Part shown: one piece after another, positions 1 to 64,000 of the stretch
Layout of the letters: each line of letters starts with the position of its first letter
Numbering within the stretch: position 1 is the stretch's first letter
Notes under the pieces: model-generated
What the model was told of the DNA's origin: nothing
The model's database searches: none
What the model saw: the letters and a program-made list of their open reading frames with translations, nothing else
Position numbers and translations under genes: made by a program
Source of the DNA: Candidatus Omnitrophota bacterium
Lineage (GTDB): Bacteria; Omnitrophota; Gorgyraeia; Tantalellales; Tantalellaceae
DNA: 64,000 nt
NCBI GenBank assembly: GCA_035403965.1
Contig: DAONGE010000001.1
Coordinates: 11,475-75,474 of the forward strand
Reading direction: 5' to 3'

Positions 1-296
1 GAAAAGAAGAAAGAAAGATACGCGCTGAAATAAGAGCCGCCAGGCAGGTCAAGATAGGTCCGCTTGAAACAAAAGTAAAAAATCTTGAAAATATGATCGC
101 GGACGCCGAAAAAGAACATACGACCCTGGCGGAATCGCTTATAAAAAGTTCCGAACAGCAGGACGCATCCGAAATAGCTGTGCTTTCAAAAAAATATAAC
201 GCGATCAAGGTCCAGGTGGACCATTTGTACGAAGAACTGGATCGGGCGATCGCCGCGCTGGAAAAAGCAAAACGGGAAATGGGAGAGGATGTATAA
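1..296 (+). CDS. C-terminal fragment of a coiled-coil protein, possibly the C-terminal domain of an ABC-F family ATPase (5' end outside window)
   Basis: Frame 3 is open from nt 3 with no upstream stop. K/E/A-rich coiled-coil sequence (..ETKVKNLENMIADAEKEH..ELDRAIAALEKAKREM) resembles the ABC-F (Uup/EttA-like) C-terminal coiled coil. Stop at 294-296. Confidence 0.35.
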   Translation, partial: KEERKIRAEIRAARQVKIGPLETKVKNLENMIADAEKEHTTLAESLIKSSEQQDASEIAVLSKKYNAIKVQVDHLYEELDRAIAALEKAKREMGEDV

Positions 297-392
297 GTTT
301 TAGCTTTTACAGTGATAATGTTTTTGTAAATATTGTCTTACAGATATAACGGGTGTAAGCTTTTCTTTTGGAAGGGAACAAAGGAGGAGGTT

Positions 393-1121
393 ATGTACCG
401 CGATACGGAAAGTTTGAAAAACGAGGAAGTAAAAGAATTTTTTGACAAATGGAAAACGTATAAGAAAGCGATGGACCTGGATTATATAGGACATCGTGGC
501 GCGTATGACACCCTCAAAAAATACGTGAATAGCCACTACAAAGCACGACCTTTCAGTATTATTGATTTCGGATGTGGTGACGCTGAATTCATGTCAGAGG
601 TCCTTAAAGAGACCACGATCAAAGGATATAAAGGGATAGACCTTTCTCCTGTAGTGATCAAGATGGCCAAGAAAAACATGGCCGGCATAAAATGTTCCAA
701 AGAATTCAAACAGGCCGATCTTATGGATTGTATAGGTAAAGGAACGCGTGCTGATATAGTATGGACAGGGCTTTCTATCCATCATCTGCCGTTGGAATAT
801 AAAAAGAAATTCATAAAAAAATGCGGGCAGATATTCTCCAAGGAAAAAGGGACGCTGCTTATACACGAACCGTTGCGCAGGGAACGGGAGAGCATGAAGA
901 CGTATCTTAAGAGACTCAAAAACCTGTGTGACAAAGAATGGGACGAACTTACGACCCGGCAGAAAGCAGAATTTTACGGGCATATTGAGGCTACTGATCT
1001 GCCCGAACCGCTTTCGTTCTATCAGAGCATCGGGAAAGAAGCCGGTTTCAGTTCGGTAGATCTTCTTTACATGGATAAACACGACGTGCATGGTGTAGTG
1101 GTTTTTACGATGGGAAGATGA
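393..1121 (+). CDS. class I SAM-dependent methyltransferase
   Basis: Motif I IIDFGCGDAEF (Rossmann SAM-binding), then acidic and hydrophobic strands (ADIVWTGLSIHH). Start moved to ATG 393 because AAAGGAGGAGG lies 5 nt upstream; the track start 333 has no RBS. Confidence 0.7.
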   Translation: MYRDTESLKNEEVKEFFDKWKTYKKAMDLDYIGHRGAYDTLKKYVNSHYKARPFSIIDFGCGDAEFMSEVLKETTIKGYKGIDLSPVVIKMAKKNMAGIKCSKEFKQADLMDCIGKGTRADIVWTGLSIHHLPLEYKKKFIKKCGQIFSKEKGTLLIHEPLRRERESMKTYLKRLKNLCDKEWDELTTRQKAEFYGHIEATDLPEPLSFYQSIGKEAGFSSVDLLYMDKHDVHGVVVFTMGR

Positions 1122-1122
1122 C

Positions 1123-2358
1123 ATGGAAGAAACGGATTATGTGGTTAAGTGGGAAGAAATATCGCGTTATGACGTGACACAAGCCGCGTCGGAATTCGCG
1201 CAACTGTCTCAGGAGGAAGCCAGCCGTGTAGTAGACACATTGGGGATGAACTATATCTCCGAAATAGTGGGACGTGTGGCTACGGATGCCGCGACAGCGA
1301 TGCTTCGCAACATGTCGGACGAAATACGGCAGACTGTTTTAGCCAAAATAGAATCTGAAAAAGCGTCGGATATCAGGGAGTTGCTTTCATATCCGGAAGG
1401 AACGGCCGGGGCCATCATGGCAAAGGAATTTTTGGCCATTCCGGTAGAAGCCACTATTAAAGAAGCGACAAAATATCTGCAGACACTGTCCGGCGGGAAG
1501 AAAGGTAAAGTTTCGTATATTTATGTAGTTGATCGCAACCGCAGACTTGAAGGAGTGATCCAGATAAGGGATCTGATATTTCATTCACCGGATAAACCTA
1601 TACGCGAGATACTTATAAGCCCCGTCGTTCAGGTTGAAACGATGATGTCGCAGCTTGATATCGCGCGGCTTCTGAAACGGCACAGATACCTGGGACTTCC
1701 GGTTGTGGATGCCGAACAGAGGATAGTCGGCGTGATAAGTGCCGATAATGTCCTTCAGGCTGTCGAAGAGGAAGCAGAAGACGATATTGCAAAGATTGTT
1801 GGTACGAGTTCCGAAGAAATAAAAACACATTCTGTTAAAAAAGTAATACGTATGCGCTTGCCATGGCTGTTGATCAGCGTTCTAAGCGGACTTATGTGCG
1901 CGTTGATATCGGGATTATTCAGGAACAGTATTGCCGATATCGCGGTGTTGTTCCTTTTTGTCCCGATAGTTCTCGGTCTTTCGGAAAGCGCCGGCGTGCA
2001 GAGCGCTATAATCGTTGTAAGGAATATTACGGCCGGGATCATAACCTTCAAAAAAACAGGGGCACTTTTTGTGAGAGAATTTTTAGCGGCGATGTTCATA
2101 AGCATAATATGCGGAACCATTGTCGGCGCTTTTGCGTGGATGTTGCATAAACTTTTCGCGATAGGGATCGCGATAGCGGTGTCGATGTTCATCACAATGT
2201 TGATATCTTCTATTATCGGAGTATTTTTACCGTTCGTTTTCAAAAAATTTAAAATTGACCCGGCTTTCGCGGCCGGGCCGATCGTACTGGCGATATGCGA
2301 CATACAGACGATATCGGTCTATTTTACAATATCGGCGTACATCCTTAAATTGCTTTAG
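1123..2358 (+). CDS. mgtE: magnesium transporter MgtE
   Basis: MgtE N-terminal domain, tandem CBS region (VVDRNRRLEGVIQIRDLI.. / VVDAEQRIVGVISADNV) and a C-terminal 5-TM MgtE domain (PIVLGLSESAGVQSA.., GPIVLAICDIQT). The start abuts the stop of the upstream MTase. Confidence 0.85.
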   Translation: MEETDYVVKWEEISRYDVTQAASEFAQLSQEEASRVVDTLGMNYISEIVGRVATDAATAMLRNMSDEIRQTVLAKIESEKASDIRELLSYPEGTAGAIMAKEFLAIPVEATIKEATKYLQTLSGGKKGKVSYIYVVDRNRRLEGVIQIRDLIFHSPDKPIREILISPVVQVETMMSQLDIARLLKRHRYLGLPVVDAEQRIVGVISADNVLQAVEEEAEDDIAKIVGTSSEEIKTHSVKKVIRMRLPWLLISVLSGLMCALISGLFRNSIADIAVLFLFVPIVLGLSESAGVQSAIIVVRNITAGIITFKKTGALFVREFLAAMFISIICGTIVGAFAWMLHKLFAIGIAIAVSMFITMLISSIIGVFLPFVFKKFKIDPAFAAGPIVLAICDIQTISVYFTISAYILKLL

Positions 2359-2359
2359 A

Positions 2360-2638
2360 TCAAATTCCGCCGGATGGGGGAGCCTGGTCGTCGTTTTCCG
2401 GAGAATCGGATTGTTGAGGGTCGGGAGGAATATCGTATTCCTCATTATATGCGTCCTGCGAACTTAACGACGAGCTGCTTCCAGAAGAGGATGAACCATA
2501 GGAACTTTCCATCGGGTCATCATCGTTATTCCCGGAAACGATATCGCCGCTGTCATCAATGCTTTCACTTTCGGCGAAAACAAATCCGGACGTGAACAGT
2601 AAAAAGAAAAGAAGGGACAAGTAACGAAATAATTTCAT
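2360..2638 (-). CDS. small secreted acidic Ser/Asp-rich protein (hypothetical)
   Basis: N-terminal signal peptide MKLFRYLSLLFFLLFTSGFVFA followed by a low-complexity D/S/E-rich tail. GGAGACC RBS lies upstream of ATG 2638. The longer track ORF start lacks an RBS. Confidence 0.4.
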   Translation of the reverse strand: MKLFRYLSLLFFLLFTSGFVFAESESIDDSGDIVSGNNDDDPMESSYGSSSSGSSSSLSSQDAYNEEYDIPPDPQQSDSPENDDQAPPSGGI

Positions 2639-2743
2639 GGCGGTCTCCTTTTTGTTGAATATTAAATAAGTACCACATAACTCGTGTGGAATCAAATCGC
2701 AAGCGACTAATTCGGTCTCCGGCTTTTATCTTTTAAAGGCAAA

Positions 2744-2872
2744 ACAAATAGCTACGGTGGGCATGTCCGATTCGCTTTTTCATTTTTGATCTCCCGGCGT
2801 TTGACTCGCGCTGATGCGTAAATTATTTTTAATCGGATAACGGCAAATCGGACATGCCCACCGTAGCTATTC
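2744..2872. repeat. MITE-like or structured element: two 25-26 bp near-perfect inverted repeats (ATAGCTACGGTGGGCATGTCCGATT) flanking a ~70-bp core
   Basis: 2746-2772 and 2845-2871 are reverse complements (25/26 identical). A third partial copy, TATAGCTACGGCGG, lies at 3092-3105. The unit sits in a 730-bp non-coding gap. Confidence 0.5.
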
Positions 2873-3353
2873 ATGCTTTTTGTATAGTGACAGATGCGAA
2901 AAACATATGCGAGTACACCTTCAGTTGAATTAGTGAAATGAGACGGTATGGTGTGAATACCTTTTTAACGGAGAAGTTTGTGTGCTTTCGTACGTGGCAT
3001 CGTGAGGCCGAGCGGGCACGGATCCGGCGGAGCGACATATTTATTTCATGGATCCCCGCCTTCCACCTCCGCTTTTATATCAAAAACTTATATAGCTACG
3101 GCGGACGCGAAAGCGCGCGGGGATGACATTTTTGGCGACGCCGGAGAGCGAGGCCGAGCGCTGAGCGAAGAAATCCTCGCAGGGGATTTCGAGCGTCCAC
3201 GGTAGAAAGAACACAAACTTCTCCGAAAACGGAAATCGTTTAGGAGCCGTACTCCCCATTCCGCCAATTAACAAAACGAGCGCAAATTATCATTCCTTAT
3301 AAACTGGGGAGCGTCCGGATAATAGGAATATGAGAGGCGGATTCCGGAAAGGT

Positions 3354-3382
3354 GTTGACAAAAGAGAAAAGGCGCGATATAC
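3354..3382 (+). promoter_or_regulatory. sigma70-like promoter for the Rrf2-metY-cysK unit
   Basis: TTGACA (3354-3359), 17-nt spacer, TATACT (3377-3382). AGGAGG RBS at 3412-3417 precedes ATG 3424. Confidence 0.5.
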
Positions 3383-3423
3383 TCTACTATGTTGATAGGG
3401 ATTATAGTGAATAGGAGGCGAAG

Positions 3424-3864
3424 ATGAAGATAACATATAAAGGTGATTACGCGCTGAAGGCGGTTCTTGATCTTTCAGTGAATTATGGGAAGGGCGTTGT
3501 GACCATAAATGACATGGCGAAGCGAATAGATGTGCCCATCAAATTTTTAGAGCAGGTATTGCTTGAACTGAAAAAAGGGGGATTTGTAGATAGTAAACGC
3601 GGGAAGATTGGCGGATACTATTTAGCGAAAGCGCCTCTGAAAATAACGGTCGGCGATGTGATAAAATTCATAGAGGGACCGATCGAACCTATTGCCTGTG
3701 TGAAAGATAATTACGGCGGATGTAAGGATATGTATAAATGCGCGTTTAGGGAAGTATGGCGAAAGGTCTTTCGGGCGACTTCCGAAATAGTGGATAATGT
3801 CACGTTTGAAGAGCTGGTGTACAAGGTAAAACCTGCGGAAGAAATATATTCATACTCTATATAG
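3424..3864 (+). CDS. Rrf2-family transcriptional regulator (IscR/CymR-like)
   Basis: Rrf2 winged-HTH sequence YALKAVLDLS..VTINDMAKRIDVPIKFLEQVLLELKKGGFVDSKRGKIGGYYLAK. It lies immediately upstream of metY and cysK, consistent with a CymR-type cysteine-metabolism regulator. Cys cluster CVKDNYGGCKDMYKC is present. Confidence 0.8.
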   Translation: MKITYKGDYALKAVLDLSVNYGKGVVTINDMAKRIDVPIKFLEQVLLELKKGGFVDSKRGKIGGYYLAKAPLKITVGDVIKFIEGPIEPIACVKDNYGGCKDMYKCAFREVWRKVFRATSEIVDNVTFEELVYKVKPAEEIYSYSI

Positions 3865-3966
3865 GAGAGAGAACAATGATAGGTATAATTTGTATAGATC
3901 GAATGTGATGAAGCATATCAATGATATGCAGAGTAAAGATATTTCTAATAAAAAATGGAGGAAAAA

Positions 3967-5259
3967 ATGAGTAAGATAGATAAAAAACTGAAAACGGAAA
4001 GTATATTGTTACACGGAGGGCAGGAGGCGGATCCTACCACGGGTTCTCGTGCCGTTCCTATATATCAGACTGCGGCTTATCAATTCAAAAATACGGATCA
4101 CGCCGCGAGACTTTTTAATCTGACCGAACCGGGAAATATTTATGTACGGTTAATGAATCCCACAACGGATGTTTTTGAAAAAAGGATGGCTCTTCTCGAA
4201 GGCGGGATAGGCGCTCTTGCCGTGGCGAGCGGACAGTCTGCGATAAGTATATCAATATTAACCCTGGCGCAGTCTGGGGACGAGATAGTTTCCGCGGATA
4301 ATTTATACGGAGGAACATATACGCTGTTTCGCTATACGTTTGCGAAAATGGGGATAAAAGTAAGATTTGTTAAATCCACGGATCTCGCCGCGATTGAAAA
4401 AGCAATAACGCCGAAAACAAAAGCGATATATGCGGAATCCATAGGGAACCCGAAGCTTGATGTGACGGATATTGCAGCGCTCGCGAAGATAGCGCATAAA
4501 AACGGTATTCCGCTGATTCTTGATAACACGGTTTCGCCGTATTTGCTCCGTCCGATCGAGTATGGAGTGGATATAGTGGTTTACTCCGCTACGAAGTTCA
4601 TCGGCGGGCACGGGACATCGCTCGGCGGTGTGATAGTCGATTCCGGAAAATTTGACTGGACTAATGGTAAATTTCCGTTGATATCGGGGCCGGATCAAAG
4701 TTATCACGGTATCGATTTTGTAAAAGCACTTAAATCACAGGGGAACATAGCATACATTACGAAAGCTCGTGTTACAGTATTGAGGGATCTCGGAGCGACC
4801 CTTTCGCCGTTCCATTCTTTTCTGTTTTTGCAGGGGCTCGAGACTTTGCATCTCCGTATGCCGAGGCATGCCGAAAACGCGCTGGCGGTCGCGAAACACC
4901 TGGAAAAACATCCTAAGGTGGCCTGGGTGAATTATCCGGGGCTTGATTCGAGTCCGGAAAAAAAGAAATCGGATAAGTATCTTAAAAAAGGAGCCGGCGC
5001 GATAATAGGTTTTGGGATAAAAGGCGGGCTTAAGGCGGGGAAAAAATTCATTGATTCACTGGAACTGATCTCGCATCTGGCCAATATAGGCGACGCTAAA
5101 ACGTTGGCGATACATCCGGCTACGACCACGCATCAGCAGCTTTCGGATGAGGAGCAGATAGCTAGCGGAGTTACAAAAGATTTTATCAGGTTGTCTATAG
5201 GGATAGAGAATGTAGAGGACATTATAGCGGATATAGATCAGGCGCTTGAGAAAGCATGA
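3967..5259 (+). CDS. metY: O-acetylhomoserine sulfhydrylase (PLP-dependent Cys/Met-metabolism family)
   Basis: Cys/Met-metabolism PLP-enzyme sequence: [29 protein letters not shown], and [12 protein letters not shown] containing the PLP lysine. Start placed at ATG 3967, which follows GGAGG. Confidence 0.85.
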
Positions 5260-5263
5260 TCAA

Positions 5264-5330
5264 AAGTATCATGTGTCATGTGTCAGGGCGGCCGAAAAGG
5301 AACCCTTTTGTATCATGACACATGATACTT
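5264..5330. promoter_or_regulatory. 17-bp perfect inverted repeat (AAGTATCATGTGTCATG .. CATGACACATGATACTT) between metY and cysK; terminator or operator candidate
   Basis: Arms at 5264-5280 and 5314-5330 are exact reverse complements around a 33-nt loop. Positioned between two sulfur-metabolism genes and downstream of an Rrf2 regulator. Confidence 0.4.
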
Positions 5331-5361
5331 GATACATAAAAAAGGTACAAAGGAGGCAGCC

Positions 5362-6297
5362 ATGGCCAGAATATTCGAAGACATAACTAAAACTGTTGGG
5401 AACACTCCATTGGTTCGGATAAATAAATTAGCAAAAGAGTCCGGGGCCAATGTATTGGCCAAACTTGAATATTTTAATCCCTTGTCCAGCATAAAGGACA
5501 GGATAGGTGTCGCGATGATCGAAGCCGCCGAAAAGTCCGGCGATCTGAAAAAAGGATCCGTTATAATAGAACCTACCAGCGGTAATACCGGTATTGCACT
5601 GGCTTTTGTGGCGGCGGCCAGAGGATACAGACTTATTCTTACTATGCCCGAAACAATGAGCATCGAGAGACGGCAGCTTTTAAAAATATTAGGAGCCGAA
5701 ATTATTCTTACCGAAGGATCAAAAGGGATGTCCGGGGCGGTAGAAAAGGCGGAAGAATTGGGTAAGAATATACCAAAAAGTTTTATCCCGCAACAGTTCA
5801 GTAACCCGGTAAATCCCGAAATACACAGGAAAACAACGGCCGAGGAAATATGGAAAGATACCGACGGTAAAGTGGATGTTTTTATAGCGGCGGTCGGAAC
5901 GGGCGGCACGCTTACCGGGGTCGGCGAAGTTTTAAAGAAAAAAAATCCGTCGGTAAAGGTCATAGCGGTTGAACCTGCGGATTCGCCGGTGCTTTCGGGG
6001 GGGAAACCCGGTGCGCACAAAATCCAGGGGATAGGCGCGGGGTTCGTTCCTAAAGTGCTTAACCGGGAAGTTTATGATGAGATCATCAGGGTAAAACACG
6101 AGGATGCAGGTGATATCGCGCGGCGTCTTGCGCGTGAAGAAGGGATCCTGTCCGGGATCTCAAGCGGGGCTAATATCTGGGCTGCGCTCGAAGTCGCAAA
6201 ACGTGAAGAGTCAAAAGGGAAAAGCATAGTCGCTATAATTTGTGATACCGGCGAACGATATCTTTCGACATGGCTTTTTCAGGAATATCTTGCGTAA
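5362..6297 (+). CDS. cysK: cysteine synthase A (O-acetylserine sulfhydrylase)
   Basis: Sequence is diagnostic for CysK: [17 protein letters not shown] (PLP lysine), [26 protein letters not shown] precedes ATG 5362. Confidence 0.9.
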
Positions 6298-6503
6298 AAT
6301 CAGAGGTAAGAGGACGGGATCTAGGAGGGAAATAATACTTTTGGTTCCGAGATGCCGTTCGTAAGCGCGTGAATCTGTCTAATATCCCACAAGATCGGGT
6401 TACTAACCAGTGCCTTGTTCCATATTTTTGAAGTACAGTGTATAATATCATTATTGGTAATATAATATGGAAAAGACGATCAAGTGACCACTTAAACTGA
6501 CCT

Positions 6504-9500
6504 ATGAATATCCAAAATATTATGGACGTTGTTATATGGCAAAAAGATTACATCATGTTTGCCGAGGGATTCTTTTTTCTTTTGATTTCCGTAGTGACAT
6601 GTCTTCTGTATAACTATGAGAAAAGAGAAATAGGGTGGAATTGGTTCTCGGTGTATACGGGCATGCATGCGGTATTGCTTTTTGCCGGGGTTGTAATGAT
6701 CAGCGTTAATGAACCCCCTTGGTGTGCTTTTCTCAGACAGATGTTGAATCTCATTTCGTATTTTTTCCTTATAGAGTTTGCGAGGGTCTCGTACTGCAAA
6801 AAGAACAAGGTGAACAGTGTTCCGTGGATATACCTGGTGATATTTCCGATATTAATAATAGCGGAAAATTTCCGGATAATAGATCTTTGGACCGGAGGCA
6901 CACAGATACTGAAAATAGCGGGTGCCTTTTTTTCCGGATGGACGTTGTGGCGGTTTTCTCTTGGCAAAGACGAGAAGAAACGTCGTGTGCTTCAGCCCAT
7001 AGCGGTGATATTTGTAATATTGGCTTTAATCGAATGGGTAGTGGCGACAAAGCTATATTTTTTACCGCGTAATTCTACCGCAGACGCGCTGGATCCTTTG
7101 AATGTGGTTTTCAGCGTGCTCGCGATAGAGATATTGTTCTCTTCAGCCGCGATGGTCTTATTGTGGAAATATTATTACGTTATCCGAAAAGAAAAATTGC
7201 CGGGTTGCTGGAAAAATATAAACAGAGAAATAAGGGTGATGGTCGGTAGTATAGCCGTGATAATTATTGCCGGTTGGTATTTGGCCCAGCAAAAAGGCGA
7301 ATTGACAGATAACGAAGAAAAAGAACAATTATATTCACATGCCTTGCTGGCGGCCAAAGCGTTTCCAGCCGAAGATATTCTCCGATTGACCGGCACGCTC
7401 CGTGACATGCAGTGGGGAGGATATCATAAAATAAGGCATCAGCTTAAAAGGATTTGTACGGAACTTCCGCGTTGCAGGTTCGCGTATATATTCGGGGAAA
7501 AAGAGAACGATATCATATTTTTGGCGGATTCGGAAAGTCTTACATCATCGGATTTTTCACAGCCCGGACAGGTTTATCTGGAGGCAAGTCAGGCGCTTAA
7601 GGATATCTTTAAGACGGGGAGTGGTATCATAGAGGGCCCGATGGCAGATAGATGGGGCGTGTTCGTAAGCGCCTTGATACCAATACACTACGAGGGAAAA
7701 GTTATAGCGGTTTTCGGTGTGGACGTTGACGCGACCCGATGGCACAAAATAGTTTTTCAGGAGCGCGGGATGAGGATGTTCATAACGGCACTTGCACTCA
7801 TTCTCCTTCTTTCTTTTTTCGTATACCGACAAATGGAGGAAGAAAGTAAAGAACTTCTTAGTATTTCAAAGGATATTCTTGCCAAAAGCGAGGAAAGATT
7901 CCGGTCGCTTGTTTCAAATCTTCCAGGAGCCGTCTATAGGTGTGCTAATGATGGCAAGTGGACAATGTCGTTCTTAAGTAAAACTATCGAAGACCTGACG
8001 GGATATCCTGTTTCGGATTTTATAGGTAATTCTGTCAGAAGTTATGCCGATCTTATTTATCCTGAAGATGAGGAAATGGTAAATAAACTGGTTAGGGAAG
8101 ATGACCGTAATTTCGCACTGGAGTACCGCATCATTCACCGGGACGGGACTATTAGGTGGATATATGAAAGAGGTATCGGCATAAAGGGGACAAGCGGGAC
8201 AATAGAATATCTTGACGGTGTAATGCTGGATATCACAGGTCAGAAAATGGCGGCGGAAGCTTTGGCTCAATCCGAGGCGTTGAAGGCCTCGATACTGGAT
8301 TCCATAGGGCATGCGGTAATAATAGTGGAGAACCGGATAATAAAGTATGCAAATAACGGTTTTAAAAATGTTTTTGGGTGGGAACCGGACGAAGTGATAG
8401 GTAAAAGCGCACAGATATTATATGCTTCCGATGAGATCTATGAAAGCGTCGAGGATAAAATATATAGACCTTTGGCGACAAAAAATAAACATGTGGAGGA
8501 AATGCAGTGCGTGAGAAAAGACGGATGCGGGATAATATGCAGGATCAGCACTTCTAAAATAGGCAACGATTTCACCAATAGAAAAGTGGTCGGGATAATA
8601 GAAGATGTTACGGATATTAAGAACGCGCAGGAAGCGCTTAACAAAGCCCTCCAGGATTATACGACCCTTGTGACCAATGTTCCCGGTATTGTGTATAAGA
8701 TTAAGATGGATATGTATGGAAAATTTAAATTTCTTTACGCCAGCGACGCATTTTCCAAGTTTGGAATAGCCGCGAAAGACCTCGTAGAAGATGCGGATAA
8801 GGCATTTGGAAAAATATATCCGGATGATCTGGTCCGCGTGATAGAAACAAGCAAGATATCCGCGTCGGAAATGTCGTTATGGGAATTAGAATTCCGGATT
8901 GTAGCGGACAAAGGAGAAATAAAATGGCTGTACGGAAAGGCTGTCCCGAATAAAGATGCGAATGGAGAAGTTGTCTGGGACGGTATTCTTATGGATGTGA
9001 CTGAAAGGAAAAAGGTCGAAGAACGGCTGGAAGAAGCCCAGATACTTTTGAAGGCGGCGATAACACAGTCTTCGTTCGGGATAGTCGTTGTGGATGCGAA
9101 GAAGAAAGTCAGTTTTTCAAATGTGGCGGCCGAACAGATAAGAATGGATGTCGGGCTATCTTTTGAGGACGAGACAAGGACAAAAGAATGGAGCGCGTAT
9201 CATCCTGACGGAGAGACGAAATATTTGAAAGAAGAATTGCCTCTGGTGCTTGCGGTAGACAAAGGGATAATTTCCGAAGATATAGAAATCGTGATTAAGC
9301 ATAAAACCAAAGAAGAGCGGTGGTTGTCTGTCAGCGCGGCGCCAATACGAAATAACGAGGGTGTAATTATCGCCGGTATAGCCCTATTTAACGATATCAC
9401 AGACAGAAAGAAAGCTGAAAGGAAACTCAGGAACACGTTGGAAGAGTGGCGGGCGACGTTCAACGCCGTAAGCGATCTTATGTTTGTTCTGGACAAGGAT

Positions 9501-11837
9501 TTTACGATCAATAAAGCCAACAATGCCTGCGAAAAATTCCTTGGTATGAAAATCGGCGAAATTATCGGGCAAAAGTGTCATTTTCTGATGCATAAATTAA
9601 GCAAGGCGTTTGACGGATGTCCGTATGAAAAAATGATGCTGAGCTCAAAACGTGAATCGACCGAACTTTTTATTCCGGAAAAGAACATGTGGGCGCAGAT
9701 CCTAGTTGATCCGATATTCGACGAGAAAGGCAAAGTGGCCGGCGGGGTGCATGTCCTCAGGGATATTACGGCAAGGCGAAAAGCGGAAGAAGGAATGAGG
9801 GAGTCTATACAGCGTTTACGTGATATCATCAACTTTTTACCTGATGCCACGTTTGTTATCGATCTTGAGGGAAAAGTCATCGCGTGGAACAGGGCAATGG
9901 AAAAAATGGTCGGTGTAAAAGAAAAAGAAGTTCTCGGTAAAGGGAATTATGAGTATTCGTTGCCGTTTTATAACGAACGGCGTCCGATACTTATAGATCT
10001 TGTTTTTGAGAATATTGACGTAGTCAAGAAAAAATATTCTTTTGTAAAAAACGACGGATCGGCTTTATACGGAGAGAGTTTCAGTCCGGCTATGGACGGC
10101 GGTGTCGGCGCTTACGTATGGGGGAAAGCCCAGCCGTTATATGATTCCAGCGGAAAAATAGTGGGTGCGATCGAAAGTGTACGTGACGTTACGCATATCA
10201 AAAAAGCCGAAGAGGAGCTTATCCGTGCCAAGAACGCCGCGGAGTTAGCTAACAAAGCCAAAGGTGAATTTTTAGCGAATATGAGCCATGAAGTTCGTAC
10301 ACCGCTGCATGGAATCATTGGTTTTTCAGAGATCATACTTAGCGCCACATCCATGGAAACGGCCAAGGCATCCGCGCACACGATACTTGAGCAATCCCAA
10401 CATCTTTTAGGTCTTGTGAACGCTCTGCTGGATAATGTCAGACTGGCGGCCGGTAGATTAGTTCTGGACCAGAAACCGTTCTCTCTTGTTAAAATGCTGG
10501 ATCTTATAAAGAATATGGCGGAAGTTTCTACCTATAAAAAAGGACTCGCGTTAGAAGTGAAAATAGATCAGAACGTGCCGAATAATATTATCGGCGACGA
10601 GTTAAGGATAAGGCAGGTTATATATAATATCGTCGGGAACGCCATAAAATTCACCGATAAGGGAAGGATAACAATACATGTAACAGGAAAGAAGCTTAAT
10701 GATAAAAAATCATATGTAACTTTTATGATAAAAGATACTGGCATAGGTATCCCGAAGGAAAAACGATCCGTTGTTTTCGAAAAATTCGGGCAGATAGATA
10801 CAAGTAACGCCAGAAAATACGGCGGTGCCGGACTTGGTGTAAGTATTTCCCGGCAGATAGTGGATCTCATGGGAGGGGAGATATATTTTGAGGACAATAC
10901 CGACGGACCGGGGACGACTTTCTATATAAACATACCGTTTATTTCCGGGATAGGGAACGAAGATCTGATGGCCCATGCCCAGCCGAGAAAGCAGAGCAAA
11001 CCCTTTACAGGGAAAAGAAATATTCTTTTGGTCGAGGACTACCCTATAAATCAGATAATCGCCAAGGAACATTTGACCCAGGCCGGATACGACGTCTTGA
11101 TAGCGCAGGACGGGGCAAGCGCGCTTGAAATATGCAGAAAGCAGAAGATCGACCTGATTCTCATGGATATACAGCTTCCGGATAAGGACGGCTTCGAGGT
11201 TACCAGAGAAATAAGAAAAAGCGAAATGTCCTGTTCAAATGTTCCTATATTGGCGATGACCGCCAGCGCGGACGCTGAGTCGCATGAACAGTGTATGCGG
11301 GCCGGGATGAATGATGTTATAACAAAACCGATATTTCGGGATAAATTCATAGGGGTCGTGGATCAATGGATGGAAATTACCAGGCCTGAGGAGGAAGCTA
11401 AACCTGTTGGGACGGATTCTGCTGGCATTGCCCCAGAAAAAGTACAGGAAGATAAGAATAAAACTGACAGCGTTCCTCTGACGTCCGGCGCGGGCGATCC
11501 GATGGATTATCAGAAAGCTCTTGTGGAATTTGCCGGGAACGGGCATCTTTTGAAGAGCGCTATGCACAGTTTTATAAGGAATGTTGAAGATGAGATGGCT
11601 GGACTTAAAGAATCGATAGACAAAAAAGATCTTGAAAAGATAGCCCGCATGATGCATAAAATGCGCGGGGGCGCGGCCAACCTGACGGCGATGAGAATGG
11701 CCGGAGTGGCTGAGAAAATGGAAGACTCCGCGAAAAACGGCAAGCTGGAGGAAGTGAATGGCTGTCTTCCAGCGTTTCAGCAAGAGGTCGATATGCTGAA
11801 GGGATTTATTACGCGTAAACTGGGAGAAATGATATAA
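6504..11837 (+). CDS. hybrid sensor histidine kinase (7TM N-terminal domain, sensor region, ~8 PAS/PAC repeats, HisKA, HATPase_c, receiver, C-terminal HPt)
   Basis: N-terminal multi-TM region. Repeated PAS-like units, each followed by a DITxRKKAEE junction. H-box MSHEVRTPLHGIIGF (~10281), N-box NAIKFT, G1 DTGIGIP, G2 GGAGLGVS. Receiver ILLVEDYPINQ..DLILMDIQLPDKDG. HPt MHKMRGGAANL. Confidence 0.85.
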   Translation: MNIQNIMDVVIWQKDYIMFAEGFFFLLISVVTCLLYNYEKREIGWNWFSVYTGMHAVLLFAGVVMISVNEPPWCAFLRQMLNLISYFFLIEFARVSYCKKNKVNSVPWIYLVIFPILIIAENFRIIDLWTGGTQILKIAGAFFSGWTLWRFSLGKDEKKRRVLQPIAVIFVILALIEWVVATKLYFLPRNSTADALDPLNVVFSVLAIEILFSSAAMVLLWKYYYVIRKEKLPGCWKNINREIRVMVGSIAVIIIAGWYLAQQKGELTDNEEKEQLYSHALLAAKAFPAEDILRLTGTLRDMQWGGYHKIRHQLKRICTELPRCRFAYIFGEKENDIIFLADSESLTSSDFSQPGQVYLEASQALKDIFKTGSGIIEGPMADRWGVFVSALIPIHYEGKVIAVFGVDVDATRWHKIVFQERGMRMFITALALILLLSFFVYRQMEEESKELLSISKDILAKSEERFRSLVSNLPGAVYRCANDGKWTMSFLSKTIEDLTGYPVSDFIGNSVRSYADLIYPEDEEMVNKLVREDDRNFALEYRIIHRDGTIRWIYERGIGIKGTSGTIEYLDGVMLDITGQKMAAEALAQSEALKASILDSIGHAVIIVENRIIKYANNGFKNVFGWEPDEVIGKSAQILYASDEIYESVEDKIYRPLATKNKHVEEMQCVRKDGCGIICRISTSKIGNDFTNRKVVGIIEDVTDIKNAQEALNKALQDYTTLVTNVPGIVYKIKMDMYGKFKFLYASDAFSKFGIAAKDLVEDADKAFGKIYPDDLVRVIETSKISASEMSLWELEFRIVADKGEIKWLYGKAVPNKDANGEVVWDGILMDVTERKKVEERLEEAQILLKAAITQSSFGIVVVDAKKKVSFSNVAAEQIRMDVGLSFEDETRTKEWSAYHPDGETKYLKEELPLVLAVDKGIISEDIEIVIKHKTKEERWLSVSAAPIRNNEGVIIAGIALFNDITDRKKAERKLRNTLEEWRATFNAVSDLMFVLDKDFTINKANNACEKFLGMKIGEIIGQKCHFLMHKLSKAFDGCPYEKMMLSSKRESTELFIPEKNMWAQILVDPIFDEKGKVAGGVHVLRDITARRKAEEGMRESIQRLRDIINFLPDATFVIDLEGKVIAWNRAMEKMVGVKEKEVLGKGNYEYSLPFYNERRPILIDLVFENIDVVKKKYSFVKNDGSALYGESFSPAMDGGVGAYVWGKAQPLYDSSGKIVGAIESVRDVTHIKKAEEELIRAKNAAELANKAKGEFLANMSHEVRTPLHGIIGFSEIILSATSMETAKASAHTILEQSQHLLGLVNALLDNVRLAAGRLVLDQKPFSLVKMLDLIKNMAEVSTYKKGLALEVKIDQNVPNNIIGDELRIRQVIYNIVGNAIKFTDKGRITIHVTGKKLNDKKSYVTFMIKDTGIGIPKEKRSVVFEKFGQIDTSNARKYGGAGLGVSISRQIVDLMGGEIYFEDNTDGPGTTFYINIPFISGIGNEDLMAHAQPRKQSKPFTGKRNILLVEDYPINQIIAKEHLTQAGYDVLIAQDGASALEICRKQKIDLILMDIQLPDKDGFEVTREIRKSEMSCSNVPILAMTASADAESHEQCMRAGMNDVITKPIFRDKFIGVVDQWMEITRPEEEAKPVGTDSAGIAPEKVQEDKNKTDSVPLTSGAGDPMDYQKALVEFAGNGHLLKSAMHSFIRNVEDEMAGLKESIDKKDLEKIARMMHKMRGGAANLTAMRMAGVAEKMEDSAKNGKLEEVNGCLPAFQQEVDMLKGFITRKLGEMI

Positions 11838-11874
11838 TAATTCATGTGTGTATCGTGAAATAAAAGGGGGAACA

Positions 11875-12273
11875 ATGAAGAATATGCGTATATTGATTGT
11901 TGACGATGACTACATTTCCCGGACGAAACTTAAAGGTGTGCTGAGCGCGCACGGTGACTGTGACAGTGCCCCGGACGGGGATATCGCTCTTCAGCTTTTC
12001 GCGAAAGCACATAAAGAAAAAATGCCGTACGATCTTATTACCGTCGATATTGAAATGGAAGGGATGAACGGTCAGGAACTGGTGCATCTTTTAAGGGCCT
12101 GGGAAGAAAAGAACGGTATACAGGATCCGGCTAAGGTAAAGGTAATCATGATCACCGTCAAAAAAGAGATAAAGGAAGTAACGAAATCCTTTTTTGAAGG
12201 ATGCAATGCCTATTGTGCCAAGCCTATTACTCCCGAAGCGATATTAAAGGCCCTGGGAGAAATAAAAAGTTAA
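11875..12273 (+). CDS. stand-alone response regulator receiver domain protein (CheY-like)
   Basis: MRILIVDDD..DLITVDIEMEGMNG..VIMIT..AKP carries the receiver-fold acidic pocket and phospho-acceptor Asp. GGGGGA RBS lies upstream of ATG 11875. Directly downstream of the hybrid kinase. Confidence 0.8.
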   Translation: MKNMRILIVDDDYISRTKLKGVLSAHGDCDSAPDGDIALQLFAKAHKEKMPYDLITVDIEMEGMNGQELVHLLRAWEEKNGIQDPAKVKVIMITVKKEIKEVTKSFFEGCNAYCAKPITPEAILKALGEIKS

Positions 12274-12344
12274 CGGTTCAAATATCATTTTCAGCCTTGT
12301 TTTGCAGACCTATTTGCATTGAAATTAGGCAGAATATTTGCTAT

Positions 12345-12353
12345 AATTCGGCA
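12345..12353 (+). promoter_or_regulatory. extended -10 element (TGcTATAAT) upstream of carB
   Basis: TTTGCTATAATTCGG is visible in the sequence. No good -35 at canonical spacing. Confidence 0.3.
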
Positions 12354-12481
12354 AATAGATCGGCGATAATGGAACCGCATATATGCAATACCATAGAAAT
12401 ACAGTACCCCAAAAGTCTGAGTTTATCAGGTCTTCAGAGTGAAACCGTTTTTATTCTACAATTCCTATCCAAGGAGGAGCT

Positions 12482-15400
12482 ATGCCCAGGCGTGAAGATA
12501 TCCACAAAATAATTATCATCGGATCAGGTCCAATAATAATAGGACAGGCGTGTGAATTCGATTATTCAGGGACTCAGGCCTGTAAAGCCCTGCGTAAAGA
12601 GGGATATCAGATAGTTCTCGTCAATTCTAATCCCGCGACTATTATGACAGATCCTGAAATGGCCGATCGGACGTATATCGAGCCGCTTACAGTGGAAAGC
12701 CTCGAAAGGATAATTGCGAAAGAAAAACCGGACGCGCTTTTGCCGAATCTCGGCGGACAGACCGGGCTTAATCTCGCTTCGGCGCTTAACAAAGCCGGTG
12801 TTCTGAAAAAATACAACGTGGAAGTGATAGGGGTTAAACTAGACGCGATAGAACGGGGAGAAGACAGAGAGGTTTTTAAGGCGACCATGAAACAGCTCGG
12901 TATACCGGTTCCGGCGTCGGAGATAGCTCATTCCGTCGAGGATGCCGAGGCAATAGCGAGTAAATTAAAATACCCTGTGGTCATACGTCCCGCGTACACA
13001 ATGGGCGGCACAGGTGGCGGGATAGTTTATAACGTCGAGGAATTGAGGACGGTAGCTACAAGAGGTCTGGCGCTAAGTCTTGTGCATCAAGTATTGGTTG
13101 AAGAAGCCGTTATCGGCTGGGAAGAACTGGAGCTTGAGGTCGTTCGTGACGCCAAGGGACAGAAGATCACGGTATGCTTCATAGAGAATATCGACGCGAT
13201 GGGAGTTCATACCGGAGACAGTTTTTGCGTGGCGCCTATGCTGACCGTATCTAAGGATCTTCAGAAAAAACTGCAGGAATATTCATATAAAATAGTCGAC
13301 GCTATCGGTGTTATCGGTGGGACCAATGTGCAATTCGCGCATAATAAACAGGACGGGCGTATCGTCGTGATAGAGATAAACCCCAGGACATCGCGGTCTT
13401 CGGCGCTTGCGTCGAAGGCAACCGGTTTTCCGATAGCGATGGTCTCTACCCGCCTTGCCAGCGGCATAACGATGGATGAGATCCCGTACTGGAGAAAAGG
13501 GACGCTTGAGAAGTATGAACCGTGGGGTGATTATGTTGTTATAAAATTCGCACGGTGGGCTTTTGAGAAATTCCCTAAAGCGAAAGATACGCTTGGTACT
13601 CAAATGAAAGCCGTTGGAGAGGTAATGAGTATAGGGAAAAATTTCAAAGAAGCTTTTCAGAAATCCATACGCTCACTTGAAACCGGAAGATACGGTGTCG
13701 GCGGAGCTAAGAATTTCGGGACACTTTTGCTAGACGAATTAAAGATGCGTCTTGCCGCTCCATCCAGCGAGCGGATATTCCTTATGTACGAAGCGCTTCG
13801 TAAAGGCATGTCTCCGGAAGAATTGCATAAAATGACGCATATCGGCGTGTGGTTCATTAAAGAGATGAATGAACTGGTGGGTTTTGAAGAAGAGATAAAA
13901 AAATACCAGTGGAATAAACTGCCGGACGAAAAACTTATCAAAGCCAAAGAGTGGGGTTTTTCGGACAGGTATCTCGCCGGGCTTTTAAAAGTCACCGAAA
14001 AAGAGGTCAGGCAAAAACGTGTTTCGCTCGGGAAAATAGCCAGATATGAGGCCGTTCCAGTCAGCGGCGTAGAGAACGCTGCGTATTATTTTTCGACGTA
14101 TAGTTCCGGTAAAGACGAAGTGCCGGTGTCTAAAAATAAAAAAGTACTGGTTCTTGGCGGCGGGCCGAACCGTATCGGTCAGGGGATAGAATTCGATTAT
14201 ACCTGTGTTCACGCGGCTTTTGCCCTGCGCAAGGAAGGGTATGAATCGATAATGATAAACTGTAATCCCGAGACGGTGTCGACGGATTACGATACGTCTA
14301 ACAAATTATATTTCGAGCCGCTTACGGTAGAAGACGTTCTTGCTATATACGAAAAAGAAAAACCGGAAGGGGTCATCGTTCAGTTTGGCGGTCAGACGCC
14401 TTTGAACATAGCGCAGGAACTTAAAGATAACGGCGTGAAAATTTTGGGAACGACGCCGGAAAGCATAGCCTTCGCGGAGGACAGAGAACTATTTAGACAG
14501 AAAATGATAGAACTGAATATCCCGCAGCCGGAAAGCGGTACGGCGCGGTCTCTTGACGAAGCCGTGAATATAGCAAAAAAGATAGGATATCCTCTTATGG
14601 TGAGACCTTCGTTCGTTCTAGGCGGACGCGGGATGGAGATCATTTACGAGGAAGAGAGACTTAAAAAATACGCGGTTGAGGCGATCAATGTGCGCCCCGA
14701 ATACCCGATGTTGATAGACCGTTTTCTTGAGAACGCGCTGGAAACCGAAGTCGACGCACTGAGTGACGGCGAGAATGCGTATATCGCCGCAATAATGGAG
14801 CATATCGAATACGCCGGGATACATTCCGGAGATTCGGCGTGTGTGCTTCCGTCAAGAACGATAAAACCGGAACACATCGAGATGATAAAAAAATATACCA
14901 GAGCTATCGCTAAAGAACTGAAGGTCATTGGGCTTATGAACATTCAATACGCGATCTGTGATAACAAGGTTTATATCCTTGAGGCTAATCCCAGAGCGTC
15001 GAGAACGGTACCGATAGTGGCGAAGATCACGGGATATTCCATCGCGGCGATAGCGACGCAGCTTATGGTAGGAAAAAAATTCAAAGACTTTCCGTATTTG
15101 AAAGAGATCGATAAACTTCCATATATGGGAGTGAAAGAGGCCATGTTCCCGTTCAATATGTTCCCCGAAGTGGACCCGGTGCTTGGTCCGGAGATGAAGG
15201 CTACGGGAGAGGTTATGGGGCTCGCGTCGACATTTGGCGAAGCGTTCTATAAAGCGCAGGAATCGACGGGGATGCGCCTGCCTCTGAGCGGAAACGCGCT
15301 TCTTACAATAAGCGATCCTTATAAAAAAGAATTATTGCCGGTCGCGAAAAAACTTCAGTCGCTAGGATTCAATATTTTAGCTACCGAGAACACGCTGAAA

Positions 15401-15688
15401 TTCCTTAAAGATAACGGGATCCCTGGAACGTTCATTAATAAGATCCACGAAGGCCGGCCGAACATAACTGACGCAATAAAAAACAAAGAGATAAATCTTA
15501 TCATAAATACTCCGGTCGGGAGAAATAGTAAATTCGATGACAGCTATATTCGCATCATGGCTATACAGCATAAAGTGCCATATATCACCACAATGGCCGC
15601 GGCACGGGCAAGCATTGAAGCGATAGAATGCATGAAGAGCGGGAAAATCGAAGTTCGCGCGTTGCAGGACTATCATCCTAAAAAATAA
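12482..15688 (+). CDS. carB: carbamoyl-phosphate synthase large subunit
   Basis: Canonical CarB N-terminus KIIIIGSGPIIIGQACEFDYSGTQACKALRKEGYQIVLVNSNPATIMTD. Duplicated ATP-grasp halves (second at VLVLGGGPNRIGQGIEFDYTCVHA). MGS-like C-terminal domain. 1,068 aa. Confidence 0.95.
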   Translation: MPRREDIHKIIIIGSGPIIIGQACEFDYSGTQACKALRKEGYQIVLVNSNPATIMTDPEMADRTYIEPLTVESLERIIAKEKPDALLPNLGGQTGLNLASALNKAGVLKKYNVEVIGVKLDAIERGEDREVFKATMKQLGIPVPASEIAHSVEDAEAIASKLKYPVVIRPAYTMGGTGGGIVYNVEELRTVATRGLALSLVHQVLVEEAVIGWEELELEVVRDAKGQKITVCFIENIDAMGVHTGDSFCVAPMLTVSKDLQKKLQEYSYKIVDAIGVIGGTNVQFAHNKQDGRIVVIEINPRTSRSSALASKATGFPIAMVSTRLASGITMDEIPYWRKGTLEKYEPWGDYVVIKFARWAFEKFPKAKDTLGTQMKAVGEVMSIGKNFKEAFQKSIRSLETGRYGVGGAKNFGTLLLDELKMRLAAPSSERIFLMYEALRKGMSPEELHKMTHIGVWFIKEMNELVGFEEEIKKYQWNKLPDEKLIKAKEWGFSDRYLAGLLKVTEKEVRQKRVSLGKIARYEAVPVSGVENAAYYFSTYSSGKDEVPVSKNKKVLVLGGGPNRIGQGIEFDYTCVHAAFALRKEGYESIMINCNPETVSTDYDTSNKLYFEPLTVEDVLAIYEKEKPEGVIVQFGGQTPLNIAQELKDNGVKILGTTPESIAFAEDRELFRQKMIELNIPQPESGTARSLDEAVNIAKKIGYPLMVRPSFVLGGRGMEIIYEEERLKKYAVEAINVRPEYPMLIDRFLENALETEVDALSDGENAYIAAIMEHIEYAGIHSGDSACVLPSRTIKPEHIEMIKKYTRAIAKELKVIGLMNIQYAICDNKVYILEANPRASRTVPIVAKITGYSIAAIATQLMVGKKFKDFPYLKEIDKLPYMGVKEAMFPFNMFPEVDPVLGPEMKATGEVMGLASTFGEAFYKAQESTGMRLPLSGNALLTISDPYKKELLPVAKKLQSLGFNILATENTLKFLKDNGIPGTFINKIHEGRPNITDAIKNKEINLIINTPVGRNSKFDDSYIRIMAIQHKVPYITTMAAARASIEAIECMKSGKIEVRALQDYHPKK

Positions 15689-15699
15689 TGGCAAATCGG

Positions 15700-15860
15700 G
15701 GACGTTTCTAAAAATGATCTTAGAATCGTCCCCGATCCAATCCTAGAGCTGTCCCATTTCCGATCTTAGAGGTGTTCCAGAATCAATCTCAGACCTGTCC
15801 CCTGATAAAACAACAATTCCGTCCTGTGTAATTTTCTCCGGGGCAAAACTTAATCTTAGA
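15700..15860. repeat. tandem ~23-bp degenerate direct repeats (unit ATCYYAGANNYGTYCC), reverse-complement of the linker-coding minisatellite inside giant gene 2
   Basis: Units: ATCTTAGAATCGTCCCC (15728), ATCCTAGAGCTGTCCC (15752), ATCTTAGAGGTGTTCC (15775), ATCTCAGACCTGTCCCC (15798), plus partial units at 15700 and 15850. The reverse complement GGGGACAGGTCTGAGATTGATTCTGG matches 24/26 of GGGGACAGGTCTGGGATTGATTCCGG at 56930-56955. Confidence 0.6.
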
Positions 15861-15903
15861 CATTTATTTTTCGAAGCATCAAATATTATGATAAAATTAT
15901 TTT

Positions 15904-17253
15904 ATGAATCCCGCCAGAATACATATACTAAAGGAAGGCTTTGCGGGTACAGGCCCTGTTGTCTACTGGATGAGCCGTGACCAGAGGCTCAAGGATAATT
16001 GGGCACTTGTTCATGCGCAAGAACTCGCGATAAAGAGAAAAGTTCCCCTCGTTGTTGTGTTTTGTCTTGTAAAAAATTTTCTGGGTGCCACAATACGGCA
16101 ATATGGTTTCATGCTGAAAGGGCTAGAAGAACTCGAAAGATCTTTTAGGGAAAAGAATATTGCTTTTTATGTGCTTACAGGTGATCCGATCGGAGAGATC
16201 CCGCGTTTTTGCGAAAAAACACACGCCGCGATACTCGTAACGGATTTTGACCCGCTTAAAATTAAAAAACACTGGAAAGAAAAAGTATCCAGCAATATAA
16301 GCATTCCTTTTTACGAGGTTGATGCGCATAATATTGTTCCATGTCTTTTCGTTTCGCAAAAATGTGAGTTTTCCGCGCGAACCATCCGCCCAAAAATTAA
16401 AAAAATGCTACCCGAATTTCTTGAAGAATTTCCAGCGGTGAAGAAACATCCGTTCGGAGGGAAGGTGGCGGGGCCTGTTGATTGGAAAAAGATACGGGGA
16501 ACTGTCAGAGAAGATATGTCCGTGAATACCGTGAAGTGGATACTTCCGGGAGAGAGAGCCGCGAGAAAGGTTTTAAAAGATTTTCTAAAAAATAATCTGA
16601 CGGAATATGGGACAAATCGCAACTTTCCGGATAATGACGTACAATCCGGGCTTTCCCCATATCTCCATTTTGGACAGATATCGGCACAGCGAATAGCGCT
16701 GGAGGTTTTGAAAAGCGAAGCCAATGGCGTAGCTAAAGACGTTTTTCTGGAGCAGCTCATAATAAGGCGTGAATTATCGGATAATTATTGTAATTATTGT
16801 GAGGATTATGATAATTCAGCCGGATTCCCGAAGTGGGCGCGTAAAACATTATCCGAACATCGGAAAGACCGACGTACGTACCTTTATTCGTTAAAAGAAT
16901 TTGAAGAGGGACTGACGCACGATGAACTTTGGAACGCGGCTGAACTCGAGATGGTGAAAACCGGGAAAATGCATGGATATATGCGTATGTATTGGTGTAA
17001 AAAAATATTTGAATGGACAAAAACGCCGGAAGATGCCCAACGCTTAGCGATATACCTGAACGATAAATATGAATTGGACGGGCGGGATCCGAACGGATAT
17101 ACCGGAATAGCGTGGTCGATAGGCGGTGTTCATGACCGGGCATGGGCTGAAATGCCGGTGTTCGGGAAGATCAGATATATGAGTTATAACGGGGCGCGAT
17201 CAAAATTCGATATAAAAGCATATATTGCGAAAAACAAGCCAGCAAACCTTTGA
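15904..17253 (+). CDS. phr: deoxyribodipyrimidine photo-lyase, class II (CPD photolyase)
   Basis: N-terminal GPVVYWMSRDQRLKDNWAL. FAD-binding C-terminal domain with GLSPYLHFGQIS, WCKKIFEWT, GYTGIAWSIGGVHDRAW, all class II photolyase sequence. Confidence 0.85.
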   Translation: MNPARIHILKEGFAGTGPVVYWMSRDQRLKDNWALVHAQELAIKRKVPLVVVFCLVKNFLGATIRQYGFMLKGLEELERSFREKNIAFYVLTGDPIGEIPRFCEKTHAAILVTDFDPLKIKKHWKEKVSSNISIPFYEVDAHNIVPCLFVSQKCEFSARTIRPKIKKMLPEFLEEFPAVKKHPFGGKVAGPVDWKKIRGTVREDMSVNTVKWILPGERAARKVLKDFLKNNLTEYGTNRNFPDNDVQSGLSPYLHFGQISAQRIALEVLKSEANGVAKDVFLEQLIIRRELSDNYCNYCEDYDNSAGFPKWARKTLSEHRKDRRTYLYSLKEFEEGLTHDELWNAAELEMVKTGKMHGYMRMYWCKKIFEWTKTPEDAQRLAIYLNDKYELDGRDPNGYTGIAWSIGGVHDRAWAEMPVFGKIRYMSYNGARSKFDIKAYIAKNKPANL

Positions 17254-17264
17254 TCTTGAAGGAA

Positions 17265-18167
17265 TTATTTTTTGAACGCGGAGTAAGCAGAAAATATGTG
17301 CTCTGGGTGGTAAGATAATTTTACTTTTTTGATCTCGATTATTCCGGAGTCGTCCATTACGTTGACGTATTTGCAGTTAAGTTCGCGGCAAAGTGAATTG
17401 AAAATAAATTGTGACAGCCCCTTCACACCGAGGTCTGCAATTTCGTACTGAACGCAAAAAGTGTCCGTGTTCAACATCGTCCCGAATGTGAATGCCTTAA
17501 GTTTTCCGTCGATACGGACTAACCGGCCGATACTGCCCAGATCGGTTGCGTTTTCCAAAAGGCGGTTCAACGCTATAAAGTTATCCTGCATCATGCCGAA
17601 AAAGATCTTTGAATGTTTCTGGTCATTCTTTTCGCGCATCCAAAAGTCATAAAGGGCTAGACATTCGTCCTTGTGTTCGGGGCGGAAAGCAGAATATTCA
17701 TAAGTATTGTTTTTTTCAAAATGGTTTACTAATGCGCGTTTTGCCTTGAATTTATTCCCCGAAAGTGAGGAAAGGCTTTCTCTGAGAGAAACATAATCCG
17801 AAGACATCGGTGCGCATTTGAAACCGAGATCACGGTAAAAGGGAATGTCCTGCTCTTCGATGTTTGCTATTCTGGTGGCGTAAGGAGAATCTTTTGCCGC
17901 GTTTGTTTCAAGCATCATTTCCCAGATATCGTTCAGTTCCGGCGCATCCGGTTTAGAGCCGAGCGGAGGCAGTTGGAGGAACATGCCACTTGTGTCGGTG
18001 AAGAACACATACAGGGTTTTCCCGGACAGGAGAAAATTTATGTCGAAAAGATCTTTCCAGATATAAAGATTACTGAAAGAATATGCCGATAGAGAATGGT
18101 TTTCGACACACAGAAAACTGTCAAAAAGATATTTATCCGAGATCGATAACGGTTTAAGCTCTCTCAT
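17265..18167 (-). CDS. DUF2156-like protein (resembles the C-terminal domain of phosphatidylglycerol lysyltransferase)
   Basis: 300 aa, soluble. N-terminal SAYSFSNLYIWKDLF.. resembles the start of DUF2156. Overlaps the upstream YkgJ-like gene by 4 nt, suggesting an operon. Assignment is from memory of the family consensus and is weak. Confidence 0.35.
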   Translation of the reverse strand: MRELKPLSISDKYLFDSFLCVENHSLSAYSFSNLYIWKDLFDINFLLSGKTLYVFFTDTSGMFLQLPPLGSKPDAPELNDIWEMMLETNAAKDSPYATRIANIEEQDIPFYRDLGFKCAPMSSDYVSLRESLSSLSGNKFKAKRALVNHFEKNNTYEYSAFRPEHKDECLALYDFWMREKNDQKHSKIFFGMMQDNFIALNRLLENATDLGSIGRLVRIDGKLKAFTFGTMLNTDTFCVQYEIADLGVKGLSQFIFNSLCRELNCKYVNVMDDSGIIEIKKVKLSYHPEHIFSAYSAFKK

Positions 18168-18658
18168 TTTAGCGGTATTTGAACAAGGTTGATGACGTTA
18201 TTATAGGAATTCGCAAGATGCATGTTTTTTTTGATGAATTTCACAGTGGCTGGTTCGTTAAGAAAGGCAATGATCCTTTCCGTAAATTTTTTGAACGCCT
18301 TAGACCTCGCATTCTTTTTAACATACGGACAATATGGATCCGCGGCCAGGAATATTTTTTTTCCGTCCAGATTCAAGAGGTATGGGTACAGCCGGCATTC
18401 AAACGGACGAATATCGTACATTTTGCATTTTGAAGTCTCAAAATTAAGGAACCGGCAAAGAAAGATCTCGGCTTCCCTGAGATACGCCGGTTTTATGGTT
18501 TTTCCGTCAAAAAAATCCTCGGGAGCGCCTTTGGCTTTAAGTGCTTTTATCTCGTCCGAAGAAAGGTGGGGTACCCACGCGGAGTTATTCTCAAAGAATT
18601 TACAGCATCCTTTACATTCGAAACAAAATCTACTTGTGACTATCTGAGGTATGTCCAT
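18164..18658 (-). CDS. YkgJ-family (UPF0153) putative Zn/Fe-chelating protein
   Basis: CxxCxxCC signature CFECKGCCKFF near the N-terminus plus downstream Cys residues (CRLYPY, CPYV) characteristic of the YkgJ/FliB-like family. Confidence 0.55.
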   Translation of the reverse strand: MDIPQIVTSRFCFECKGCCKFFENNSAWVPHLSSDEIKALKAKGAPEDFFDGKTIKPAYLREAEIFLCRFLNFETSKCKMYDIRPFECRLYPYLLNLDGKKIFLAADPYCPYVKKNARSKAFKKFTERIIAFLNEPATVKFIKKNMHLANSYNNVINLVQIPLK

Positions 18659-18807
18659 ATGAGATCTAATGTGATTTTAGCACTTGTGCCGGGTTTTGTA
18701 AAGGGCGTGTATACGGTTAGGAAGAACGGGTTCATGTCCAACGTAGCTTTGTATATGGGCTTCCGTTCGGTTGAATGGGCGGAACGAGAAAGTTTGGGTG
18801 GATGCGG

Positions 18808-18856
18808 TTTCCCGGGTTTAGCTTTGTGAGCAAACCGGGGTTAGCTTTGCGTGCGA
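18808..18856. promoter_or_regulatory. adjacent direct repeat GGGTTTAGCTTTGTGAGC / GGGGTTAGCTTTGCGTGC in the divergent promoter region
   Basis: Two 18-bp near-identical units separated by 5 nt, in the gap between the YkgJ-like operon and giant gene 1. Candidate tandem regulator-binding site. Confidence 0.3.
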
Positions 18857-18917
18857 GGGGTTGGAAAGGAAGAACATCCAATAATGTTAGAATATAAAAC
18901 ATTAAGATATTTTAAGA

Positions 18918-18946
18918 TTACAAAAAGCGGTCTGATGTGATATAAT
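18918..18946 (+). promoter_or_regulatory. candidate sigma70 promoter of giant gene 1
   Basis: TTACAA, 17-nt spacer, TGATATAAT (extended -10, 18938-18946), about 50 nt upstream of ATG 18998. Confidence 0.4.
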
Positions 18947-18997
18947 CGAGAAATTGCTAGTTAGCGAAAAGAATATTTAGATAATTTTGAAACCACT

Positions 18998-21900
18998 ATG
19001 CCTAATTATTTAAAAAAGATTATATCAATAGTAATAATCGTGACCTTTGTAGCGGATCCCAACATCGCATTGGCCGCTGATTCTGGCATATTCAACAAAC
19101 AGAATGATTCCAGCACGCTTTCCCCCACACTTAGAATGAAATCGATCGATGTGAACAAAGAAGAAAAAGCCTTGAATACAACCGGGATAGATGAAAAGGA
19201 TAATATATCTGAGGATTTCAGAGCGCAAAGCCGCTTTTTATATGTCGCCGGAGAGATCGGAAAAGCCATAGCGAAAAAAGAACAGTTAAAGTTGCCCATG
19301 GATGATATCCAACGGATCATCATCGAGAAGGTTCCAGACATAGATGCAACGGGATTCAATTACAAAAAAATAGGACTTAAAGAGGGAAGGTATAGTCTTG
19401 ATTATGTTGACAATGACAAGCCGTTGTTGACGCTAAATTATTATTTCGTAAAGGGCGATCTTGCCCAGGGTCAGATCAAAGTTGCCGATGTCAGCGAAAA
19501 AGGGTTGTTGGTCTTTGAATGCAATATGCCGGGCATGGATGGGATCGCGAGCATAAAAGAAAAAGAAACCAGCGAACCTAAAATACAAAACAGTGTACAT
19601 AAGCGTATTAGAATGTCCAAAGATGAAAAACGAGATGTAGGAGAAATAAACGCTCAAAATAATGGTATAGACAGAAAGGCGCTTCGATTTACTAACGTGT
19701 TGGAGAAACGGCTGAATAGGGTTTTCACCGCCGCGGCGGTCAGGCAAAAGACAGGAAGAAAGGTGGAGATCAAGATAACACCGGTTTTGAGGTACGGGAA
19801 CAACGAAGCGGCGGCTTGGACCCGCGGCTTCACAATGCGTGCAACACGTTCAGATATGACCATAATCCATGAGTATAGTATGGTTTTTGACAGGACAGAT
19901 CTTAAGGAATTTCTATTTACCGTGAGGCACGATATTTCCAGGATAGAGGGACTTAATGATATCGCGGATATTCCGGAGTGGGAAGATCTGATGTATGACC
20001 TTGCCCTTCAGCCCAGAACTATGGATGAAGCGACAGTAGTGAATACCGCGCAGATGGAAATAACGAAACGATATTATCGTTTCAATGATCCGGAAAATCT
20101 TTATGTCGAACATCCGGCGCCTGTTATCTTCTTTTCACCAGTAGTGAACTTACTAGATATATTCCCGATAACCGTGATGATGGATATAGATGGTAAGCCT
20201 TTTTATTTTCTGGAAAGAAATCTCGGGCTTGTTGGGCTTACAATGAATTCCGGGGTTCCTCACATGGTAAGGTTCACGCAGTTTGAATATGCCGGGCGTA
20301 TCCGCAACGGTATTGAGATCGTCAGATTCACGGATAACTATGAACCGACAGCCTTTATTCTTAGAGGGTACATCGATCTGGAAAAGGGTTTTCAGATAAT
20401 CCATTATACACGGGAAGAAAACGAGATGAACAAGATACGGCTTCCCGGTATGCGTAACGAGGTATTGGAAATCGAAGCTATGTGTAATCTTTGGCCGAGA
20501 TTATCGGAAGAAATTACTCGTGATAAAACAGAAACAATGACGTCGGAAGAGAATAAGAAAAATAAAAAACCGGAACTTGCTCCGCTATACCGTGATATGG
20601 GCGTTATTCTCGGAACTTTGGTCGGCGCGGGACTTCTTTACGGGCAATTCGGTATCACGGGTATCCCTGTGGCGGCGGCTATTTCGGTGCTGACCTTGCT
20701 GCCGGGCTGGCTTATACATGAAATAGGGCATCTGATCGGCAGGCCATTCGGGAAAGAGGCGGAGATCAGGGCCGGGCCGATAGCGAGTTTGTTGCTTTTC
20801 AGCGCCGCTATCATACCGGCCATAGTGCTGCATTCGTACGGTTTTCCAAGCGTTATAATAGATGTCGCCGCGGCGAATTATTTTGTGCATATATTTGCCG
20901 ACGGCCAGTCGCTGCTCAAGCGATCCGGATTTTTGCATCCGGAAGATGTGAATGATGCAAATATCCCGGAGCGTGAAGATCAGGATGAACTAACTCCCGG
21001 CCAGAAATTAATTAATAAAATCAAGGAAGTTTCCGCAAGAGGATTGGCCGATTATGGTGTCATAAAAACACCGTTGATACCGCTTGATAAAATAAGCGGG
21101 ATGATGAGTTTCAATAGAAAAGAAAGAAAAGTGTTCTTAAAAGACGAGGCCTGGCAAACCGGAGGCTCGTTTAAAGCCCGCGGGGTATCAGTCGAGGTTG
21201 ACGATGCGATCAGGTCAAGGATAGAAGCCATTATAGCGGAGGAACCGCATCTTCAGGAAATAAAAGCTTCTGGGAAAACACCATTAAAAGAGAGACCGTT
21301 CTATATAGTTACGCAAACCACCGGTAATCACGGTATCGCGCTTATAAACGCTGTTAACGTGGCGATAAAAATATATTCCGAGAAATATCCGGAGTATAAG
21401 GAAGCGATAACTAATTTCGAGCCGGTCATATTTACTATAAAAAATCTTCCGGAGATAAAGTTTAAATTGATGACCGAAGCGGTGGAGATATACAGAAAAA
21501 CCAGCGGAAAAACAGAAAGCGAAACAATCAGGAATTATTACGAAAATTACAACAAAGCGCTGACTGCCAGAGAGGAATTTTTACGAGAGCATTCTGAAGA
21601 CGCGGTGTATATGGAACACGGCGGTCTTGCCATAATGGCCGGACACGCGACGGCCGGGATAGAAATAGACGAGCAGCTTACCGAGGAATTCGGGATAGGG
21701 AAAGACAAAAACGTAGTTGTGATAGTGCCTGTCGGTGCCGGCGGTCCTATAGGGATAGGTGCGGGTGTAAAACTTAATGGACGGAATGTGACCTTTATCG
21801 CGGTCGGGACTAAGGAGTATGACGCGATCATTCGAAGCATAGATTCCAGCAAGGTGGAATGGAACAAAGCGAATCCTTCTCCCACGGCGTTTATAAAAGG

Positions 21901-24900
21901 TAAGCCTATCATATATCCTGACGGGATTGCGGTTGATAAATCCGAAAAAAGCGCCGTAGACGTTGCACGTGATTTTGTTGACGAGAAATTTGTGACAAGC
22001 GATAAGAAAGGACTTAACAGGGCCGCGCCGCTTTTATATTCAGACCTTGAAAGTTATTACATGGAACGCGCGAAACCTCTTGCTGTCGGAGGAACGACAG
22101 CCGCTACGCTTGAGGCCCTGATCGAAAATAAAGGTAATGAGATTATGAAAAACGCCGATGTCATAGTGCTTTTCGGCACAGAGGGTAACGTAGACCCTGA
22201 TATAACGGAATACATTTATGGCCTGAATTCCGGCAACGAACCGTTAAAATTCGGCGAAAACGGAGAGCTGACCACTCAGCTGATCGGCAAACTTAAGGGA
22301 TATGACATAGCGGCCAGAGAGAACATACATGGACAGCGGTATAGTCAGGCTGAAGTTTTTATTGAAAAACAGCGATGGGTGCTTAAGAATGCGGCTGCGT
22401 GGGATAAAGAGGCTGTTGATCAGGCCCGGTATGTAATAGGGAATTATCTGAGTTTAGTGAATAGCTATTGTCGGGCCATGAAGAATGAAAACGATCAGAA
22501 AATAAAAACAGACATGATCGAGAGTTGCGAAAAGTTACTGAAAAACACAACCAGCCTGTATGAAAAATTTAAGCGAGAAGGGAAGATCCTCGGGTGTGGT
22601 GCGTACATTATCAGCGCGTACACGAACCTTGCGGGACAATATGGGAATGAGGATTTTTATAAGATCGAAAGACTATTGGATACGGCTAAGGAAATATTGG
22701 ATCAGGGTGCCGCAGACCGATATGGGGATATTACCACAGAAGGGGCGAGAGAGGTCATTCCGCCTATAACAAAACAAGCGGAGTTCATTATAACCGGGTA
22801 TATGAAATTGGCCGGTAAGATGAAGTGGCAGGATGACTTTGCCAATGCTTTGAGAATAGCTGAAAAAGCCAGGGATCTGTTGGCCAAATATAGAGACGCG
22901 CCCGGTGTGGAAAATGTGTTTTACGATGTTGGTATTTTTTATGTTAATTTGGCAGCTATATACAGGGATCGTTTTCGGGATATTGTTTTTTCAATGGCGA
23001 TGCTGATGAAGGCAGAGTCTATCCGCATAGAGTTTGGAGAATATAACAGCGCCCAAAAAGGGCATAGTACAGGGAATAGGGCATTATCAAGTTCGATTAT
23101 AAATGGTTATACGTTAACTGCCAGGAAGTTTTCAGAGAAGAAACAATATGCGGCCGCGGTACATGCCATAAGGAGATCCGGGGTCCTTACCTGGCGTTAC
23201 GGGACCGATGAATATAAAGAAAATCGTGATATCGTTGGTTTGATGGTTCTTGCCAATGCAGTATCTAATATTTTGCGAAGAGATGTTCTTGAGAACAAAC
23301 AGGAGTATCTAAATAACTTGAACGACGCTAAGCGTATTTTATGGATATCCGCGCAAGTGCTAAGGAAATACGACACGCCAAGCGTAAAAGCGCAGGTGGA
23401 ATATTTGGTAAGCGCGTATACGAATCTGTCCTATTCATATAAAACGGTTGGAGAATATGGTTTATGTGGAGATGTTTTGGAGAGGGTCGAGCGTATATTG
23501 CGGTCGTATCCGGATCAGCAAAGCGTGAGAGATCAAGCCGAGTTTGTTGTGAGTAGTTTCGCGAACCTGGCAGGGGCATACAGAGAGGCCGGGGATCTTG
23601 AAACGGCCGAAAAATTTCTAAATAGAGCATATAAAGTATTTTTAAATTTTATCGGAGAGTACAGCGTACAGAGGCAAAAAAAGTTCATGATAGACGATCA
23701 TATGCGTCTCAGCCAGGCTTTTGAAGTGAAAGGCGATCGACAGAAAGCAGTGGAATTGTCCGACAAAGCGTTAAAAATAGCGCAAACGAAGTTAGATGTG
23801 GAGAAACATAAGCGTCTGCGCGCGATGGGACCGATACCTTTCGAGATGTTCATCGTTTTTCTGGCATACGGGAGCATTTACAAACATCGTAAGGAGATTA
23901 TTGATTTTATCCATTCAAAAGGTTATTTGCGCCTGGAAAAAGCCGTACGTTTGTTAATACCGGACTTATCCAAATACCGCGTGACTGAATGGTTGCATGA
24001 AAGTCTTCAGAATATATCCATAGGATTAACGATCAAACCGGTCGCGATAGATCAGGGCATGTGGGATCTTGAGCAAAGAATACCTGAAAGAGGCCAAAGC
24101 GAAGAAGCGAAATTCATAGAGATGTTTGGAGGGCATTCCGAGGAAGTTCTTGAATTTATAACCGAGGAACGAAATTGTTCCGAGATATCCGGGTTTTCTA
24201 TAAAGAACGTAAAACATTTTGAAACGGCCGAAAATGTTTCGCGGAATGTATACCGGATCGAGCTGGTATTGAAAGGCGGTCACAACCATGTGTTCTATGT
24301 TAGGGAATACAGATCGACTGACGGGGAATCCCAGATAGGCGAGCTTGATTGGATAACAGGGCCTATACGACGCATGACCGATAGGGTTGAAAAAGCCGCG
24401 GCGGCAGGAATGGTGGCGCCGTATGCTCGACTGTTTATCGATCGTGGAAGATGCCTATTCGTACAGGACGAGGCCCAGGGGATACCGGTAAAAGAATTTA
24501 TAAAAGACGAGGAAACCGCGCTATTGGCCGCCGAATCGATAGGTTATGCGCTTGGGCGTTTACATGGCTTAGGAATAGAACACGGTGATCTGGAAATAGA
24601 GAGAAAAGGAAGCCCGGAACATAATCATATTTTCATTCATGAAGAGAACGATGGGGTCACGGCGAATTTTATAGATTTTTATGAAAGGCCTTTTTCTTTT
24701 TGGAGAAGAGGCAAGGTTAAAATATTTGGCGAAGAAGATGACCTGCTCAATAAGCTTGAAAAATATGTGTTCGGAAAGATAGGCAGTGAAAATCGGGCGG
24801 AAAATGAAATCGCGGATGTATTTACCAAGGCCTACATAAAGGGCAATGTTTCCGTGGGGGAAAAATACAGGCCAAGTCTTGTCGCCAAGATAAAAATGGC

Positions 24901-27900
24901 TTTAGGGAAATTTAAAGAAAAAGTCGCAGATCGTATGCTAGTGCATAAAATCATGGCGAATTCGGTAGAAGCTATACATGATGAAGAGAGGCTAATTGAA
25001 GCCTCTGGCGGTGAAGCGCGTATTGTGAGGAGCGCAAATCATGGCACGCAGGGTACAGTGCAGACTGGCGAGGCAGATGGAGAAAATATTGTCGCGGCGG
25101 ATAACGAGAAAAATGAGGGAACCGTAACAGCAGTAAATGGGGCCGTTGTTTTGGGATTTTCACAGGCGAATTGTTGGACCCCGCTTGCGTTGTATGCCGG
25201 CCTTTTGATCTACAGTGAATTGTATAAGCACCGGAAAGCTATCATAGACTTCATCCATTCAAAAGGCTATTTGCGCCTGGAAAAAGGCGTACGTATCCTG
25301 CTGCCGGATCTTTCCAAATACCGCGTTACAAGGATGTTCCACAAAAGTTTGATGAATATGTCAATAGGGGGAACGATCAAAGAGACTGATGAATCCAACA
25401 AATACGATCTAGAAATAAGAGCCAGGCTTAGTGAAGTTGATGCATATATCGGCAGTAATGAGCTGGACAGCGCGGAGAAAGCTTTGAAACGGGCACAATC
25501 TATATTGTTCAAATATGTAGGATTATATCCCGATGACGCAAATATCAGATACATCGTCCTGCAATTTATTTCCGCATATGGAAGCCTTGCGGAAAATGCC
25601 ATTAGTGTCGGAGATTCAAGGGAATCATTGGAAATGGCGTTTCGTGCGTATAATGCCCAGTACAGGATATTGTCTTTAAAAGCTGTTCAGGAGGAAGATC
25701 GTAACAAACTGGTTGTACATGCGATGGTGGGTATCGCAAAACTTTGCGGATCATTTTTGGATTTAAGCTCAGGAGCACAGATAGCGCGAGCATGCGCAAT
25801 GGCAGAGAGGGCACAGGAAATATTTACGGAAAACAGGAATATTCAGAAGGTAAAAAAGAGAGCGGCGACTTGCGTAAAGGCCTTTTGTAAAGTGTCCGAA
25901 GCATACAGTAAATCCGAAAAATACGACGATGCATTGTCAATGGTCGACAAAGCCGCGAGGGCGTTAAAGAATAATGAGAAGGAAAAAGGTGTGAGGGGTT
26001 TGATGCGGGAAGTTGTGCGTTTGTATATGTCCGGTCTTGATGAAATGTGCGGGAATGAGGATAAATTAAAAAAACTCATGAATGAATTTAGGGATAGGTT
26101 GAAGTCAGATCCGTCGGATCCGGTAACAGAAATGATATTTGCGTATATGATGCTGATCTCCGGCAATACAAGTAACGCTGTGGCTTATGCTATGGACGGG
26201 ATAACCAATAGTGACAATGTATTATTGGATATCGGCAATCAAATCGTTCGCACAGGGAATATGATAGAGATGATCGGAAAAGTCCAGGATGCGGCGGAAC
26301 TGATCGATCTGAGGATAAGAATAGAAGAAGAGCTTTCTCCGGGGAATTTGAAGGATAGATGTATTAGCGAATGGGATAAGAGAAATGCGCAGCTTGGCGG
26401 ATCAGAATATGTTGCTTTAAATAAACAGGAGCATGTATTGACTGTACCCGGGGATGGGGCAAAAACAGTGTTAAATAGTGTTTCGGTTCAAGAAGGCGAA
26501 AAACGAAATGATTTGCCGAGGCGCGCGTTAATAGAATTGTATAGGCAGATTGATGAGTGCATGAAAGGATTTTATGATGCAGTTTCTCATAATGAAACTG
26601 ATAAGGCTGAAGGCCTGCTTGGCAAAGCTAAAGAGGCACTTGATGAGATCATTGAGGAATACCCGGATGCTCATTATCTGAAAACAAAGTTTCAAACAAT
26701 TTGTATTGGATATATTAAACTTGGCGGAGTTATGGCAGGACAAGACAAATCGATGCAAGACCTATCAAAAGCTTTCCGTGCTTTTAATGCTGAGCATGAA
26801 ATGCTGGTGGATGCGAAATACGCTGCATACAGAGAATTGAAAGACATAGACAATGTATTGATTCGGTTGATGGGGCGATGGAGAAAACTTGGCAGATCAT
26901 TTTTACAATATTCTTCAAAAGAAAGCACGAGTATTGATACAAGCGCAAAAGCGATAGAAAAATCCATAGAAATATTTGACATGTATAAGGCGGGTGGAGG
27001 GTTGCCGATAAGTGCACAGGATTATGTAAACGATCTGTGTGATATTTCTGACGCATATATCTACTCAAAATCTGACAATAAGGCCGAAGAGGCGATGAAA
27101 GCGACAGCCGCAGCCGAAAAACTGGCAATGGACAACAGGTCTGGATACGATTCGATGGAGATGTTATGTAAAGTTATTCGGCAATATCAAAAGTGTATTA
27201 TCATTTCGTGCGATAATATGAAAAATGTAAAGAGGTTGATAAGTGAATTCGGCGGGCGAACAGAAAAGAATAAAATGGATGCGGTAGCGTCAGGCGCGTT
27301 GTCACTGTTATATCTGATATCCGGGGAATCCGCGCAAATGATCGCATGCCTTGACTTGGCTCAGTACAGCATTAATGACCGGATGAAAATACTTGATGAA
27401 GCCGCGAAATTTTTGGACGAGTATTCTAAGCGAAATCCGGATGATAAGACCGCTAATTTTGTGCGCCTCCAAATTTGGGAGCGTTGCAGGGTGCCGGACG
27501 GTTCCACTTTACAGGAAGAAACCGAAGAAGAACATCTAAAAATGTTTCTTAGCCATTTGAACGAACGATATAAACTATTTACGGGATATTGCGAAGTATT
27601 TTTTGATACGAAGAAAGCCGAGTCCCTTGCATGGAAATATATGATCTCTTATACAAGGCTATGCAAATTGTTGCTGGATAAAAATACTGAAGACGGGATC
27701 AAACATGCCGAGGAAGCTGGCACGCTGGCGTTTGAAATATTTGCCAGATACGAGGATAGTATAGAAATCAGCAACCAAAAGAAATATCAAATAGCCAATT
27801 GTCGCAGGCTGTTCAACATATATTTGAAAGGTAATAAACCGGAAGACGCGTTTGTGATGATCGACAGGGAAAGAAGATTGTTCGGACTAGATATGGCTGA

Positions 27901-30900
27901 ACCAGATGTGAGCAGGGAAATAATGACGCAGTATGTCGAAGTAGTTGATAGTGTGAAAGACGATCCCGAAAAGATCAATGACGTTATGGAACGGTTAAAA
28001 GAGATAAGGAAAAACGATGTTTTCGCATCAGCCGTTCTTGCGTATATATGCCTGTGTTTTGGGAAAAATACAGAGCTTAATAGGGAGAACTATATAGATG
28101 ATTTGAGGAAAAGAGGGAACGAATATCTAGCAGAGTTGGCAAGACAAATGACAATTATGCGCGTTCTGATCAAAAAAATTAAGGAAGCGAGTGATATAGG
28201 TGAGATAAATAAGATTGAGAAAGAACGAAAGGAAGAAATATATATTCTGTTTTTACTAAGGATAGGTGAAGAGTGGGAGAAGTTGCAGCGAGAAAAAATG
28301 CGCCGGGGAGAACGACGAAGGGCTGACCAGGACGCTGAATCCGTGGAAAGTCAACAAAAGGTGTCAAAGACGCAAGTAGAAGCGTCCCAAGTGGTGGTGC
28401 CTAGTCAGGAAGAATTACCTGTGACGGTTGTTGCGACTGAAACTCCGAAAAAGAGGGATGAGGTGGGTTTGCCTGTGAAAAGTGCAAACACCCCGAGCAA
28501 ATCCGGACGGAAAACGAAAAAAGAAATAGCTTTTGAAAAAAATAAAGGGAGCAAAGATAAGCGGATCGATGAATTGATGGAAGTGATCGATGCTAAAAAC
28601 CCGGACGAAGTTATACGGTTGGGAAGGATTTTGGAAGAAAAAAGGAAAAAGTCTGTAAGAAAAGGAGATGCAAAGGGCACGGAAAGATTAGAACAGGCTA
28701 TTGTAAAAGGAGAAGGCTTTTTGAAAAGAATTGGATTAGATGGCAGTGCGATCCGCGCACATGCTGTTATGCCTTTTGGGTTTGCTCAGGCAGATTCATG
28801 GGCGCCTCTCTGTCTTTATGCCGGACTTTTAATTTACACCGCGCTGTATAAACACCGCGAAGCTATCATAGATTTCATTCATTCAAAAGGCTATTTGCGT
28901 TTGGAAAAAGGCGTACGTATCATCCTGCCCGACTTTTCCAAATACCGCATTACAAGGGCGTTACATGAAAGTTTACTTAACGCATCGATAGGATTAACGA
29001 TCAAACGGATCAAAAATAAAACCGCAGGTATTTCGTCATCCGAATTGTCTGTTGAAGAAGCAGCCGGGTTGTTGACCGCATGGATAAACACGCCCCCTGA
29101 AGAAAGGATAAAATCAGTGTTTCAGCCTGTATGGAGTCAGGACAACTCTTTGTTGGGAAAATACAACACCAACGGACAAAAGGTAACAGTTACTCCGGCG
29201 GTGTTGTATTTTGATCCTATGCTTGCGATAGCTAAAAGCATAATTACATATAAAGAAAAAGAACCTCAAGAGGCTGAAAGATATGTAATTCAGGCTATGT
29301 CCGGAAAAGCGTTTGAAGAGTTGTGTCAGAAAGATGTTCGAGATGCATTGATAAGCTGCGGATATGATGCCTTTTTTAAGAATGGAACGATAGAACTGGT
29401 GGAAAAAGAGGGAAGAGAAGAACTGTTATATCCAAACGGAACTAATGTGGCGATTTTTCCGGGATCATTGCTTGGATTTGTAACGGCGTTATACTGGGCA
29501 AAAGAAGGCAGGTTTGGGGAAGTAAACATGCTGATTGTTCCTCCGGTAAACGGTCTTTGTTTTGGGGAAAATAATCCCGATAAACTCTATGCGAAACGAG
29601 CAATTTTTATCAATCGGGAAAATCATATTGTAAAGGTAGAGTTTAAAGATCTGCTTCCGATTCACGGTCTTGCCTATGCCGGGATTTATAGTAACCCGGC
29701 GACAATGAATGAGATAATGTCAAAAGATTTTCCGGTTATTAATTTGCCGATTATTATAGAAATGGCACAGGATAAAGAGTTATTCAATACTTTCTTAAAA
29801 AATAACGGTATCTCTGTCCCGGAACAGTTGGCGATCGATATTGATGATACGAGAAACATCAAAAGCCGGATGACGGATTTCATTAAAAACTTAAAAAGAA
29901 AAGATGGAATTGTAGTTAAGCCATTTGCCGCTTCGGGAGGGCAGGATGTGTTGATGTTCCGGAATGATGAAATAGACAAAGCGGCCGGTCATTGTAAAAA
30001 ACTGCTAAAAAAGGGGAACAAAGTTGTTGTGGAGGGGCGTATTGTTAATGAAATATGGATTGATAGCAGCCAGGGCCATATCGATTGGAATTTACGTGTG
30101 CTTGCAACATGGGACAACGGTAATATAGTTATAAGCCCGGATTTGATAGAAGTCAGATACCAGAAATTTAGCGACGGACCGGTTAATAAGTCAAAAGGCG
30201 CCGAAGTAATTACATTGAATAAATTTTTTGATATACAAGGTTATTCAAAAAAACAAAGGGAACAATTTCTTCAGGGGGTAAAAGAATTTATTACCGGTGC
30301 TTCAATGGCGATTGAACGTGTCGCGGAGAATAAAAAAGGAAAAAGAGAATATATTAGTAAAGTATCCGGCCTTATTGGGTGGGATATTATGTTGGGGCGG
30401 GACGGAAAATGGAAAGTGATCGAAGCCAATGCCGGCTCAGTTGGAGGGATATCTACTATAGAAAAGCTCCTTCCGATTGAACAAAAAGGCGGCGCGGTTA
30501 TTCCAGTAGCGCGTTATATGGCACAAAATGCTATAGCATACCGTGAAAGATTGTCGAAAATACCACAGGATAAAGAGGGGGAATCGTTCAATGTGATTGC
30601 GGATCCATTTATGATGAATAACCTTGCATGGACGGCAGTAGAAGAATCCTATCTGCAAATTGCAGGAGAGATTGCATGCTATTTGCTTGGCATGAATGAG
30701 CGCCGAAAAGATAATAGTGCAATAAATTTCGATATTTTAGCTAAAGTTTCCCTGATGAGGAAAGATTATAATCAGGCAAAATATTTTGCAGAACAAGCAA
30801 TCAAAATTGACCCTAATGACATCGATATGCAGAGGCAATATGTGTATTGTTTGGCAATGTTGAATGAAAGTGATGAGGTCATTAAGATATGCAAGAGACT

Positions 30901-33900
30901 TGTAAGAAAATATTTGTCAGATTGGTATATATGGACGATTATGGGAGATTCATATCGGCTTAATATGGATGATAAAAAGGCGATAAAAGCTTATGAAAAG
31001 GCGGTGAAAATATACTGTGATAAGGGTCAGACATATTCGAAAATAGGGGATGCATATTCTAGGTTGAAAAATTATGAAAAAAGTGCGGATGCTTTTAGGA
31101 GAGCTTTAGAAGTAAACCCAAATAATAGATATGTATGGGCAAGATTGAGTGATGAATATGAAACTCTTGGATGCAAGGATTTATCAGATTACATTACGGC
31201 CGAAGTGTTTGATAAGCTGGATGAAGGCGAATCGCCAAAAATAGAGTGGTCAAATATACTTGAGCACTTAAAATCTGGGGAAAGGATTGTTGCAACAAAA
31301 CATAGGGAAATGGCGGGCACACATGCTGTTTTTGCATTCGGGCTTGGTCAGGCGAATTGCTGGACCCCTCTTGCGTTGTATGCCGGACTTTTAATTTACA
31401 CCGCGTTGTATAAACACCGCGAAGCTATCATAGATTTCATTCATTCAAAAGGCTATTTGCGTCTGGAAAAAGTCGCACGTATCCTGCTGCCGGATCTTTC
31501 CAGCCTCAAATTCAAAAAATATTTGAGCGAAAAGATCTCTGATCTAACCGCGGACATGATTAATACCATAACCGGTTCTGTCAAAAACAAAGTTGACGGG
31601 AAAAAGATGCAGATCCCGTCCGACAGATTGCCGCGCAAGGCAAGCACGTTTGAACATAACGCGCAGTATGGGGCTAGGGGCAAAGGTCCCGGAGGCATTG
31701 ATCATGGAACAACGGCCGGCGGGAAAAAAATAGACAGCGGAGTGATCACGGAGCAGCGTGCAAAAGAATTTGTCGACAAAAGCGAGTTAACGTTGAAGGG
31801 CGATGACGGCGAAGAATATTTATTCCTGCTACAAAGTCGCGAAGATATGGCCGAAGGCGCATATACAATATCGGTTATAAATAATAAAAGAGAAAGGGTT
31901 GCCAAGCTGGACGTAGGGAAGAATGTTGTAGAAGAGGGTTTTGAGGGAATGTATGATAACGCGATTGTTGTAAGAGAGGATCTTAAAAGGAGGAATATTG
32001 GGGCCATATTGTTCAAATTAGCGATGTATATCGCTAAGGCAGATGGCTTCGAGAAGTTTTTTGTGAACTGGGTGGATAGCGCCAATGAACCTGAGAATGC
32101 GTTTTATACGGCAATAGGTTTTAAGGAAACATATGAGGGTTCCGGAGATTATTATTTTGACCTAAAAGATCTTGTATCCGGAAATAAGACGGTAGAAAAA
32201 ATATCATTCCCACTTTATGACATACAAGTGACCAGAGATCCTGTAACCGGCAGAATGATCCGAGAAGAAGTTTATGATTATATGCCGCTAGCCGCTACTT
32301 CGGAAAAAAGATATTTATATTCAGTCAGAGTGTATGGTCCGGATAGACTTCTTTCCGAAGCCAGATATTACGACAACTCCGGAAAGCTGATAAAGGTCGC
32401 CGCGAATGATTACGAGTTTTTCTCAGACATGTACAGCCGTTGGATGGATATGAATCCGTTTACGGCCAAGGATGTGTTGATTTCCTATGTAGAGCATGCT
32501 AAAGGGAGGGCTCTCAATAATGACGAAATAAAACAGATCGACCGGTTTGTTGTAGCGGTTTTTGATAGGGATCTTATGGGATTTATAAATTCGTACAGTA
32601 AATCTGAAGAAGGGTATCCATATTTTTGTCATAAAGCGGCAGATGATATCTATGATACGTTGCGATCAAAGGGTATAGCTGTGCGGACCGTATGGTATGG
32701 TATTCACAAGGTAGCCGAAGCCGATGTGGCCGGGATAAGATTTGTGCTGGATGGAGCTGCGGCGCAGTTCGAAAAAATGCGAGATAACGCTATCAGTATT
32801 GTAGCCGACGCATTTAGAGGTACTGGAATAGTGATCATTCCGTCGGATCTGGCGCGTGAAATACCGTTTTGTAACCTGATATACAAGAACGATCTTGGGG
32901 GTGGAGAAGTAGGCAAGATTTACGATCCATTAACCGGACGGGAATTCCTATTAAATGCGATGTTTAATTTTCTTCTAGTGAAACAGGAAGGATCGGAAAT
33001 AACGGTTGATCTCGAAACAGGCGGGCCGGTTGTAGGAGAGATAGACTCTAGGCCGGAAGAGCGTCTTCGCGTGCTTAGGGATTATTATACTCTCTCAGAC
33101 AAGCCGGATGAATTTGATAAGTTGTTAGAACGTAGATCTGTAGCCGATCGTGAGATGCTTGAACGGGCGAAAACAGTCGCCGCGTATAACGCGGAGCGCG
33201 GTGAAAAAAGAATGGATCAGCCCGAGCAAGAGCCGGGAAGGATATTTAAGGAGATTTTCGGCGGATCGGCGGAGGAAGTGCTTTATTTTGCCACACAACG
33301 AAGCGACAGGTCGGGGATACTGTCTTTTGTAAGGACGATTCTTAAACATCAGCCGCTGAGGCAATTTGTTGAAATGAACGAATATAGGAACGAAATAGTT
33401 ATGACAAACGGTGTGAAATATGTGTTTGACACAAAGGAATATTCGTTTGATCATGGCAAGGGAGCGAACATAACGGACATCGTTGACGCTGTCGCGGTGT
33501 CGGTCGATAAGACGAGAATGGCTTTCGGTCTTGGGTTTGCCCCTCAAACGGATATGGTGATATTAGGCGGGAAGCTTGTTGTACTACAGGAACCTGTTAA
33601 AGGGGTTATGTTCAGCGGATATGCACAAAGTCCGGCGGATCTTATAAGATCCGTTGAGGCTATAGGATGCGCTCTTGGACAGATGCATAGAAATGGAATA
33701 CTGCACGGGAATATTGAAATATCCGGGGGAAATAAGGAGGAGAGGGAAAGCGTATATATTGACGAGACTTCAGGGGTTCCGAAGGCCTATTTTATTGATT
33801 TCGGGGGCGAGTTGGTAGTGGGCGCGAAAAAAGAATTTCTGGGAGAAAAGAAAAAACTCATCAGCGATATTTTAAAGTACGCCTCTGACCATTTTCCCCG

Positions 33901-36900
33901 GGAAGGAATGTACGAAGATAGGATCCGGGATATTTTTGATAACGCCTATGATAAAGCGGCTTATTCAGCCGGATACAGGGCAGTGTCGGTATCTGATATC
34001 CGTCTTCCGCGGAAGGCGATGGTATCTGAGGATATGATGATGGCGATATGGTGGGCGGTCTTTTTTATCTCTCCGGTGCTGTCATGGATATTTTTTGAAT
34101 GGCATGACAGAAAAATAGATAAAGGGGAAAAGAAGTTCGAACAGGAAAGATTGGAGCGGTTGAGGCAAAGAAATAAGACTTTGGATCAGACCAAAGGGAA
34201 AGATAAAGAGGAAATTAATGGGGACGCTGATAAGTCTGATAAAGGGCCGTCAAGGCGAGATATATTGAAAATGGGTATTATGTTACCGTTCCTTATGATG
34301 GCTGAACGCGCCGGGGCCGGAGTCACTGAAAAAGATCTCGTTGAAAAGTTCCTGACTGATACTTTATCGAAGTGTGCGGTATCGCTTTTGAGAAAACCCG
34401 GTGATGATCGGGTGTTGCGTGCCGTTGTAAAGAAGATCAGATCTGGCGCGGAAAAGGGGAACGCGGAAATATTGAACGGCATAGCCGATATATTGGAAAC
34501 ATATAACGCGCTTTTGAACGCTGAAAGTCCCGAAGAAGACGAAAAACTAAATGAAAAAGTGAAAGCGCTGACCGTGGAGGTTAACGGTAGATTGTCCGAG
34601 ATAGGTTTATTCACGTTTATTGGGCTTGTCAGAGAGCCGGTTCCGGACGGACAAGGAAGGACAGGTATATATGTTAAATCTTTCAGACTGGAAGAAGCGT
34701 CCGAGTATTTGAAAGAGAAGATAGGAAATGAAAAGTTTTATCTTTTGAAGGGTATAGACACGACCCCGCTTATGGACACAAAAGGTTTTCACGACGAAAA
34801 ACTAGGGTATTCTGCTGTATTTCTTGACTTGGTGGAAAAAGAAGCGGACGCGGTATATGAAGAACTAGGCGGCGAGGATAGAAAAAATAGATCTTCGCTT
34901 GAGAGGGCGTTGGACAAAATACTTAAATGTGAGTTCGCTGGAGTGACGAGGAATGAAATAAAAGAAAAGATATTGAACGCGACGGTTTTGCATGAGTTGG
35001 CGCATATCCCTGATAGAGGGAAACTGGATGAGAACGGAAGCGTTCAGGAGATATACGGTTTACTCGCCGGTGTAACACAGGGAGACGCGCAATATTACGG
35101 GATATATACCCTGGCCAGAATGATAACCCCGGGAGATTTGCCTTTTATCCCGCATGATCTCGCGGCCAGGACTATTTTCGATGGGATGTTGAAGATCCTT
35201 CATTCTGAAGGTAGGGCCGGGGATGTGTCTTTTTCGACTGTGGACGCGGAAGGATTAGACGGGCTTATAAATTATTTATCGGGAATGTCGCGAAAGGACA
35301 TCCTTGATATCGTACAGAAAGTTGAAAACTCCAAAGATAAGGTATTGAGCGGGTCCCGCGTTGTTGCCGGAGCGGCAACAGGCGTAGGAATAACAATAAA
35401 AGACCGGTCAAATGATCCGCTAAAGAATAAAGGCGGGTTGCAGAAAACAGATCCGGGTCTGGAGTTTGATGTTACTTCTTACCAGGTCACGGGTGCGCAG
35501 TATAAAGACAGTATAGTTGTTCTTAGAAATGCCCCGCGGGATAAAAAACAGGTCGTTCCGTTAAAAGTTATACAGCCGTCCAAACTTGATCAGGCCGACA
35601 GACAGAAACTCGCCGGCAATATCCGGAAATGGCTGGAGTATAGAAAAGACATAACTTGGCCGGATGCGGTAGAGAATATCGCGGATCAACTCGAAAGATA
35701 TATAGGCCCTAACATATATTTTGCCGTAACGGATGACATGGAAGTGGAAGGATATATTAAAATCACAACCGTTGGGATGCAACAAATAGAGATAGCTCCG
35801 TGGAACCAGAAAAAACATGGCGATGAGAGAAGATTTTTGGGTGTGGGGAATCAATTGCTGGCGTTTATGGCCGTGAAGTTTTTCAAAGAGCAGGGGCTTG
35901 TGAGGATGTTAGCTCCGAACATGAACACAAAACGAGCTGTCGGAGAAGGGAATATCACTACGATAGATAACCCGCTGGATACCGTGCTTGAACGCGAAGG
36001 GCTTATAAATTTCCTTGATGGGCAGAAAGAGATATTAGAGCGGGTTATCCGGGATTATGCAGCCTCATTCCGGGTTAAAAATGACAATAGACCCCAAAAA
36101 GAGGGATCTTCCGTAAATACCGTGCGAAGTCGTAAAACGGCCGGTTCCGCCGCGCGGTATATATGCGTTCCTACCGTTAAGGAAGGTGAAGAATACCGTT
36201 CATTGACGCCTTTATATGAGATACGATCTGTGTCCGGCGAAAAAACGGAAAAAGAGGGACGGATGGTAAGAAAAGCTGTTCTTATCAGGAAAAGTCCCTA
36301 CCCTGTTTATCAGGAAGAGGTTGAAGGTTTTGTATTCAGAGACAGAGTTTATGCGGAAGAAAAAGTTACAAAATTTCATCGCGATATGCGTTATATGCTT
36401 AACAAAACCCCGGCCAAAATATCGGTTAAAAAAGTCATGGGAATAAGCGAATTGTTCGCGTTGTCAGGACTTCCTATCAGTAAAAATATAGTAAACGGTA
36501 TGATAACAGCCGGATATTTTGTGGATAGGGTCGGTTTTATGAAGGCTTGTAACGAAGAAGGGCTTTCGGCGCAACGTATAGTGAGAGAGGGTATATGCGA
36601 AGAGATGGAAAGAGGGCAGGATCTTGTCTATTCGGAAGTTCTTGCCGGTTTGGTAGATAATGTTCCGTCGGAATCTTCTTTTCTGGTTATGGACAGCGAG
36701 AGCCTGAACAAACCGTTTTCACGTTCGCAATATGGAGTTAGATACAATCTATTTACAAATATTATCATGCGGAATAAACCGGAAACGATAGCGTTCCGGA
36801 ACAAATATTTTGAGATAATGCGGGAACGTGACTATTCAGTTGCGCGGGGGATGGGGTTAGATCTCGCACCGGAAATTTTTACGAAGTATTTGCCTGATCT

Positions 36901-38977
36901 TTATCATGACATGGAAGATTTTTTGATAGATCATGCCCTTCAACCCGAAAAAAGAAAACTGGATAAAGAGATCTTCGCTCTTTTTGAACAAAGTGGTATA
37001 TTCGACGAAAAAGCCCTTGCCGCGGCTGGAAAAGTCGCTTACGAGGCCGATTTGGCGAGAAATAAGGAAGAATATCTAAGGCTTGTAAGGGATCAAAGTC
37101 TCCCGATGCGTAAAAGAGTTCTTGCCTGGTTGCATAACGCGCAAGCGTTCCTTGGGTTTGCTGCGGTAGTTGACGAAGGAATATCTCCGGAAAAATTACG
37201 CGAGCAGCTCCGGCAAACTTTTGGAGAAGGCGCGATTAATTACAATAATATCCCGAAGTCGCTTTTGATCGAAGCTGAGGTGAACGGCGAGAAAAGATAT
37301 TTTCAACTGGTTCTTCCGATAGATGCCAAGTTTGATAAAAAGAAACTAATGTCCGCTATCGGGGCAAAACGTATGACGTTTGTGCAGGGAGAGGACACTG
37401 TGAGAAATATTATAGGATACAAGGTCGGGCTTATACCGCCATTGCCGCTTACTGAAAAACCGATAACCGTTGTTGTTGAAGGATCACTCAGGGAAAAGGT
37501 CCGCTATATTATCATGCCGTACGGAGAACCGGATGAAAGGTTCGCGGTAAATCTGAAAGCGCTTTTGGATTCGATAGAACTTACCGGCATACATAGCGTG
37601 CGTTTCGCGGATTTTATTGTAAGTCCAGACGGATCCGCTGAAGTGATTAACGCTTCTGAAACGGCGGGGTCTGGTGCGAAAGAAGTGCCAAACGCTTCAA
37701 AGGGGATGATGGACGCTGAAATAGACGCGTTATGGACCGGAGCTTTGGTGGAATGTACGCGTAAGAACCACATGGATTCAGAAAATGATGTTGTTGAAAA
37801 AATGAGGGCTTTTGATAAAAGCGCTCACGCGCTTTTCAGATATTTTCTGGCGTTAAGGATAGCCAAAAAAGTATGTAAAATGAAACCTTCGGTATCAAGG
37901 ATATGGCTTTTTGGTGATGTAGGGAATGGTGCGGTTGATAACATGACCCCCGGGGCCGATCTGGATTTTATAGTAGAAGTTGAAAATAAAGGGGAATGCG
38001 ATGGGGTCAAGCGGCTGCTTGACGAAATAAACCGTAAAGTGACCGCAAAATTTAACAGCATGATGTATGGAACAGGGATAAATGTTTCAGAACTCATTGA
38101 GCTCTCAAATGTGGAAAGAGTACTTTCAAAAGAAGCGGTTGATGCGAAGAAAGGGATAGCGATGCTTGTCGGGTCTTATAGTGAGCCCGCCTCGTTGATA
38201 TATGAAAGAGATCCGGACGAGAACGCGATGATACCAGTGCGTGGTGTATTGGATGATAAGGGTGTCGTATCCATTGGAGGTCAAAACGATAGAAATGAGG
38301 TCGAAGAGACAGCTCGAGCACAGAATCTGGCATATACATTGAAGATGTGTGCGGATTCGGAGTATGAGCGTGTTTTAAAGATCCCGGCGGAAAACCGCAA
38401 ACAGAGTTCAGATATACTGATCGCGATCGAGACCGAAGAGATTAACGAAGCCGCGAACACCGGATGGATACCGTTCGAGCAGTTAAACGATATGCAGGGT
38501 TTAACGGTCGCTGTTAAAAGGTTTGTGGAAAAAATGCGCAATGAGAAAATGATAACCAATGTCAGGGTGGTGTATGGGAGTAAAGACACGCTGGCAAGGG
38601 AGATGGAAAAAGCTGTCAAAGAGATGCCGAACCTGTCATATGGTAACATTGTGTTGTTCGGCAGTGAAGGAACGATAAAAGGGGCGGACGCATTTAAAAC
38701 ATATCGGGATAATAACGCTTTTCTCGCGTGCGTGGACCCGTCGGACATTAAGGGCGGAGATAAATACATACGTTATCTTGAGACGCTGGAAGTGGCTCTA
38801 AATCTGGCGTTTAAAAGATATTCAATAGATGAAATGAGAGAAAAGCATAAATTCATTGGTATCGAGCCCATCTCCGGGCGTATTGTGCGTTTTATTCCTC
38901 ACGCGGCGCCTATAGATACCGAGGAGCCGTCCAGGATCTATCAAAATCAGATCAAGCGCCTTGAGATGCAGGCTTGA
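18998..38977 (+). CDS. giant multi-domain mosaic protein 1 (6,659 aa): signal/TM, S2P-like protease motif, PLP fold-II domain, TPR/helical arrays, 2 Kdo/RIO-like kinase folds, ATP-grasp, 2 GNAT, HExxH, YbaK-like, MNT nucleotidyltransferase
   Basis: Single uninterrupted 19,980-nt ORF. N-terminal hydrophobic signal MPNYLKKIISIVIIVTFVADPNIALA. Individual modules are listed below as separate features. Four copies of the separator motif. Confidence 0.8.
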   Translation: MPNYLKKIISIVIIVTFVADPNIALAADSGIFNKQNDSSTLSPTLRMKSIDVNKEEKALNTTGIDEKDNISEDFRAQSRFLYVAGEIGKAIAKKEQLKLPMDDIQRIIIEKVPDIDATGFNYKKIGLKEGRYSLDYVDNDKPLLTLNYYFVKGDLAQGQIKVADVSEKGLLVFECNMPGMDGIASIKEKETSEPKIQNSVHKRIRMSKDEKRDVGEINAQNNGIDRKALRFTNVLEKRLNRVFTAAAVRQKTGRKVEIKITPVLRYGNNEAAAWTRGFTMRATRSDMTIIHEYSMVFDRTDLKEFLFTVRHDISRIEGLNDIADIPEWEDLMYDLALQPRTMDEATVVNTAQMEITKRYYRFNDPENLYVEHPAPVIFFSPVVNLLDIFPITVMMDIDGKPFYFLERNLGLVGLTMNSGVPHMVRFTQFEYAGRIRNGIEIVRFTDNYEPTAFILRGYIDLEKGFQIIHYTREENEMNKIRLPGMRNEVLEIEAMCNLWPRLSEEITRDKTETMTSEENKKNKKPELAPLYRDMGVILGTLVGAGLLYGQFGITGIPVAAAISVLTLLPGWLIHEIGHLIGRPFGKEAEIRAGPIASLLLFSAAIIPAIVLHSYGFPSVIIDVAAANYFVHIFADGQSLLKRSGFLHPEDVNDANIPEREDQDELTPGQKLINKIKEVSARGLADYGVIKTPLIPLDKISGMMSFNRKERKVFLKDEAWQTGGSFKARGVSVEVDDAIRSRIEAIIAEEPHLQEIKASGKTPLKERPFYIVTQTTGNHGIALINAVNVAIKIYSEKYPEYKEAITNFEPVIFTIKNLPEIKFKLMTEAVEIYRKTSGKTESETIRNYYENYNKALTAREEFLREHSEDAVYMEHGGLAIMAGHATAGIEIDEQLTEEFGIGKDKNVVVIVPVGAGGPIGIGAGVKLNGRNVTFIAVGTKEYDAIIRSIDSSKVEWNKANPSPTAFIKGKPIIYPDGIAVDKSEKSAVDVARDFVDEKFVTSDKKGLNRAAPLLYSDLESYYMERAKPLAVGGTTAATLEALIENKGNEIMKNADVIVLFGTEGNVDPDITEYIYGLNSGNEPLKFGENGELTTQLIGKLKGYDIAARENIHGQRYSQAEVFIEKQRWVLKNAAAWDKEAVDQARYVIGNYLSLVNSYCRAMKNENDQKIKTDMIESCEKLLKNTTSLYEKFKREGKILGCGAYIISAYTNLAGQYGNEDFYKIERLLDTAKEILDQGAADRYGDITTEGAREVIPPITKQAEFIITGYMKLAGKMKWQDDFANALRIAEKARDLLAKYRDAPGVENVFYDVGIFYVNLAAIYRDRFRDIVFSMAMLMKAESIRIEFGEYNSAQKGHSTGNRALSSSIINGYTLTARKFSEKKQYAAAVHAIRRSGVLTWRYGTDEYKENRDIVGLMVLANAVSNILRRDVLENKQEYLNNLNDAKRILWISAQVLRKYDTPSVKAQVEYLVSAYTNLSYSYKTVGEYGLCGDVLERVERILRSYPDQQSVRDQAEFVVSSFANLAGAYREAGDLETAEKFLNRAYKVFLNFIGEYSVQRQKKFMIDDHMRLSQAFEVKGDRQKAVELSDKALKIAQTKLDVEKHKRLRAMGPIPFEMFIVFLAYGSIYKHRKEIIDFIHSKGYLRLEKAVRLLIPDLSKYRVTEWLHESLQNISIGLTIKPVAIDQGMWDLEQRIPERGQSEEAKFIEMFGGHSEEVLEFITEERNCSEISGFSIKNVKHFETAENVSRNVYRIELVLKGGHNHVFYVREYRSTDGESQIGELDWITGPIRRMTDRVEKAAAAGMVAPYARLFIDRGRCLFVQDEAQGIPVKEFIKDEETALLAAESIGYALGRLHGLGIEHGDLEIERKGSPEHNHIFIHEENDGVTANFIDFYERPFSFWRRGKVKIFGEEDDLLNKLEKYVFGKIGSENRAENEIADVFTKAYIKGNVSVGEKYRPSLVAKIKMALGKFKEKVADRMLVHKIMANSVEAIHDEERLIEASGGEARIVRSANHGTQGTVQTGEADGENIVAADNEKNEGTVTAVNGAVVLGFSQANCWTPLALYAGLLIYSELYKHRKAIIDFIHSKGYLRLEKGVRILLPDLSKYRVTRMFHKSLMNMSIGGTIKETDESNKYDLEIRARLSEVDAYIGSNELDSAEKALKRAQSILFKYVGLYPDDANIRYIVLQFISAYGSLAENAISVGDSRESLEMAFRAYNAQYRILSLKAVQEEDRNKLVVHAMVGIAKLCGSFLDLSSGAQIARACAMAERAQEIFTENRNIQKVKKRAATCVKAFCKVSEAYSKSEKYDDALSMVDKAARALKNNEKEKGVRGLMREVVRLYMSGLDEMCGNEDKLKKLMNEFRDRLKSDPSDPVTEMIFAYMMLISGNTSNAVAYAMDGITNSDNVLLDIGNQIVRTGNMIEMIGKVQDAAELIDLRIRIEEELSPGNLKDRCISEWDKRNAQLGGSEYVALNKQEHVLTVPGDGAKTVLNSVSVQEGEKRNDLPRRALIELYRQIDECMKGFYDAVSHNETDKAEGLLGKAKEALDEIIEEYPDAHYLKTKFQTICIGYIKLGGVMAGQDKSMQDLSKAFRAFNAEHEMLVDAKYAAYRELKDIDNVLIRLMGRWRKLGRSFLQYSSKESTSIDTSAKAIEKSIEIFDMYKAGGGLPISAQDYVNDLCDISDAYIYSKSDNKAEEAMKATAAAEKLAMDNRSGYDSMEMLCKVIRQYQKCIIISCDNMKNVKRLISEFGGRTEKNKMDAVASGALSLLYLISGESAQMIACLDLAQYSINDRMKILDEAAKFLDEYSKRNPDDKTANFVRLQIWERCRVPDGSTLQEETEEEHLKMFLSHLNERYKLFTGYCEVFFDTKKAESLAWKYMISYTRLCKLLLDKNTEDGIKHAEEAGTLAFEIFARYEDSIEISNQKKYQIANCRRLFNIYLKGNKPEDAFVMIDRERRLFGLDMAEPDVSREIMTQYVEVVDSVKDDPEKINDVMERLKEIRKNDVFASAVLAYICLCFGKNTELNRENYIDDLRKRGNEYLAELARQMTIMRVLIKKIKEASDIGEINKIEKERKEEIYILFLLRIGEEWEKLQREKMRRGERRRADQDAESVESQQKVSKTQVEASQVVVPSQEELPVTVVATETPKKRDEVGLPVKSANTPSKSGRKTKKEIAFEKNKGSKDKRIDELMEVIDAKNPDEVIRLGRILEEKRKKSVRKGDAKGTERLEQAIVKGEGFLKRIGLDGSAIRAHAVMPFGFAQADSWAPLCLYAGLLIYTALYKHREAIIDFIHSKGYLRLEKGVRIILPDFSKYRITRALHESLLNASIGLTIKRIKNKTAGISSSELSVEEAAGLLTAWINTPPEERIKSVFQPVWSQDNSLLGKYNTNGQKVTVTPAVLYFDPMLAIAKSIITYKEKEPQEAERYVIQAMSGKAFEELCQKDVRDALISCGYDAFFKNGTIELVEKEGREELLYPNGTNVAIFPGSLLGFVTALYWAKEGRFGEVNMLIVPPVNGLCFGENNPDKLYAKRAIFINRENHIVKVEFKDLLPIHGLAYAGIYSNPATMNEIMSKDFPVINLPIIIEMAQDKELFNTFLKNNGISVPEQLAIDIDDTRNIKSRMTDFIKNLKRKDGIVVKPFAASGGQDVLMFRNDEIDKAAGHCKKLLKKGNKVVVEGRIVNEIWIDSSQGHIDWNLRVLATWDNGNIVISPDLIEVRYQKFSDGPVNKSKGAEVITLNKFFDIQGYSKKQREQFLQGVKEFITGASMAIERVAENKKGKREYISKVSGLIGWDIMLGRDGKWKVIEANAGSVGGISTIEKLLPIEQKGGAVIPVARYMAQNAIAYRERLSKIPQDKEGESFNVIADPFMMNNLAWTAVEESYLQIAGEIACYLLGMNERRKDNSAINFDILAKVSLMRKDYNQAKYFAEQAIKIDPNDIDMQRQYVYCLAMLNESDEVIKICKRLVRKYLSDWYIWTIMGDSYRLNMDDKKAIKAYEKAVKIYCDKGQTYSKIGDAYSRLKNYEKSADAFRRALEVNPNNRYVWARLSDEYETLGCKDLSDYITAEVFDKLDEGESPKIEWSNILEHLKSGERIVATKHREMAGTHAVFAFGLGQANCWTPLALYAGLLIYTALYKHREAIIDFIHSKGYLRLEKVARILLPDLSSLKFKKYLSEKISDLTADMINTITGSVKNKVDGKKMQIPSDRLPRKASTFEHNAQYGARGKGPGGIDHGTTAGGKKIDSGVITEQRAKEFVDKSELTLKGDDGEEYLFLLQSREDMAEGAYTISVINNKRERVAKLDVGKNVVEEGFEGMYDNAIVVREDLKRRNIGAILFKLAMYIAKADGFEKFFVNWVDSANEPENAFYTAIGFKETYEGSGDYYFDLKDLVSGNKTVEKISFPLYDIQVTRDPVTGRMIREEVYDYMPLAATSEKRYLYSVRVYGPDRLLSEARYYDNSGKLIKVAANDYEFFSDMYSRWMDMNPFTAKDVLISYVEHAKGRALNNDEIKQIDRFVVAVFDRDLMGFINSYSKSEEGYPYFCHKAADDIYDTLRSKGIAVRTVWYGIHKVAEADVAGIRFVLDGAAAQFEKMRDNAISIVADAFRGTGIVIIPSDLAREIPFCNLIYKNDLGGGEVGKIYDPLTGREFLLNAMFNFLLVKQEGSEITVDLETGGPVVGEIDSRPEERLRVLRDYYTLSDKPDEFDKLLERRSVADREMLERAKTVAAYNAERGEKRMDQPEQEPGRIFKEIFGGSAEEVLYFATQRSDRSGILSFVRTILKHQPLRQFVEMNEYRNEIVMTNGVKYVFDTKEYSFDHGKGANITDIVDAVAVSVDKTRMAFGLGFAPQTDMVILGGKLVVLQEPVKGVMFSGYAQSPADLIRSVEAIGCALGQMHRNGILHGNIEISGGNKEERESVYIDETSGVPKAYFIDFGGELVVGAKKEFLGEKKKLISDILKYASDHFPREGMYEDRIRDIFDNAYDKAAYSAGYRAVSVSDIRLPRKAMVSEDMMMAIWWAVFFISPVLSWIFFEWHDRKIDKGEKKFEQERLERLRQRNKTLDQTKGKDKEEINGDADKSDKGPSRRDILKMGIMLPFLMMAERAGAGVTEKDLVEKFLTDTLSKCAVSLLRKPGDDRVLRAVVKKIRSGAEKGNAEILNGIADILETYNALLNAESPEEDEKLNEKVKALTVEVNGRLSEIGLFTFIGLVREPVPDGQGRTGIYVKSFRLEEASEYLKEKIGNEKFYLLKGIDTTPLMDTKGFHDEKLGYSAVFLDLVEKEADAVYEELGGEDRKNRSSLERALDKILKCEFAGVTRNEIKEKILNATVLHELAHIPDRGKLDENGSVQEIYGLLAGVTQGDAQYYGIYTLARMITPGDLPFIPHDLAARTIFDGMLKILHSEGRAGDVSFSTVDAEGLDGLINYLSGMSRKDILDIVQKVENSKDKVLSGSRVVAGAATGVGITIKDRSNDPLKNKGGLQKTDPGLEFDVTSYQVTGAQYKDSIVVLRNAPRDKKQVVPLKVIQPSKLDQADRQKLAGNIRKWLEYRKDITWPDAVENIADQLERYIGPNIYFAVTDDMEVEGYIKITTVGMQQIEIAPWNQKKHGDERRFLGVGNQLLAFMAVKFFKEQGLVRMLAPNMNTKRAVGEGNITTIDNPLDTVLEREGLINFLDGQKEILERVIRDYAASFRVKNDNRPQKEGSSVNTVRSRKTAGSAARYICVPTVKEGEEYRSLTPLYEIRSVSGEKTEKEGRMVRKAVLIRKSPYPVYQEEVEGFVFRDRVYAEEKVTKFHRDMRYMLNKTPAKISVKKVMGISELFALSGLPISKNIVNGMITAGYFVDRVGFMKACNEEGLSAQRIVREGICEEMERGQDLVYSEVLAGLVDNVPSESSFLVMDSESLNKPFSRSQYGVRYNLFTNIIMRNKPETIAFRNKYFEIMRERDYSVARGMGLDLAPEIFTKYLPDLYHDMEDFLIDHALQPEKRKLDKEIFALFEQSGIFDEKALAAAGKVAYEADLARNKEEYLRLVRDQSLPMRKRVLAWLHNAQAFLGFAAVVDEGISPEKLREQLRQTFGEGAINYNNIPKSLLIEAEVNGEKRYFQLVLPIDAKFDKKKLMSAIGAKRMTFVQGEDTVRNIIGYKVGLIPPLPLTEKPITVVVEGSLREKVRYIIMPYGEPDERFAVNLKALLDSIELTGIHSVRFADFIVSPDGSAEVINASETAGSGAKEVPNASKGMMDAEIDALWTGALVECTRKNHMDSENDVVEKMRAFDKSAHALFRYFLALRIAKKVCKMKPSVSRIWLFGDVGNGAVDNMTPGADLDFIVEVENKGECDGVKRLLDEINRKVTAKFNSMMYGTGINVSELIELSNVERVLSKEAVDAKKGIAMLVGSYSEPASLIYERDPDENAMIPVRGVLDDKGVVSIGGQNDRNEVEETARAQNLAYTLKMCADSEYERVLKIPAENRKQSSDILIAIETEEINEAANTGWIPFEQLNDMQGLTVAVKRFVEKMRNEKMITNVRVVYGSKDTLAREMEKAVKEMPNLSYGNIVLFGSEGTIKGADAFKTYRDNNAFLACVDPSDIKGGDKYIRYLETLEVALNLAFKRYSIDEMREKHKFIGIEPISGRIVRFIPHAAPIDTEEPSRIYQNQIKRLEMQA
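20580..20910 (+). other. site-2-protease (M50)-like intramembrane metalloprotease module inside giant gene 1
   Basis: Three hydrophobic helices. HExxH inside a helix (LIHEIGHLIG, 20717-20731). Downstream N-x7-DG motif (AANYFVHIFADG, ~20896) has the same spacing as the S2P NxxPxxxLDG motif. Confidence 0.45.
21090..22110 (+). other. fold-type II PLP-dependent enzyme domain (Trp-synthase beta / Thr dehydratase superfamily)
   Basis: GGSFKARG lysine motif (21161-21184), TGNHGIAL, Gly-rich loop PVGAGGPIGIG. Confidence 0.6.
23826..24040 (+). repeat. separator motif A1 (hydrophobic helix + KHRKEIIDFIHSKGYLRLEK .. GLTIK)
   Basis: MFIVFLAYGSIYKHRKEIIDFIHSKGYLRLEKAVRLLIPDLSKYRVTEWLHESLQNISIGLTIK. Confidence 0.7.
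24240..24720 (+). other. protein-kinase-like fold module 1 (Kdo/RIO/LPS-kinase-like)
   Basis: LGRLHGLGIEHGDLEIE (catalytic HGD) and FIDFYE (DFG-like) at ~24560-24685. Confidence 0.45.
25150..25385 (+). repeat. separator motif A2
   Basis: ANCWTPLALYAGLLIYSELYKHRKAIIDFIHSKGYLRLEKGVRILLPDLSKYRVTR..SIGGTIK. About 88% nt identity to A3 and A4. Confidence 0.7.
28770..29008 (+). repeat. separator motif A3
   Basis: ADSWAPLCLYAGLLIYTALYKHREAIIDFIHSKGYLRLEKGVRIILPDFSKYRITR..SIGLTIK. Confidence 0.7.
29750..30480 (+). other. ATP-grasp domain module (RimK / glutathione-synthetase-like)
   Basis: GIVVKPFAASGGQDVLMF (ATP-binding loop region) .. WKVIEANAGSVGG (Mg/ATP-binding strand). Confidence 0.5.
30640..31170 (+). 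other. TPR repeat array
   Basis: Four or five 34-aa units with W/LG/Y/A/F/A/P positions (KDYNQAKYFAEQAIKIDPND.., DWYIWTIMGDSYRL.., GQTYSKIGDAYSRLKNYEKSADAFRRALEVNPNN). Confidence 0.6.
31335..31500 (+). repeat. separator motif A4 (lacks the KYRxT..GLTIK tail)
   Basis: ANCWTPLALYAGLLIYTALYKHREAIIDFIHSKGYLRLEKVARILLPDLS. Confidence 0.65.
31800..32130 (+). other. GNAT N-acetyltransferase module
   Basis: Acetyl-CoA motif A IVVREDLKRRNIGAILFKLAM .. FYTAIGFKE. Confidence 0.5.
33420..33850 (+). other. protein-kinase-like fold module 2
   Basis: GCALGQMHRNGILHGNIEISGG .. YFIDFGG. The catalytic Asp is replaced by Asn, so it may be a pseudokinase. Confidence 0.4.
34985..35015 (+). other. HExxH zinc-metallopeptidase-like motif (LHELAHIPD)
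   Basis: CATGAGTTGGCGCAT at 34991-35005. Context TVLHELAHIPDRGKLDENG resembles short WLM/M48-like minimal metalloprotease cores. Confidence 0.3.
35740..35950 (+). other. GNAT-like module 2
   Basis: EGYIKITTVG..RRFLGVGNQLLAFMAVKFFKEQGL. Confidence 0.35.
37270..37620 (+). other. YbaK/ProX-like aminoacyl-tRNA deacylase-fold module
   Basis: IGYKVGLIPPLPL matches the GYxxGxIxPxG signature of the YbaK/ProX editing domain. Confidence 0.4.
37900..37985 (+). other. minimal nucleotidyltransferase (Pol-beta-like NTase) module
   Basis: LFGDVGNGAVDNMTPGADLDFIVEV carries the G[SD]x9-13[DE]h[DE]h signature. Confidence 0.5.
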
Positions 38978-39059
38978 TCTAATCCCGCATCGATGTATTA
39001 TTGCATTTTATGTTATGTCAAATCTCTGTTATTTGTGATTTCACGAATTTTTTATTATT

Positions 39060-39147
39060 ATGCCGGATCATATCCACGATATTATTTCGATCGTAGGGCG
39101 GGGTTTCCCCGCCCAGAATACGTCGGGCGCGGAGACCGCGCCCCTAT
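39060..39147 (+). repeat. ~90-bp duplicated fragment of the Y1 transposase gene (HuH-motif codons + REP-like double hairpin)
   Basis: 39060-39147 is ~95% identical to 39502-39590 (ATGCCGGATCATATCCACGRTATTATTTCGATCGTAGGG..CGTCGGGCGCGGAGACCGCGCCCCTA). No RBS precedes it. Confidence 0.6.
39093..39147. repeat. REP-like element copy 1 (two hairpins: GGGCGGGG-TTT-CCCCGCCC and GGGCGCG-GAGAC-CGCGCCC)
   Basis: Perfect 8-bp and 7-bp GC stems read directly from the sequence. Confidence 0.65.
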
Positions 39148-39263
39148 GTTTAAATTGTTTGTGTATTTTTTTGATGCCACCGTCCGCGGGAACGCAAAAT
39201 AAAATTATAAAAATTGAACGAATTTGTCCCCAAAATGTGTCTATAAATATAAGGGGAATTAAT

Positions 39264-39788
39264 ATGGGCGAACCAATATATCCGGCCTTGCGACGGAGGT
39301 ACTCGTTGCGATTGAAGGGGTATGATTATTCTTCAATTGGGACATATTATGTGACCATTTGCGTCAAAGATCGCGAGAATATTTTTGGTGAGATCAGAAG
39401 AGATAAAATTATTCTTAATGAGAATGGGATAATTGTACGTGATTATTGGAACGATCTTAAAAAACATTTTTTAAATATCAAAATTGGTTCTTTTGTTATT
39501 ATGCCGGATCATATCCACGGTATTATTTCGATCGTAGGGGCGGGGTTTCCCCGCCCTGAATACGTCGGGCGCGGAGACCGCGCCCCTACGTTGGGAGATA
39601 TTGTCGCGTATTTTAAATATGGAACGACGAGGGATATAAATTTTAACAAAAAAACACCAGGTATGCACTTATGGCAGCGAAATTATTATGAACATATAAT
39701 TCGTAATGAATCGGAATTAAATGAGGTCCGGGAATACATAATTAATAACCCTCTGAAATCTGAGATTTTTCTCGATAAATTTATGTAA
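39264..39788 (+). CDS. tnpA: IS200-like / REP-associated Y1 (HuH) transposase, with an in-frame REP-encoded insertion
   Basis: YYVTICVKDREN, HuH motif IMPDHIHGII, C-terminal LWQRNYYEHIIRNESEL..YIINNP with the catalytic Tyr. A 17-aa insertion GAGFPRPEYVGRGDRAP sits between the HuH motif and the next helix and is encoded exactly by the REP hairpins. AAGGGGA RBS precedes ATG 39264. Confidence 0.75.
   Translation: MGEPIYPALRRRYSLRLKGYDYSSIGTYYVTICVKDRENIFGEIRRDKIILNENGIIVRDYWNDLKKHFLNIKIGSFVIMPDHIHGIISIVGAGFPRPEYVGRGDRAPTLGDIVAYFKYGTTRDINFNKKTPGMHLWQRNYYEHIIRNESELNEVREYIINNPLKSEIFLDKFM
39534..39590. repeat. REP-like element copy 2, located in-frame inside the transposase CDS
   Basis: GTAGGGGCGGGGTTTCCCCGCCCTGAATACGTCGGGCGCGGAGACCGCGCCCCTACG. 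Confidence 0.65.
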
Positions 39789-39811
39789 TGACGAATATGT
39801 CCTGATTTCCA

Positions 39812-39848
39812 CGCATGTCGGGCGCGGAGACCGCGCCCCTACGCATAG
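39812..39848. repeat. REP-like element copy 3 (second hairpin only), 24 nt downstream of the transposase stop
   Basis: CGCATGTCGGGCGCGGAGACCGCGCCCCTACGCATAG. Confidence 0.6.
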
Positions 39849-40044
39849 ATTTTGGCATATGCGTTCTGTGTTTTTGTCAGCATGTGTTATGCCAACCAAA
39901 TTTTATTTTATGCACAGGAGGGGATAAGCTGTTCCTAAAATCGTAAGCTAATTGTTTATAATGACTTAAAAGCAGGCGGCCATGAGCATTGTTAGTAAAA
40001 TTTAAAGTTAATTATAATATTATATATGGTATAATGTCGGCACC

Positions 40045-43000
40045 ATGTTATTACAATATAATATGAAGCGAAGAAGACCGTTTTTCAGCCTGGTTTCGAT
40101 CGCTGTGATTTTTAGTATGCTCATGTCCGATATCTCGTTCGCGCAAGACGCGATTCGGGATACGCTCGCGCCAAGCCTTGCCACAAAACCGATATGCAAA
40201 GTAGAAAAGAACGACGACGGTACTTTTGATATAACCACGAACAATGATGTTATCGAATATTGGGAAAATAAGACAGAAGATGATCTTGATGCAAAATCCC
40301 CGTTCGCCAGTGCGTTCCGAGAAAAATGGGCCATACGCGATATAGGTATGGTTGTCGCGCAGGCGCTTGGTCTGAATATCCCGAGCGGTACCGTAAAAGA
40401 ATTGATCAAAAAACATTTCAAAAACAGGAACGCGGAAAATCAGCTTATCCTGGAAGGATATGAAATCGACGGTATCAAAGAAAAATATTGCGGTGAAGAA
40501 ATTTCAGAGTATTTTGTACCGGTAAACAGAAACAGAGAATTGGCATTCTATTTAAAATTTTATTTAAATGGAGAAAAGAAGGCCGCGCCGTTCTGTCAGA
40601 CAAAAACTGAAAAAGGCGAAATGAAGAATGTCTACATGGATGTAGTGACGATAGATGAGGTCCAGACATTTTTTGAAGAAAAGAACTCTCCGGATGTACG
40701 TGTCGGCAAGCGGGATATGTTCTTTGTCCCTGATTTTGCGCCGGGCGTAGCTTTAAGGACAGCTATCTCGCGTGATCTGGAGTACAGATGTGGCATGATC
40801 AAAAAGTTCATTGAGATAAACGAAAATATCGGCGGCGAAAATATTAATGCCGAGAAATATAAAGAGATGAGAGATTTTTTAATTACAGGGATCGGTCATA
40901 TACTTAAGGCCGCGGAAAATGAGAACAAAAATGACGAAATGTGGGAACAGGATATTCAACTCGAGTTGAGCGAGTTTAACAAAAATATGACGAATAAATC
41001 CCTGGAGGGATTGTGTCAGGGGATGGAGAAAAAGGTCTCTGATCGTTTGAAAGCGTCGATCCGTGCGCTCAGCATATTGTATAGCGGCTTAGCGGGCGAA
41101 AATCATTCACGTAGCGCCGATATTAAAGAGTTGACGGATGTGATTAAAACGATTGAAATGCCGTCAAGTTTTGTGGATGTGGTCTTAAATGTGGACGCCA
41201 AAGCCAGGAACGTGAATGTTAACGAAGGCGAAATGTTCCGTATACTTGAAAATATTTTTAGGAACGCGCTTGCCGCGCAGTTGGAGAAAGCGGCTAATAT
41301 ACGGGATGACGTGGAACGCGCGGCTTACAGGGCCGTAATAAATATTGACGCGGTGGTGGATAGCGGCGAAGTCGTGATTAAGATAAAGGATAACGGTCCG
41401 GGGTTGCCGGAAGACGCTGAAAAGGCGTTCAGAGAAGGAAAACCGTTCACGACACACACAACAGGCGGCGGGCGCGGTATGCGAGCCGCTAAATATCTTG
41501 TTGAAAAGAACGGGGGAAAGATCGATGTCTTGTCGGAACGGGGTGAAGGTACCACGTTCACTGTTCGCTTGCCTTTGGGAGAAGACCCCAGAGTAAGGGC
41601 CAGATTGTTACATGATTTCGCTAATTTAGTACAGGGGATAGAAGGGGAAACATATATATGTTCTGAAATAACCAAAGATCCGGAGATCTTTGAAAGTGTG
41701 GAAAAGTCTGTAAAGGGATGCCTGACACTGCGTGATCCGAATTTGGACATCAAGAAAACTTTGGAGAATATTTACAGGGGGATGAATGAAGAAGTAATGC
41801 GAAGCATGACTGAATCCATAGGAAAGTATCTAGCGGACAAAAATATTTCTACAAATGATAGAGAAGAACTGAGGCAAAGTTTTGAGAGCCTCATAACGCT
41901 TATAAAGGCTGTTAAAAGGATAGCCGGATTTTATAGCGGGTTAGATACGGGAAAACGTCTTGTCAGATTGAATGAGATCTTATTGAGTTATCCGAAAAGG
42001 AAAAGCGGTCAAAAGCTCACGACCGATCTGAACGCCGGTGACATTGAGATATTCACGGACGAATGCGCGCTCGATCAGGTCGCAACTAATCTTTACAGGA
42101 ATGCCTTACAAGCTTCTGATGCGAATAGGGAAAATCATATTTCGGTCGGGACATCTCTCAGTGGGGACGGGAAATATGTTTATTTTTCCATAGAAGACAC
42201 CGGCATTGGCATCCCGCCTGAAAATTTAAGAAAAATATTCGAAGCGGGTTTTACGACGAAAGAAGATGGACATGGATTTGGTCTGGATATCGTGAAGGAT
42301 CTTGTTGAGACCCGTCTTGGCGGGACGATAAAGATTGAATCCGAGGTGGGGAAAGGTACAAAATTCATGGTTTGTTTACCGCTCGATCAGGAGCAGGAAA
42401 AACCAGGACGTTTTAGCCGGAAAGATGTTGTCATTGATCTTTCGAATAAAGCCGATTCTGAAGAGAGGCTTCAGGCTTTGCGTGCGATGATAGAAGAAAG
42501 GGTTGGGTCAAGGCAAAATAAAATAGTGACCGGACAGGAAGCAGTTCGCGAAGCAGATTGGCTTTCCGGAAGATTATGGGAGATAGCGAATTGCTCGGAC
42601 GAGTGGTTCAAGAAAAGTATGCCTATGCATGCAGTCGATGTCGTGAATATAACAAAACAATCGGACAATAACGCGTCGCCGGAACTTTTGATAGCCTCGA
42701 TGTTCCATGACGCCGACAGGGCTTTTGACGGATATTTTGTTCATCTAAAAGATATGCCGCCGTATGATAGCCCGTTGTATTCCGAATATCTTAAGCCGAT
42801 ACTTCACCCGCGAATGGCGGATGAGGTGATCCGGCCTTTGCTTGATCTTTTGGGGATAGAAAAAAATCTAGCCGATAAAGTGTCCATCCTGATACGGAAC
42901 CATGAGACCGGTATAAATGGAAATTCTTTGGATAAAGATAATCCGCTAGTTACGGAAGAACTTATCACAGATTCGGAAAAGCTTAAAAATGCCGACGCGA

Positions 43001-46000
43001 TAGCCGTATTGACCCCGTTTATGTTGATGGTCAGGTTTAATGAGGCAGATAGACGAGGGAAGATGGAAGAGTTTTATTTTGAAGTGAAACAGAAATATTC
43101 GCGTTGTTCTGATCAAGGGCGCGGCATAATAGATGGCCTTATAGAAGAAGGGAAAAAAGAATACGAGAACGATCCAACGTGGAGCGAAGTGTACGCAATA
43201 TTTTTGCGAGTTAAAGACGAAACCAGAGAAGAGGTTAAATTTGATATAGATAAAGATATCGAGCTATACGCTTTTGATTATGAGGAAACACTCGCCAAAA
43301 CAAAAAGCAAAATGTCGGATGAAATGCTGGCAGAGATTATTAAGAGGCTGGAAGCCGGCAGAAGATTCGCGGTGATAACAGGAGTTAACATATATTTTCT
43401 TCACAAGTATTTTGGGCAATACATTCCGAAAGAAATCAGAAAAAAATACAGAAAACAAATTATTTTTATGGGAGAACTCGGAACCGAGGTTGGCAGATAC
43501 GATGAAAACGGCGAATTATATCTGGACGAAAAGAACAGCGTGTCTTTAAGGCCGGAAATTAAAACCGGGATTGCCGGTGAAGTGTACAAGGCCTTGGAAA
43601 AACACGGCCTTGCAAATATTTCGGGGATATCGACAAGATTTAAAAAAGATACAGATCCTGCCGAATATCCAGCGGGGAAGTCGATAGAGATCGGGCTTGA
43701 AAAATACGGTACCGCCGTTGTGCGTTTTTGGGATAAGACATTACGCGGGCGCATGAAAGACATTGTGGAGGATCTTCGGGATGTGCTCGATAAAATGGGT
43801 TTAAAGGTAGCTGCGTCGAATTCCGCCATAGATATTTCCCCGATGGATAAAGGCGAGGCGCTTGATAAACTACGTGCGATCATCAAAGAGGAATCCGGAA
43901 AGGATATAGCGTACGAAAATATTCTTGTAGGCGGGGACAGTCAGAATGATTACGCGATGCTCGCGAAGCCGGGAGTAAAAGCCGTTTATTTCGGCAATTC
44001 CAAAAAAGCGGAGCTGCCGGAAGAGGTCGCAAAAAATGTATATATGTCCGAAACAAAAGGGCCGGAAGGGCTGGTTGGGTTATTCAGCGTCGGGATTTTT
44101 AATAATGTTAGAGAAGACCGGAAAACGCAAGAAAACTTATCGTTCGATGCAGTGAGGTCTTGGGAATGGGAACGGTTGATGTATGAATTCAGGGAAATGT
44201 TCGCGCAACACCGTGTAAGAGATTTTAACAGAAACCTTTTACGATATAGACAAGCCGTCGAGATGTACAATGCGGAATACGATCAGGGTGTTTACGAGGA
44301 TATGCTTCACAAGGGGAAAGGGCTTCGAGATGATGACAAGGAAATGGAGACAGCGCTTGAGCAAAAATACTTAGAAGATCTCTCTAAACTTCTTTCCTGC
44401 GCATTGCGGCGCGATGATAGCGATAATGTCGCAGAGTATCTTGCTGCTTTGATAAAAAGCGAAAAGGCGTCTTTACTGTCAGACGAGGCCAAGCTGTTCA
44501 TTAGATCGTTTCTTACCATATACTCGATGTCGCCCGAGAGAGGGAAAAAAGTCGGTGTTGTCATATCAATGTTCAACGAACAGAAACGGATGGGAAAAGA
44601 GGATTTCGTCAGAAAAAAGATCGAACAGATGGAAGAATTATTTGCCGTGAATCCGGGGCTTGATTGGGAGATGGTCTTTGTGGAAGACGGTGAGGAAAGA
44701 TCAAACGGTGAAAGTAAGAGCTCGGGTGAAATGGCGCTTGAAATACTTAGAAGTGAATATCAAAACCTGTTGGATTCAGGCAAAGTAAAAGTACTGTTTC
44801 TGAACAAAAAGATCAAAGATAATATCAGGGGAAGAAAAGGAAGTGGCATTATATACGGTCTTCGCAAGGCGCTGGACGACGGCGCGGATTATCTTGTCTA
44901 TACCGACGCTGATATTTCTTCACATCTTGGCCAAACCGGTATTTTGCTTGATCCGCTTGTTAAAGGTGACGCGCAGGTTACGATAGCATCACGGAGGATA
45001 AACGGCGACATAGTATTTAACCGTTCGCGCGGCGAGAAGATCAAAAGTATGGTCTACAATATCTTTGTTCGTTTGATACTTGGATTAAAAATAACAGATT
45101 CACAGACCGGATTCAAGGCTTTTACGCGGGAAGCACTTGAAAAAAGTCTTCCGCTTAAGGTGTTCCCGCCCGAAGGGTCGGACGGAAAAGAGTTTGAGGG
45201 AAATTTTGTTTACAATTTTTCATTCGATACCAATCTTCTTTGCCGTATAGACGATGTATTTTCGGATAGCGAAGAGACTGTTATCGCAGAAGTTCCCATA
45301 GTGTGGATAGGATCAAGGGAAGAAAGTACGGTCAGGCTTAAAGATGTTTTAATTATGCTTAGAGGTCTTTTTGAACAGTGGCGCATAAGGAATAGAACCG
45401 TTCAGATAGTGTCCAGTGATGAAGTGTCCCAGAAAGGCAATTACAAACTTCTGGCTATTTTAAAAGGAGACGAGATCGGGAAGTTGGAATATTCTCCCGA
45501 TATTAATGATGCGAATACCGTATGGCTTGGATGGATAGGGGTGGAGAATAAGAGGCATTCTGTGGGAGAACTGCTGATGCGGCGCTTTTTCGCGGAGTGC
45601 CGGGCAATGAAAAAAAACAAGGTTAAGTTATGGTGTGACAAAAACAATACATCGGCTGTCGTGTTTTATGAAGAAATATCCGAACGGCTTAACATCCCGA
45701 TGGAGATCAACGATGAAATAAGCAACGCCTTTCATCTGATAACTTACACGATTGGGGATGTTTATAAACTGTCCGGCCTTAACTCGGGTGCCGCTACGTC
45801 CGAGGTTCAGAAAGTAGAGGATCAAGGGGACAACGTTTTTAACCGTACGGGAAATGGTCTTATTTTTATCGGTGGCGCAACGTTAGCGGGCAATATTTTT
45901 CTTGGAGTTTTCGCGTATTTATATTTATCTGCACAGAAACAGGCGATAGTGGATTTTCTGTATGAGAAGAGCCGTGTGAAGAAATGGTACGCGAAACCCT

Positions 46001-49000
46001 GTCATTATTTATCCCGCTTTTTTGATATGGTTCTTTTAGATGTGGCCCGCTGTATCGCAATACTTGATAGAAAAGAAACTGTAAGTGTAAAGCTCGATAG
46101 TGCTGTTTCGGACGAACATAAAATGACATTGATGGCTTATTCGGGGAAAGAAAAGGCCGGGACTCTTAAATTTTCTCAGTCGAGTCATGCGCCAAATACA
46201 ATGTCCCTTGAGTGGTTGAACGTGACATATAAAAAGCAGGGTAAAGGCGTCGGAACGGCTCTTATGACGGAGTTTTTTAAAATCTGTTATAAATTGAAAA
46301 AGAAAAGAATAATACTGTGTTGCAAAAAGGATAACACGGGGGCAATAGCGTTTTATTACGAAATGGCCAGGCGATTCAACGCGAGAATTGATAAAAAAGA
46401 CATTACCATTAACGATGAGTACTATTTGATCGAGTATACATTTGATGACAGTAATAGAGCAATGCCTGCTTTTATTTGCCTTGGCGGCGCCATGACTTTT
46501 TGGAGCGATGTTTTTATAGCGGGGCTTGTATATTTATGGTTCTCCGCCCAGAAACAGGCGATAGCGGATTTTCTCTATGAAAAAAGCCGTATGAAGAAAT
46601 GGTACTCAAGTATTGCCCGCCATTTAGCCCGCTTTTTCGACATTGTCCTTTTAGACATGACGCAATACGCCGCTACAAGATACCTCGCCAAATCTTTGCT
46701 TATGGGGCCGGGGCTGACGATAAAGCCAATAGATAATGGAACCGTAGGTGCGCTCTCAATATCAGGAACGCCTGATGACGATATTGTGTATGTGCCGGAA
46801 AAATATAGAGAAAAACTCGCGGAAAAGGATATTTATCCGCAACGATATAGACATGTATTTATGGGGATGATCGATAGATTAAAATTAAATGACAATGAAA
46901 TAAATGAGCTTAAGAGTACGCTGGCGACGGTGGCGGGTAATATGCGCATATATAAAGATCCAATGGGAAGAATAGATATGATAATAGACGTGCTGAAAGA
47001 GAATAATATAGACGCAAATGGGGGAAGTGAACTCAAGAAACAATATCTGATAGTGGTGTATAGCATAGCTAGGCATGGGAAGAAAGGGAAAGTAGCGTTA
47101 GATGGGGTTATAAGATCGTTTAATGGAGCTGGAATAAAATATCAGGATATGACGGAAGAGCTTAAGATACAATATCTAACAGCGGTGTATGAGATAGCGA
47201 TGAAAGGCGAGAAAGGGAAAGAAGCGTTAGACGGTGTTATAAAATCGTTTAAGGGAGAAAGAATCGTTTACAAGGAGTTAACGGAAGAACTCAAGAAAAA
47301 ATATCTGATAGCGGTGTATAAGATAGCGATGAAAGGGGAGGAAGGGGAAAAAGCGTTAGGTGGAGTTATAGAATCGTTTAAGGAAGAGGGAATAGTATAT
47401 AAGGAATTAGAAACGGAAGAACTTAAGAAAACATATCTGATAGCGGTGTATGAGATAGCGAGGAAAGGGAAGGAAGGAAAAGACGCGTTAGACGGGGTTA
47501 TAGGATCGTTTAAGGGAGAAGGAATAGTGTATAAGGAGTTAACTAAAGACCTTAAAAAACAATATCTAACAGCGGTGTATAACATAGCGATGAAAGGGGA
47601 GGGGAATAAAAAGACGAAGGAAGATGGAGAAGAGGAAACAGTGTTAGACGGAGTTATAAAATCGTTTAAAAAGGAAGGTGGAATAGTATATAAGGAATTA
47701 GAAACGGAAGAACTCAAGAAACAATATCTGATAGCGATATATGAGATAGCGAGGAAAGGCCAATACGCGGTTGAGAACGTGGGGACGATAATAGATCTTC
47801 TTCGAGGGGAAGGTATTGAGTATAAAACCATGCGAAGGGATTCCGAGAAAAAAAGATATTTACGCTCTGTATACGTTCAGGCGCTTAAAAAAGGCAAAGA
47901 ATACGATGACGAATTTATCTTATATGTTATGAAAGGTTTTTGGGAATTGTACAGCGCAGAAAGGGAGCCGGCGGTTTTCGAGAGTATTGCAGCCAGTGGT
48001 AAAAAGTGGCGTGAGGTTGTTGATGCAGGAACGCCGAGAAGCATAGCCAAATCCACGGAATGGAAGGAAAGAGTAAAAACTGTATTAAATACCTTATCTG
48101 ATAGAGAGAGGGAGATAGCGGAAGCGTTGATGGAAACGGGATCGGCTGAAGATGCTGCAATAAAAGGATTTGACAGGAAAGAAATAGAAAAGGTAATGGA
48201 AAAACTCAGAGTAGCTTTTGCTGATATGAAAAATAAGCCAACGAGTTCCGCGTCCGCGGTTCTTTTAATGGGTGGTTCAACGTTAGCGGGCAATATTTTT
48301 CTTGGAGTTTTCGCGTATTTATATTTATCCGCCCAAAAACAGGCAATAGTGGATTTTCTGTATGAAAAAAGCCGTATGAAAAAATGGTATGCAGGTGTCG
48401 CCCGCCATTTAGCCCGCTTTTTTGATTTTATTCTTTTAGACATGACACGATACGCCGCTACAAGATACCTCGCTAAATCTTTGCTTATGGGCCCGGGGCT
48501 TACGATAAAAAAAACTGGTTCAGATGGGGACAGGTCTGGGATTGATTCCGGGACAGATCTGAGAGGGGAAACGGGGACAGGTCTGGGATCAGATTTGGAA
48601 ACGTCCCGTGATGTTGTCTTTGGTCTTGGAGAGGTAAGGCTGGCCTCGCTGGATGACGCATGGGTGATAGTGCAGCTTAAGCGCCTAATATCTGAAATGC
48701 CTTACGGTAGAGACTATAGGAGTATTATATATGATATGAGGGAAAGAAGATCGAATGACCGTATTTTTGTGTTTAAGGATAACTCCGGAGAAGTCGTCGG
48801 TTTTATTGAGGGAAGGTTTTTTCTTAATGCAAAGTCATGTTACATAGCAAACCTGGCGGTGCGCGAAGATATGCAGAAACGCGGAATAGGAAGGATTTTG
48901 TTCAATACGTTTCTTGATGAAATGTTGGATCTTGGTATAACTTCGGCTTCCGTGGCCGCGCGAAACGATGCGACCGCAAAGTTTGCGCTTGAGAGAGGTT

Positions 49001-52000
49001 TAAAATGTGAGGAATATTACAAGGGTTCGGATATACAAGGATATTATGTTGGGGATATTAATAAAGGCAATAAAGTCGGACAATATTTTAGTAAATCCCC
49101 GGCTTTTATTTTTGCCGGAGGATCAGCCTTGGCCGTAAATATTTTTAGCGGGGTATTCACATATCTTTATCTATCCGCACAAAAACAGGCGATAGTGGAT
49201 TTTCTTTATGAAAAAAGCCGTATGAAAAAATGGTATGCAGGTGTCGCCCGCCATTTAGCCCGCTTTTTTGATTCTATTCTTTTAGACATGACACGATACG
49301 CCGCCACAAGATACCTGGCCCAATCTTTGCTTATGTCGCCGGGGCTGACGATAAGACAAGTTGGTTCAGATGGGGACAGGTCTGAAAGGGAAATCGGGGA
49401 CAGGTCTGGGATTGATTCCGGGACAGGTCTAAGAGGGAAACCGGGGACAGGTCTGAGATCAGATTTGGAAACGTCCCGTGAGAGTGTTAATTGTGGTAGC
49501 GGATTCTTGGATTATGTTAAGGCGGATAATTTGGAGAGTGTTTTTTCGTACATGGGCGGATTAAAAAGTGCATCGAATATCGGGATAGATAGATTGATGT
49601 CCCGTTTAAGGTCTCCGTTTGCGAATATTAACGGAATTCTTAAAGAATACGCTGTCCAGGATGATCTGGCCGGCTCGCCTGAAGCATTAAAAACCCTTCT
49701 TGAAAAAATAAAGGAGCTGGACGAAATAACAAAAAAAGCGATGGAGGGTGTGTCTCCACACGAAATCAGGGTTAATGCTCAAAATGCTTTTGACGAACAG
49801 ACTGAAAAATATAAACGCATTCTTTATCCCGATACCGGAGAGTTGCCGATCCTTTTAAACGAAATACAGGCAATACTTTCAAAGTTTAATAATGAGCATG
49901 TCAGCGAATTAAAGGGTGAGATAGGGGGTGTACTTGAAAAATATGATGAGGTTTTTGGTGAAGAATCCGGGATATATACTCCGATTTCGGGTGTCATGCA
50001 TATGGAGTGGTGGCAAAAAGTTGCGCCGCATTTGTTACGCGGACAAGAGAATACAATATGGAAAGTCAGGGAAAGTTTTGGGAATGTTGCGGCAAGCGCC
50101 ATACTTGCCGAATTGAAATTGGCAGCGGGGTATAAACACGCAAAATTTACTGACAATGATAACGTTTTTAACATGAAAAATGCCACGCATCCTACAATGC
50201 GGTTTAAATCCGGATTTACCCCGGTCTCTTTTAAGGTCTCGAAATCAAAAAAGGTAACAATTATCAGCGGCTTAAATTCCGGCGGGAAAAGCGTAACCGT
50301 AAAAGCAGCCGGGATTATCGCTTTAATGGTTCAGGCGGGGATGCCCGTTCCGGCGGATGTTGAAATGGATAAAATGTTGTTTGGGGGTTTTAAAAAAGCC
50401 GAAGTAAAAGACGAAGATGTTTCCACAGGGCAGGGATCCAACATGTTGGCGGAGCTGGATGAAACTAAAAAACTTATGAACACGGTAAAACCAAATGAAT
50501 TTATTATTATCGACGATGATATTTTTGGCGGCAGCAGCGAACCGACTGTTGTTGCTTCGTGTTTCAATGCTTTTATGGAAAAGCTTGGTGCCTCGGGCGC
50601 GGTGGTGGTAGGGATAACGCATCATTTAGACGCGTTGCGGGCTTTAAAGAAAGAACATCCGGATGATTTCAATTTTTTATGTGTCAAAACCCGGCCCGGT
50701 AAAGACGGAGAGGAAGAGTCAGAATATGAATTGCAGGAAGGCATAGCCGACTCCAGCCAGGGATTGATCGAGGCGATCAGGATGAAATGGCCCGCTTCTA
50801 AACTTGCCATAAAATATTTCAATAAATTACGCGAGTGGAAAAATGAACCTGCGGTGGTTTGCAACAATATGCCGGCGCTAAAACCGGCGCCTTTAAGGCA
50901 AAGGGGATATTTTTGTTCAAGCGTCGAAAGGGACTTTTTACAACTTACTGATTTTTCCGGAAAATTAAGAAATACAGCCGTTTCTATTATGGGAGAGATA
51001 GCCGGCGATGTCTCCGGAGATTTTGTTGAGGATATTTATGCCAATCCGGAAACGGCTAATAGTAGTGAATGGAGGGAAGCTATAGAACTTTTGCGTACCA
51101 ATCCCGATGTTTTAGATAAGTTTACGTCTTTATTGAAAGAAAATTATAGAAGATGGCCGCAAAACATAAAATTTGAAGAGAGAATCCACAGATATATTAA
51201 TCCCGACAGCGATAAGATGACGCGCGAATTTTTACGATTGATAGCATTTTGCCGCACCAGCGGGATCACGATGCTGGAAAAAAGTGCCGGACGGATCAAC
51301 AGTTTTCTTTATGGTGATTTTAAAAGTGAAATAGTGAAATGGGTAAAAGCATGTGAAGAGATGATCAAATTGACCGAAAAAGAGGTTGGGAAGGAAAATG
51401 TAAAGTTTCGTTTGGGCGTTGATTTTATCGAAATGGTGAACGGGATGAACCGGATTATCGAAAAAGAGGATGAGTTTAATGAGCTTATGACAGGCCTTCT
51501 TTTTGAATATCAGTTTGAGGAAGGATCGGATTTAAATAAGATAAAGAACTTATTTGTTCAATCATTGAAAGAAAATCATGGTAGCGGTTATCTTTTCATG
51601 CAGGCTCGTACAATAAATAATATGATGGAAGAAAAAAACACGGGGCGTAAGTTTATCGAGAAGTTACAGACCAACGGGTTAAATGCGAGATTCCTGAGCA
51701 TCGATAAAGGGTTGATAACCAGAAAAGATGATAGGTCTCAAATAATGGTACAGTTTTGCAGAGATATGTCTGCCATGTGTACCCTGCGTGCGATGGTAGA
51801 TGTAGATGAAAATTGGCCATTCGCGAAAAAAGGCACAGAGGGAGAGATACGGATAAAAGGCGGATGGCATACAAGTCTTGAGGAAGATCCAAACAGGACC
51901 CCGAATAATGTCGATATTTCCGCATACGGCAAAAAGGGATCGCTTTCTATTTACACGGGTTTTAATACGGGAGGAAAAAGCACACTTGCAAAGATGATTG

Positions 52001-55000
52001 CGCAGATTGTGACACACGCTAAAATCGGATGGCCCGTGCCGGCCGAATATGCATCGATTGGAGATTTTTCTGATATACAGGTTGTTTCGGAATTGCTGAC
52101 GGATATAAAGGAAGAACAACGACAACGTAACGGAAAAGATGAGATCGGCGGCGCGCTTGATAGGGCGCTTCATCAAAGTTCGATGATAATACAGAACGCT
52201 ACGCCGAAAAGCCTGATCATTCTTGATGAACCGTTTTCCGGTTCTACCGAGCCTGAAGTGGCTGAGGCTCTTACCGCGGCTTTGGCTCAATCGCTGGTTG
52301 ATAGAGGCGCTACTGTAATACTTATTACGCATCTATTGGACACTATACCGGTTTTGGAAGGGGAAGTGGCAGGGACTCAGGTATTTCGCGCAAAAACTTT
52401 TGAGAAAGATGGGGCGTTATATCCGCGTTTTTCTTTTGAGCCCGGGATTGCGGTGTCGAGTCATGGATTTGAAGTGGCGAGAAAAATAGATTGGCCGGGG
52501 TATTCAAGGGCGCTTGAATATTTTAATGTTTTGAATAAAGAGGAAATGCAAAGAGAACGATCGCCGCGCGATCGGTCCGGTGCGGCAAGGGCGATCTTTC
52601 AGGAGCCTCGGGATTCGAAATATGATGGAATGAAAGGAAGAGAAATAAAAAGCGCGGAAAAGGACAGACGAAAACAGCTCAAGGAAGCAGAAAAAAAACG
52701 GTTATCCTCCGGGGAAGGAAATAAAAACGCCCCGGCGATTTTATATTTTGGCGCATCGACCTTAGAGCTAAATATCTTCACGGGTATTTTTTCATACACA
52801 GGGGCCGTACAACACGCTGAGAAGGTTTCCCATATAGACTTTCGGGACGATTACGGTGAATCATTACGTCGTCTTTGGAATTTTGGACCAAAAGGTGTAC
52901 CAACGGAAGAGTCCGTTTTAAGGCGCTTAGTTGTAAATTTAGCGTATGAGATGATTGTAGAACAGATACGTGCATTTGTGAAGACCAAGTATCCGGGTGC
53001 CGATATTGACAAGTTAGGTGTAAACGTCATGCTTTTTGGCAGCAGCGCTAAAGGATTATCGATAGAGACAAGCGATATTGATTTCGGTCTTTTCATAGAC
53101 GACACCGAGCTCGGAAGTGGCATAAAAGTAGATCCCGGATATAAATCAGCACTCGTGAAGATAGCTGTTTCTGCTTTGAATGAAGTTATAGATAAAAATG
53201 GGTTCAATGTTAAAAGGTTCAGTGTACAGTTAAAGAGGGTCAATGCCAGGGCCAATGATGTTATTATCGCCAGTCATATGCTTTCACGAGAATTTGGACA
53301 CAGAATATTCAGGGATTTAGCGAATATATTCTATATAAACTTTGGACCAATTGAAATCATGAGAAAAAAAGCTTTGCAAATAGTAATGAATTCCGCTAAC
53401 CCCGAAAAGACGTGGGAGAACGTGTGCAAATGGTGGAGTGGATATGCCAAAGTTATTGGCAATAAACACGAGTTAAGGGTTTCTTTAGACGAGATTGTGG
53501 AGGAATCTTTGCTTATATCTTTGCCGGACTTGAAAACAATGTGCAGTATCTACAATATAGAATATAGGTTACCAGCCGTTTCTGTCCAAGAGACTGAGAA
53601 AGGTGATATTTCTATAACTTATCCGGGTAAAGGCCTCAAAGTGCCACCATCGGATAAAGCGCCGGCGGTTCTTCTGATGGGTGGTTCGACGTTGGTGGGA
53701 AATATCTTTCTGGGAGTTTTCGCGTATTTATATTTATCCGCGCAAAAAGACTCGATAGTGGATTTTCTTTATGAAAAAAGCCGTATGAAAAAATGGTATG
53801 CAGGTGTCGCCCGCCATTTAGCCCGCTTTTTCGATTCTATTTTATTAGACATGACGCAATCCGCCGCTACAAGATACCTCGCCAACTCCCTGCTTATGGG
53901 GCCGGGGCTGACGATAAAGCCAATAGATAATGAACCCGTAGAGGCGATCTCAATATCGGGAAAGCCTGATGACGGGAAAGATATTGTATATGTGCCGGAA
54001 AAATATAGAGAAAAACTCGCGGAAAGAGATATCTATCCGCAACGATACAGACAGGTATTTAAGGGAATGATCGATAGATTAAAATTAAATGACAATGAAA
54101 TAAATGAGCTTAAGAGTACACTGGCGACAGTGGCGGGTACTATGTGCATATATAAAGATCCAATGGGAAGAATAGATATGATAATAGACGTATTGAAAGA
54201 GAATAATATCGACGAAAATGGGGGAAGTGAACTCAAGAAAAAATATCTGATAGCGGTGTACATGATAGCGAAGAAAGGGAAGGAAGGAAAAGAAGCGTTA
54301 GATGTGGTTATAGGATCGTTTAATGGAGCTGGAATAAAATATCAGGATATGACGGAAGAGCTTAAGAAACAATATCTGATAGCTGTGTACGAGATAGCGA
54401 TGAAAGGGAAAGAAGCGTTAGACGGTGTTATAAAATCGTTTAGGGGGGAGAGAATAGTGTACAAGGAGTTAACGGAAGAACTCAAGAAACAATATCTGAT
54501 AGCTGTGTACATGATAGCAAGGAAAGGGAAGGAAGGAAAAGACGCGTTAGACGGTGTTATAGAATTGTTTAAGAGAGAGGGAATAGTGTATAAGGAGTTA
54601 ACGGAAGAACTCAAGAAACAATATCTGATAGCGTTGTACGCGATAGCGAGGAAAGGGAAGGAAGGAAAAGACGCGCTAGACGGTGTTATACGATTGTTTA
54701 AGGAAGAGGGAATAGAATATAGCGAATTAACGGAAGACCTTAAGAAACAATATCTAATAGTGGTGTATGAGATCGCGATGAAAGGTCGATATGCGGTTGA
54801 GAATGTAGGAAAGATAATAGAGCTTCTTCGCGGGGAAGGTATTGAGTATAAAAATATGCAAAGGGATGCCGAGAAGAAAAACTATTTACGCGCTGTATAT
54901 GTTCAGGCGCTTAAAAAAGGCAAAGAATACGATGACGAATTTATATTATATATTTCGAAATATTTTTGGGAACTGTCCGGACATGAAAGAAAACCGGAGG

Positions 55001-58000
55001 TTCTCACGAGTGTCACGGAAACTGGTATCAAGTTGTTCAAAATGGTTGCCCCGGAAACTCCCAGAAGCATAGCCGAGTTTATGGAACTGACGGAAAGAGT
55101 TAAAAAGGCATTGGGTGGTTTGTCTGATGAAGAAAGAGAGATAGCGAAAGAATTGATGAACACGGGATCGGCTGAAGATGCTGCAATAAAAGGATTTGAC
55201 AGGAAAGAAATAGAAAAGGTAATGGAAAAACTCAGAGTAGCTTTTGCCGACATGAGAAATGGAACAAGAGGTTCCGCGCCCGCGGTTCTTCTGATAGGTG
55301 GTTCGACGTTGATGAAAGCAGGAGAAGCGCCTGATAAAGAAAAAAGCCTCGTAGGCATTGATCCGACTTGGGATAAAGAAAAGACAATAAAATATTTAGA
55401 ATCCCTGATTCAGAAAACGGAATTAGAAGAAAAAGACATAGAATTTCTAAAGACCTTAACGGAATTTTTACAATGTAAGGATAATAGCCTGATTAGTTTT
55501 ATAAATCAGAATGGACGACTGGACATAGCGGCGAATATTGATTCAATAAACGTTTTAAAATATTTGGTTATAAATTTTGACCCAACTGTTTTTGATGTGT
55601 CGCAGTCTGAAGAAATGTCAAGGCGTTATAAAGAAATAGCCCGACATATGTCTACTGGAGCGTATGAGCATCAGTTGTCACATTGCCAGAGGACTTTTGA
55701 GGTGCTAAAGGAGCTGTGGAGCAGTCTGGAGAAAAAGGGAATAAAAAACACAGAACTTGAAAATCTTGTTGCGGCGGGCAGAAATATCGAAGCAGATTTT
55801 ATGTTGCTTAGACATGCTCTTGGAAATTATGAATATTTCAAAGATGGGATCTTGTCCATATGGATCATAAATCTTGCAAGACGGGAGATTTATAGGATAT
55901 TCAAATTTAATCAGGAGGCTTTAGAATTTTTAAGGAAGTATTTGAACGAAGGAGAACAATACGATGATCGGGATGAGGGGGAGTGGGAAAAATACTTTAT
56001 AAGTTTTGCTGAATTTGGGCTGGGTGAAGCCGCAGGTTTTATTCTAGACATAGATCAGTGGAAGAAACAAGGGTTGGATTCTTATTTAGGGAAAAGTACT
56101 ATAGGAGATCTAGTTAGTTTATTTGAATCCGCTGTAATTAAAAAAGCCGGTCATGATTTTAAATTTTCATCCTATGAGGAAACGGATATCAATGAGCTTG
56201 ATACAGTTGGTATATCTATAACAGACCTGGAATATGTGGCAGAAAATCTTGCTGATAACTCTTGCGGGGCCAAGGACACATCGAGACCATTTAAGATAAA
56301 TTTAAAATTTTCAAATGAGATACGTAATAGACAAAAATATGTTCGCATTGAATTTACAGATACCGGAAAAGGTATGGCACCAGAAGTTTTAGCCAGCGTG
56401 AGATCGGGCGGAGGTTTTACGACAAAAGGTGCTTTTGGACATGGCAAGGGTATTCCTATAGTCTTTGAGATAATAAAGAATGGCGGAGGTTTTTTAGAGA
56501 TCGAATCTGAAGAAGGCAAAGGAACAACTTTTATAATAGGTATCCCGATAACAGTTTCATATGGGACTGTTTTAGGAGAGACAGGAGTAACCGGGACACT
56601 TCCCGCTTCAGATCCGGAAACGTCCCAAGGTGGAAAAACTGCTTCTGCGGTTATTTTTGCGGGTGGGTCGACATTAATCGGAAATATTTTTATCGCTCTT
56701 TACAGCTATTTGTATTTATCCGTTCAAAAAGACGCAATAGTGGATTTTCTTTATGAAAAAAGCCGGATGAAGAAATGGTATTCAGGTCTTGCCCGCCATT
56801 TAGCCCGCTTTTTTGATTTTATTCTTTTAGACATGACGCAATCCGCCGCCACAAGATACCTTGCCAAATCTTTGCTTATGGGCCCGGGGCTTACGATACG
56901 GCCGGTAGAACCAGATGTGGACAGGTCTGAGAGGGAAAACGGGGACAGGTCTGGGATTGATTCCGGGACAGGTCTGGGATCAGATTTGGAAACGTCCCCA
57001 TATGTACCCGGGGCTGTCCCCAAAGTGCCAAGCTTTATGTTAAGCGCGAGAGACATTTTTGAAAGTATTTCGCGGATGAGGGACGATATCACGGATGCCG
57101 CGATGATTGATGAGATCGGAGTAAAAGAAGGCGACAGGATTTTATGCGTTGGGATAGGGTCGTATTGTAATTGTCCGGTTGCCGGGGCGATAAAAGGCGC
57201 CAATGTGGATATTGTTCAGCCGTCTTCATATGAAGGGGTCGAACAGACCCGCGAGCTAATAAAAGCGATAGATATTCTGAGACAGAAGATAATTTCCAAA
57301 TATGGAACGGATCTTATCGGGGAGAGGATCGATACCGAAAGTTATCGAGGCATGGCCGAAGAAGTTGATCTCCATAATAGGACTTATACTGTCGCGATAC
57401 TCCCAAATATTCTGGATGACCCGGCGCGGTCTAAAAATAAGCAAAGCGCAAAATTAAGGGACGTTATATTGAACTCTCTTAGTGACGAAGCCACTATCTT
57501 AATTTCCGTGTTAGGCGGACGGACGGACGAATACGCGTTCGCTTTTGCGGATTACGCCAGAGGTAAAGGATACAAAGTTGAAGTGGGAAGCAAATATACT
57601 TCGGATAATGTTTACAGGGTTCTAAAAGTGACAAGGGTAAATGCGGAATTAGAAAAAGAGAAGGGACCGGAAGTAAGCCTTGAGCGCGAGAGAAAACTAA
57701 AACGCATAACGCGGTTGGTCGAAAATTATTTCGACGATTGGGCAAAGAGTGAATGGCGCGAAATTTTAGATATATTGAATTATTTGGGAGAAAAGGGATC
57801 CATAAGCCCGTCTCAGAAAGAGGAGATATTCGAGAAAATAAAAGTGTTGGTCGAGAATATTTTCAGCCCAAACAAGATTCCGAGAGAATTCTTTGATTAT
57901 GAGGGAGAGGAAAACGTTGCTAAACTTATTGATTTCATGATGAACATAAAAGATGAACATCTCGGAAGCTTAAGATCCTTAAGGGAAGACCTTGTAAAGA

Positions 58001-61000
58001 TCATTCCTCACGATCATATGCTTGTTTCGTCGCTGGACGGATTGATTGAGAAAGTTGAAAAATTATTTAATGAAGTCGAATCCGTGCGTAAGGAAATATT
58101 CTTATCAGGTATGCCTTCCGAAGGGGGACCGTACAATAAAGCCCCGGCTATTTTTTCCCTGGGCGCATCGACCTTAGCGGGAAACATCTTTCTGGGAGTT
58201 TTTACGTACTTATATTTATCCGCCCAGAAACAGGCGATAGTGGATTTTCTGTATGAAAAAAGCCGGATGAAAAAATGGTATTCAGGTCTTGCCCGCCATT
58301 TAGCCCGCTTTTTCGATTCGATTCTTTTAGACATGACACGATACGCTGCCACAAGATACCTTGCGAAATCCCTGCTTAACGGTCCGGCGGATATGATACG
58401 GCCGGTTGACGGGCCGTTATTCCCCGGGTTCCCTGATGGGGAAAAAGGCAGAAATTATCAAGGGATAGATGTAATTGCCCGGTTACAGATCCTTGCCGGA
58501 GGCAATGATAGTGAGGGGCTGGTAAGAGAGTTGAATAAAATCGGGCCTGACAGGGTGCGTAATCTTATGGGTTCCGGGGATACGTCAAGATCCACCGGTT
58601 TTATGATACTTATGGCGCAGATATGTGAGATCTTGGTGAAGAGTGGCGATTTGACTCGGCTGAATAATGAAGTACGGCGTATCGTTGAACAAAAAGAACG
58701 CGACTTCGCAAGGGACGCAATAGTTGTTTCATTAGAAAGAGCGTCGGAAAAGCAATCGGCTACTTATTCGGATCCCCGCCGATCGGCGCGGCGTGACGGC
58801 AAAACCAGTGTGACGCGGCGAACTCAAGGCGAAGGAGAGAGCTCTTCACCGCCTGCGGCACCTCGCGATGACTTGGGATCGGGAGCGTCCCCGGGTGATG
58901 CGGAACGGGAAGAGTTTTTGAGAAAAAATAATTCCGCGTTTTCCCAGATGATGGATGTATTAGATGATTATCACCATGAACGGAGCATAACCAGATATTT
59001 TCTTGCAGGTAGCATGTCCCGCGGGACTTTTGGTGTTCCGCCGAAAGATATGGATATAGCGGTTTCCTTCAGGCTATCCCGTCAGGCGGAAGAAGTGGAT
59101 GTATATCAACGTCTTTACGAAGAAATCGAAACTATCTCGAAAGAGACAGGTATAAGTTTTCATATTATTCCTTTACCGATAGGCCATGTGTTCAATATAA
59201 CGGACAATTCGATAGAACCTACCGGGGAAGTCCTGGGGGGGAGTTATCGTCCGGCTATGGCATCATTGATAAACCCCGTGGATTATAGACTTATTGAAAT
59301 AAGCCGTGCGTACAGAGAAACGGCCGGAGCCGATTTCTTTGCGCAATTATTCTTAAAAATTAAAACATATAATGAAAATGTCCCTCGCGATGACGATCGT
59401 GCCACCCAAGGCGCGGCTGAGAAAAATATCAATGGTTCAGAAACGCTGTTCCCCGGCGCCGGCCCCGGAGCGGCGAGCCTTAACGGCCCGGAATTCACAC
59501 GTAAAATAAAAGTCAGGGCGCCGCGATTTTTGGCGGGGTGGACCAGAGGCCGCGTGGAAAAGGCCATAACTACAGGCCTTACCTATGATGAAGCCGTAGC
59601 GTGGCGTGAATGGAAGTTACGAACGAATAAACGTTTTCCATCGGGGTTCTGGCAATCGAGACAGACAGTTATTAATTACACGCTGGCTACGTTGGATAGT
59701 ATCTCGGGGTTTAAACAGGCAAGGGAGAGCGGCGATATCTCCACAACGGCCAAATTGTTGCGTTCGGAATTAAAAAGATACAATCTTGGTTATAAGAAAT
59801 TTTTCGTAGAGCGTGGGCGGATGAACGCTTTACTGGATAATAATTACGATGGGATACTTTCCGAACCTAATAGGGTATCATCGCTTATCGGACTTGCCGT
59901 GCCGGGACTGATAGATATGAAAAATAAGGACGCGATAAGTCCTGTCGAAGTAGAACCTAATTATTGGGAAAATGAGGAAAACGCCAGATATCATATCCTT
60001 GCGGCTTTGGATAACGGTGTGCCGGGTTTTGCCGATGCCCGCGCCAGACACGATATTAAAGCTATGGCGGGGTTATATCGTGAATATGTTATGGGATATG
60101 GATCAAAAACCGGAAAATATGATGACGGTCAGGTCGCGTTCTTTTGCGAAGTGGGAGAGCTTTTAGGGCTTATAAGCCATGAGAGAAAATATCTGGATAA
60201 AAAGGGAAGCCCGGCGGCTGTTTTACGTTTTGCCATACCGGAGCTTGTTGATCAGAACGATCCCGACGCCATAAGGTTGACTGACGTCGAAAGAAAAGTC
60301 GCGGTAGTGGGTTCTGACAGGAAATATGAAGAAAAATTGATGGAGTATATAATCAAACATTCGGTGGATGGTCGTAGCGGGAAAGAATTATACGAGAATA
60401 ATCCCATGTTAAGTTCCCAGCTTAGTTATGAAGAACGCGCGGATATTTACCGGGCTATACTTTCACGGGATACGCTGAAGCCGTGGGAATGGGCGGCTTG
60501 CGCGTATATATGGTGTTGTGAAGCCAGGGACAGGTTCTTGGCTTCAGACATACTGGAAAACCCGTTAACTATCGAAGAATGTCATGGCGATAAAAAAGTG
60601 AACAAGGTGATACATGATCTTATATTCAACCATAAATTTCGGATAGACTCCGGGAATACTGAGACCCTATTTGGCGTGTTATTCTCCTCGTCTTTAAGAG
60701 TGCATAATATGCCCGAAGGGGTTGGGCCGGACGTCGTATACGCCAATATTCAAAGGGCAAGGGGTTTGGTCCAGGGAGAGAGCGATCATATCATGGATTT
60801 GCGGGCGTATGCCGGATCACATCTATGGTTCACGTCCCCGGCTATGTTGGATCTTTTTTATGGAGCGGATGGGATAGGTGGAGAGGCATATGCGAACGCC
60901 AGGACTATTATCCCCAGAGAGATATTCACCCCTGAGCTTATGGCGCGCTTCAATGAGATATACGCATCGTGTATTTATCGGATCGAAATGCTGAACGGTA

Positions 61001-62208
61001 GCGATCTTAAGGTATTTGATAGATGTGTTGAAAACTACAAATTATCTGGCCGATCTGTTCCGGCTGAACGTAAAAATGTAGCGCAGAAAGCAGATTTGAT
61101 CCCTTCGTCCGCGGATGTGATCCAGGACTCGTCGCCCCAGCTTCCGATCGCACGTAGCTCTAATGAAAAACAAGATTTTGAAAGGACCATCGTATTCAAA
61201 AATCAGCTGGGTCTGCATGTCAGGCCATCGGTTGCGATACTCAATACATCCAAATATATATCAGACCGCTTAAATATAAAGATCAGTCTTAAAAAAGTTA
61301 AAACAGGGGTTGAGGCCCGCCCATTAGGACAAATGGCGCTGTTGGAGCTTGAGCTGTATGATGGGGATGAAGTCATGTTGCGGCTTGAAGGGGGTAACTC
61401 CAGAATGTATAAACAAGTGCTTTATATTATGGAAAAACTTTTAAGGGATGAAGATGCCCTCCAGCATCCGTCAATAGTAGCAGCCGAATATTTTTCTCTG
61501 ATAGATGTTATCGCCGGAGATGTTGTGTACGGGGATGAACAAGGTAAGGATGAAAAAAAGAAAAAAGAAGAGGCGGTAAAAGACATATTCGCCCAAGAGA
61601 AAGAATATGCCGAGCGGGCTTTAGGAGAGGTTAAATACGCGCAGGCCATCGAGTCCCTGAAAATAGCGTATATCGCCGTGGAGACCGAGTGGATAGAAAA
61701 AAGTATCGGTACGCATGAACAGTCGCAGGATATAAATAAACTGATCATAAGGATAAAACATCTTTGCAAAGAGAAAAAGATAGAATTCATTCAAGGCGAC
61801 GCTTGGGAAGTGGCGGGACGAGTGGAAGCCATCAAAAAGTCCTCGCCGAGCGCGCGCGGTATAGTGCTTGCGGAAAAAGGCGCTGTGGACGCGGTCGCGG
61901 CCGCGCTTGAGGCTATGGGGCTACCGAATGATCAAAATACCGTTCTGGCCCAGGTCAAACCTGGAAAATTCGATAGCGGTGCGTATGTAAGGCTTGTAAG
62001 GATGCTGATGGCGAGCCTTGTTCTTTTAAGGGACGATCTGACCGGCCTTTCCGAAGAAGATCGCGAAGAGTTCAGGACAAAATACTCCGACGTGGGGCTG
62101 AACTTTTTGGCGGGTAACCGTGTTATATTCAACTTACCGGCCGCAAAGGCCATGGACTATGACGATCTGCGTCATTTATACGGTGATGCGATCGAAGTAT
62201 TCGCGTAA
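40045..62208 (+). CDS. giant multi-domain mosaic protein 2 (7,387 aa): signal peptide, 3 orphan HATPase_c, HD, HAD, GT2, >=4 GNAT, 2 MutS-domain-V-like ATPases, 3 MNT nucleotidyltransferases, Rossmann module, HPr-like domain
   Basis: Single uninterrupted 22,164-nt ORF. Likely start is ATG 40063 (MKRRRPFFSLVSIAVIFSMLMSDISFAQDA signal peptide). TATAAT-like boxes at 40030 and 40054. Seven full and two degenerate copies of separator motif B. Modules listed as separate features. Confidence 0.8.
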   Translation: MLLQYNMKRRRPFFSLVSIAVIFSMLMSDISFAQDAIRDTLAPSLATKPICKVEKNDDGTFDITTNNDVIEYWENKTEDDLDAKSPFASAFREKWAIRDIGMVVAQALGLNIPSGTVKELIKKHFKNRNAENQLILEGYEIDGIKEKYCGEEISEYFVPVNRNRELAFYLKFYLNGEKKAAPFCQTKTEKGEMKNVYMDVVTIDEVQTFFEEKNSPDVRVGKRDMFFVPDFAPGVALRTAISRDLEYRCGMIKKFIEINENIGGENINAEKYKEMRDFLITGIGHILKAAENENKNDEMWEQDIQLELSEFNKNMTNKSLEGLCQGMEKKVSDRLKASIRALSILYSGLAGENHSRSADIKELTDVIKTIEMPSSFVDVVLNVDAKARNVNVNEGEMFRILENIFRNALAAQLEKAANIRDDVERAAYRAVINIDAVVDSGEVVIKIKDNGPGLPEDAEKAFREGKPFTTHTTGGGRGMRAAKYLVEKNGGKIDVLSERGEGTTFTVRLPLGEDPRVRARLLHDFANLVQGIEGETYICSEITKDPEIFESVEKSVKGCLTLRDPNLDIKKTLENIYRGMNEEVMRSMTESIGKYLADKNISTNDREELRQSFESLITLIKAVKRIAGFYSGLDTGKRLVRLNEILLSYPKRKSGQKLTTDLNAGDIEIFTDECALDQVATNLYRNALQASDANRENHISVGTSLSGDGKYVYFSIEDTGIGIPPENLRKIFEAGFTTKEDGHGFGLDIVKDLVETRLGGTIKIESEVGKGTKFMVCLPLDQEQEKPGRFSRKDVVIDLSNKADSEERLQALRAMIEERVGSRQNKIVTGQEAVREADWLSGRLWEIANCSDEWFKKSMPMHAVDVVNITKQSDNNASPELLIASMFHDADRAFDGYFVHLKDMPPYDSPLYSEYLKPILHPRMADEVIRPLLDLLGIEKNLADKVSILIRNHETGINGNSLDKDNPLVTEELITDSEKLKNADAIAVLTPFMLMVRFNEADRRGKMEEFYFEVKQKYSRCSDQGRGIIDGLIEEGKKEYENDPTWSEVYAIFLRVKDETREEVKFDIDKDIELYAFDYEETLAKTKSKMSDEMLAEIIKRLEAGRRFAVITGVNIYFLHKYFGQYIPKEIRKKYRKQIIFMGELGTEVGRYDENGELYLDEKNSVSLRPEIKTGIAGEVYKALEKHGLANISGISTRFKKDTDPAEYPAGKSIEIGLEKYGTAVVRFWDKTLRGRMKDIVEDLRDVLDKMGLKVAASNSAIDISPMDKGEALDKLRAIIKEESGKDIAYENILVGGDSQNDYAMLAKPGVKAVYFGNSKKAELPEEVAKNVYMSETKGPEGLVGLFSVGIFNNVREDRKTQENLSFDAVRSWEWERLMYEFREMFAQHRVRDFNRNLLRYRQAVEMYNAEYDQGVYEDMLHKGKGLRDDDKEMETALEQKYLEDLSKLLSCALRRDDSDNVAEYLAALIKSEKASLLSDEAKLFIRSFLTIYSMSPERGKKVGVVISMFNEQKRMGKEDFVRKKIEQMEELFAVNPGLDWEMVFVEDGEERSNGESKSSGEMALEILRSEYQNLLDSGKVKVLFLNKKIKDNIRGRKGSGIIYGLRKALDDGADYLVYTDADISSHLGQTGILLDPLVKGDAQVTIASRRINGDIVFNRSRGEKIKSMVYNIFVRLILGLKITDSQTGFKAFTREALEKSLPLKVFPPEGSDGKEFEGNFVYNFSFDTNLLCRIDDVFSDSEETVIAEVPIVWIGSREESTVRLKDVLIMLRGLFEQWRIRNRTVQIVSSDEVSQKGNYKLLAILKGDEIGKLEYSPDINDANTVWLGWIGVENKRHSVGELLMRRFFAECRAMKKNKVKLWCDKNNTSAVVFYEEISERLNIPMEINDEISNAFHLITYTIGDVYKLSGLNSGAATSEVQKVEDQGDNVFNRTGNGLIFIGGATLAGNIFLGVFAYLYLSAQKQAIVDFLYEKSRVKKWYAKPCHYLSRFFDMVLLDVARCIAILDRKETVSVKLDSAVSDEHKMTLMAYSGKEKAGTLKFSQSSHAPNTMSLEWLNVTYKKQGKGVGTALMTEFFKICYKLKKKRIILCCKKDNTGAIAFYYEMARRFNARIDKKDITINDEYYLIEYTFDDSNRAMPAFICLGGAMTFWSDVFIAGLVYLWFSAQKQAIADFLYEKSRMKKWYSSIARHLARFFDIVLLDMTQYAATRYLAKSLLMGPGLTIKPIDNGTVGALSISGTPDDDIVYVPEKYREKLAEKDIYPQRYRHVFMGMIDRLKLNDNEINELKSTLATVAGNMRIYKDPMGRIDMIIDVLKENNIDANGGSELKKQYLIVVYSIARHGKKGKVALDGVIRSFNGAGIKYQDMTEELKIQYLTAVYEIAMKGEKGKEALDGVIKSFKGERIVYKELTEELKKKYLIAVYKIAMKGEEGEKALGGVIESFKEEGIVYKELETEELKKTYLIAVYEIARKGKEGKDALDGVIGSFKGEGIVYKELTKDLKKQYLTAVYNIAMKGEGNKKTKEDGEEETVLDGVIKSFKKEGGIVYKELETEELKKQYLIAIYEIARKGQYAVENVGTIIDLLRGEGIEYKTMRRDSEKKRYLRSVYVQALKKGKEYDDEFILYVMKGFWELYSAEREPAVFESIAASGKKWREVVDAGTPRSIAKSTEWKERVKTVLNTLSDREREIAEALMETGSAEDAAIKGFDRKEIEKVMEKLRVAFADMKNKPTSSASAVLLMGGSTLAGNIFLGVFAYLYLSAQKQAIVDFLYEKSRMKKWYAGVARHLARFFDFILLDMTRYAATRYLAKSLLMGPGLTIKKTGSDGDRSGIDSGTDLRGETGTGLGSDLETSRDVVFGLGEVRLASLDDAWVIVQLKRLISEMPYGRDYRSIIYDMRERRSNDRIFVFKDNSGEVVGFIEGRFFLNAKSCYIANLAVREDMQKRGIGRILFNTFLDEMLDLGITSASVAARNDATAKFALERGLKCEEYYKGSDIQGYYVGDINKGNKVGQYFSKSPAFIFAGGSALAVNIFSGVFTYLYLSAQKQAIVDFLYEKSRMKKWYAGVARHLARFFDSILLDMTRYAATRYLAQSLLMSPGLTIRQVGSDGDRSEREIGDRSGIDSGTGLRGKPGTGLRSDLETSRESVNCGSGFLDYVKADNLESVFSYMGGLKSASNIGIDRLMSRLRSPFANINGILKEYAVQDDLAGSPEALKTLLEKIKELDEITKKAMEGVSPHEIRVNAQNAFDEQTEKYKRILYPDTGELPILLNEIQAILSKFNNEHVSELKGEIGGVLEKYDEVFGEESGIYTPISGVMHMEWWQKVAPHLLRGQENTIWKVRESFGNVAASAILAELKLAAGYKHAKFTDNDNVFNMKNATHPTMRFKSGFTPVSFKVSKSKKVTIISGLNSGGKSVTVKAAGIIALMVQAGMPVPADVEMDKMLFGGFKKAEVKDEDVSTGQGSNMLAELDETKKLMNTVKPNEFIIIDDDIFGGSSEPTVVASCFNAFMEKLGASGAVVVGITHHLDALRALKKEHPDDFNFLCVKTRPGKDGEEESEYELQEGIADSSQGLIEAIRMKWPASKLAIKYFNKLREWKNEPAVVCNNMPALKPAPLRQRGYFCSSVERDFLQLTDFSGKLRNTAVSIMGEIAGDVSGDFVEDIYANPETANSSEWREAIELLRTNPDVLDKFTSLLKENYRRWPQNIKFEERIHRYINPDSDKMTREFLRLIAFCRTSGITMLEKSAGRINSFLYGDFKSEIVKWVKACEEMIKLTEKEVGKENVKFRLGVDFIEMVNGMNRIIEKEDEFNELMTGLLFEYQFEEGSDLNKIKNLFVQSLKENHGSGYLFMQARTINNMMEEKNTGRKFIEKLQTNGLNARFLSIDKGLITRKDDRSQIMVQFCRDMSAMCTLRAMVDVDENWPFAKKGTEGEIRIKGGWHTSLEEDPNRTPNNVDISAYGKKGSLSIYTGFNTGGKSTLAKMIAQIVTHAKIGWPVPAEYASIGDFSDIQVVSELLTDIKEEQRQRNGKDEIGGALDRALHQSSMIIQNATPKSLIILDEPFSGSTEPEVAEALTAALAQSLVDRGATVILITHLLDTIPVLEGEVAGTQVFRAKTFEKDGALYPRFSFEPGIAVSSHGFEVARKIDWPGYSRALEYFNVLNKEEMQRERSPRDRSGAARAIFQEPRDSKYDGMKGREIKSAEKDRRKQLKEAEKKRLSSGEGNKNAPAILYFGASTLELNIFTGIFSYTGAVQHAEKVSHIDFRDDYGESLRRLWNFGPKGVPTEESVLRRLVVNLAYEMIVEQIRAFVKTKYPGADIDKLGVNVMLFGSSAKGLSIETSDIDFGLFIDDTELGSGIKVDPGYKSALVKIAVSALNEVIDKNGFNVKRFSVQLKRVNARANDVIIASHMLSREFGHRIFRDLANIFYINFGPIEIMRKKALQIVMNSANPEKTWENVCKWWSGYAKVIGNKHELRVSLDEIVEESLLISLPDLKTMCSIYNIEYRLPAVSVQETEKGDISITYPGKGLKVPPSDKAPAVLLMGGSTLVGNIFLGVFAYLYLSAQKDSIVDFLYEKSRMKKWYAGVARHLARFFDSILLDMTQSAATRYLANSLLMGPGLTIKPIDNEPVEAISISGKPDDGKDIVYVPEKYREKLAERDIYPQRYRQVFKGMIDRLKLNDNEINELKSTLATVAGTMCIYKDPMGRIDMIIDVLKENNIDENGGSELKKKYLIAVYMIAKKGKEGKEALDVVIGSFNGAGIKYQDMTEELKKQYLIAVYEIAMKGKEALDGVIKSFRGERIVYKELTEELKKQYLIAVYMIARKGKEGKDALDGVIELFKREGIVYKELTEELKKQYLIALYAIARKGKEGKDALDGVIRLFKEEGIEYSELTEDLKKQYLIVVYEIAMKGRYAVENVGKIIELLRGEGIEYKNMQRDAEKKNYLRAVYVQALKKGKEYDDEFILYISKYFWELSGHERKPEVLTSVTETGIKLFKMVAPETPRSIAEFMELTERVKKALGGLSDEEREIAKELMNTGSAEDAAIKGFDRKEIEKVMEKLRVAFADMRNGTRGSAPAVLLIGGSTLMKAGEAPDKEKSLVGIDPTWDKEKTIKYLESLIQKTELEEKDIEFLKTLTEFLQCKDNSLISFINQNGRLDIAANIDSINVLKYLVINFDPTVFDVSQSEEMSRRYKEIARHMSTGAYEHQLSHCQRTFEVLKELWSSLEKKGIKNTELENLVAAGRNIEADFMLLRHALGNYEYFKDGILSIWIINLARREIYRIFKFNQEALEFLRKYLNEGEQYDDRDEGEWEKYFISFAEFGLGEAAGFILDIDQWKKQGLDSYLGKSTIGDLVSLFESAVIKKAGHDFKFSSYEETDINELDTVGISITDLEYVAENLADNSCGAKDTSRPFKINLKFSNEIRNRQKYVRIEFTDTGKGMAPEVLASVRSGGGFTTKGAFGHGKGIPIVFEIIKNGGGFLEIESEEGKGTTFIIGIPITVSYGTVLGETGVTGTLPASDPETSQGGKTASAVIFAGGSTLIGNIFIALYSYLYLSVQKDAIVDFLYEKSRMKKWYSGLARHLARFFDFILLDMTQSAATRYLAKSLLMGPGLTIRPVEPDVDRSERENGDRSGIDSGTGLGSDLETSPYVPGAVPKVPSFMLSARDIFESISRMRDDITDAAMIDEIGVKEGDRILCVGIGSYCNCPVAGAIKGANVDIVQPSSYEGVEQTRELIKAIDILRQKIISKYGTDLIGERIDTESYRGMAEEVDLHNRTYTVAILPNILDDPARSKNKQSAKLRDVILNSLSDEATILISVLGGRTDEYAFAFADYARGKGYKVEVGSKYTSDNVYRVLKVTRVNAELEKEKGPEVSLERERKLKRITRLVENYFDDWAKSEWREILDILNYLGEKGSISPSQKEEIFEKIKVLVENIFSPNKIPREFFDYEGEENVAKLIDFMMNIKDEHLGSLRSLREDLVKIIPHDHMLVSSLDGLIEKVEKLFNEVESVRKEIFLSGMPSEGGPYNKAPAIFSLGASTLAGNIFLGVFTYLYLSAQKQAIVDFLYEKSRMKKWYSGLARHLARFFDSILLDMTRYAATRYLAKSLLNGPADMIRPVDGPLFPGFPDGEKGRNYQGIDVIARLQILAGGNDSEGLVRELNKIGPDRVRNLMGSGDTSRSTGFMILMAQICEILVKSGDLTRLNNEVRRIVEQKERDFARDAIVVSLERASEKQSATYSDPRRSARRDGKTSVTRRTQGEGESSSPPAAPRDDLGSGASPGDAEREEFLRKNNSAFSQMMDVLDDYHHERSITRYFLAGSMSRGTFGVPPKDMDIAVSFRLSRQAEEVDVYQRLYEEIETISKETGISFHIIPLPIGHVFNITDNSIEPTGEVLGGSYRPAMASLINPVDYRLIEISRAYRETAGADFFAQLFLKIKTYNENVPRDDDRATQGAAEKNINGSETLFPGAGPGAASLNGPEFTRKIKVRAPRFLAGWTRGRVEKAITTGLTYDEAVAWREWKLRTNKRFPSGFWQSRQTVINYTLATLDSISGFKQARESGDISTTAKLLRSELKRYNLGYKKFFVERGRMNALLDNNYDGILSEPNRVSSLIGLAVPGLIDMKNKDAISPVEVEPNYWENEENARYHILAALDNGVPGFADARARHDIKAMAGLYREYVMGYGSKTGKYDDGQVAFFCEVGELLGLISHERKYLDKKGSPAAVLRFAIPELVDQNDPDAIRLTDVERKVAVVGSDRKYEEKLMEYIIKHSVDGRSGKELYENNPMLSSQLSYEERADIYRAILSRDTLKPWEWAACAYIWCCEARDRFLASDILENPLTIEECHGDKKVNKVIHDLIFNHKFRIDSGNTETLFGVLFSSSLRVHNMPEGVGPDVVYANIQRARGLVQGESDHIMDLRAYAGSHLWFTSPAMLDLFYGADGIGGEAYANARTIIPREIFTPELMARFNEIYASCIYRIEMLNGSDLKVFDRCVENYKLSGRSVPAERKNVAQKADLIPSSADVIQDSSPQLPIARSSNEKQDFERTIVFKNQLGLHVRPSVAILNTSKYISDRLNIKISLKKVKTGVEARPLGQMALLELELYDGDEVMLRLEGGNSRMYKQVLYIMEKLLRDEDALQHPSIVAAEYFSLIDVIAGDVVYGDEQGKDEKKKKEEAVKDIFAQEKEYAERALGEVKYAQAIESLKIAYIAVETEWIEKSIGTHEQSQDINKLIIRIKHLCKEKKIEFIQGDAWEVAGRVEAIKKSSPSARGIVLAEKGAVDAVAAALEAMGLPNDQNTVLAQVKPGKFDSGAYVRLVRMLMASLVLLRDDLTGLSEEDREEFRTKYSDVGLNFLAGNRVIFNLPAAKAMDYDDLRHLYGDAIEVFA
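41190..41580 (+). other. HATPase_c (GHKL ATPase) module 1, without an adjacent HisKA
   Basis: N-box ENIFRNALAAQ, G1 DNGPGLP, G2 GGGRGMRAAKYLVEKNGGKIDVLSERGEGTTFTVRLPL. Confidence 0.6.
42040..42390 (+). other. HATPase_c module 2
   Basis: ATNLYRNALQAS, DTGIGIPPENLRKIFEAGFTTK, GHGFGLDIVKDLVETRLGGTIKIESEVGKGTKFMVCLPL. Confidence 0.6.
42560..43060 (+). other. HD-domain phosphohydrolase module
   Basis: H..(~40 aa)..LIASMFHDADRAF (HD dyad at ~42706) .. IRNHETG. Confidence 0.5.
43260..44070 (+). other. HAD-superfamily (Cof / IIB-like) hydrolase module
   Basis: Motif I AFDYEETL (DxExT variant), VITGVN, motif IV GGDSQNDYAML. Confidence 0.5.
44540..45330 (+). other. GT2 glycosyltransferase module (DPM1/GtrB-like)
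   Basis: VVISMFNEQ near the start, DxD YTDADIS, Q/RxxRW-like region ..GFKAFTRE. Confidence 0.5.
45430..45730 (+). other. GNAT module
   Basis: WIGVENKRHSVGELLMRRFFAECRA..AVVFYEE. Confidence 0.35.
45862..46070 (+). repeat. separator motif B1
   Basis: IGGATLAGNIFLGVFAYLYLSAQKQAIVDFLYEKSRVKKWYAKPCHYLSRFFDMVLLD. Confidence 0.7.
46100..46440 (+). other. GNAT module
   Basis: LEWLNVTYKKQGKGVGTALMTEFF..GAIAFYYEM. Confidence 0.45.
46475..46725 (+). repeat. separator motif B2
   Basis: LGGAMTFWSDVFIAGLVYLWFSAQKQAIADFLYEKSRMKKWYSSIARHLARFFDIVLLDMTQYAATRYLAKSLLMGPGLTIK. Confidence 0.7.
46990..47800 (+). repeat. tandem array 1 of ~126-nt (42-aa) repeats (ELKKQYLIAVYEIA[RM]KG.EGK.ALDGVI.SFK.EGIVYKELT), ~6 units
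   Basis: Units start at 47029, 47158, 47284, 47413, 47542, 47704 with 80-90% nt identity. Antisense track ORFs here repeat identical peptides, confirming the period. Confidence 0.75.
48259..48510 (+). repeat. separator motif B3
   Basis: MGGSTLAGNIFLGVFAYLYLSAQKQAIVDFLYEKSRMKKWYAGVARHLARFFDFILLDMTRYAATRYLAKSLLMGPGLTIK. Confidence 0.75.
48514..48610 (+). repeat. 23-bp minisatellite linker L1 (encodes GSDGDRSGIDSGTDLRGETGTGLGSDLETS)
   Basis: GGGGACAGGTCTGGGATTGATTCCGGGACAGATCTGAGAGGGGAAACGGGGACAGGTCTGGGATCAGATTTGGAAACGTCCC. Confidence 0.65.
48620..49010 (+). other. GNAT module
   Basis: VVGFIEGRFF..YIANLAVREDMQKRGIGRILFNTF carries the Q/RxxGxG/A CoA-binding motif. Confidence 0.5.
49105..49355 (+). 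repeat. separator motif B4
   Basis: AGGSALAVNIFSGVFTYLYLSAQKQAIVDFLYEKSRMKKWYAGVARHLARFFDSILLDMTRYAATRYLAQSLLMSPGLTIR. Confidence 0.75.
49362..49485 (+). repeat. minisatellite linker L2
   Basis: Encodes GSDGDRSEREIGDRSGIDSGTGLRGKPGTGLRSDLETS. Same 23-bp unit GGRACAGGTCTRRGAT. Confidence 0.65.
50230..50660 (+). other. MutS-domain-V-like ABC ATPase module 1
   Basis: Walker A ISGLNSGGKSV (50268-50294), Walker B FIIIDD, ITHHLD (H-loop/TH motif) at ~50615. Confidence 0.5.
51890..52500 (+). other. MutS-domain-V-like ABC ATPase module 2
   Basis: Walker A YTGFNTGGKST (51961-51987), Walker B + signature LIILDEPFSGST, ILITHLLD. Confidence 0.55.
52728..52900 (+). repeat. separator motif B5 (degenerate)
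   Basis: APAILYFGASTLELNIFTGIFSYTGAVQHAEKVSHIDFRDDYGESLRRLWNF. Confidence 0.45.
53030..53100 (+). other. MNT nucleotidyltransferase module
   Basis: MLFGSSAKGLSIETSDIDFGLFID. Confidence 0.5.
53660..53925 (+). repeat. separator motif B6
   Basis: MGGSTLVGNIFLGVFAYLYLSAQKDSIVDFLYEKSRMKKWYAGVARHLARFFDSILLDMTQSAATRYLANSLLMGPGLTIK. Confidence 0.75.
54226..54790 (+). repeat. tandem array 2 of ~120-126-nt repeats (same family as array 1), ~5 units
   Basis: Units start at 54226, 54355, 54475, 54595, 54715. Part of the second copy of the ~1.8-kb intragenic duplication (53.66-55.32 kb versus 46.47-48.30 kb). Confidence 0.75.
56290..56560 (+). other. HATPase_c module 3
   Basis: FTDTGKGMAPEVL, GGGFTTKGAFGHGKGIPIVFEIIKNGGGFLEIESEEGKGTTFIIGIP. 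Confidence 0.55.
56641..56900 (+). repeat. separator motif B8 (B7 is a truncated GGSTLMK stub at 55276-55320)
   Basis: AGGSTLIGNIFIALYSYLYLSVQKDAIVDFLYEKSRMKKWYSGLARHLARFFDFILLDMTQSAATRYLAKSLLMGPGLTIR. Confidence 0.75.
56905..57000 (+). repeat. minisatellite linker L3
   Basis: Encodes VDRSERENGDRSGIDSGTGLGSDLETSP. Contains GGGGACAGGTCTGGGATTGATTCCGGGACAGGTCTGGGATCAGATTTGGAAACGTCCCC. Confidence 0.65.
58141..58405 (+). repeat. separator motif B9
   Basis: LGASTLAGNIFLGVFTYLYLSAQKQAIVDFLYEKSRMKKWYSGLARHLARFFDSILLDMTRYAATRYLAKSLLNGPADMIRP. Confidence 0.75.
59000..59070 (+). other. MNT nucleotidyltransferase module
   Basis: FLAGSMSRGTFGVPPKDMDIAVSF. Confidence 0.45.
61185..61440 (+). other. HPr-like phosphocarrier domain near the C-terminus of giant protein 2
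   Basis: TIVFKNQLGLHVRPSVAILNTSKYIS..NIKISLKK..VEARPLGQMALLELELYDGDEVMLRLEGGNS parallels HPr: the GLHARPA active-site His loop, then ~70 aa with the regulatory region, ending in a ..G.D.. pattern. Confidence 0.5.
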
Positions 62209-62297
62209 AGTTAATGTATAAAAACTGAATGTTTTACAGATATAGATAGGGAAAAGTTACGCAAATGTTAAATATGAAAAATTCAGCAAAAACGACT

Positions 62298-62326
62298 TGA
62301 TTTTTGCATCGTCCCTTGGGATAATG
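62298..62326 (+). promoter_or_regulatory. candidate promoter for the downstream gene
   Basis: TTGATT, 17-nt spacer, GATAAT. GAGGGA RBS precedes ATG 62383. Confidence 0.35.
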
Positions 62327-62382
62327 TTAATACTTTAAAAAGTAAGTAAAAAATTGACAGATACTAACCAAACGAGGGATCA

Positions 62383-64000
62383 TGAAAAAATTTAAATGGG
62401 CCATTTCGTGTTTTGTTAACGTCGTTTTTTTATTCAATACCGTAATATTTGATACTTCCGCAGCCCCTACGATGATGCCAAGAACCGGCATTGATTATCT
62501 AGCCCCAATATCGCTTTTCAATAATCTTGATGATTCAAATATGGAATTACAGGATCTTTCCCGTATCGAATATATTCTTACGCAGCATTTGTTTTATGCG
62601 AAGGACAATGAGGGGGATCTCGATATAGAAAAGTTTGTTGAAAAAGCGAGTGCATACAGGGATTCCAGCACCGAACATAAAGCGCCGATCCAGTTTTTTA
62701 CACACGAAAAAGAAACGTTTCCCGACGGATTAATTTGCCTGCGATGTAGGATATTTGACGAAAAAAAAGGAGAGCCAAGAACATATTATTCCGTTTTTCC
62801 CAAAAAGGCTGTAGACGGATTTTTCCCTATGCAGGTTTATACGGAAAAAGAATGGGATAAAGTAAGGCCGGAAATATCGGGCACAAAATTTCCAATAAGA
62901 GCCAAAGAAAAACCTGCTCAAGCCGCGGCGCTGGAAAGAAATGTAGCGCATCAGGGGTTTGACAGTGTTTTGCAGTTCGCACATGATCCGCGATCCGGCA
63001 TTACAATTTCATCACCCGAAGAACTGGGGATAGATTACCAACAGATCTTAGAGGATGTACAGGCTAAGCTGGGTGTTACAATAGAAAATCCAAATGATCT
63101 TTTACCGCTTGAGGAAAGGGTATGTAGCATTATTCCCATGGACGGTATATTGAAAGATGCTTTTGAACAGAATCGAATTATTCTTAATGACGTTAAGGGG
63201 AACAAAAAAAGTTTGATCCCGTTCACTCATTTGAGTGATTATTATCAGAACATATTGATGAAGGGAGAAGAAATAGGGGCTCTTAAGAGAAATACACCAG
63301 AGGCAGCCGAGATCAGGGAACGTATTAAGGAAAGTCTCTCACGTGCTATCGCCCATGAGCTTGGTGTGGCTTGTGACCAGCCGATATTATTTTTTGATGA
63401 CAACGATAATCCCATCAATATATTTGACTGCATGTATCAGGATATCGATATGTTACGTGTCCCTGGGGAATACAGGGAGATAAAAAATTCATATGAATTG
63501 AAAGACCTGGATACTAATATTGAAACTCGTGATTTTGCGGGTAGTGATAAACAAAGCCGCTCAGAGTTGAGATACCGTTGTGAAGGAAAGGATGGGGAAA
63601 AGATTGAAGGATGCCCAATAATTACAGATTGTTCTACAAACAATAGAATTGATCCGTTCGGATCCTTCGGAGTTTCTGCATATTATAAATTTGATAAGTA
63701 TGTTATAGGAGAACATGAAAAGAAATATAATAGTAAAACATACATGTTTTATATTTTTGATCTTGAGAAAGGAGAATTTTATGGTTTGTGCGACAAGAAC
63801 GATATAGTGATAGAATCTCTTCCAGACATATTTCAGGTAATGGTCAAAGACGGTGTAATGGTGGTATTATCAAAGGATAATAAAGGCCCTGAGCCATTTT
63901 GCTGGATAACGATACGTGCATATGATTTGTCTACAGGACAGGAGATTTTACATAGTAGAAGATATGACGGATACGAGTACGAGTCTTTTAAATTGTCTGC
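62383..64000 (+). CDS. secreted hypothetical protein (3' end outside window)
   Basis: Frame 1 is open from ATG 62383 to the window end (>=539 codons, no stop, translated by hand). N-terminal signal peptide MKKFKWAISCFVNVVFLFNTVIFDTSAAP. Several Cys pairs. No recognisable catalytic motif. Confidence 0.5.

Follow-up and report, generated by a model that had tools for sequence, protein, structure and literature searches.

A repeated helical domain between the enzyme modules of two giant Candidatus Omnitrophota proteins, with a possible role in membrane association

The window analysed, a stretch of 64,000 nucleotides from a Candidatus Omnitrophota bacterium, carries two giant genes, g1 and g2, which are tandem neighbours. 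Their extent and main landmarks were as follows.

18998–38977, + strand: g1, giant gene of 6,659 aa with four variant-A separators (ORF list, Pfam, hydropathy, alignment)
20717–20731, + strand: HEIGH motif, g1 aa 574–578, in a hydrophobic cluster at aa 535–625 (hydropathy, sequence)
40045–62208, + strand: g2, giant gene of 7,387 aa with nine variant-B separators or remnants (ORF list, Pfam)
40045–40146, + strand: signal-peptide-like N-terminus of g2, with KRRR, a 15-residue hydrophobic core and SFA|QD (sequence inspection, alignment, hydropathy)
61576–62205, + strand: conserved C-terminal tail domain of g2, with a counterpart in g1 at 38345–38974 (alignment)

The g2 product corresponds to NCBI HPS19383.1 (Candidatus Omnitrophota bacterium), and the identical protein sequence was present in independent NCBI and JGI assemblies. 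According to Pfam, its modules run from a signal peptide and head through three GHKL ATPases, HAD, GT2, at least two GNATs, two MutS-V ATPases, a nucleotidyltransferase and HPr to the conserved tail. For g1, the order given by Pfam, hydropathy and alignment was a signal-peptide-like N-terminus, head, transmembrane (TM) cluster with HEIGH, PLP enzyme, TPR, ATP-grasp, GNAT, YbaK/tRNA_edit and conserved tail. The same type of N-terminus is conserved in g1, g2 and the related proteins labelled P0003, P0004 and P0006, while the tail domain, which had no Pfam or PDB match, is common to g1, g2, P0003 and P0004, with alanine as the last residue in all four. All recognisable modules of g1 and g2 are cytoplasmic-type enzymes (ATP-, CoA- or nucleotide-using), yet they stand behind classical signal peptides.

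Both giant reading frames are punctuated by an in-frame repeat of about 80–92 aa, here called the separator. Of the 13 in total, 11 are significant (HMM domain E-values of 1e-20 to 1e-48), one is degenerate and one survives as a remnant of 13 residues.

23807–24064, + strand: separator A1, g1 aa 1604–1689, full, end SIGLTIK (HMM i-E 5.7e-35)
25154–25399, + strand: separator A2, g1 aa 2053–2134, full, end SIGGTIK (HMM i-E 1.5e-35)
28775–29017, + strand: separator A3, g1 aa 3260–3340, full, end SIGLTIK (HMM i-E 5e-35)
31340–31534, + strand: separator A4, g1 aa 4115–4179, C-terminally truncated, without the TR...GLTIK end (HMM i-E 1.5e-20, profile positions 3–76 only)
45862–46053, + strand: separator B1, g2 aa 1940–2003, C-terminally truncated (HMM i-E 2.8e-24, profile positions 4–67)
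46471–46740, + strand: separator B2, g2 aa 2143–2232, full, end GPGLTIK; opens duplicated cassette copy 1
48256–48528, + strand: separator B3, g2 aa 2738–2828, full, followed to about 48620 by a conserved acidic Gly/Ser-rich linker, DRSGIDSGTG...
49102–49374, + strand: separator B4, g2 aa 3020–3110, full, end SPGLTIR, followed by the same acidic linker as B3, here including a 24-nt tandem repeat (49372–49458)
52738–52842, + strand: separator B5, g2 aa 4232–4266, degenerate, with only helix 1 (hydrophobic) and the beginning of helix 2 still recognisable (HMM i-E 0.012 and 0.0016; alignment)
53665–53931, + strand: separator B6, g2 aa 4541–4629, full, end GPGLTIK; opens duplicated cassette copy 2
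55276–55314, + strand: separator remnant, g2 aa 5078–5090, 13 aa, APAVLLIGGSTLM; breakpoint closing duplicated cassette copy 2
56647–56919, + strand: separator B8, g2 aa 5535–5625, full, end GPGLTIR, followed by the acidic linker
58147–58410, + strand: separator B9, g2 aa 6035–6122, full, end diverged to GPADMIR

When all six frames of the window were scanned, no separator turned up outside the g1 and g2 frames. The first-pass annotation had also counted 13 copies, four of them in g1, and the peptide strings it quoted are present, but its division of the g2 copies into seven full and two degenerate gave way on recount to six full and three partial (g1 has three full and one truncated). Placement between enzyme modules was confirmed, although not at every module boundary as had been stated: in each protein, several enzyme domains follow one another uninterrupted by a separator over the first 1,600–1,900 aa and again over the last 1,265–2,480 aa.

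Variants A and B had been considered homologous, and hhalign agreed (probability 99.35%, E 6.6e-21), with B distinguished by a 9-aa insertion. The domain had no match in Pfam, NCBIfam or PDB, in keeping with the earlier remark that no described family contains it. A profile search of 1.84 billion representative proteins recovered 11 carriers, and those that are named are all Candidatus Omnitrophota. Most other giant proteins therefore either lack the family or carry forms of it that have diverged beyond detection. Among the carriers is a stand-alone protein of 91 aa consisting of the separator domain alone, which indicates an autonomous unit. In other Omnitrophota proteins it lies, at 30–48% identity, between unrelated modules that include Fic, transglutaminase-like and kinase-like domains, glucan phosphorylase and GNAT. 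Relatives with the conserved head and tail have 1, 2 or 8–9 separators. P0003 has one B-like and one A-like copy, g1 and g2 a single type each, and amino acid identity is 53–84% within a gene versus 40–45% to P0003, all of which points to amplification or homogenisation inside each gene. The separator is an independently evolving, all-helical domain, unnamed in the libraries searched and, the stand-alone carrier apart, so far found only in large multi-enzyme Candidatus Omnitrophota proteins with a signal peptide.

An AF2 model built from a 17-sequence alignment, of modest confidence (pLDDT 66), gave four helices at residues 3–29, 31–43, 49–62 and 70–80. The hydrophobic segment of about 27 residues consists of two 13–15-residue stretches, linked through Gly/Pro and a residue that is either polar or charged; D, E, K or R interrupts it in 11 of the 17 family members. 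Helix 1 had a hydrophobic moment of 0.1–0.2 and a mean hydrophobicity of 0.5–0.9, while the three later helices were strongly amphipathic (moment 0.5–0.8, mean hydrophobicity around 0), so that the proposed succession of a hydrophobic and then amphipathic helices was borne out. Each domain has 11–12 K+R versus 3–7 D+E, and the basic residues are always C-terminal to the hydrophobic helix. Kyte-Doolittle values over 19 residues were 1.65–1.95 for variant B, above the usual TM threshold, but only about 1.0–1.5 for the g1, P0003 (1.41, 1.56) and P0004 copies. In a rough summation of insertion free energies without position dependence, variant B came out at about +1 to +3.6 kcal/mol and variant A at +4.7 to +6.5 kcal/mol, with values up to +7.5 when P0003 and P0004 were included, whereas unambiguous TM helices of related proteins gave -1 to -3. 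No more than one segment in each copy reaches the hydrophobicity needed to enter a membrane, and that marginally, which does not support the transmembrane hairpin first suggested. The best-conserved residues sit at the C-terminal edge, in the end motif PG[LC][ST]I[KR] (Gly invariant, Ile near-invariant), just before unconserved linkers, although DRSGIDSGTG... is conserved after three B copies. In the 30 residues on either side of separators the polar or disorder-prone fraction was 0.6–0.87, versus 0.56–0.57 overall.

As DNA, the copies are less alike than the 85–95% over about 230 nt initially reported. Codon-aligned whole units were 67–84% identical for B pairs and 56–77% for A pairs, the best local BLAST matches reached 73–89%, the longest identical tracts extended up to 79 nt, and similarity between A and B was not detectable. 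Values of dS were 0.44–1.5 (B) and 0.5–1.9 (A), with dN/dS of 0.14–0.46, which does not support recent duplication or homogenisation, and significantly long runs of identical codons were found in only two pairs (p = 0.002 each, borderline after correction for 27 tests). The separators are older duplicates held by protein-level selection, with gene conversion patchy at most. Their DNA identity does exceed that of most flanks, as had been noted, because most flanking modules are mutually unrelated, but the contrast fails in the one duplicated cassette, where the module is as similar as the separator (78–87%).

46531–48284, + strand: duplicated cassette copy 1, comprising a separator, a module of 43-aa tandem repeats and the start of the next separator (blastn, protein alignment, TRF period 129)
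53725–55310, + strand: duplicated cassette copy 2, 78–87% identical to copy 1 by blastn (also protein alignment, TRF)

Both ends of this duplication fall inside separators. Module order also varies among relatives, since g1 aa 212–545, directly after the head, match P0003 aa 1712–2034, directly after a separator. The separator-bounded duplicate and the relocated homologous modules together make the cassette duplication and shuffling proposed in the first-pass annotation plausible.

The likeliest reading of these sequence features, held with a little less than even confidence, is that the separator is a membrane-association ('rivet') domain of exported giant multi-enzyme proteins. Its hydrophobic segment would be inserted partway into a lipid bilayer or cross it only marginally, with the cationic amphipathic helices resting on the anionic membrane surface, so that successive enzyme modules of a Sec-exported giant protein would be pinned to the membrane at intervals, with the polar linkers on either side probably flexible. 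A module plus a separator would be the unit of duplication and rearrangement, and the copies would have increased in number inside each gene before diverging, with purifying selection acting on them. The analysis demonstrates the repeat itself, the A–B homology, the selection, the composition, the rarity and the lack of a known family, whereas attachment to a membrane, the identity of that membrane and the side concerned are inferred. Against this reading, the hydrophobic segment is marginal, and for the g1, P0003 and P0004 copies a buried helix of a soluble bundle fits equally well. Simple membrane anchoring does not account for how strongly the PG-L-T-I-K/R end is conserved, and the modules behind the classical signal peptides are of cytoplasmic type.

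An unlikely alternative is that each separator makes a single pass through the cytoplasmic membrane (stop-transfer/re-start), with modules alternating between periplasm and cytoplasm as giant loops. The N-terminal signal peptide and the hydropathy of the variant-B helices would suit this, as would published DeepTMHMM surveys, which predict numerous helices of this sort in giant proteins of Omnitrophota. Strict alternation in g2 would place all four short modules that depend on cofactors in the cytoplasm, namely the nucleotidyltransferase, two GNATs and the stretch at aa 5626–6034, but it would leave the GHKL/HAD/GT2 set of the first 1,900 aa, the two MutS-V ATPases and the third GHKL extracellular. 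Because basic residues always follow the hydrophobic helix, each copy has the same N-out/C-in preference, and alternation cannot then be satisfied. The variant A, P0003 and P0004 copies are also too polar, a charge falls mid-segment in most members, and with 1, 2 or 8–9 separators among relatives the tail might switch sides, unless other hydrophobic segments compensate.

It is rather improbable that separators are polyprotein junctions, recognised or cleaved for example at the PGLTIK/R end or the hydrophobic helix, although such a role would be compatible with membrane binding, and cleavage would free individual enzymes, each perhaps with its own membrane anchor. The concentration of conservation at the C-terminal edge is what a cleavage site might show, and truncated or decayed separators have lost exactly this end. 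West-Roberts et al. 2023 (10.1101/2023.11.21.568195) propose post-translational cleavage of Omnitrophota giant proteins from their C39 and S8 peptidase domains. In g1, HEIGH, the S2P-like motif of the first-pass annotation, lies amid hydrophobic helices, and a second motif, HELAH, is present. The protease suggested there is not supported: no Pfam family, M50 included, matched the HEIGH region at E<=10, no LDG motif was seen in it, and Pfam recognised no protease domain in g1 or g2. HExxH occurs in no other separator-bearing protein, and the stand-alone version has nothing attached to free.

Little probability likewise attaches to a soluble helical spacer or docking domain, in which helix 1 would be enclosed at the centre of a small bundle, and the bundle would keep modules apart or let separators self-associate without a membrane. 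Such a domain would account for the low hydrophobicity and mid-segment charge of many copies and for the compact four-helix set of the AF2 model, but an 85-residue soluble domain could not fully bury a 27-residue helix of so low a moment, and high net positive charge with aromatic-rich amphipathic helices is typical of membrane-binding surfaces. The idea that the separator is selfish DNA repeated in frame, comparable to Rickettsia palindromic elements, or that it serves recombination alone and does nothing as protein, draws on dispersed direct repeats of about 250 nt with long identical tracts, but is effectively refuted by the dN/dS values and further opposed by protein conservation in other species, where DNA similarity is not expected to persist, by the lack of a palindrome in the A copy examined (a B copy had only weak short inverted repeats), and by absence from all other genes and frames of the window.

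Giant multi-enzyme proteins of Omnitrophota that combine a signal peptide with TM helices scattered along the chain have already been described by Nielsen & Lui 2026 (10.64898/2026.06.07.730766), West-Roberts et al. 2023 and Seymour et al. 2023 (PMC10066038), as a class termed 'multi-enzyme metabolic cluster' (Pfam 'Module 1'); Nielsen & Lui 2026 report GNAT, HATPase, HAD and methyltransferase content. Both g1 and g2 share with these giants the phylum, the signal peptide, the tiling of unrelated enzymes including GNAT, GHKL ATPase and HAD, and the spacing of hydrophobic helices, from a few hundred to about 1,000 residues apart. They differ in size (6.7 and 7.4 kaa, against a catalogue cut-off of >=10 kaa) and have no SecA-like, C39, S8 or dockerin domains detectable by Pfam. 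In the accessible text the TM helices are given as predictor output rather than as a conserved, alignable junction domain, and within that scope the junction family, unlike the giant-protein architecture, has not previously been described. The separator family gives a sequence handle on how giant proteins are built; the system itself is not a new kind.

Parallels exist in other systems. The MARTX proteins of Vibrio and relatives are very large secreted proteins with unrelated cytoplasmic-type effector modules, a repertoire changed by recombination, and short, unstructured, Leu-containing junction sites. Junctions likewise split unrelated cytoplasmic-type enzymes in g1 and g2, but these have a Sec signal peptide, an 85-aa hydrophobic/amphipathic junction and, by Pfam, no RTX repeats, C80 cysteine protease or type I secretion signal. 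In flavivirus-type polyproteins, the TM segments between enzymes serve as internal signal or stop-transfer sequences and cleavage sites. Hydrophobic segments also lie between enzyme modules of one translation product in g1 and g2, but these genes are bacterial and chromosomal, their separators are one conserved repeated domain with uniform charge asymmetry, and cleavage is hypothetical. LPXTG, PEP-CTERM and GlyGly-CTERM are tripartite C-terminal sorting signals, made up of a motif, a TM helix and a basic cluster. NCBIfam sorting-signal models did not match the separator at E<=10. Variant B, with GG-S-T, a hydrophobic helix and a basic cluster, superficially resembles GlyGly-CTERM, but the separators are internal, GG is not conserved in the family, and 50 more conserved residues follow the basic cluster.

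The two tandem giant genes g1 and g2 both carry the separator, a repeated junction domain for which 13 copies had been claimed. The genes, with the terminal domains that they share with two separator-bearing relatives from elsewhere (P0003 and P0004), are as follows.

18998-38977, forward strand: g1, 6,659 aa (ORF list)
40045-62208, forward strand: g2, 7,387 aa (ORF list)
18998-19600 (g1) and 40045-40700 (g2): signal peptide and head domain, shared with P0003 and P0004 (alignment)
38345-38974 (g1) and 61576-62205 (g2): conserved C-terminal tail, ~170 aa, shared with P0003 and P0004 (alignment)

The copy number was borne out: a seed-built profile matched four copies in g1 (variant A), and seven good copies and one weak copy in g2 (variant B), while a 13-residue remnant at g2 aa 5078 brought the total to 13. 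Translated in all six frames, the whole window yielded the separator in the g1 and g2 reading frames only. The peptide strings quoted in the first-pass annotation were correct as given, and the homology of the two variants was confirmed by hhalign (probability 99.35%, E 6.6e-21), variant B having a 9-residue insertion. The claim that every module boundary carries a copy was too broad, as the first 1,600-1,900 and the last 1,265-2,480 residues of the proteins hold several enzymes without an intervening separator.

The g2 protein was 100% the same as NCBI entry HPS19383.1, annotated 'GNAT family N-acetyltransferase [Candidatus Omnitrophota bacterium]', and was also found unchanged in an independent JGI assembly; the giant ORFs are therefore not assembly artefacts. 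The genes upstream of the pair were ordinary chromosomal genes, including those for MgtE, O-acetylhomoserine sulfhydrylase, CysK, a PAS hybrid kinase, CarB and photolyase. The 1.8 kb on the 3' side of g2 (62209-64000) had a lower GC content (0.39) and short ORFs only, and Rfam and tRNA scans of the whole window, this region included, gave no match. Pfam recognised a PLP enzyme, TPR, ATP-grasp, GNAT and YbaK/tRNA_edit domains in g1, and three GHKL ATPases, a HAD phosphatase, GT2, GNATs, two MutS-V ATPases, a nucleotidyltransferase and HPr in g2; these enzyme families are unrelated to one another and are all of cytoplasmic type. A weak Cas1-like Pfam match at g1 aa 2281-2394 (25838-26179; E 7e-4, 19.2 bits against a cut-off of 22.3 bits) is probably spurious. 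By inspection, both N-termini resemble classical, Sec-type signal peptides, and hydrophobic helices are interspersed along both proteins. The head common to g1, g2, P0003 and P0004 spans ~170 aa, and the tail ends in Ala in all four. Neither domain had a Pfam match, a search of the tail profile against PDB was likewise empty, and the tail may act as a signal for secretion or assembly. The layout of the family, as read from the sequences, is a head, then variable modules linked by separators, then the tail.

The copies had been described as 85-95% identical at the DNA level and as recently duplicated or homogenised, but pairwise identity over whole units was 67-84% among B copies and 56-77% among A copies, the strongest local BLAST segments between copies reached 73-89%, and variants A and B had no DNA similarity in common. 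Synonymous divergence between copies was substantial (dS 0.44-1.9) and dN/dS was low (0.14-0.46), so the copies are alike mainly through selection at the protein level, not through recent duplication. Identical tracts of up to 79, 67 and 62 nt occurred among three B copies, and stretches of identical synonymous codons were significantly long in two pairs (p = 0.002 each, borderline after 27 tests), which together provide limited evidence of patchy gene conversion between copies. The repeat itself thus stands, with its DNA-identity figures overstated and its original interpretation supported in part.

Each separator is 80-92 residues long and opens with ~27 hydrophobic residues, for example AVLLMGGSTLAGNIFLGVFAYLYLSA, which are followed by K/R-rich helices (QKQAIVDFLYEKSRMKKWY; ARHLARFFDFILLDM; TRYAATRYLAKSLL) and an end motif, PG[LC][ST]I[KR], in which the Gly is invariant. 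An AF2 model from a 17-sequence alignment placed helices at residues 3-29, 31-43, 49-62 and 70-80 with modest confidence (pLDDT 66); a single-sequence model of separator-GNAT-separator was too poor for use (pLDDT 43). The first helix has a high mean hydrophobicity and no amphipathic periodicity, and hydrophobic moments rise to 0.5-0.8 in the later helices. Domains carry 11-12 K+R against 3-7 D+E, and in the alignments the basic residues lie C-terminal to the hydrophobic segment, within the next ~55 residues, while charge counts in the 15-residue flanks of the separators showed no consistent bias. Polar linkers border the domain on both sides, and one of them (DRSGIDSGTG...) is itself conserved after three B copies.

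A canonical bitopic transmembrane helix was taken to have at least 19 consecutive apolar residues together with favourable predicted insertion. Kyte-Doolittle values were 1.65-1.95 in the seven well-preserved B copies, 1.35 in the degenerate copy B5 and 1.0-1.46 in the A copies. In 11 of 17 family members the segment is split into halves of ~14 residues by D, E, K or R; most B copies have Asn in place of this mid-segment charge. On a rough scale without position dependence, summed insertion free energies were +1.1 to +7.5 kcal/mol, compared with -1 to -3 kcal/mol for clear transmembrane helices in related proteins. The hydrophobic segment is predicted, then, to be only marginally transmembrane-like.

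The best-supported reading, which we favour tentatively and at a little under an even chance, is that the separator is a membrane-association domain. Its hydrophobic segment would enter, or marginally span, a lipid bilayer, the cationic amphipathic helices would rest on the membrane surface, and flexible linkers would tether the modules. The invariant PGLTIK/R edge is an attractive, putative site for processing, which could coexist with membrane binding. A possible protease for this purpose had been seen in an S2P-like motif of g1. Site-2 proteases (peptidase M50) have a (N/x)xxPxxxLDG motif in a second transmembrane helix, which gives the third zinc ligand. The HExxH part of the claim holds, as a HEIGH motif, LLPGWLIHEIGHLIGR, occurs at g1 aa 574 within a hydrophobic cluster (aa 535-625), but no Pfam family, M50 included, matched aa 530-656 at E<=10, no LDG motif was seen on reading this region, and HExxH was absent from every other separator carrier. 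Strict in-out threading, with each separator a transmembrane crossing, fares less well: judged by positive-inside charge bias, every copy would prefer one fixed orientation, and this shared asymmetry argues against strict alternation, which would also place ATPase modules extracellularly; variant A, moreover, is too polar. Internal signal peptides for SPase-I were ruled out, as the charged residues lie on the opposite side from that expected and variant A lacks an AxA motif. A GlyGly-CTERM-like sorting signal was also rejected, on the family alignment and an NCBIfam search. RPE-like repeats are conserved at the DNA level without protein selection, are palindromic and insert into unrelated genes; a selfish in-frame repeat of this kind is dismissed by the dN/dS of 0.14-0.46, by protein conservation across species, by the lack of a meaningful inverted repeat and by the confinement of the element to one protein family (window scan and a profile search of 1.84 billion proteins).

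In line with the first-pass remark that no described family with this motif was known, Pfam gave no significant match (best E 0.17). The best NCBIfam match had E 0.046 and came from one member only, the best match of the profile in PDB had E 0.13, and Foldseek against PDB gave E >= 2.5. The 1.84 billion proteins searched were representatives and yielded 11 carriers only, two of them g1 and g2; the others were large proteins or fragments of 742-3,929 aa and one 91-aa protein, and all carriers with a source name were from Candidatus Omnitrophota, including Ca. Tantalella remota. Metagenome contigs scanned with A-type and B-type patterns gave no confirmed relatives. The modules that flank separators in the relatives are mutually unrelated (Fic, transglutaminase-like, kinase-like, glucan phosphorylase, GNAT, GHKL and TPR), and proteins with the conserved tail have 1, 2 or 8-9 separators, as well as further marginal hydrophobic segments that could compensate for this change of parity in a threaded chain. 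P0003 has one B-like and one A-like separator, whereas g1 and g2 are each of a single type, with separator identities of 53-84% (aa) within a gene versus 40-45% to P0003, which implies amplification or homogenisation inside each gene.

Two of the relatives extend the picture of the domain and of its possible counterparts.

L004 (Logan SRR21359020 contig), 3625-4175: stand-alone separator P0008, 91 aa, a single example
P0018 (JGI protein, a longer form of P0006), aa ~2535-2650, ~3335-3450 and ~4175-4290: second hydrophobic repeat, ~110 aa, three copies

The stand-alone copy shows that the separator domain can exist alone. Its gene shares 4 nt with the end of the gene for a 92-aa minimal nucleotidyltransferase (translational coupling), and the pair lies within a cluster of Phd/ParE toxin-antitoxin genes. 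The slot beside a minimal nucleotidyltransferase, here held by P0008, is usually occupied by a HEPN partner; a HEPN-like reading, prompted by the upstream gene, was rejected as the conserved Rx4-6H motif is absent. In g2, too, a nucleotidyltransferase module is followed by a separator. The P0018 repeat reads KGG...SPWAPLAIL.LMLINDIIYE...HPWLAKV...KGLVY, and the protein also has one ordinary separator. Homology of this repeat with the separator was rejected (hhalign probability 2%), and its presence suggests that repeated hydrophobic junctions are a general principle of construction for which several families are used.

The available portions of earlier reports (10.64898/2026.06.07.730766; 10.1101/2023.11.21.568195; PMC10066038) already describe giant ORFs of Omnitrophota that combine numerous predicted transmembrane helices with signal peptides and a tiling of enzyme domains, and the size criteria given there are at least 10,000 aa (10.64898/2026.06.07.730766) or an ORF >20 kb (PMC10066038). 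The g1 and g2 proteins likewise come from Omnitrophota and have a signal peptide, hydrophobic helices scattered along the chain and a range of distinct enzyme Pfam families; they are of the same kind but shorter than the 10-kaa catalogue cut-off; g2 (22.2 kb) is above the 20-kb criterion and g1 (19,980 nt) is just below it. In those portions of the earlier work the hydrophobic helices were given merely as predictor output. Two points appear to be new: the helices of g1 and g2 belong to a junction domain that is conserved, can be aligned and is under purifying selection, and this separator family is rare and restricted to a single lineage. Whether the giant proteins of Omnitrophota act as a single chain or are cut, how they are placed in membranes and how they evolve are recognised puzzles. 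At least one lineage joins its enzyme cassettes via a single alignable domain that is under purifying selection and able to exist alone. With a separator HMM, such proteins can be divided into natural units whose structures are then predicted; separators define sites at which to place topology reporters or to look for cleavage in metaproteomes, and they can serve as a marker of cassette duplication and shuffling. The separator offers a useful way into an open question and not a new type of system, and its function is one that we infer.

MARTX toxins have RTX glycine-rich repeats, an inositol-phosphate-activated C80 cysteine protease domain and a type I secretion signal. No Pfam match to these hallmarks was found anywhere in g1 or g2, which carry a Sec-type signal peptide instead. 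MARTX toxins and viral polyproteins are functional analogies only, their defining features being absent from g1 and g2. It is speculation that exported enzymes requiring ATP or CoA make most sense inside another cell, and such a site of action for cytoplasmic-type enzymes would fit the host-dependent lifestyle proposed for the phylum in the available part of PMC10066038. An improbable, more far-reaching scenario is that proteins of the g1/g2 type are 'effector polyproteins' that a host-dependent member of the Omnitrophota exports through Sec. Their semi-hydrophobic junctions would be tuned to pass through the producer's own translocon, and would then insert into the target-cell membrane, anchor, translocate or mark modules for cleavage, and serve as recombination boundaries that reshuffle effectors. 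Export of this kind would explain ATP-, CoA- and NTP-dependent enzymes behind a signal peptide. If true, the junction would be a new membrane-active domain, functionally parallel to the junctions of MARTX or viral polyproteins.

Rearrangement at separators, and other repeats nearby, involved the following features.

47029-47601 and 54229-54785: 129-nt (43-aa) tandem arrays, 4.4 copies each, inside the duplicated g2 cassette
~39265-39788, between g1 and g2: IS200/RAYT-like Y1 transposase ORF (MPDHIHGII, RNYYEHIIR; weak Pfam Y1_Tnp match, E 5e-7)

The duplicated cassette of g2 comprised a separator, the 43-aa-repeat module and the opening 12 residues of the separator that follows, with one breakpoint in the hydrophobic helix. 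Homologous modules of g1 and P0003 differ in their position relative to the head and the separators. Together, the duplication and the repositioning support separators as cassette boundaries. The 43-aa unit, roughly ELKKQYLIAVYEIA.KGKEGKDALDGVI.SFK.EGIVYKEL, had no Pfam match. Around the transposase ORF, the palindrome GGCGCGGAGACCGCGCC occurred in three exact copies, at 39126, 39568 (within the ORF) and 39821, where none was expected by chance. A 102-nt direct repeat of 95% identity (39050-39150 and 39491-39592) is a partial upstream duplicate of the HUH region of the transposase.

Follow-up and report, generated by a model that had tools for sequence, protein, structure and literature searches.

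The window analysed here (a stretch of 64,000 nt) contains two giant ORFs separated by a short gap, and this gap holds a small transposase gene surrounded by GC-rich hairpins, with further hairpins in frame inside the gene itself. This raises the question of what kind of element occupies the gap, and of how hairpin-forming DNA of the same type comes to lie both beside and within a coding sequence. The gap (38978-40044) measures 1,067 bp, in agreement with the 1.07 kb of an initial annotation of this DNA, and includes an intact HUH/Y1 gene of 174 aa (39264-39788, + strand), recognised by Pfam and NCBIfam models, homolog alignments, an AF2 model, and a fold match to 4ER8. Against Pfam Y1_Tnp the protein scores 32 bits, over the cut-off of 23; against NCBIfam REP_Tyr_transpos it scores 67.3 bits, under the curated cut-off of 80, the match being interrupted by a REP-encoded loop (see below); and against the IS200 model NF033573 it scores 22.4 bits, with a cut-off of 55. 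The gene was originally described as an IS200-like Y1 transposase. The Y1 part of this description stands, but the scores (67 vs. 22 bits) support a REP-associated Y1 transposase (RAYT, or TnpAREP) rather than an IS200 one. The most likely start codon is at 39264, preferred for its Shine-Dalgarno-like aagggga and for its agreement with homolog N-termini; the ATG at 39060 is part of a frameshifted upstream copy, discussed below. The protein ends 11 residues beyond an NNP motif, with no conserved C-terminal extension.

The HuH motif IMPDHIHGII, as first reported, is present in the ORF as H83-I-H85 (encoded at 39510-39518); both histidines are invariant across a 27-sequence alignment and are the counterparts of E. 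coli H59 and H61. The Tyr motif has to be moved. It had been placed at LWQRNYYEHIIRNE (WQRNYYEH), but in the alignment to the E. coli TnpAREP structure (4ER8) W137, Q138, E143, H144, and R147 of this stretch correspond to W94, Q95, E100, H101, and R104, the residues with which the E. coli protein reads the GTAG foot of its REPs (Quentin, Siguier, Chandler & Fichant, 2018, BMC Genomics 19:475). The predicted catalytic Tyr is instead Y158 (codon 39735-39737), which together with N162, in the sequence REYIINNP, aligns to E. coli Y115 and N119; both are invariant in the 27-sequence homolog alignment. An AF2 model of the 174-aa protein (pLDDT 81) has as its top Foldseek match in the PDB 4ER8_A, the E. 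coli TnpAREP bound to REP (E = 9e-8), followed by IS200/IS605 TnpAs.

Each of the island's REPs is 23 nt long, its GTAG foot being followed by a perfect 8-bp stem that closes on a loop of 3 nt. Upstream of the gene, the first (39093-39114, + strand; recognised from the sequence, 19-mer copies, and folding) has the GTAG foot followed by GGGCGGGG-TTT-CCCCGCCC. The second is inverted (39125-39147, - strand; sequence, 25-mer copies, and folding) and reads GGGCGCGG-AGA-CCGCGCCC, its foot having degenerated to CTAT; a T-rich tail comes next, and this copy was flagged as terminator-like. Within the gene (39534-39589, + strand; direct repeats, k-mers, and folding) is an inverted REP dimer with its feet outside, composed of GTAG-GGGCGGGGTTTCCCCGCCC, a 10-nt linker, and GGGCGCGGAGACCGCGCCC-CTAC. 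GTAG-GGG opens both REPs, so that GTAG and CTAC form the outer ends of the dimer. Downstream is a single REP (39817-39842, - strand; repeats, 25-mer, and folding), again GGGCGCGG-AGA-CCGCGCCC, whose CTAC foot reads GTAG on the minus strand; this REP begins 28 nt past the stop codon, not 24 nt from the gene as first measured. REPs are thus found within 1 kb on both sides of the gene (39093-39147 upstream, 39817-39842 downstream). Three double-hairpin copies had initially been counted: there are indeed three sites, but only 39093-39147 and 39534-39589 are double, while the downstream site has the second hairpin alone.

These sequences are non-random: the 25-mer GTCGGGCGCGGAGACCGCGCCCCTA is present in 3 copies, with 0.00 expected, and the 19-mer GGGCGGGGTTTCCCCGCCC in 2 exact copies, also with 0.00 expected. 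Folding, the check originally proposed for the three REP copies, gave the predicted structure for all of them, with hairpins stable on both strands (z about -5 for the two double copies; -26.9 kcal/mol and z = -4.9 for the internal dimer). The contrast in base composition that had drawn attention to them is also real, with 50-60% GC in the loop region and about 31-38% in its surroundings.

The GC-rich segment within the CDS is therefore supported as a genuine inverted REP dimer that matches the flanking REPs in type. It is in frame (phase 0) and stop-free, as had been noted, but it encodes about 19 aa (V91-T109), slightly more than the ~17 first estimated. Its proposed location in a loop after the HuH motif is borne out both by alignment to the E. 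coli protein and by the AF2 model, where residues 91-109 form a low-confidence coil, in the beta3-alphaC loop, flanked by a strand (83-90) and a helix (110-129).

Carrying a REP within the coding sequence is the published distinguishing mark of TnpAREP subclass 2.4 (Quentin et al., 2018), the equivalent of group 4 in the RAYT classification of Bertels et al. (2017). Judged by its features, as distinct from the profiles or tree of those authors, the island gene probably belongs to this subclass. It shares with other members flanking REPs with GT[AG]G feet and three G-C pairs at the bottom of the stem, a beta3-alphaC insertion of variable length that carries a REP, the lack of a C-terminal extension domain, and a scattered distribution across phyla. 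There are also differences. REPs of the subclass may be canonical, with three bottom G-C pairs, or have a double foot (5′ GT[AG]G, 3′ C[TC]AC). The internal element of the island is a clean inverted dimer of two REPs, as opposed to one long REP or one with two feet; an additional HuH-plus-REP block lies upstream; and the distance from H85 to Y158 is 73 aa, compared with a median of 88 for subclass 2.4, in which it is quite variable (Quentin et al., 2018), and 58-67 for most subclasses. We consider it likely that the island is a REPtron, that is, a single TnpAREP gene of subclass 2.4, bordered by its cognate REPs and with a REP in frame inside it.

Among better-studied enzymes, the E. coli TnpAREP (RayT/YafM, 4ER8; subclass 2.2, group 2) resembles the island protein in its fold, in its HuH, Tyr, and W/Q/E/H/R residues, and in having bordering REPs. 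It is, however, only about 19% identical, its gene contains no internal REP, the stretch from the HuH motif to the conserved Trp is shorter by about 19 residues, and its REPs are long, imperfect, bulged hairpins present in hundreds of copies. The REPs of the Stenotrophomonas maltophilia REPtron have the same architecture as those of the island, their 23 nt comprising GTAG and a perfect 8-bp palindrome around a loop of 3 nt, but that system belongs to subclass 2.5 (group 3), whose gene is not reported to contain a REP. In vitro, the S. maltophilia enzyme cleaves at a CT dinucleotide adjoining the REP (Corneloup et al., 2021, NAR 49:6982). The IS200/IS605 TnpAs (IS608, ISDra2) have in common with the island an HUH/Y1 fold and the recognition of a hairpin plus guide sequence in ssDNA.

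This last likeness bears on another possible reading, that the island is an autonomous IS200/IS605-like insertion sequence that has entered the space between the giant genes, with the hairpins as its ends. The gene does have a patchy distribution over many phyla, it is bordered by hairpins, and the neighbouring genes differ among the window and two other loci (L202 and L204). On the other hand, both flanks consist of copies of one GTAG-footed REP family, and not of a left end distinct from a right one, the window contains neither a tnpB nor a further copy, the score against the IS200 model is far below its cut-off, and class 2 proteins are described as lacking typical IS features (Quentin et al., 2018). 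An insertion sequence is accordingly an unlikely identity for the island.

The history of the internal dimer can be followed in relatives of the gene. The loop is found at the same position in 26 of 26 aligned homologs (from about 4,600 matches in all), with a spacer that varies among them. Of 80 homologous loci surveyed across many phyla, 65 have, in the DNA of this loop, a perfect GC-rich palindrome whose stem is 8 bp or longer. Such stems number 83 in 13.3 kb of loop DNA, compared with 14 in the remaining 27 kb of CDS, and the palindromes have a GC content of 0.69 compared with 0.47 for the CDS. A REP nested in its own transposase gene, initially thought unusual, is therefore a common feature of these loci and one already published for subclass 2.4. 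Relatives do carry an equivalent loop, which had been expected to point to a lineage-specific insertion domain, but in them too the loop is REP DNA, and not a private insertion or a peptide domain.

Relative to the reading frame, the GTAG foot is in phase 0 in 38 cases, in phase 1 in 16, and never in phase 2, where it would create a TAG stop. The encoded peptides differ across the family (for example VGAKNFSPLP, RGTACRAPT, VEIIHELSLP, and CRGGSRTAPT), while the DNA remains a perfect palindrome. Among the homologs, 29 hairpins have both feet. In a covariation analysis of the stems, both sides have changed at 7 of the 12 pairs, in 37 cells, and the score is 0.52, compared with 0.14 when shuffled; the set analysed was selected as perfect palindromes, so its 100% pairing is by construction. 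The REP core is shared with the nearest protein neighbour at 29 of 65 loci (shuffled mean 2.1, maximum 10), and 31 of 68 loci have further copies of their palindrome in the flanks, mostly 20-170 nt from the gene ends. Relatives at 51-59% identity have the VGAGFPRP...GRGNRAPTLG coding in common with the window, and in an Omnitrophica relative (L204) the window's first hairpin is found both in the CDS and upstream. From the co-changing arms, the shifting peptide and phase, and the REP type that tracks the protein tree, we conclude that what persists, and is passed down with the gene, is by sequence comparison the DNA palindrome and not the peptide.

These observations leave little room for the view that a genomic REP recently entered this one gene as a private event and was tolerated by luck. 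REP insertions in unrelated protein-coding genes are documented (Di Nocera et al., 2013, BMC Genomics 14:522), and like the present one these are GTAG REPs lying in frame within ORFs and encoding short peptides rich in Gly, Ala, Pro, and Arg; in addition, the internal and upstream copies in the island are about 95% identical, so that some exchange must be recent. However, the REPs of Di Nocera et al. are sporadic and species-specific, whereas the island REP occupies a fixed loop of an enzyme that acts on REPs and is inherited with its gene. The palindromes at this same site in the aligned homologs and across phyla, the tracking of the protein tree by REP type, the shared coding in the 51-59% relatives, and the identical first hairpin in the Omnitrophica relative all argue against a private event, which we regard as very improbable.

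The one part of the island that is outside the published description of such systems is the HuH-plus-REP block upstream of the gene (39050-39150, + strand), a noncoding copy of the HuH codons and the REP dimer defined by direct repeats (D2/D3) against 39491-39592. The two segments are about 95% identical and 441-442 bp apart, differing by four substitutions and a 1-nt indel; the upstream block is frameshifted by a 1-nt deletion, and in it the foot of the second REP has changed from CTAC to CTAT. This duplication had been recognised from the start, but as 90 bp at a distance of 440 bp; it is somewhat longer, at about 101 bp. That the block might be a decayed second gene was considered and rejected: it is a discrete 101-bp copy with no similarity beyond its edges, the DNA on either side of it giving only shuffle-range scores when aligned locally to the gene, and protein alignments in three frames covering 39050-39150 alone. 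At its internal counterpart, a CT at the left edge (ttC|Tttt) recalls the sites at which TnpAREP enzymes cleave, but the surrounding DNA is T-rich and this dinucleotide so frequent in it that the match carries no weight as evidence.

HuH codons attached to flanking REPs are not a general pattern, the window being the only such case among the 80 genome loci; flanking REP copies elsewhere reach about 5 nt past the hairpins. Partial parallels were found in two separately fetched close relatives, one (L206) combining a REP with 15 nt of coding flank, the other (L207) having a 39-nt HuH segment. The possibility that the block is an artefact of metagenome assembly, to which repeats near contig-internal hairpins are prone, is likewise very improbable: the substitutions and indel between the copies are not those of a collapsed or duplicated exact repeat, and the comparable partial copies in L206 and L207 come from independent assemblies.

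If the island is a subclass 2.4 REPtron, its workings may be sketched by analogy with the enzymes of E. coli and S. maltophilia. In this picture the protein would bind the folded REP and its GTAG foot on ssDNA, and could cut and rejoin at nearby CT dinucleotides, thereby moving or amplifying REPs. Tolerance of the internal REP would follow from the disorder and peripheral position of the loop that it encodes, and its presence inside the gene would ensure that enzyme and substrate always travel together. Exchange anchored on the REPs, through gene conversion or through copying by the enzyme, might keep internal and flanking copies alike, and the 101-bp block could be a by-product of such an event, in which the internal dimer was copied along with 47 nt of HuH-coding sequence beside it; the block would now be decaying.

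A bolder version, possible but doubtful, is that the internal REP serves as a heritable master copy, copied outward by the enzyme or by REP-anchored repair, sometimes together with coding DNA. Since the gene carries its own substrate, enzyme and repeat could be separated neither by recombination nor by horizontal transfer, and the 101-bp block and the partial copies of L206 and L207 would represent coding DNA taken along. Quentin et al. (2018) treated the internal insertions as neutral; covariation, dual reading phase, and co-phylogeny are compatible with neutral insertion and with a master copy alike.

The use of both stop-free phases, the covariation of the stems, and the inheritance of the palindrome together with the enzyme suggest that subclass 2.4 is a natural case of a coding segment shaped by selection on a DNA palindrome rather than on a peptide, and the window supplies a compact enzyme/REP pair of this kind (174 aa and 23-nt REPs). 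Very improbable, too, is a lineage-specific peptide domain under protein selection, with its REP likeness a side effect of Gly, Ala, Pro, and Arg codons: VGAGFPRP and GRGNRAPTLG do look conserved as protein in the closest relatives, but family-wide the peptide varies freely while the palindrome stays perfect, the GTAG foot is used in two reading phases, identical sequences occur in flanks and in contigs with no gene nearby, and the loop is modelled as low-confidence coil.

The two giant genes had been taken for paralogs, and the position of the island between them had prompted the suggestion that it either split an ancestral giant gene in two or mobilised a copy. Comparison of the two gave no match by BLASTP at E <= 1e-5 and none by BLASTN; at E <= 1 only linker repeats match, with 23-35% identity over about 65-250 aligned residues. 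With no DNA similarity, and protein similarity confined to these linker repeats, they are not close paralogs. Each has its own signal-peptide-like N-terminus, which together with the lack of DNA similarity argues against a split, and the same comparisons lend no support to a mobilised copy. What lies in the gap is most likely an ordinary subclass 2.4 REPtron between independent giant genes, and not the scar of a gene-splitting event.

No REP copies were found outside the island in the 64-kb window, of which 42 kb is taken up by two genes; for RAYT group 4, about 14 copies of the flanking 16-mers per replicon have been reported. In metagenomes, the exact REP 22-mer occurs in at least 120 contigs; among the 80 matches listed, none was from the source sample, Ga0116247. 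Stop-to-stop open frames proved uninformative for classing these metagenome REPs as extragenic, as the contigs are mostly GC-rich (median 63%) and have long spurious frames. As a separate and post hoc observation that may be due to chance, the HuH codons of the window share a 12-nt match with the linker of a 79-bp REP array at another locus (L110). Of the metagenome contexts examined, 71 had no RAYT within 600 nt; in 18 of these a GTAG-footed partner REP was nearby, and 8 had the exact first hairpin of the window.

The island between the two giant open reading frames is, by its sequence features, a TnpAREP subclass 2.4 REPtron. The sole ORF with family support in the 1,067-bp gap lies at 39264-39788 (+ strand; 174 aa), preceded by a Shine-Dalgarno-like aagggga. 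Its product matches Pfam Y1_Tnp (32 bits; cut-off 23) and scores 67 bits against NCBIfam REP_Tyr_transpos (cut-off 80), far better than against the IS200 model (22 bits; cut-off 55). In the JGI annotation the gene begins at 39174 (204 aa); we favour 39264 as the probable start, from both its Shine-Dalgarno-like site and the alignment of homologs. In the AT-rich DNA upstream, the frame is also open for 68 codons (39060-39263), running from the ATG of a second, upstream copy of the HuH codons into the transposase gene.

An AlphaFold2 model of the protein, built from 27 aligned sequences (mean pLDDT 81), has a strand at residues 83-90 (with H83 and H85), then a coil of low confidence (91-109) and a helix (110-129). 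Of the solved structures, 4ER8 (E. coli TnpAREP with bound REP) matches it best, followed by IS200/IS605 transposases. In sequence alignment with 4ER8, H83/H85 correspond to H59/H61, Y158 to the catalytic Y115, and N162 to N119, while W137, Q138, E143, H144, and R147 align with the residues that read the GTAG foot. Because of these correspondences, the stretch LWQRNYYEHIIRNE, taken for the Tyr motif in the initial annotation, is reassigned to GTAG recognition, and the catalytic Tyr to REYIINNP. The modelled coil coincides exactly with V91-T109, the residues encoded by a REP dimer; E. coli TnpAREP has ~19 fewer residues between HuH and the conserved Trp.

Against a background of ~31-38% GC, the island has three GC-rich elements: one upstream of the gene (39093-39147) and one inside it (39534-39589), each with the same two hairpins, and one downstream (39817-39842). 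Every hairpin has a perfect stem of 8 bp, a loop of 3 nt and an adjoining GTAG. In hairpin 2 this foot lies on the opposite strand (CTAC when read on +), which makes the in-gene element an inverted REP dimer whose feet are on the outside. The 25-mer around hairpin 2 occurs exactly three times and the 19-mer of hairpin 1 twice (0.00 expected for each in shuffled sequence), and the two double copies fold as single-stranded DNA at -24 to -27 kcal/mol (z about -5). The REP-like hairpins first noticed in and around the gene are thus real and well above chance, but only two of the three supposed double-hairpin copies are double, the downstream one consisting of hairpin 2 alone.

The Y1 HUH superfamily has been sorted into classes and subclasses (Quentin et al., 2018), and the window matches subclass 2.4 in the features compared, except that its HuH-to-Tyr distance (73 aa) falls between the 58-67 aa of most subclasses and the 2.4 median of 88 aa. 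This subclass, equivalent to RAYT group 4 (Bertels et al., 2017), has a β3-αC insertion highly variable in length and sequence; its REPs are either canonical, with three basal G-C pairs, or have a “double foot” (GT[AG]G ... C[TC]AC), which could result from loss of the centre of an inverted REP dimer (Quentin et al., 2018). The window's in-gene element is of the inverted-dimer form. A full-text literature search returned no further papers naming the subclass. The same architecture (23 nt: GTAG, 8-bp stem, 3-nt loop) is found in the REPs of S. maltophilia, which are cut by the cognate enzyme at an adjacent CT (Corneloup et al., 2021). A REP nested in its own transposase is therefore a published family trait and not a new arrangement: the initial annotation identified the pieces correctly, but not their rarity.

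Family-wide comparisons refine the published description without changing the category. A database search returned ~4,600 proteins at E ≤ 1e-5, the closest non-identical one at 59% identity; the insertion, of variable length, is at the same place in all 26 aligned homologs, and in the closest relatives the loop reads VGAGFPRP...GRGNRAPTLG. Among 80 homologous loci from many phyla (including Chloroflexota, Nitrospirota, Cyanobacteria, Bacteroidota, Poribacteria, Zixibacteria, and Proteobacteria), 65 have, in the stretch separating the HuH codons from the WQR codons, a perfect palindrome whose stem is 8 bp or longer, most commonly GTAGGGGC-(variable)-GCCCCTAC. There are 83 such stems in 13.3 kb of loop DNA vs. 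14 in the remaining 27 kb of coding sequence, and the palindromes have a GC content of 0.69 vs. 0.47 for the CDS. Inner stems vary among loci, with both arms altered together: 17 distinct 28-nt palindromes have two-sided changes at 7 of 12 pairs (37 cells), a covariation score of 0.52 vs. 0.14 when shuffled, and no G-T pairs, although, as these were picked as perfect palindromes, the pairing percentage itself is no evidence. The encoded peptide varies with the stem (VGAKNFSPLP, RGTACRAPT, VEIIHELSLP, CRGGSRTAPT). The GTAG foot is in codon phase 0 in 38 cases and phase 1 in 16; phase 2, in which it would introduce a TAG stop, does not occur. Palindrome type tracks the protein tree: at 29 of 65 loci the REP core is shared with the nearest protein neighbour (mean 2.1, maximum 10 in 1,000 shuffles). 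Identical cores are found in hosts from different phyla. In 31 of 68 loci the loop palindrome also occurs in the flanks (≤2 mismatches), mostly 20-170 nt from the gene ends. Together, these patterns show that what persists is the DNA palindrome, inherited along with the gene. The internal REP may have a functional role or may merely be tolerated; either would fit.

A Poribacteria chromosomal locus (L030, 5560-6660) has eight copies of one 19-nt REP within 450 nt upstream of the gene and three more inside the loop, which has grown to ~80 aa of repeated REP-encoded peptide. Nitrosomonas halophila (L033) has the whole transposase gene twice (2602-3106 and 6001-6498; 96% identity, 3.4 kb apart), so some members of the subclass duplicate as units.

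Other organisms also carry the window's REP doublet as a free-standing repeat. Hairpin 2 plus its foot, as an exact 22-mer, is present in at least 120 metagenome contigs. In the 80 contigs listed, 71 distinct contexts lack a homolog of the gene within 600 nt; a partner REP with a GTAG foot lies no more than 70 nt away in 18 of these, and the window's exact hairpin 1 is present in eight. In one (L082), the doublet lies in AT-rich extragenic DNA adjoining a terminator-like hairpin. None of the matches listed was a contig from the source sample, and within the 64-kb window no REP copies were found beyond the island. A low density in this genome would not be unusual, since for the 16-mers flanking group 4 RAYTs only ~14 occurrences genome-wide are reported (Bertels et al., 2017).

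The upstream element is part of a block of ~101 bp (39050-39150) that repeats 39491-39592, HuH codons plus dimer, at ~95% identity; a deleted G breaks its frame, and one foot is changed from CTAC to CTAT. On the 5′ side of the dimer it includes 47 nt of coding DNA, and past the block's edges there is no similarity to the gene. Elsewhere among the 80 genome loci, flanking REP copies extend no more than ~5 nt past the hairpins. Related arrangements occur in relatives fetched separately. In one close relative (L206, protein P0004), the 15 nt before the downstream REP exactly match the coding flank of its internal counterpart, and this downstream REP is read into the C-terminus; another (L207, P0006) has an N-terminal fusion with a 39-nt copy of the HuH segment; an Omnitrophica relative (L204) has an upstream dimer without coding flank. 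We read these as side products of REP-anchored copying or recombination involving the internal and flanking REPs, by either the enzyme or general repair. The HuH-plus-REP block is the part not covered by published descriptions. A separate locus (L110, Ga0315279_10001246, 2880-3572) carries a BIME-like tandem array of 8.9 copies of a 79-bp unit, in which the window's second REP alternates with a variant; within its linker, the 12 nt GATCATATCCAC match the window's HuH codons, a similarity noticed post hoc that may be due to chance.

The proposal that the island split one giant gene, or mobilised a copy, finds no support. The flanking ORFs (18998-38977, 6,659 aa, and 40045-62208, 7,387 aa; both + strand) have separate signal-peptide-like N-termini, and no DNA similarity was found between them. 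Their only protein similarity (23-35% identity over ~65-250 aligned residues) is confined to repeated hydrophobic linker modules, the best matches having 28-35% identity across ~80-110 residues. There is a promoter-like site upstream of the second gene. The first is composed of PALP, TPR, and tRNA_edit and the second of HATPase_c, glycosyltransferase, acetyltransferases, and MutS_V; in each, these unrelated enzyme domains are set apart by the linker, whose motif A[IV][IV]DF[IL][HY][SE]K occurs three times in the first and six in the second. A 12-bp inverted repeat (ATCAGATCAAGC / GCTTGATCTAAT; 38946-38983), unrelated to the REPs, lies across the stop codon of the first gene.

Follow-up and report, generated by a model that had tools for sequence, protein, structure and literature searches.

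The giant protein p2 of Candidatus Omnitrophota is probably a small member of the multi-enzyme, membrane-punctuated giants already described from this phylum, with cassettes arranged as beads on a string and a mix of domains that reflects accretion and shuffling rather than one nucleic-acid pathway. It is encoded in the window, the 64,000-nucleotide stretch of DNA analysed here, next to a sister giant, p1. NCBI records assign both giants to Candidatus Omnitrophota, and that of p2 (HPS19383.1) names an uncultivated Omnitrophota bacterium MAG as its source; the carB gene of the window best matches two Omnitrophota MAGs (76-77% identity), and the genes flanking the giant ORFs are housekeeping genes. 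The central two-thirds of p2 (aa ~382-5506) had been flagged in a sequence-only reading as a combination of ATPases, HD and HAD domains and nucleotidyltransferases. That list did not include a glycosyltransferase, three GNATs, two helical-repeat modules of 430-480 aa and a membrane-helix separator. The features are as follows, in window positions.

18998..38977, +, sister giant ORF p1, 6,659 aa (HPS19381.1)
40045..62208, +, giant ORF p2, 7,387 aa (HPS19383.1; the NCBI record begins at aa 7)
40063..40656, +, signal-peptide-like N-terminal segment (MKRRRPFFSLVSIAVIFSMLMSDISFAQ; Kyte-Doolittle hydropathy 1.89) and conserved N-domain with a 'TLAPSLATKP' motif
40867..41589, +, histidine-kinase-like core 1: DHp-like helices and HATPase_c (aa ~390-511)
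41752..42399, +, histidine-kinase-like core 2: DHp hairpin and HATPase_c (aa 672-781)
42592..43044, +, segment earlier read as HD, unsupported (H...HD string only)
43168..44070, +, HAD phosphatase-like domain (S6PP/Hydrolase_3; Pfam)
44557..45144, +, glycosyltransferase family 2 (GT2) domain (Pfam, 35.9 bits)
45448..45675, +, GNAT a (Pfam, 16.2 bits, sub-threshold; paralogue of GNAT b)
45847..46059, +, separator copy 1, truncated: hydrophobic helix and first amphipathic helices, no G-L-T-I-K end
46099..46359, +, GNAT b (Pfam, 42 bits)
46462..46734, +, separator copy 2, full
46795..48246, +, helical-repeat module A: 42-43-aa repeats and an HTH-like tail
48247..48519, +, separator copy 3, full, then a G/S/D/R-rich spacer
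48703..48996, +, GNAT c (Pfam, 48.1 bits)
49093..49365, +, separator copy 4, full, then a G/S/D/R-rich spacer
50089..50775, +, MutS domain-V-like ABC ATPase A (Walker A GLNSGGKS; degenerate Walker B, IIDDD)
51817..52506, +, MutS domain-V-like ABC ATPase B (Walker A GFNTGGKS; Walker B ILDEP; TH motif present)
52726..52824, +, degenerate separator, hydrophobic part only
52960..53106, +, minimal nucleotidyltransferase 1 (NTP_transf_2 core, motif aa 4306-4354; PF01909, 27 bits, cutoff 21)
53656..53928, +, separator copy 5, full
53995..55311, +, helical-repeat module B, duplicate of module A (67-84% identical)
56221..56550, +, HATPase_c 3 (Pfam)
56638..56910, +, separator copy 6, full, then a G/S/D/R-rich spacer
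58138..58410, +, separator copy 7, full
58984..59178, +, nucleotidyltransferase 2, weak (aa 6314-6378; 18.6 bits, below the 21-bit cutoff)
61180..61398, +, HPr-like segment (aa 7046-7118; PF00381, 22.4 bits against a 23-bit cutoff)
61534..62205, +, conserved C-terminal domain common to p1 and P0003 (sequence comparison)

The chain appears to run from the signal-peptide-like N-terminus and N-domain through unrelated enzyme or binding cassettes to the conserved C-terminal domain. The N-domain (aa 16-204) is 38% identical to the N-terminus of P0003, a separator-bearing relative, and the C-terminal domain is 36% identical to that of P0003 and 25% to that of p1 (E 4e-6). Between them lie two degenerate histidine-kinase cores, HAD, GT2, three GNATs, two duplicated helical-repeat modules, a tandem MutS2-like ABC ATPase pair, a third GHKL, two minimal nucleotidyltransferases and an HPr-like domain; several segments match no detectable family, and no family assignment was found for module A. 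Within p2, copies of cassette and separator duplicated as a unit can be seen: the regions of GNATs a and b (aa 1802-2005 and 2029-2210) share 37% identity, and modules A and B are ~79-87% identical at the DNA level, module B ending in a 13-aa separator stub (SAPAVLLIGGSTL). The cargo of p1 comprises PALP, TPR, ATP-grasp, GNAT, a YbaK-type editing domain and an NTase. Other members of the separator family carry Fic, fructosamine-kinase, alpha-glucan phosphorylase, UPF0489, TPR, GNAT or HATPase_c, and P0003 joins N- and C-domains of the p2 type to cassettes of the p1 type and has both separator subtypes.

The domain combination had been called unprecedented. However, HATPase_c, GNAT, HAD, HD and methyltransferase domains form 'Module 1', the largest Pfam co-occurrence module of Omnitrophota long proteins (bioRxiv 10.64898/2026.06.07.730766), and HATPase_c and HAD_2 are within the top-20 domains of 'Archaeovorin'-type giants (West-Roberts et al., bioRxiv 10.1101/2023.11.21.568195). 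Because the published Module 1 matches, the architecture of p2 belongs to an already known class. In Omnitrophota it is common to find giant ORFs encoding dozens of TM helices. Like the giants of both preprints, p2 consists of many unrelated Pfam domains tiling one polypeptide, with a predicted signal peptide, hydrophobic helices roughly every 400-1,000 residues, co-occurrence of HATPase_c, GNAT and HAD (joined in Module 1 by HD and methyltransferase), a glycosyltransferase, divergent domains and large family-less segments, and it raises the same questions of topology and cleavage. It differs in being small: at 7.4 kaa it falls below the cut-offs of the two preprints (at least 10 kaa and more than 30 kaa) and is therefore absent from both catalogues. 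Archaeovorins are defined by SecA_DEAD, C39/S8 peptidase, NUDIX and glycoside-hydrolase domains, whereas Pfam searches of p2 found none of these and no dockerin. Conversely, p2 has MutS_V, NTP_transf_2 and HPr-like cassettes, on which the main text of both preprints is silent. Unlike the helices described there, those of p2 sit in a sequence-conserved separator family accompanied by conserved terminal domains; the word 'linker' is absent from the main text of both preprints, and 'motif' and 'spacer' are also absent from that of 10.64898/2026.06.07.730766.

The separator is a module of ~90 aa in which one hydrophobic helix (~25 residues, ending Y-L-Y-L-S) is followed by a conserved tail of three amphipathic helices (..AIVDFLYEKS...LLDMTRYAATRYLAKSL..), the sequence G-L-T-I-K/R and a flexible spacer. 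Most cassette boundaries of p2 carry it, in six full and three partial copies with 72-88% nucleotide identity. Pairwise comparison gave dS values of 0.43-0.82 and dN/dS ratios of 0.15-0.39 (0.20 for the 60 aa after the helix), which indicates that the copies are old and under purifying selection. A profile search against 1.84 billion representative proteins returned 10 clusters only, namely p1, p2 and eight others, and each named member came from an Omnitrophota MAG. Four short-form separators are present in p1 (window positions 23798-24067, 25142-25417, 28766-29041 and 31328-31567). Family members show almost no variation in the end motif G-x-x-I-K/R (G92, I95), and the AF2 model of the separator is of moderate confidence (pLDDT 65). 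A free-standing homologue of 91 aa, P0008, is encoded on an unrelated contig (L091), in a toxin-antitoxin island where its gene immediately follows that of an MNT-type NTase. There it occupies the HepT position beside the MNT gene, although it is a homologue of the separator and not of HEPN.

Through the separators, the cassettes may form an array tethered to the cytoplasmic membrane. Hydropathy alone supports the helix as a predicted transmembrane segment. In each of the 18 separator helices examined, K+R residues were more numerous in the C-terminal flank than in the N-terminal one (means of 4.6 and 2.2), with net charges of +2.5 and -0.4, respectively. Because this asymmetry is shared by all of them, the helices should all prefer the N-out/C-in orientation. 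In an uncut chain, consecutive single-span helices cannot all be N-out/C-in, which is a problem for the membrane-tether reading. A polyprotein, cut at or near the separators into single-pass membrane-anchored enzymes each with its own anchor, is a possible though unlikely solution, since the shared charge asymmetry and orientation could be satisfied only by independently inserted units. One candidate cut site follows G-L-T-I-K/R, and another lies just ahead of the small-x-small/Pro residues on the N-terminal side of the hydrophobic helix. The near-invariant end motif, followed by a disordered or low-complexity spacer, would suit the former, but its conservation can be explained equally as a structural cap; Pro is often found at -1 or -2 before the helix, contrary to signal peptidase I. 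P0008 suggests that the module is able to work as an autonomous small membrane protein. In p1, a membrane-embedded HEIGH...N-x7-DG motif has site-2-protease-like spacing; however, it found no support in Pfam, NCBIfam or the PDB, and profile searches of p1 and p2 detected no protease domain. Cleavage of Omnitrophota giants has been suspected before, with no candidate cleavage points named (West-Roberts et al., bioRxiv 10.1101/2023.11.21.568195).

A true N-terminal signal peptide on p2 would be a further difficulty for the reading favoured here: the first 1,900 aa, whose domains depend on ATP, UDP-sugar and acetyl-CoA, would then lie on the extracellular side. By analogy, p2 might be a secreted multi-effector protein, exported by the N-terminal signal, whose cassettes act on or in a host or prey cell and whose separators aid membrane insertion or translocation. 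MARTX toxins of Vibrio and relatives are very large single polypeptides whose conserved ends flank unrelated effector domains in a variable, shuffled order, and these domains are set free one by one. p2 is likewise a very large single chain with conserved ends and a shuffled array of unrelated domains, but no RTX repeats, cysteine protease domain or type I secretion signal was detected in it, and its joints are hydrophobic-helix modules instead of the Leu-X cleavage sites of MARTX. Besides the signal-peptide-like N-terminus and the variable cargo between conserved terminal domains, the GNAT, NTase and kinase-like cassettes (and Fic in a relative) are common effector chemistries. Omnitrophota are ultra-small, host-dependent or predatory lifestyles have been proposed for many of their lineages, and proposals exist that giant proteins act on target cells. 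However, Pfam searches detected no secretion-system, RTX, CPD (Peptidase_C80) or adhesin domains, the 64-kb window holds no secretion genes and the organism has no known host. We consider an effector role unlikely.

The cassettes themselves fit the accretion of unrelated modules. Three GHKL ATPases lacking HisKA had been set apart from conventional sensor kinases. Pfam detected three HATPase_c domains, two stretches at aa ~390-511 and 672-781 (149.5 bits, E 5.9e-44) and a third at aa 5393-5502 (52 bits, E 1.1e-13), all three with intact N, G1 and G2 residues, and no HisKA profile was recognisable; an unusual GHKL class was not supported. Their nearest relatives are ordinary NtrB-type sensor kinases with HisKA, and they are of the histidine-kinase type rather than the MutL/GyrB/MORC type. 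An AF2 model covering aa 500-790 shows a DHp hairpin together with a CA domain, and its best Foldseek matches were the DHp-CA structures of ZraS, WalK, HK853, CckA and DivL. As judged from sequence and model, all three GHKLs derive from the DHp-CA core of histidine kinases in degenerate form. In core 1, His285 falls in the H-box column in a low-confidence part of the alignment; in core 2, Glu582 occupies the phospho-His column; and the helical region upstream of the third domain has no assignable H-box. DivL of Caulobacter (PDB 4q20; Foldseek E 6.5e-13) resembles core 2 in its DHp-CA fold, intact ATP-lid motifs and lack of a phospho-acceptor His. However, the acceptor position is Glu in core 2 and Tyr in DivL; core 2 also lacks a sensor domain, the chain offers it no partner response regulator, and it is embedded in a giant multi-cassette protein. 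The three units are most likely ATP-binding pseudo-kinase or ATPase modules and not two-component phospho-relay kinases.

The two claimed MutS-V ATPases were confirmed, and neither mismatch-binding nor clamp domains were recognisable beside them. Pfam identified MutS_V twice (103.7 bits, E 1.6e-29) and no MutS_I to MutS_IV at E<=0.1. phmmer against the PDB placed the domains at aa 3349-3577 and 3925-4154, with MutS2 9kce (E 4e-16) and Taq MutS (E 4.5e-12) as best matches. They share Walker A, Walker B and the TH motif with domain V of MutS2 and MutS but have no domain I, clamp or Smr nuclease, are arranged as two tandem copies in a single chain and, in copy A, carry DD for DE in Walker B. The two domains most likely pair as an intramolecular ABC dimer.

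The HAD domain was also confirmed by Pfam at aa ~1042-1342 (S6PP 28.9 bits, cutoff 20.3; Hydrolase_3 22.3 bits, cutoff 20.9), while the HD domain was reduced to its H...HD string, with no Pfam match at E<=5, no PDB match at E<=10 and zero homologues. The HPr-like assignment stood as a borderline profile match with His15 retained: GLHVRP aligned with the His15 loop of PDB 3le5 (E 1.3e-3), and PGAP independently named a p2 fragment 'HPr family phosphocarrier protein'. The Ser46 equivalent, on the other hand, is Pro. Instead of three MNT nucleotidyltransferases, p2 holds two G[SG]...DxD sites, one of them weak and beyond the flagged stretch. The minimal Pol-beta-type NTP_transf_2 core (GS...DxD) resembles that of MNT-HEPN (MntA-HepT) toxin-antitoxin pairs, but there is no two-gene operon, and neither an Rx4-6H motif nor a HEPN profile was found beside either NTase.

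These results make it very improbable that p2 is a dedicated nucleic-acid or nucleotide, defence-like toolkit that unites GHKL and MutS-like ATPases, an HD nuclease or phosphohydrolase and NTases of the MNT/HEPN type in a single chain. Elsewhere, ATPases of the MutS2 type and NTases of the Pol-beta type do work on nucleic acids, and the NTase gene next to P0008 points the same way. However, this proposal ignores GT2, the three GNATs, HAD and the repeat modules of the same chain, which carries an HPr-like domain as well, and was largely refuted by the profile results; the defence analogy fails with two NTases only, no HEPN and no significant match in PADLOC. Relatives built on the same frame bear cargo from metabolism, for example glucan phosphorylase and fructosamine kinase.

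The p2 ORF is real. Its frame runs for 22 kb with no stop codon and with in-frame domain matches throughout, and six contigs, each from a different sample, agree at 99.98-100% identity wherever they overlap at the p1/IS200-like/p2 locus (up to 20.7 kb, window 29060-49788, a span that takes in the p1-p2 junction and the first 9.7 kb of p2). It is scarcely credible that repeats produced a chimeric assembly or that p2 is a decayed pseudogene fusion not translated as one protein: the repeated separators and repeat modules could in principle confuse assemblers, but the overlaps agree across independent assemblies (different pipelines, different samples), the full 7,387-aa ORF was also recovered on 171-209-kb contigs and the separator paralogues are under purifying selection.

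The new element in p2 is a conserved ~90-aa membrane-helix separator that partitions the chain into enzyme cassettes. Each separator would be a selectable unit by itself, and it may double as the joint for cassette duplication and exchange.

The giant protein p2 (HPS19383.1) is a modular chain with conserved, hydrophobic joints that are under selection. The range 41190-56560, in which the sequence-only reading had catalogued the domains of a giant protein, lies inside one uninterrupted ORF of 7,387 codons. A second giant ORF, p1 (HPS19381.1), is located immediately 5' of p2.

Large ORFs of the locus (window positions)
18998-38977 (+), p1, second giant ORF, 6,659 aa
39060-39788 (+), 242-aa ORF, weakly matching the IS200-type Y1 transposase family
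40045-62208 (+), p2, 7,387 codons
62382-64000 (+), third ORF, at least 539 aa, beginning 174 nt past p2 and exiting the window

NCBI labels both giant proteins Candidatus Omnitrophota bacterium. For the CarB encoded in the window the best matches, at 76-77% identity, come from two Candidatus Omnitrophota MAGs; nothing else exceeds 72%. Six contigs, each from a different sample (NCBI, JGI and ENA records), carry the locus comprising p1, the IS200-like ORF and p2 with 99.98-100% identity. The population is present in digester samples, among them JGI 3300010352/3300025858 and ERZ27257423. Look-ups with CarB added a further 171-kb JGI contig and a Logan contig, and the full-length p2 ORF is called on contigs of 171-209 kb. 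The near-identical locus on six contigs and the complete ORF on these long contigs indicate that the p2 gene is real and is not an assembly chimera. The transposase match of the 242-aa ORF comes from its last 50 residues (30.3 bits, E 5e-7), and the ORF occupies the same spot in all six assemblies. The third ORF has a signal-peptide-like N-terminus and might encode another large secreted or membrane protein, the third of the array; BLAST did not relate it to p1, to p2 or to any of their relatives. Outside the giant ORFs the window is ordinary chromosome, encoding MgtE, O-acetylhomoserine sulfhydrylase, cysteine synthase, a PAS-HisKA-HATPase-REC-Hpt hybrid kinase, CarB, a photolyase and an MprF C-terminal-like protein. 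Rfam and tRNA scans of the window gave no matches.

The joints of p2 are copies of a segment of about 90 aa, here called the separator, which is repeated along the protein and was absent from the sequence-only reading. Its consensus is xAPAVLLMGGSTLAGNIFLGVFAYLYLSAQKQAIVDFLYEKSRMKKWYAGVARHLARFFDSILLDMTRYAATRYLAKSLLMGPGLTIK.

Separator copies in p2 (residue positions)
Six full copies: aa 2140, 2735, 3017, 4538, 5532 and 6032
Partial copies: aa 1935 (3'-truncated), aa 4228 (degenerate) and aa 5077 (13-aa stub)

The first 25 or so residues of the separator score 1.65-1.95 over 19 residues on the Kyte-Doolittle scale, which by hydropathy is the transmembrane range, and the N-terminal segment and seven internal helices of p2 reach at least 1.6. 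An AF2 model based on 18 family copies, of moderate confidence (pLDDT 65), is all-helical, with the hydrophobic helix followed by three amphipathic helices and a disordered tail. The helix-ending Tyr, L71, T80, and the G92 and I95 of the terminal G-x-x-I-K/R are near-invariant across the family. A shorter form (..LALYAGLLIYSELYKHRKAIIDFIHSKGYLRLEKGVRILLPDLSKYRVT..SL.N.SIGLTIK) occurs four times in the sister protein p1, and in both proteins the copies sit between recognisable domains. Pairwise comparison of the p2 copies gave dS values of 0.43-0.82 with dN/dS of 0.15-0.39; in the 60 residues past the helix, dN was 0.08 and dS 0.41 (ratio 0.20). The p2 separators are therefore not the product of recent copy-paste, and the peptide is under purifying selection. 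No excess conservation was seen at the nucleotide level. The cargo of p2 has been swapped and duplicated jointly with the separators. Three separators are followed by a low-complexity spacer rich in G, S, D and R (..GSDGDRSGIDSGTGLRG..GTGLGSDLETSR..; window ~48520-48620, ~49366-49490 and ~56911-57000), and the remaining ones by segments of the P-I-D-N/P-V-E-P type.

The informative test of separator distribution is an exhaustive one, in which HMMER was run with the separator profile against 1.84 billion cluster representatives. The profile was found in ten clusters, namely p2, p1 and eight others, and all members that carry a name belong to Omnitrophota MAGs, Ca. Tantalella remota among them. 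Scans with the separator profile A1 detected no relative among GTDB species-representative genomes, 5.8 billion word-indexed proteins, JGI metagenome contigs or IMG/VR, and the alignment A4 likewise found none in the JGI contigs; these scans rest on exact words or short degenerate patterns and missed p2 itself, so their null results say little. The separator-bearing relatives are named by PGAP as Fic, fructosamine kinase, alpha-glucan phosphorylase and UPF0489 proteins, to which Pfam adds HATPase_c with TPR in one (P0006) and GNAT in another (P0007). A further relative of 3,229 aa (P0003) combines an N-domain and a C-terminal domain of the p2 type (38% and 36% identity) with two p1 cassettes and one separator of each subtype. 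Like p2, p1 has a signal-peptide-like N-terminus and, besides its four short-form separators, the common C-terminal domain; the C-terminal domains of the two proteins are homologous (E 4e-6). Their N-regions look alike by eye, a likeness to which BLAST gives no support. The cargo of p1 consists of a PALP enzyme, long TPR arrays, two kinase-like segments, an ATP-grasp domain, a GNAT, a YbaK-type aminoacyl-tRNA editing domain and a weak nucleotidyltransferase. The picture is of a small family with a fixed frame and shuffled cargo, in which the separator is the joint.

One relative, P0008, is a complete protein of 91 aa that consists of the separator only (hhalign against the short-form alignment, 98.5% probability, E 1.6e-15). 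It is encoded on a Thermodesulfovibrionales-like contig of 31.8 kb (L091, Logan SRR21359020_0): the remaining genes there fall into 90%-identity clusters with proteins of Thermodesulfovibrionales. P0008 is translationally coupled to an upstream gene for a 92-aa MNT-type NTP_transf_2 protein, the stop of that gene and the start of P0008 sharing 4 nt (ATGA). The pair (L091 3625-4175) is flanked by Phd/YefM-ParE and a second ParE, a toxin-antitoxin island. No tblastn match to P0008 was found in PLSDB plasmids. The slot beside an MNT gene is normally taken by a HEPN toxin; on L091 the separator homologue is in its place. The stand-alone protein indicates that the separator module is able to occur by itself, as a small autonomous membrane protein, and the pair hints that the module began as such a protein or can revert to one. 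That the order of nucleotidyltransferase and separator in p2 is a fused version of this pair was rejected, because that MNT protein is dissimilar to the p2 nucleotidyltransferases. We take the pair for a lead and not an explanation.

The cargo of p2 was reassessed by a Pfam scan in ten overlapping pieces. The earlier observation is partly confirmed, and its interpretation is mostly superseded. Three HATPase_c domains (aa ~390-511 and 672-781, 149.5 bits jointly; aa 5393-5502, 52 bits), two MutS_V domains (PF00488, 103.7 bits over two stretches) and a HAD phosphatase (S6PP 28.9 bits, Hydrolase_3 22.3 bits) were recovered as described. In the HAD motif I (aa ~1042-1050, window ~43168-43190), read directly off the sequence, F-D-Y-E-E-T stands in place of D-x-D-x-T: the nucleophile Asp is kept, and the Asp+2 general acid/base is replaced by Glu. 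An HD domain had been proposed as well, but searches with the segment at aa ~850-1000 came back empty in Pfam (E<=5), in PDB (E<=10) and, for homologues, in the set of 5.8 billion proteins. Three minimal nucleotidyltransferases had been counted. Two G[SG]...DxD sites are present, one above the 21-bit cutoff (aa 4306-4354, 27 bits when scanned alone) and one weak (aa 6314-6378, 18.6 bits, outside 41190-56560); the third is absent. The NTP_transf_2 fold is shared with MNT-HEPN pairs, whereas the HEPN partner is missing: there is no Rx4-6H motif within aa 4250-4540 or 6200-6600 and no HEPN profile near either site. PADLOC returned only sub-significant P-loop matches.

The HPr-like segment is a borderline case. 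Its GLHVRP string aligns over the His15 loop of Thermoanaerobacter HPr (3le5, E 1.3e-3), and PGAP independently named a p2 fragment as HPr family. On the other hand, the Ser46 of HPr (AKSI) aligns to ARPL, which places Pro at this site, and the profile score falls just under the cutoff (PF00381, 22.4 against 23 bits). Domains that had been overlooked are also present in the chain, namely a GT2 (35.9 bits) and two GNATs (aa 2019-2105; aa 2887-2984). Another GNAT (aa 1802-1877) is below the Pfam threshold and is a 37%-identical paralogue of the one at aa 2019-2105. No significant Pfam or NCBIfam match was obtained for aa 36-240, 5625-6035, 6480-7030 and 7141-7387, and a PDB search with aa 5625-6035 was likewise without one.

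The HATPase_c domains had been described as lacking HisKA and as something other than conventional sensor kinases. The first point stands, as no HisKA-type profile matches upstream of any of the three. The hybrid sensor kinase of the same window (6504-11837, +; 1,777 aa, conventional, with multiple PAS, HisKA at 56.6 bits, HATPase_c, REC and Hpt) is an internal control showing that HisKA is easily detected where present; a small response-regulator gene follows it. An inference that they are not of the kinase type does not stand. All three cores share with two-component sensor kinases the N, G1 and G2 boxes of HATPase_c, with the ATP-lid residues intact. Among 951 hits to aa 500-790 (core 2) the closest are ordinary NtrB/PAS-type sensor kinases with HisKA, and phmmer alignments to PDB entries do not stop at the CA domain but continue upstream into DHp helix 2. 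In the AF2 model of this region, built on an alignment with 47 of these kinases (mean pLDDT 75.6, CA domain above 90), a helical hairpin (model residues 70-98 and 104-131) is packed ahead of the CA domain. The best Foldseek matches are complete DHp-CA structures, including ZraS, WalK/YycG, HK853, CckA, EnvZ chimeras and the His-less pseudokinase DivL (E 1e-15 to 1e-12, 240-280 aligned columns).

Canonical kinases have the H-box about 100-125 residues before the N-box. When core 2 was aligned with 47 of its relative kinases, the near-invariant H-box His column was occupied by Glu582 (G-M-N-E-E), about 100 residues before the N-box; core 2 has the DHp fold but not the canonical phospho-acceptor His. 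The segment LLHDFANLVQGI (aa 520-531) was considered as a CckA-type H-box and rejected, because it is 163 residues ahead of the N-box and is placed in a low-confidence helix outside the modelled hairpin. Core 1 (aa 312-521) is a paralogue of core 2 (29% identity) in which a forced profile alignment puts His285 (T-G-I-G-H-I-L) at the H-box column with low confidence, and in core 3 the H-box is not assignable. No Response_reg domain was found in p2 by Pfam. In our reading the three domains are histidine-kinase cores that have degenerated, and at least one of them is unable to autophosphorylate on His.

The two MutS-like units (A, aa 3349-3577; B, aa 3925-4154) both match domain V of MutS2/MutS in PDB (best matches 9kce, a MutS2, E 4e-16, and 1ewr, E 4.5e-12). 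As had been noted, they come without mismatch-binding or clamp domains: no MutS_I to MutS_IV, connector or Smr domain was detected (Pfam, E<=0.1). Helical regions of about 220-330 aa with no family match precede each unit. The units are 29% identical, and Walker B is IIDDD in A and ILDEP in B. Since ABC ATPases act as dimers, the two tandem units plausibly pair with each other inside the chain, giving an asymmetric intramolecular dimer. The chain also includes two repeat modules.

Helical-repeat modules of p2 (window positions; two copies, 67-84% identical, 430-480 aa each)
46795-48246, helical-repeat module
53995-55311, helical-repeat module

These are built of 42-43-aa repeats (..ELKKQYLIAVYEIARKGKEGKDALDGVI.SFK.EGIVYKELTE..) and end in an HTH-like segment, LSDREREIAEALMETGSAEDAAIKGF, that resembles sigma-70 region 4 with an NCBIfam match of just 14 bits; no family assignment was obtained for the modules. 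The coding-strand skew is strong at 46001-48000 and 54001-56000 (GC skew 0.34-0.37, AT skew 0.19-0.23; 0.1-0.26 elsewhere), probably owing to the Lys/Glu/Gly-rich composition of the repeats.

Giant ORFs are a known feature of this phylum. ORFs longer than 20 kb occur in most Omnitrophota classes, and the V. archaeovorus protein of 39,678 aa has 42 predicted TM helices (Seymour et al., PMC10066038). The 'Archaeovorins' have many TM helices, with HATPase_c and HAD_2 among the top-20 domains (West-Roberts et al., bioRxiv 10.1101/2023.11.21.568195). A 'multi-enzyme' class has also been described (bioRxiv 10.64898/2026.06.07.730766). According to that preprint, TM helices or a signal peptide are present in 94% of 916 long proteins, and the largest module of co-occurring Pfam domains combines HATPase_c, GNAT, HAD, HD and methyltransferase. 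The domain combination of p2, which had been called unprecedented, is therefore the commonest theme of this class. Our results are corrective in this respect: the domain mix is ordinary for the phylum, and with GT2 and GNATs in the same chain it is no nucleic-acid toolkit. MutS_V, NTP_transf_2 and HPr have no mention in the main text of either preprint; the word 'linker' is missing from both, and 'motif' and 'spacer' from the second.

With the multi-enzyme long proteins, p2 shares an Omnitrophota genome, a chain of many different Pfam domains (in p2 HATPase_c, HAD, GT2, GNAT, MutS_V, NTP_transf_2 and the borderline HPr), and a signal peptide and/or multiple TM helices (in p2 by Kyte-Doolittle hydropathy), although its 7,387 aa are below the catalogue threshold of at least 10,000 aa. 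Unlike Archaeovorins, it has no SecA_DEAD or SecA preprotein-binding domain (Pfam, E<=0.1), and from their cargo of N-terminal C39/S8 peptidase, NUDIX, glycoside hydrolase, GT2 and SAM-methylase in chains above 30,000 aa it has only GT2. The RTX repeats and autoprocessing cysteine protease domain of MARTX toxins have no Pfam match in p2. We class p2 with the multi-enzyme type, as a new and small representative, and not with the Archaeovorins; in general terms it is probably a modular Omnitrophota multi-enzyme membrane protein.

How such a chain is arranged is a different matter. The separators would tether the cassettes at the cytoplasmic membrane. All 18 separators examined are richer in K+R behind the helix (20 residues, mean 4.6, net +2.5) than ahead of it (20 residues, mean 2.2, net -0.4). 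Under the positive-inside rule, N-out/C-in should be the favoured orientation of every separator helix. In an uncut chain, consecutive single-span helices cannot all take this orientation. A true N-terminal signal peptide would, in addition, place 1,900 residues of ATP-, UDP-sugar- and acetyl-CoA-dependent domains extracellularly. An intact tethered array with a non-canonical topology is one reading compatible with the data; it keeps the probability that is left once processing and export are given their shares.

It is also possible, at somewhat under a one-in-three level of belief, that p2 is a polyprotein cleaved at the separators into individually anchored enzymes. A candidate for the protease is found in p1, where aa 540-640 (window 20615-20917) contain three to four hydrophobic helices with HEIGH within one of them and N-Y-F-V-H-I-F-A-D-G about 50 residues later. 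HExxH...Nx7DG is the spacing of site-2 (M50) intramembrane metalloproteases. This membrane-embedded string might mark a processing protease for the separators, but it is only a hint, as the region has no Pfam, NCBIfam or PDB support. Cutting by signal peptidase I at a small-x-small site before the helix was rejected, because the family consensus often has Pro at -1 or -2. A more specific version, which we hold a little less probable, is that the separator is a dedicated Omnitrophota-specific parsing signal, both insertion unit and processing site, and that the 22-kb gene encodes a polyprotein of about ten anchored enzymes. Least likely of these is that p2 is an exported multi-effector chain acting on another cell.

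Proteins of this giant multi-enzyme kind are characteristic of Omnitrophota. Published surveys call the topology predictions implausible and suspect that the giants are cleaved, without known cleavage points. The separator family is the part worth pursuing, because it turns the question of whether and where processing occurs into specific, testable sites. p2 is small enough for experiments, and its joints, conserved under purifying selection in a tiny family, are concrete boundaries that give peptides for N-terminomics, junctions for topology reporters and a profile to parse larger giants. If the separator is indeed a parsing signal, it would supply the missing cleavage points of the Omnitrophota giant proteins.
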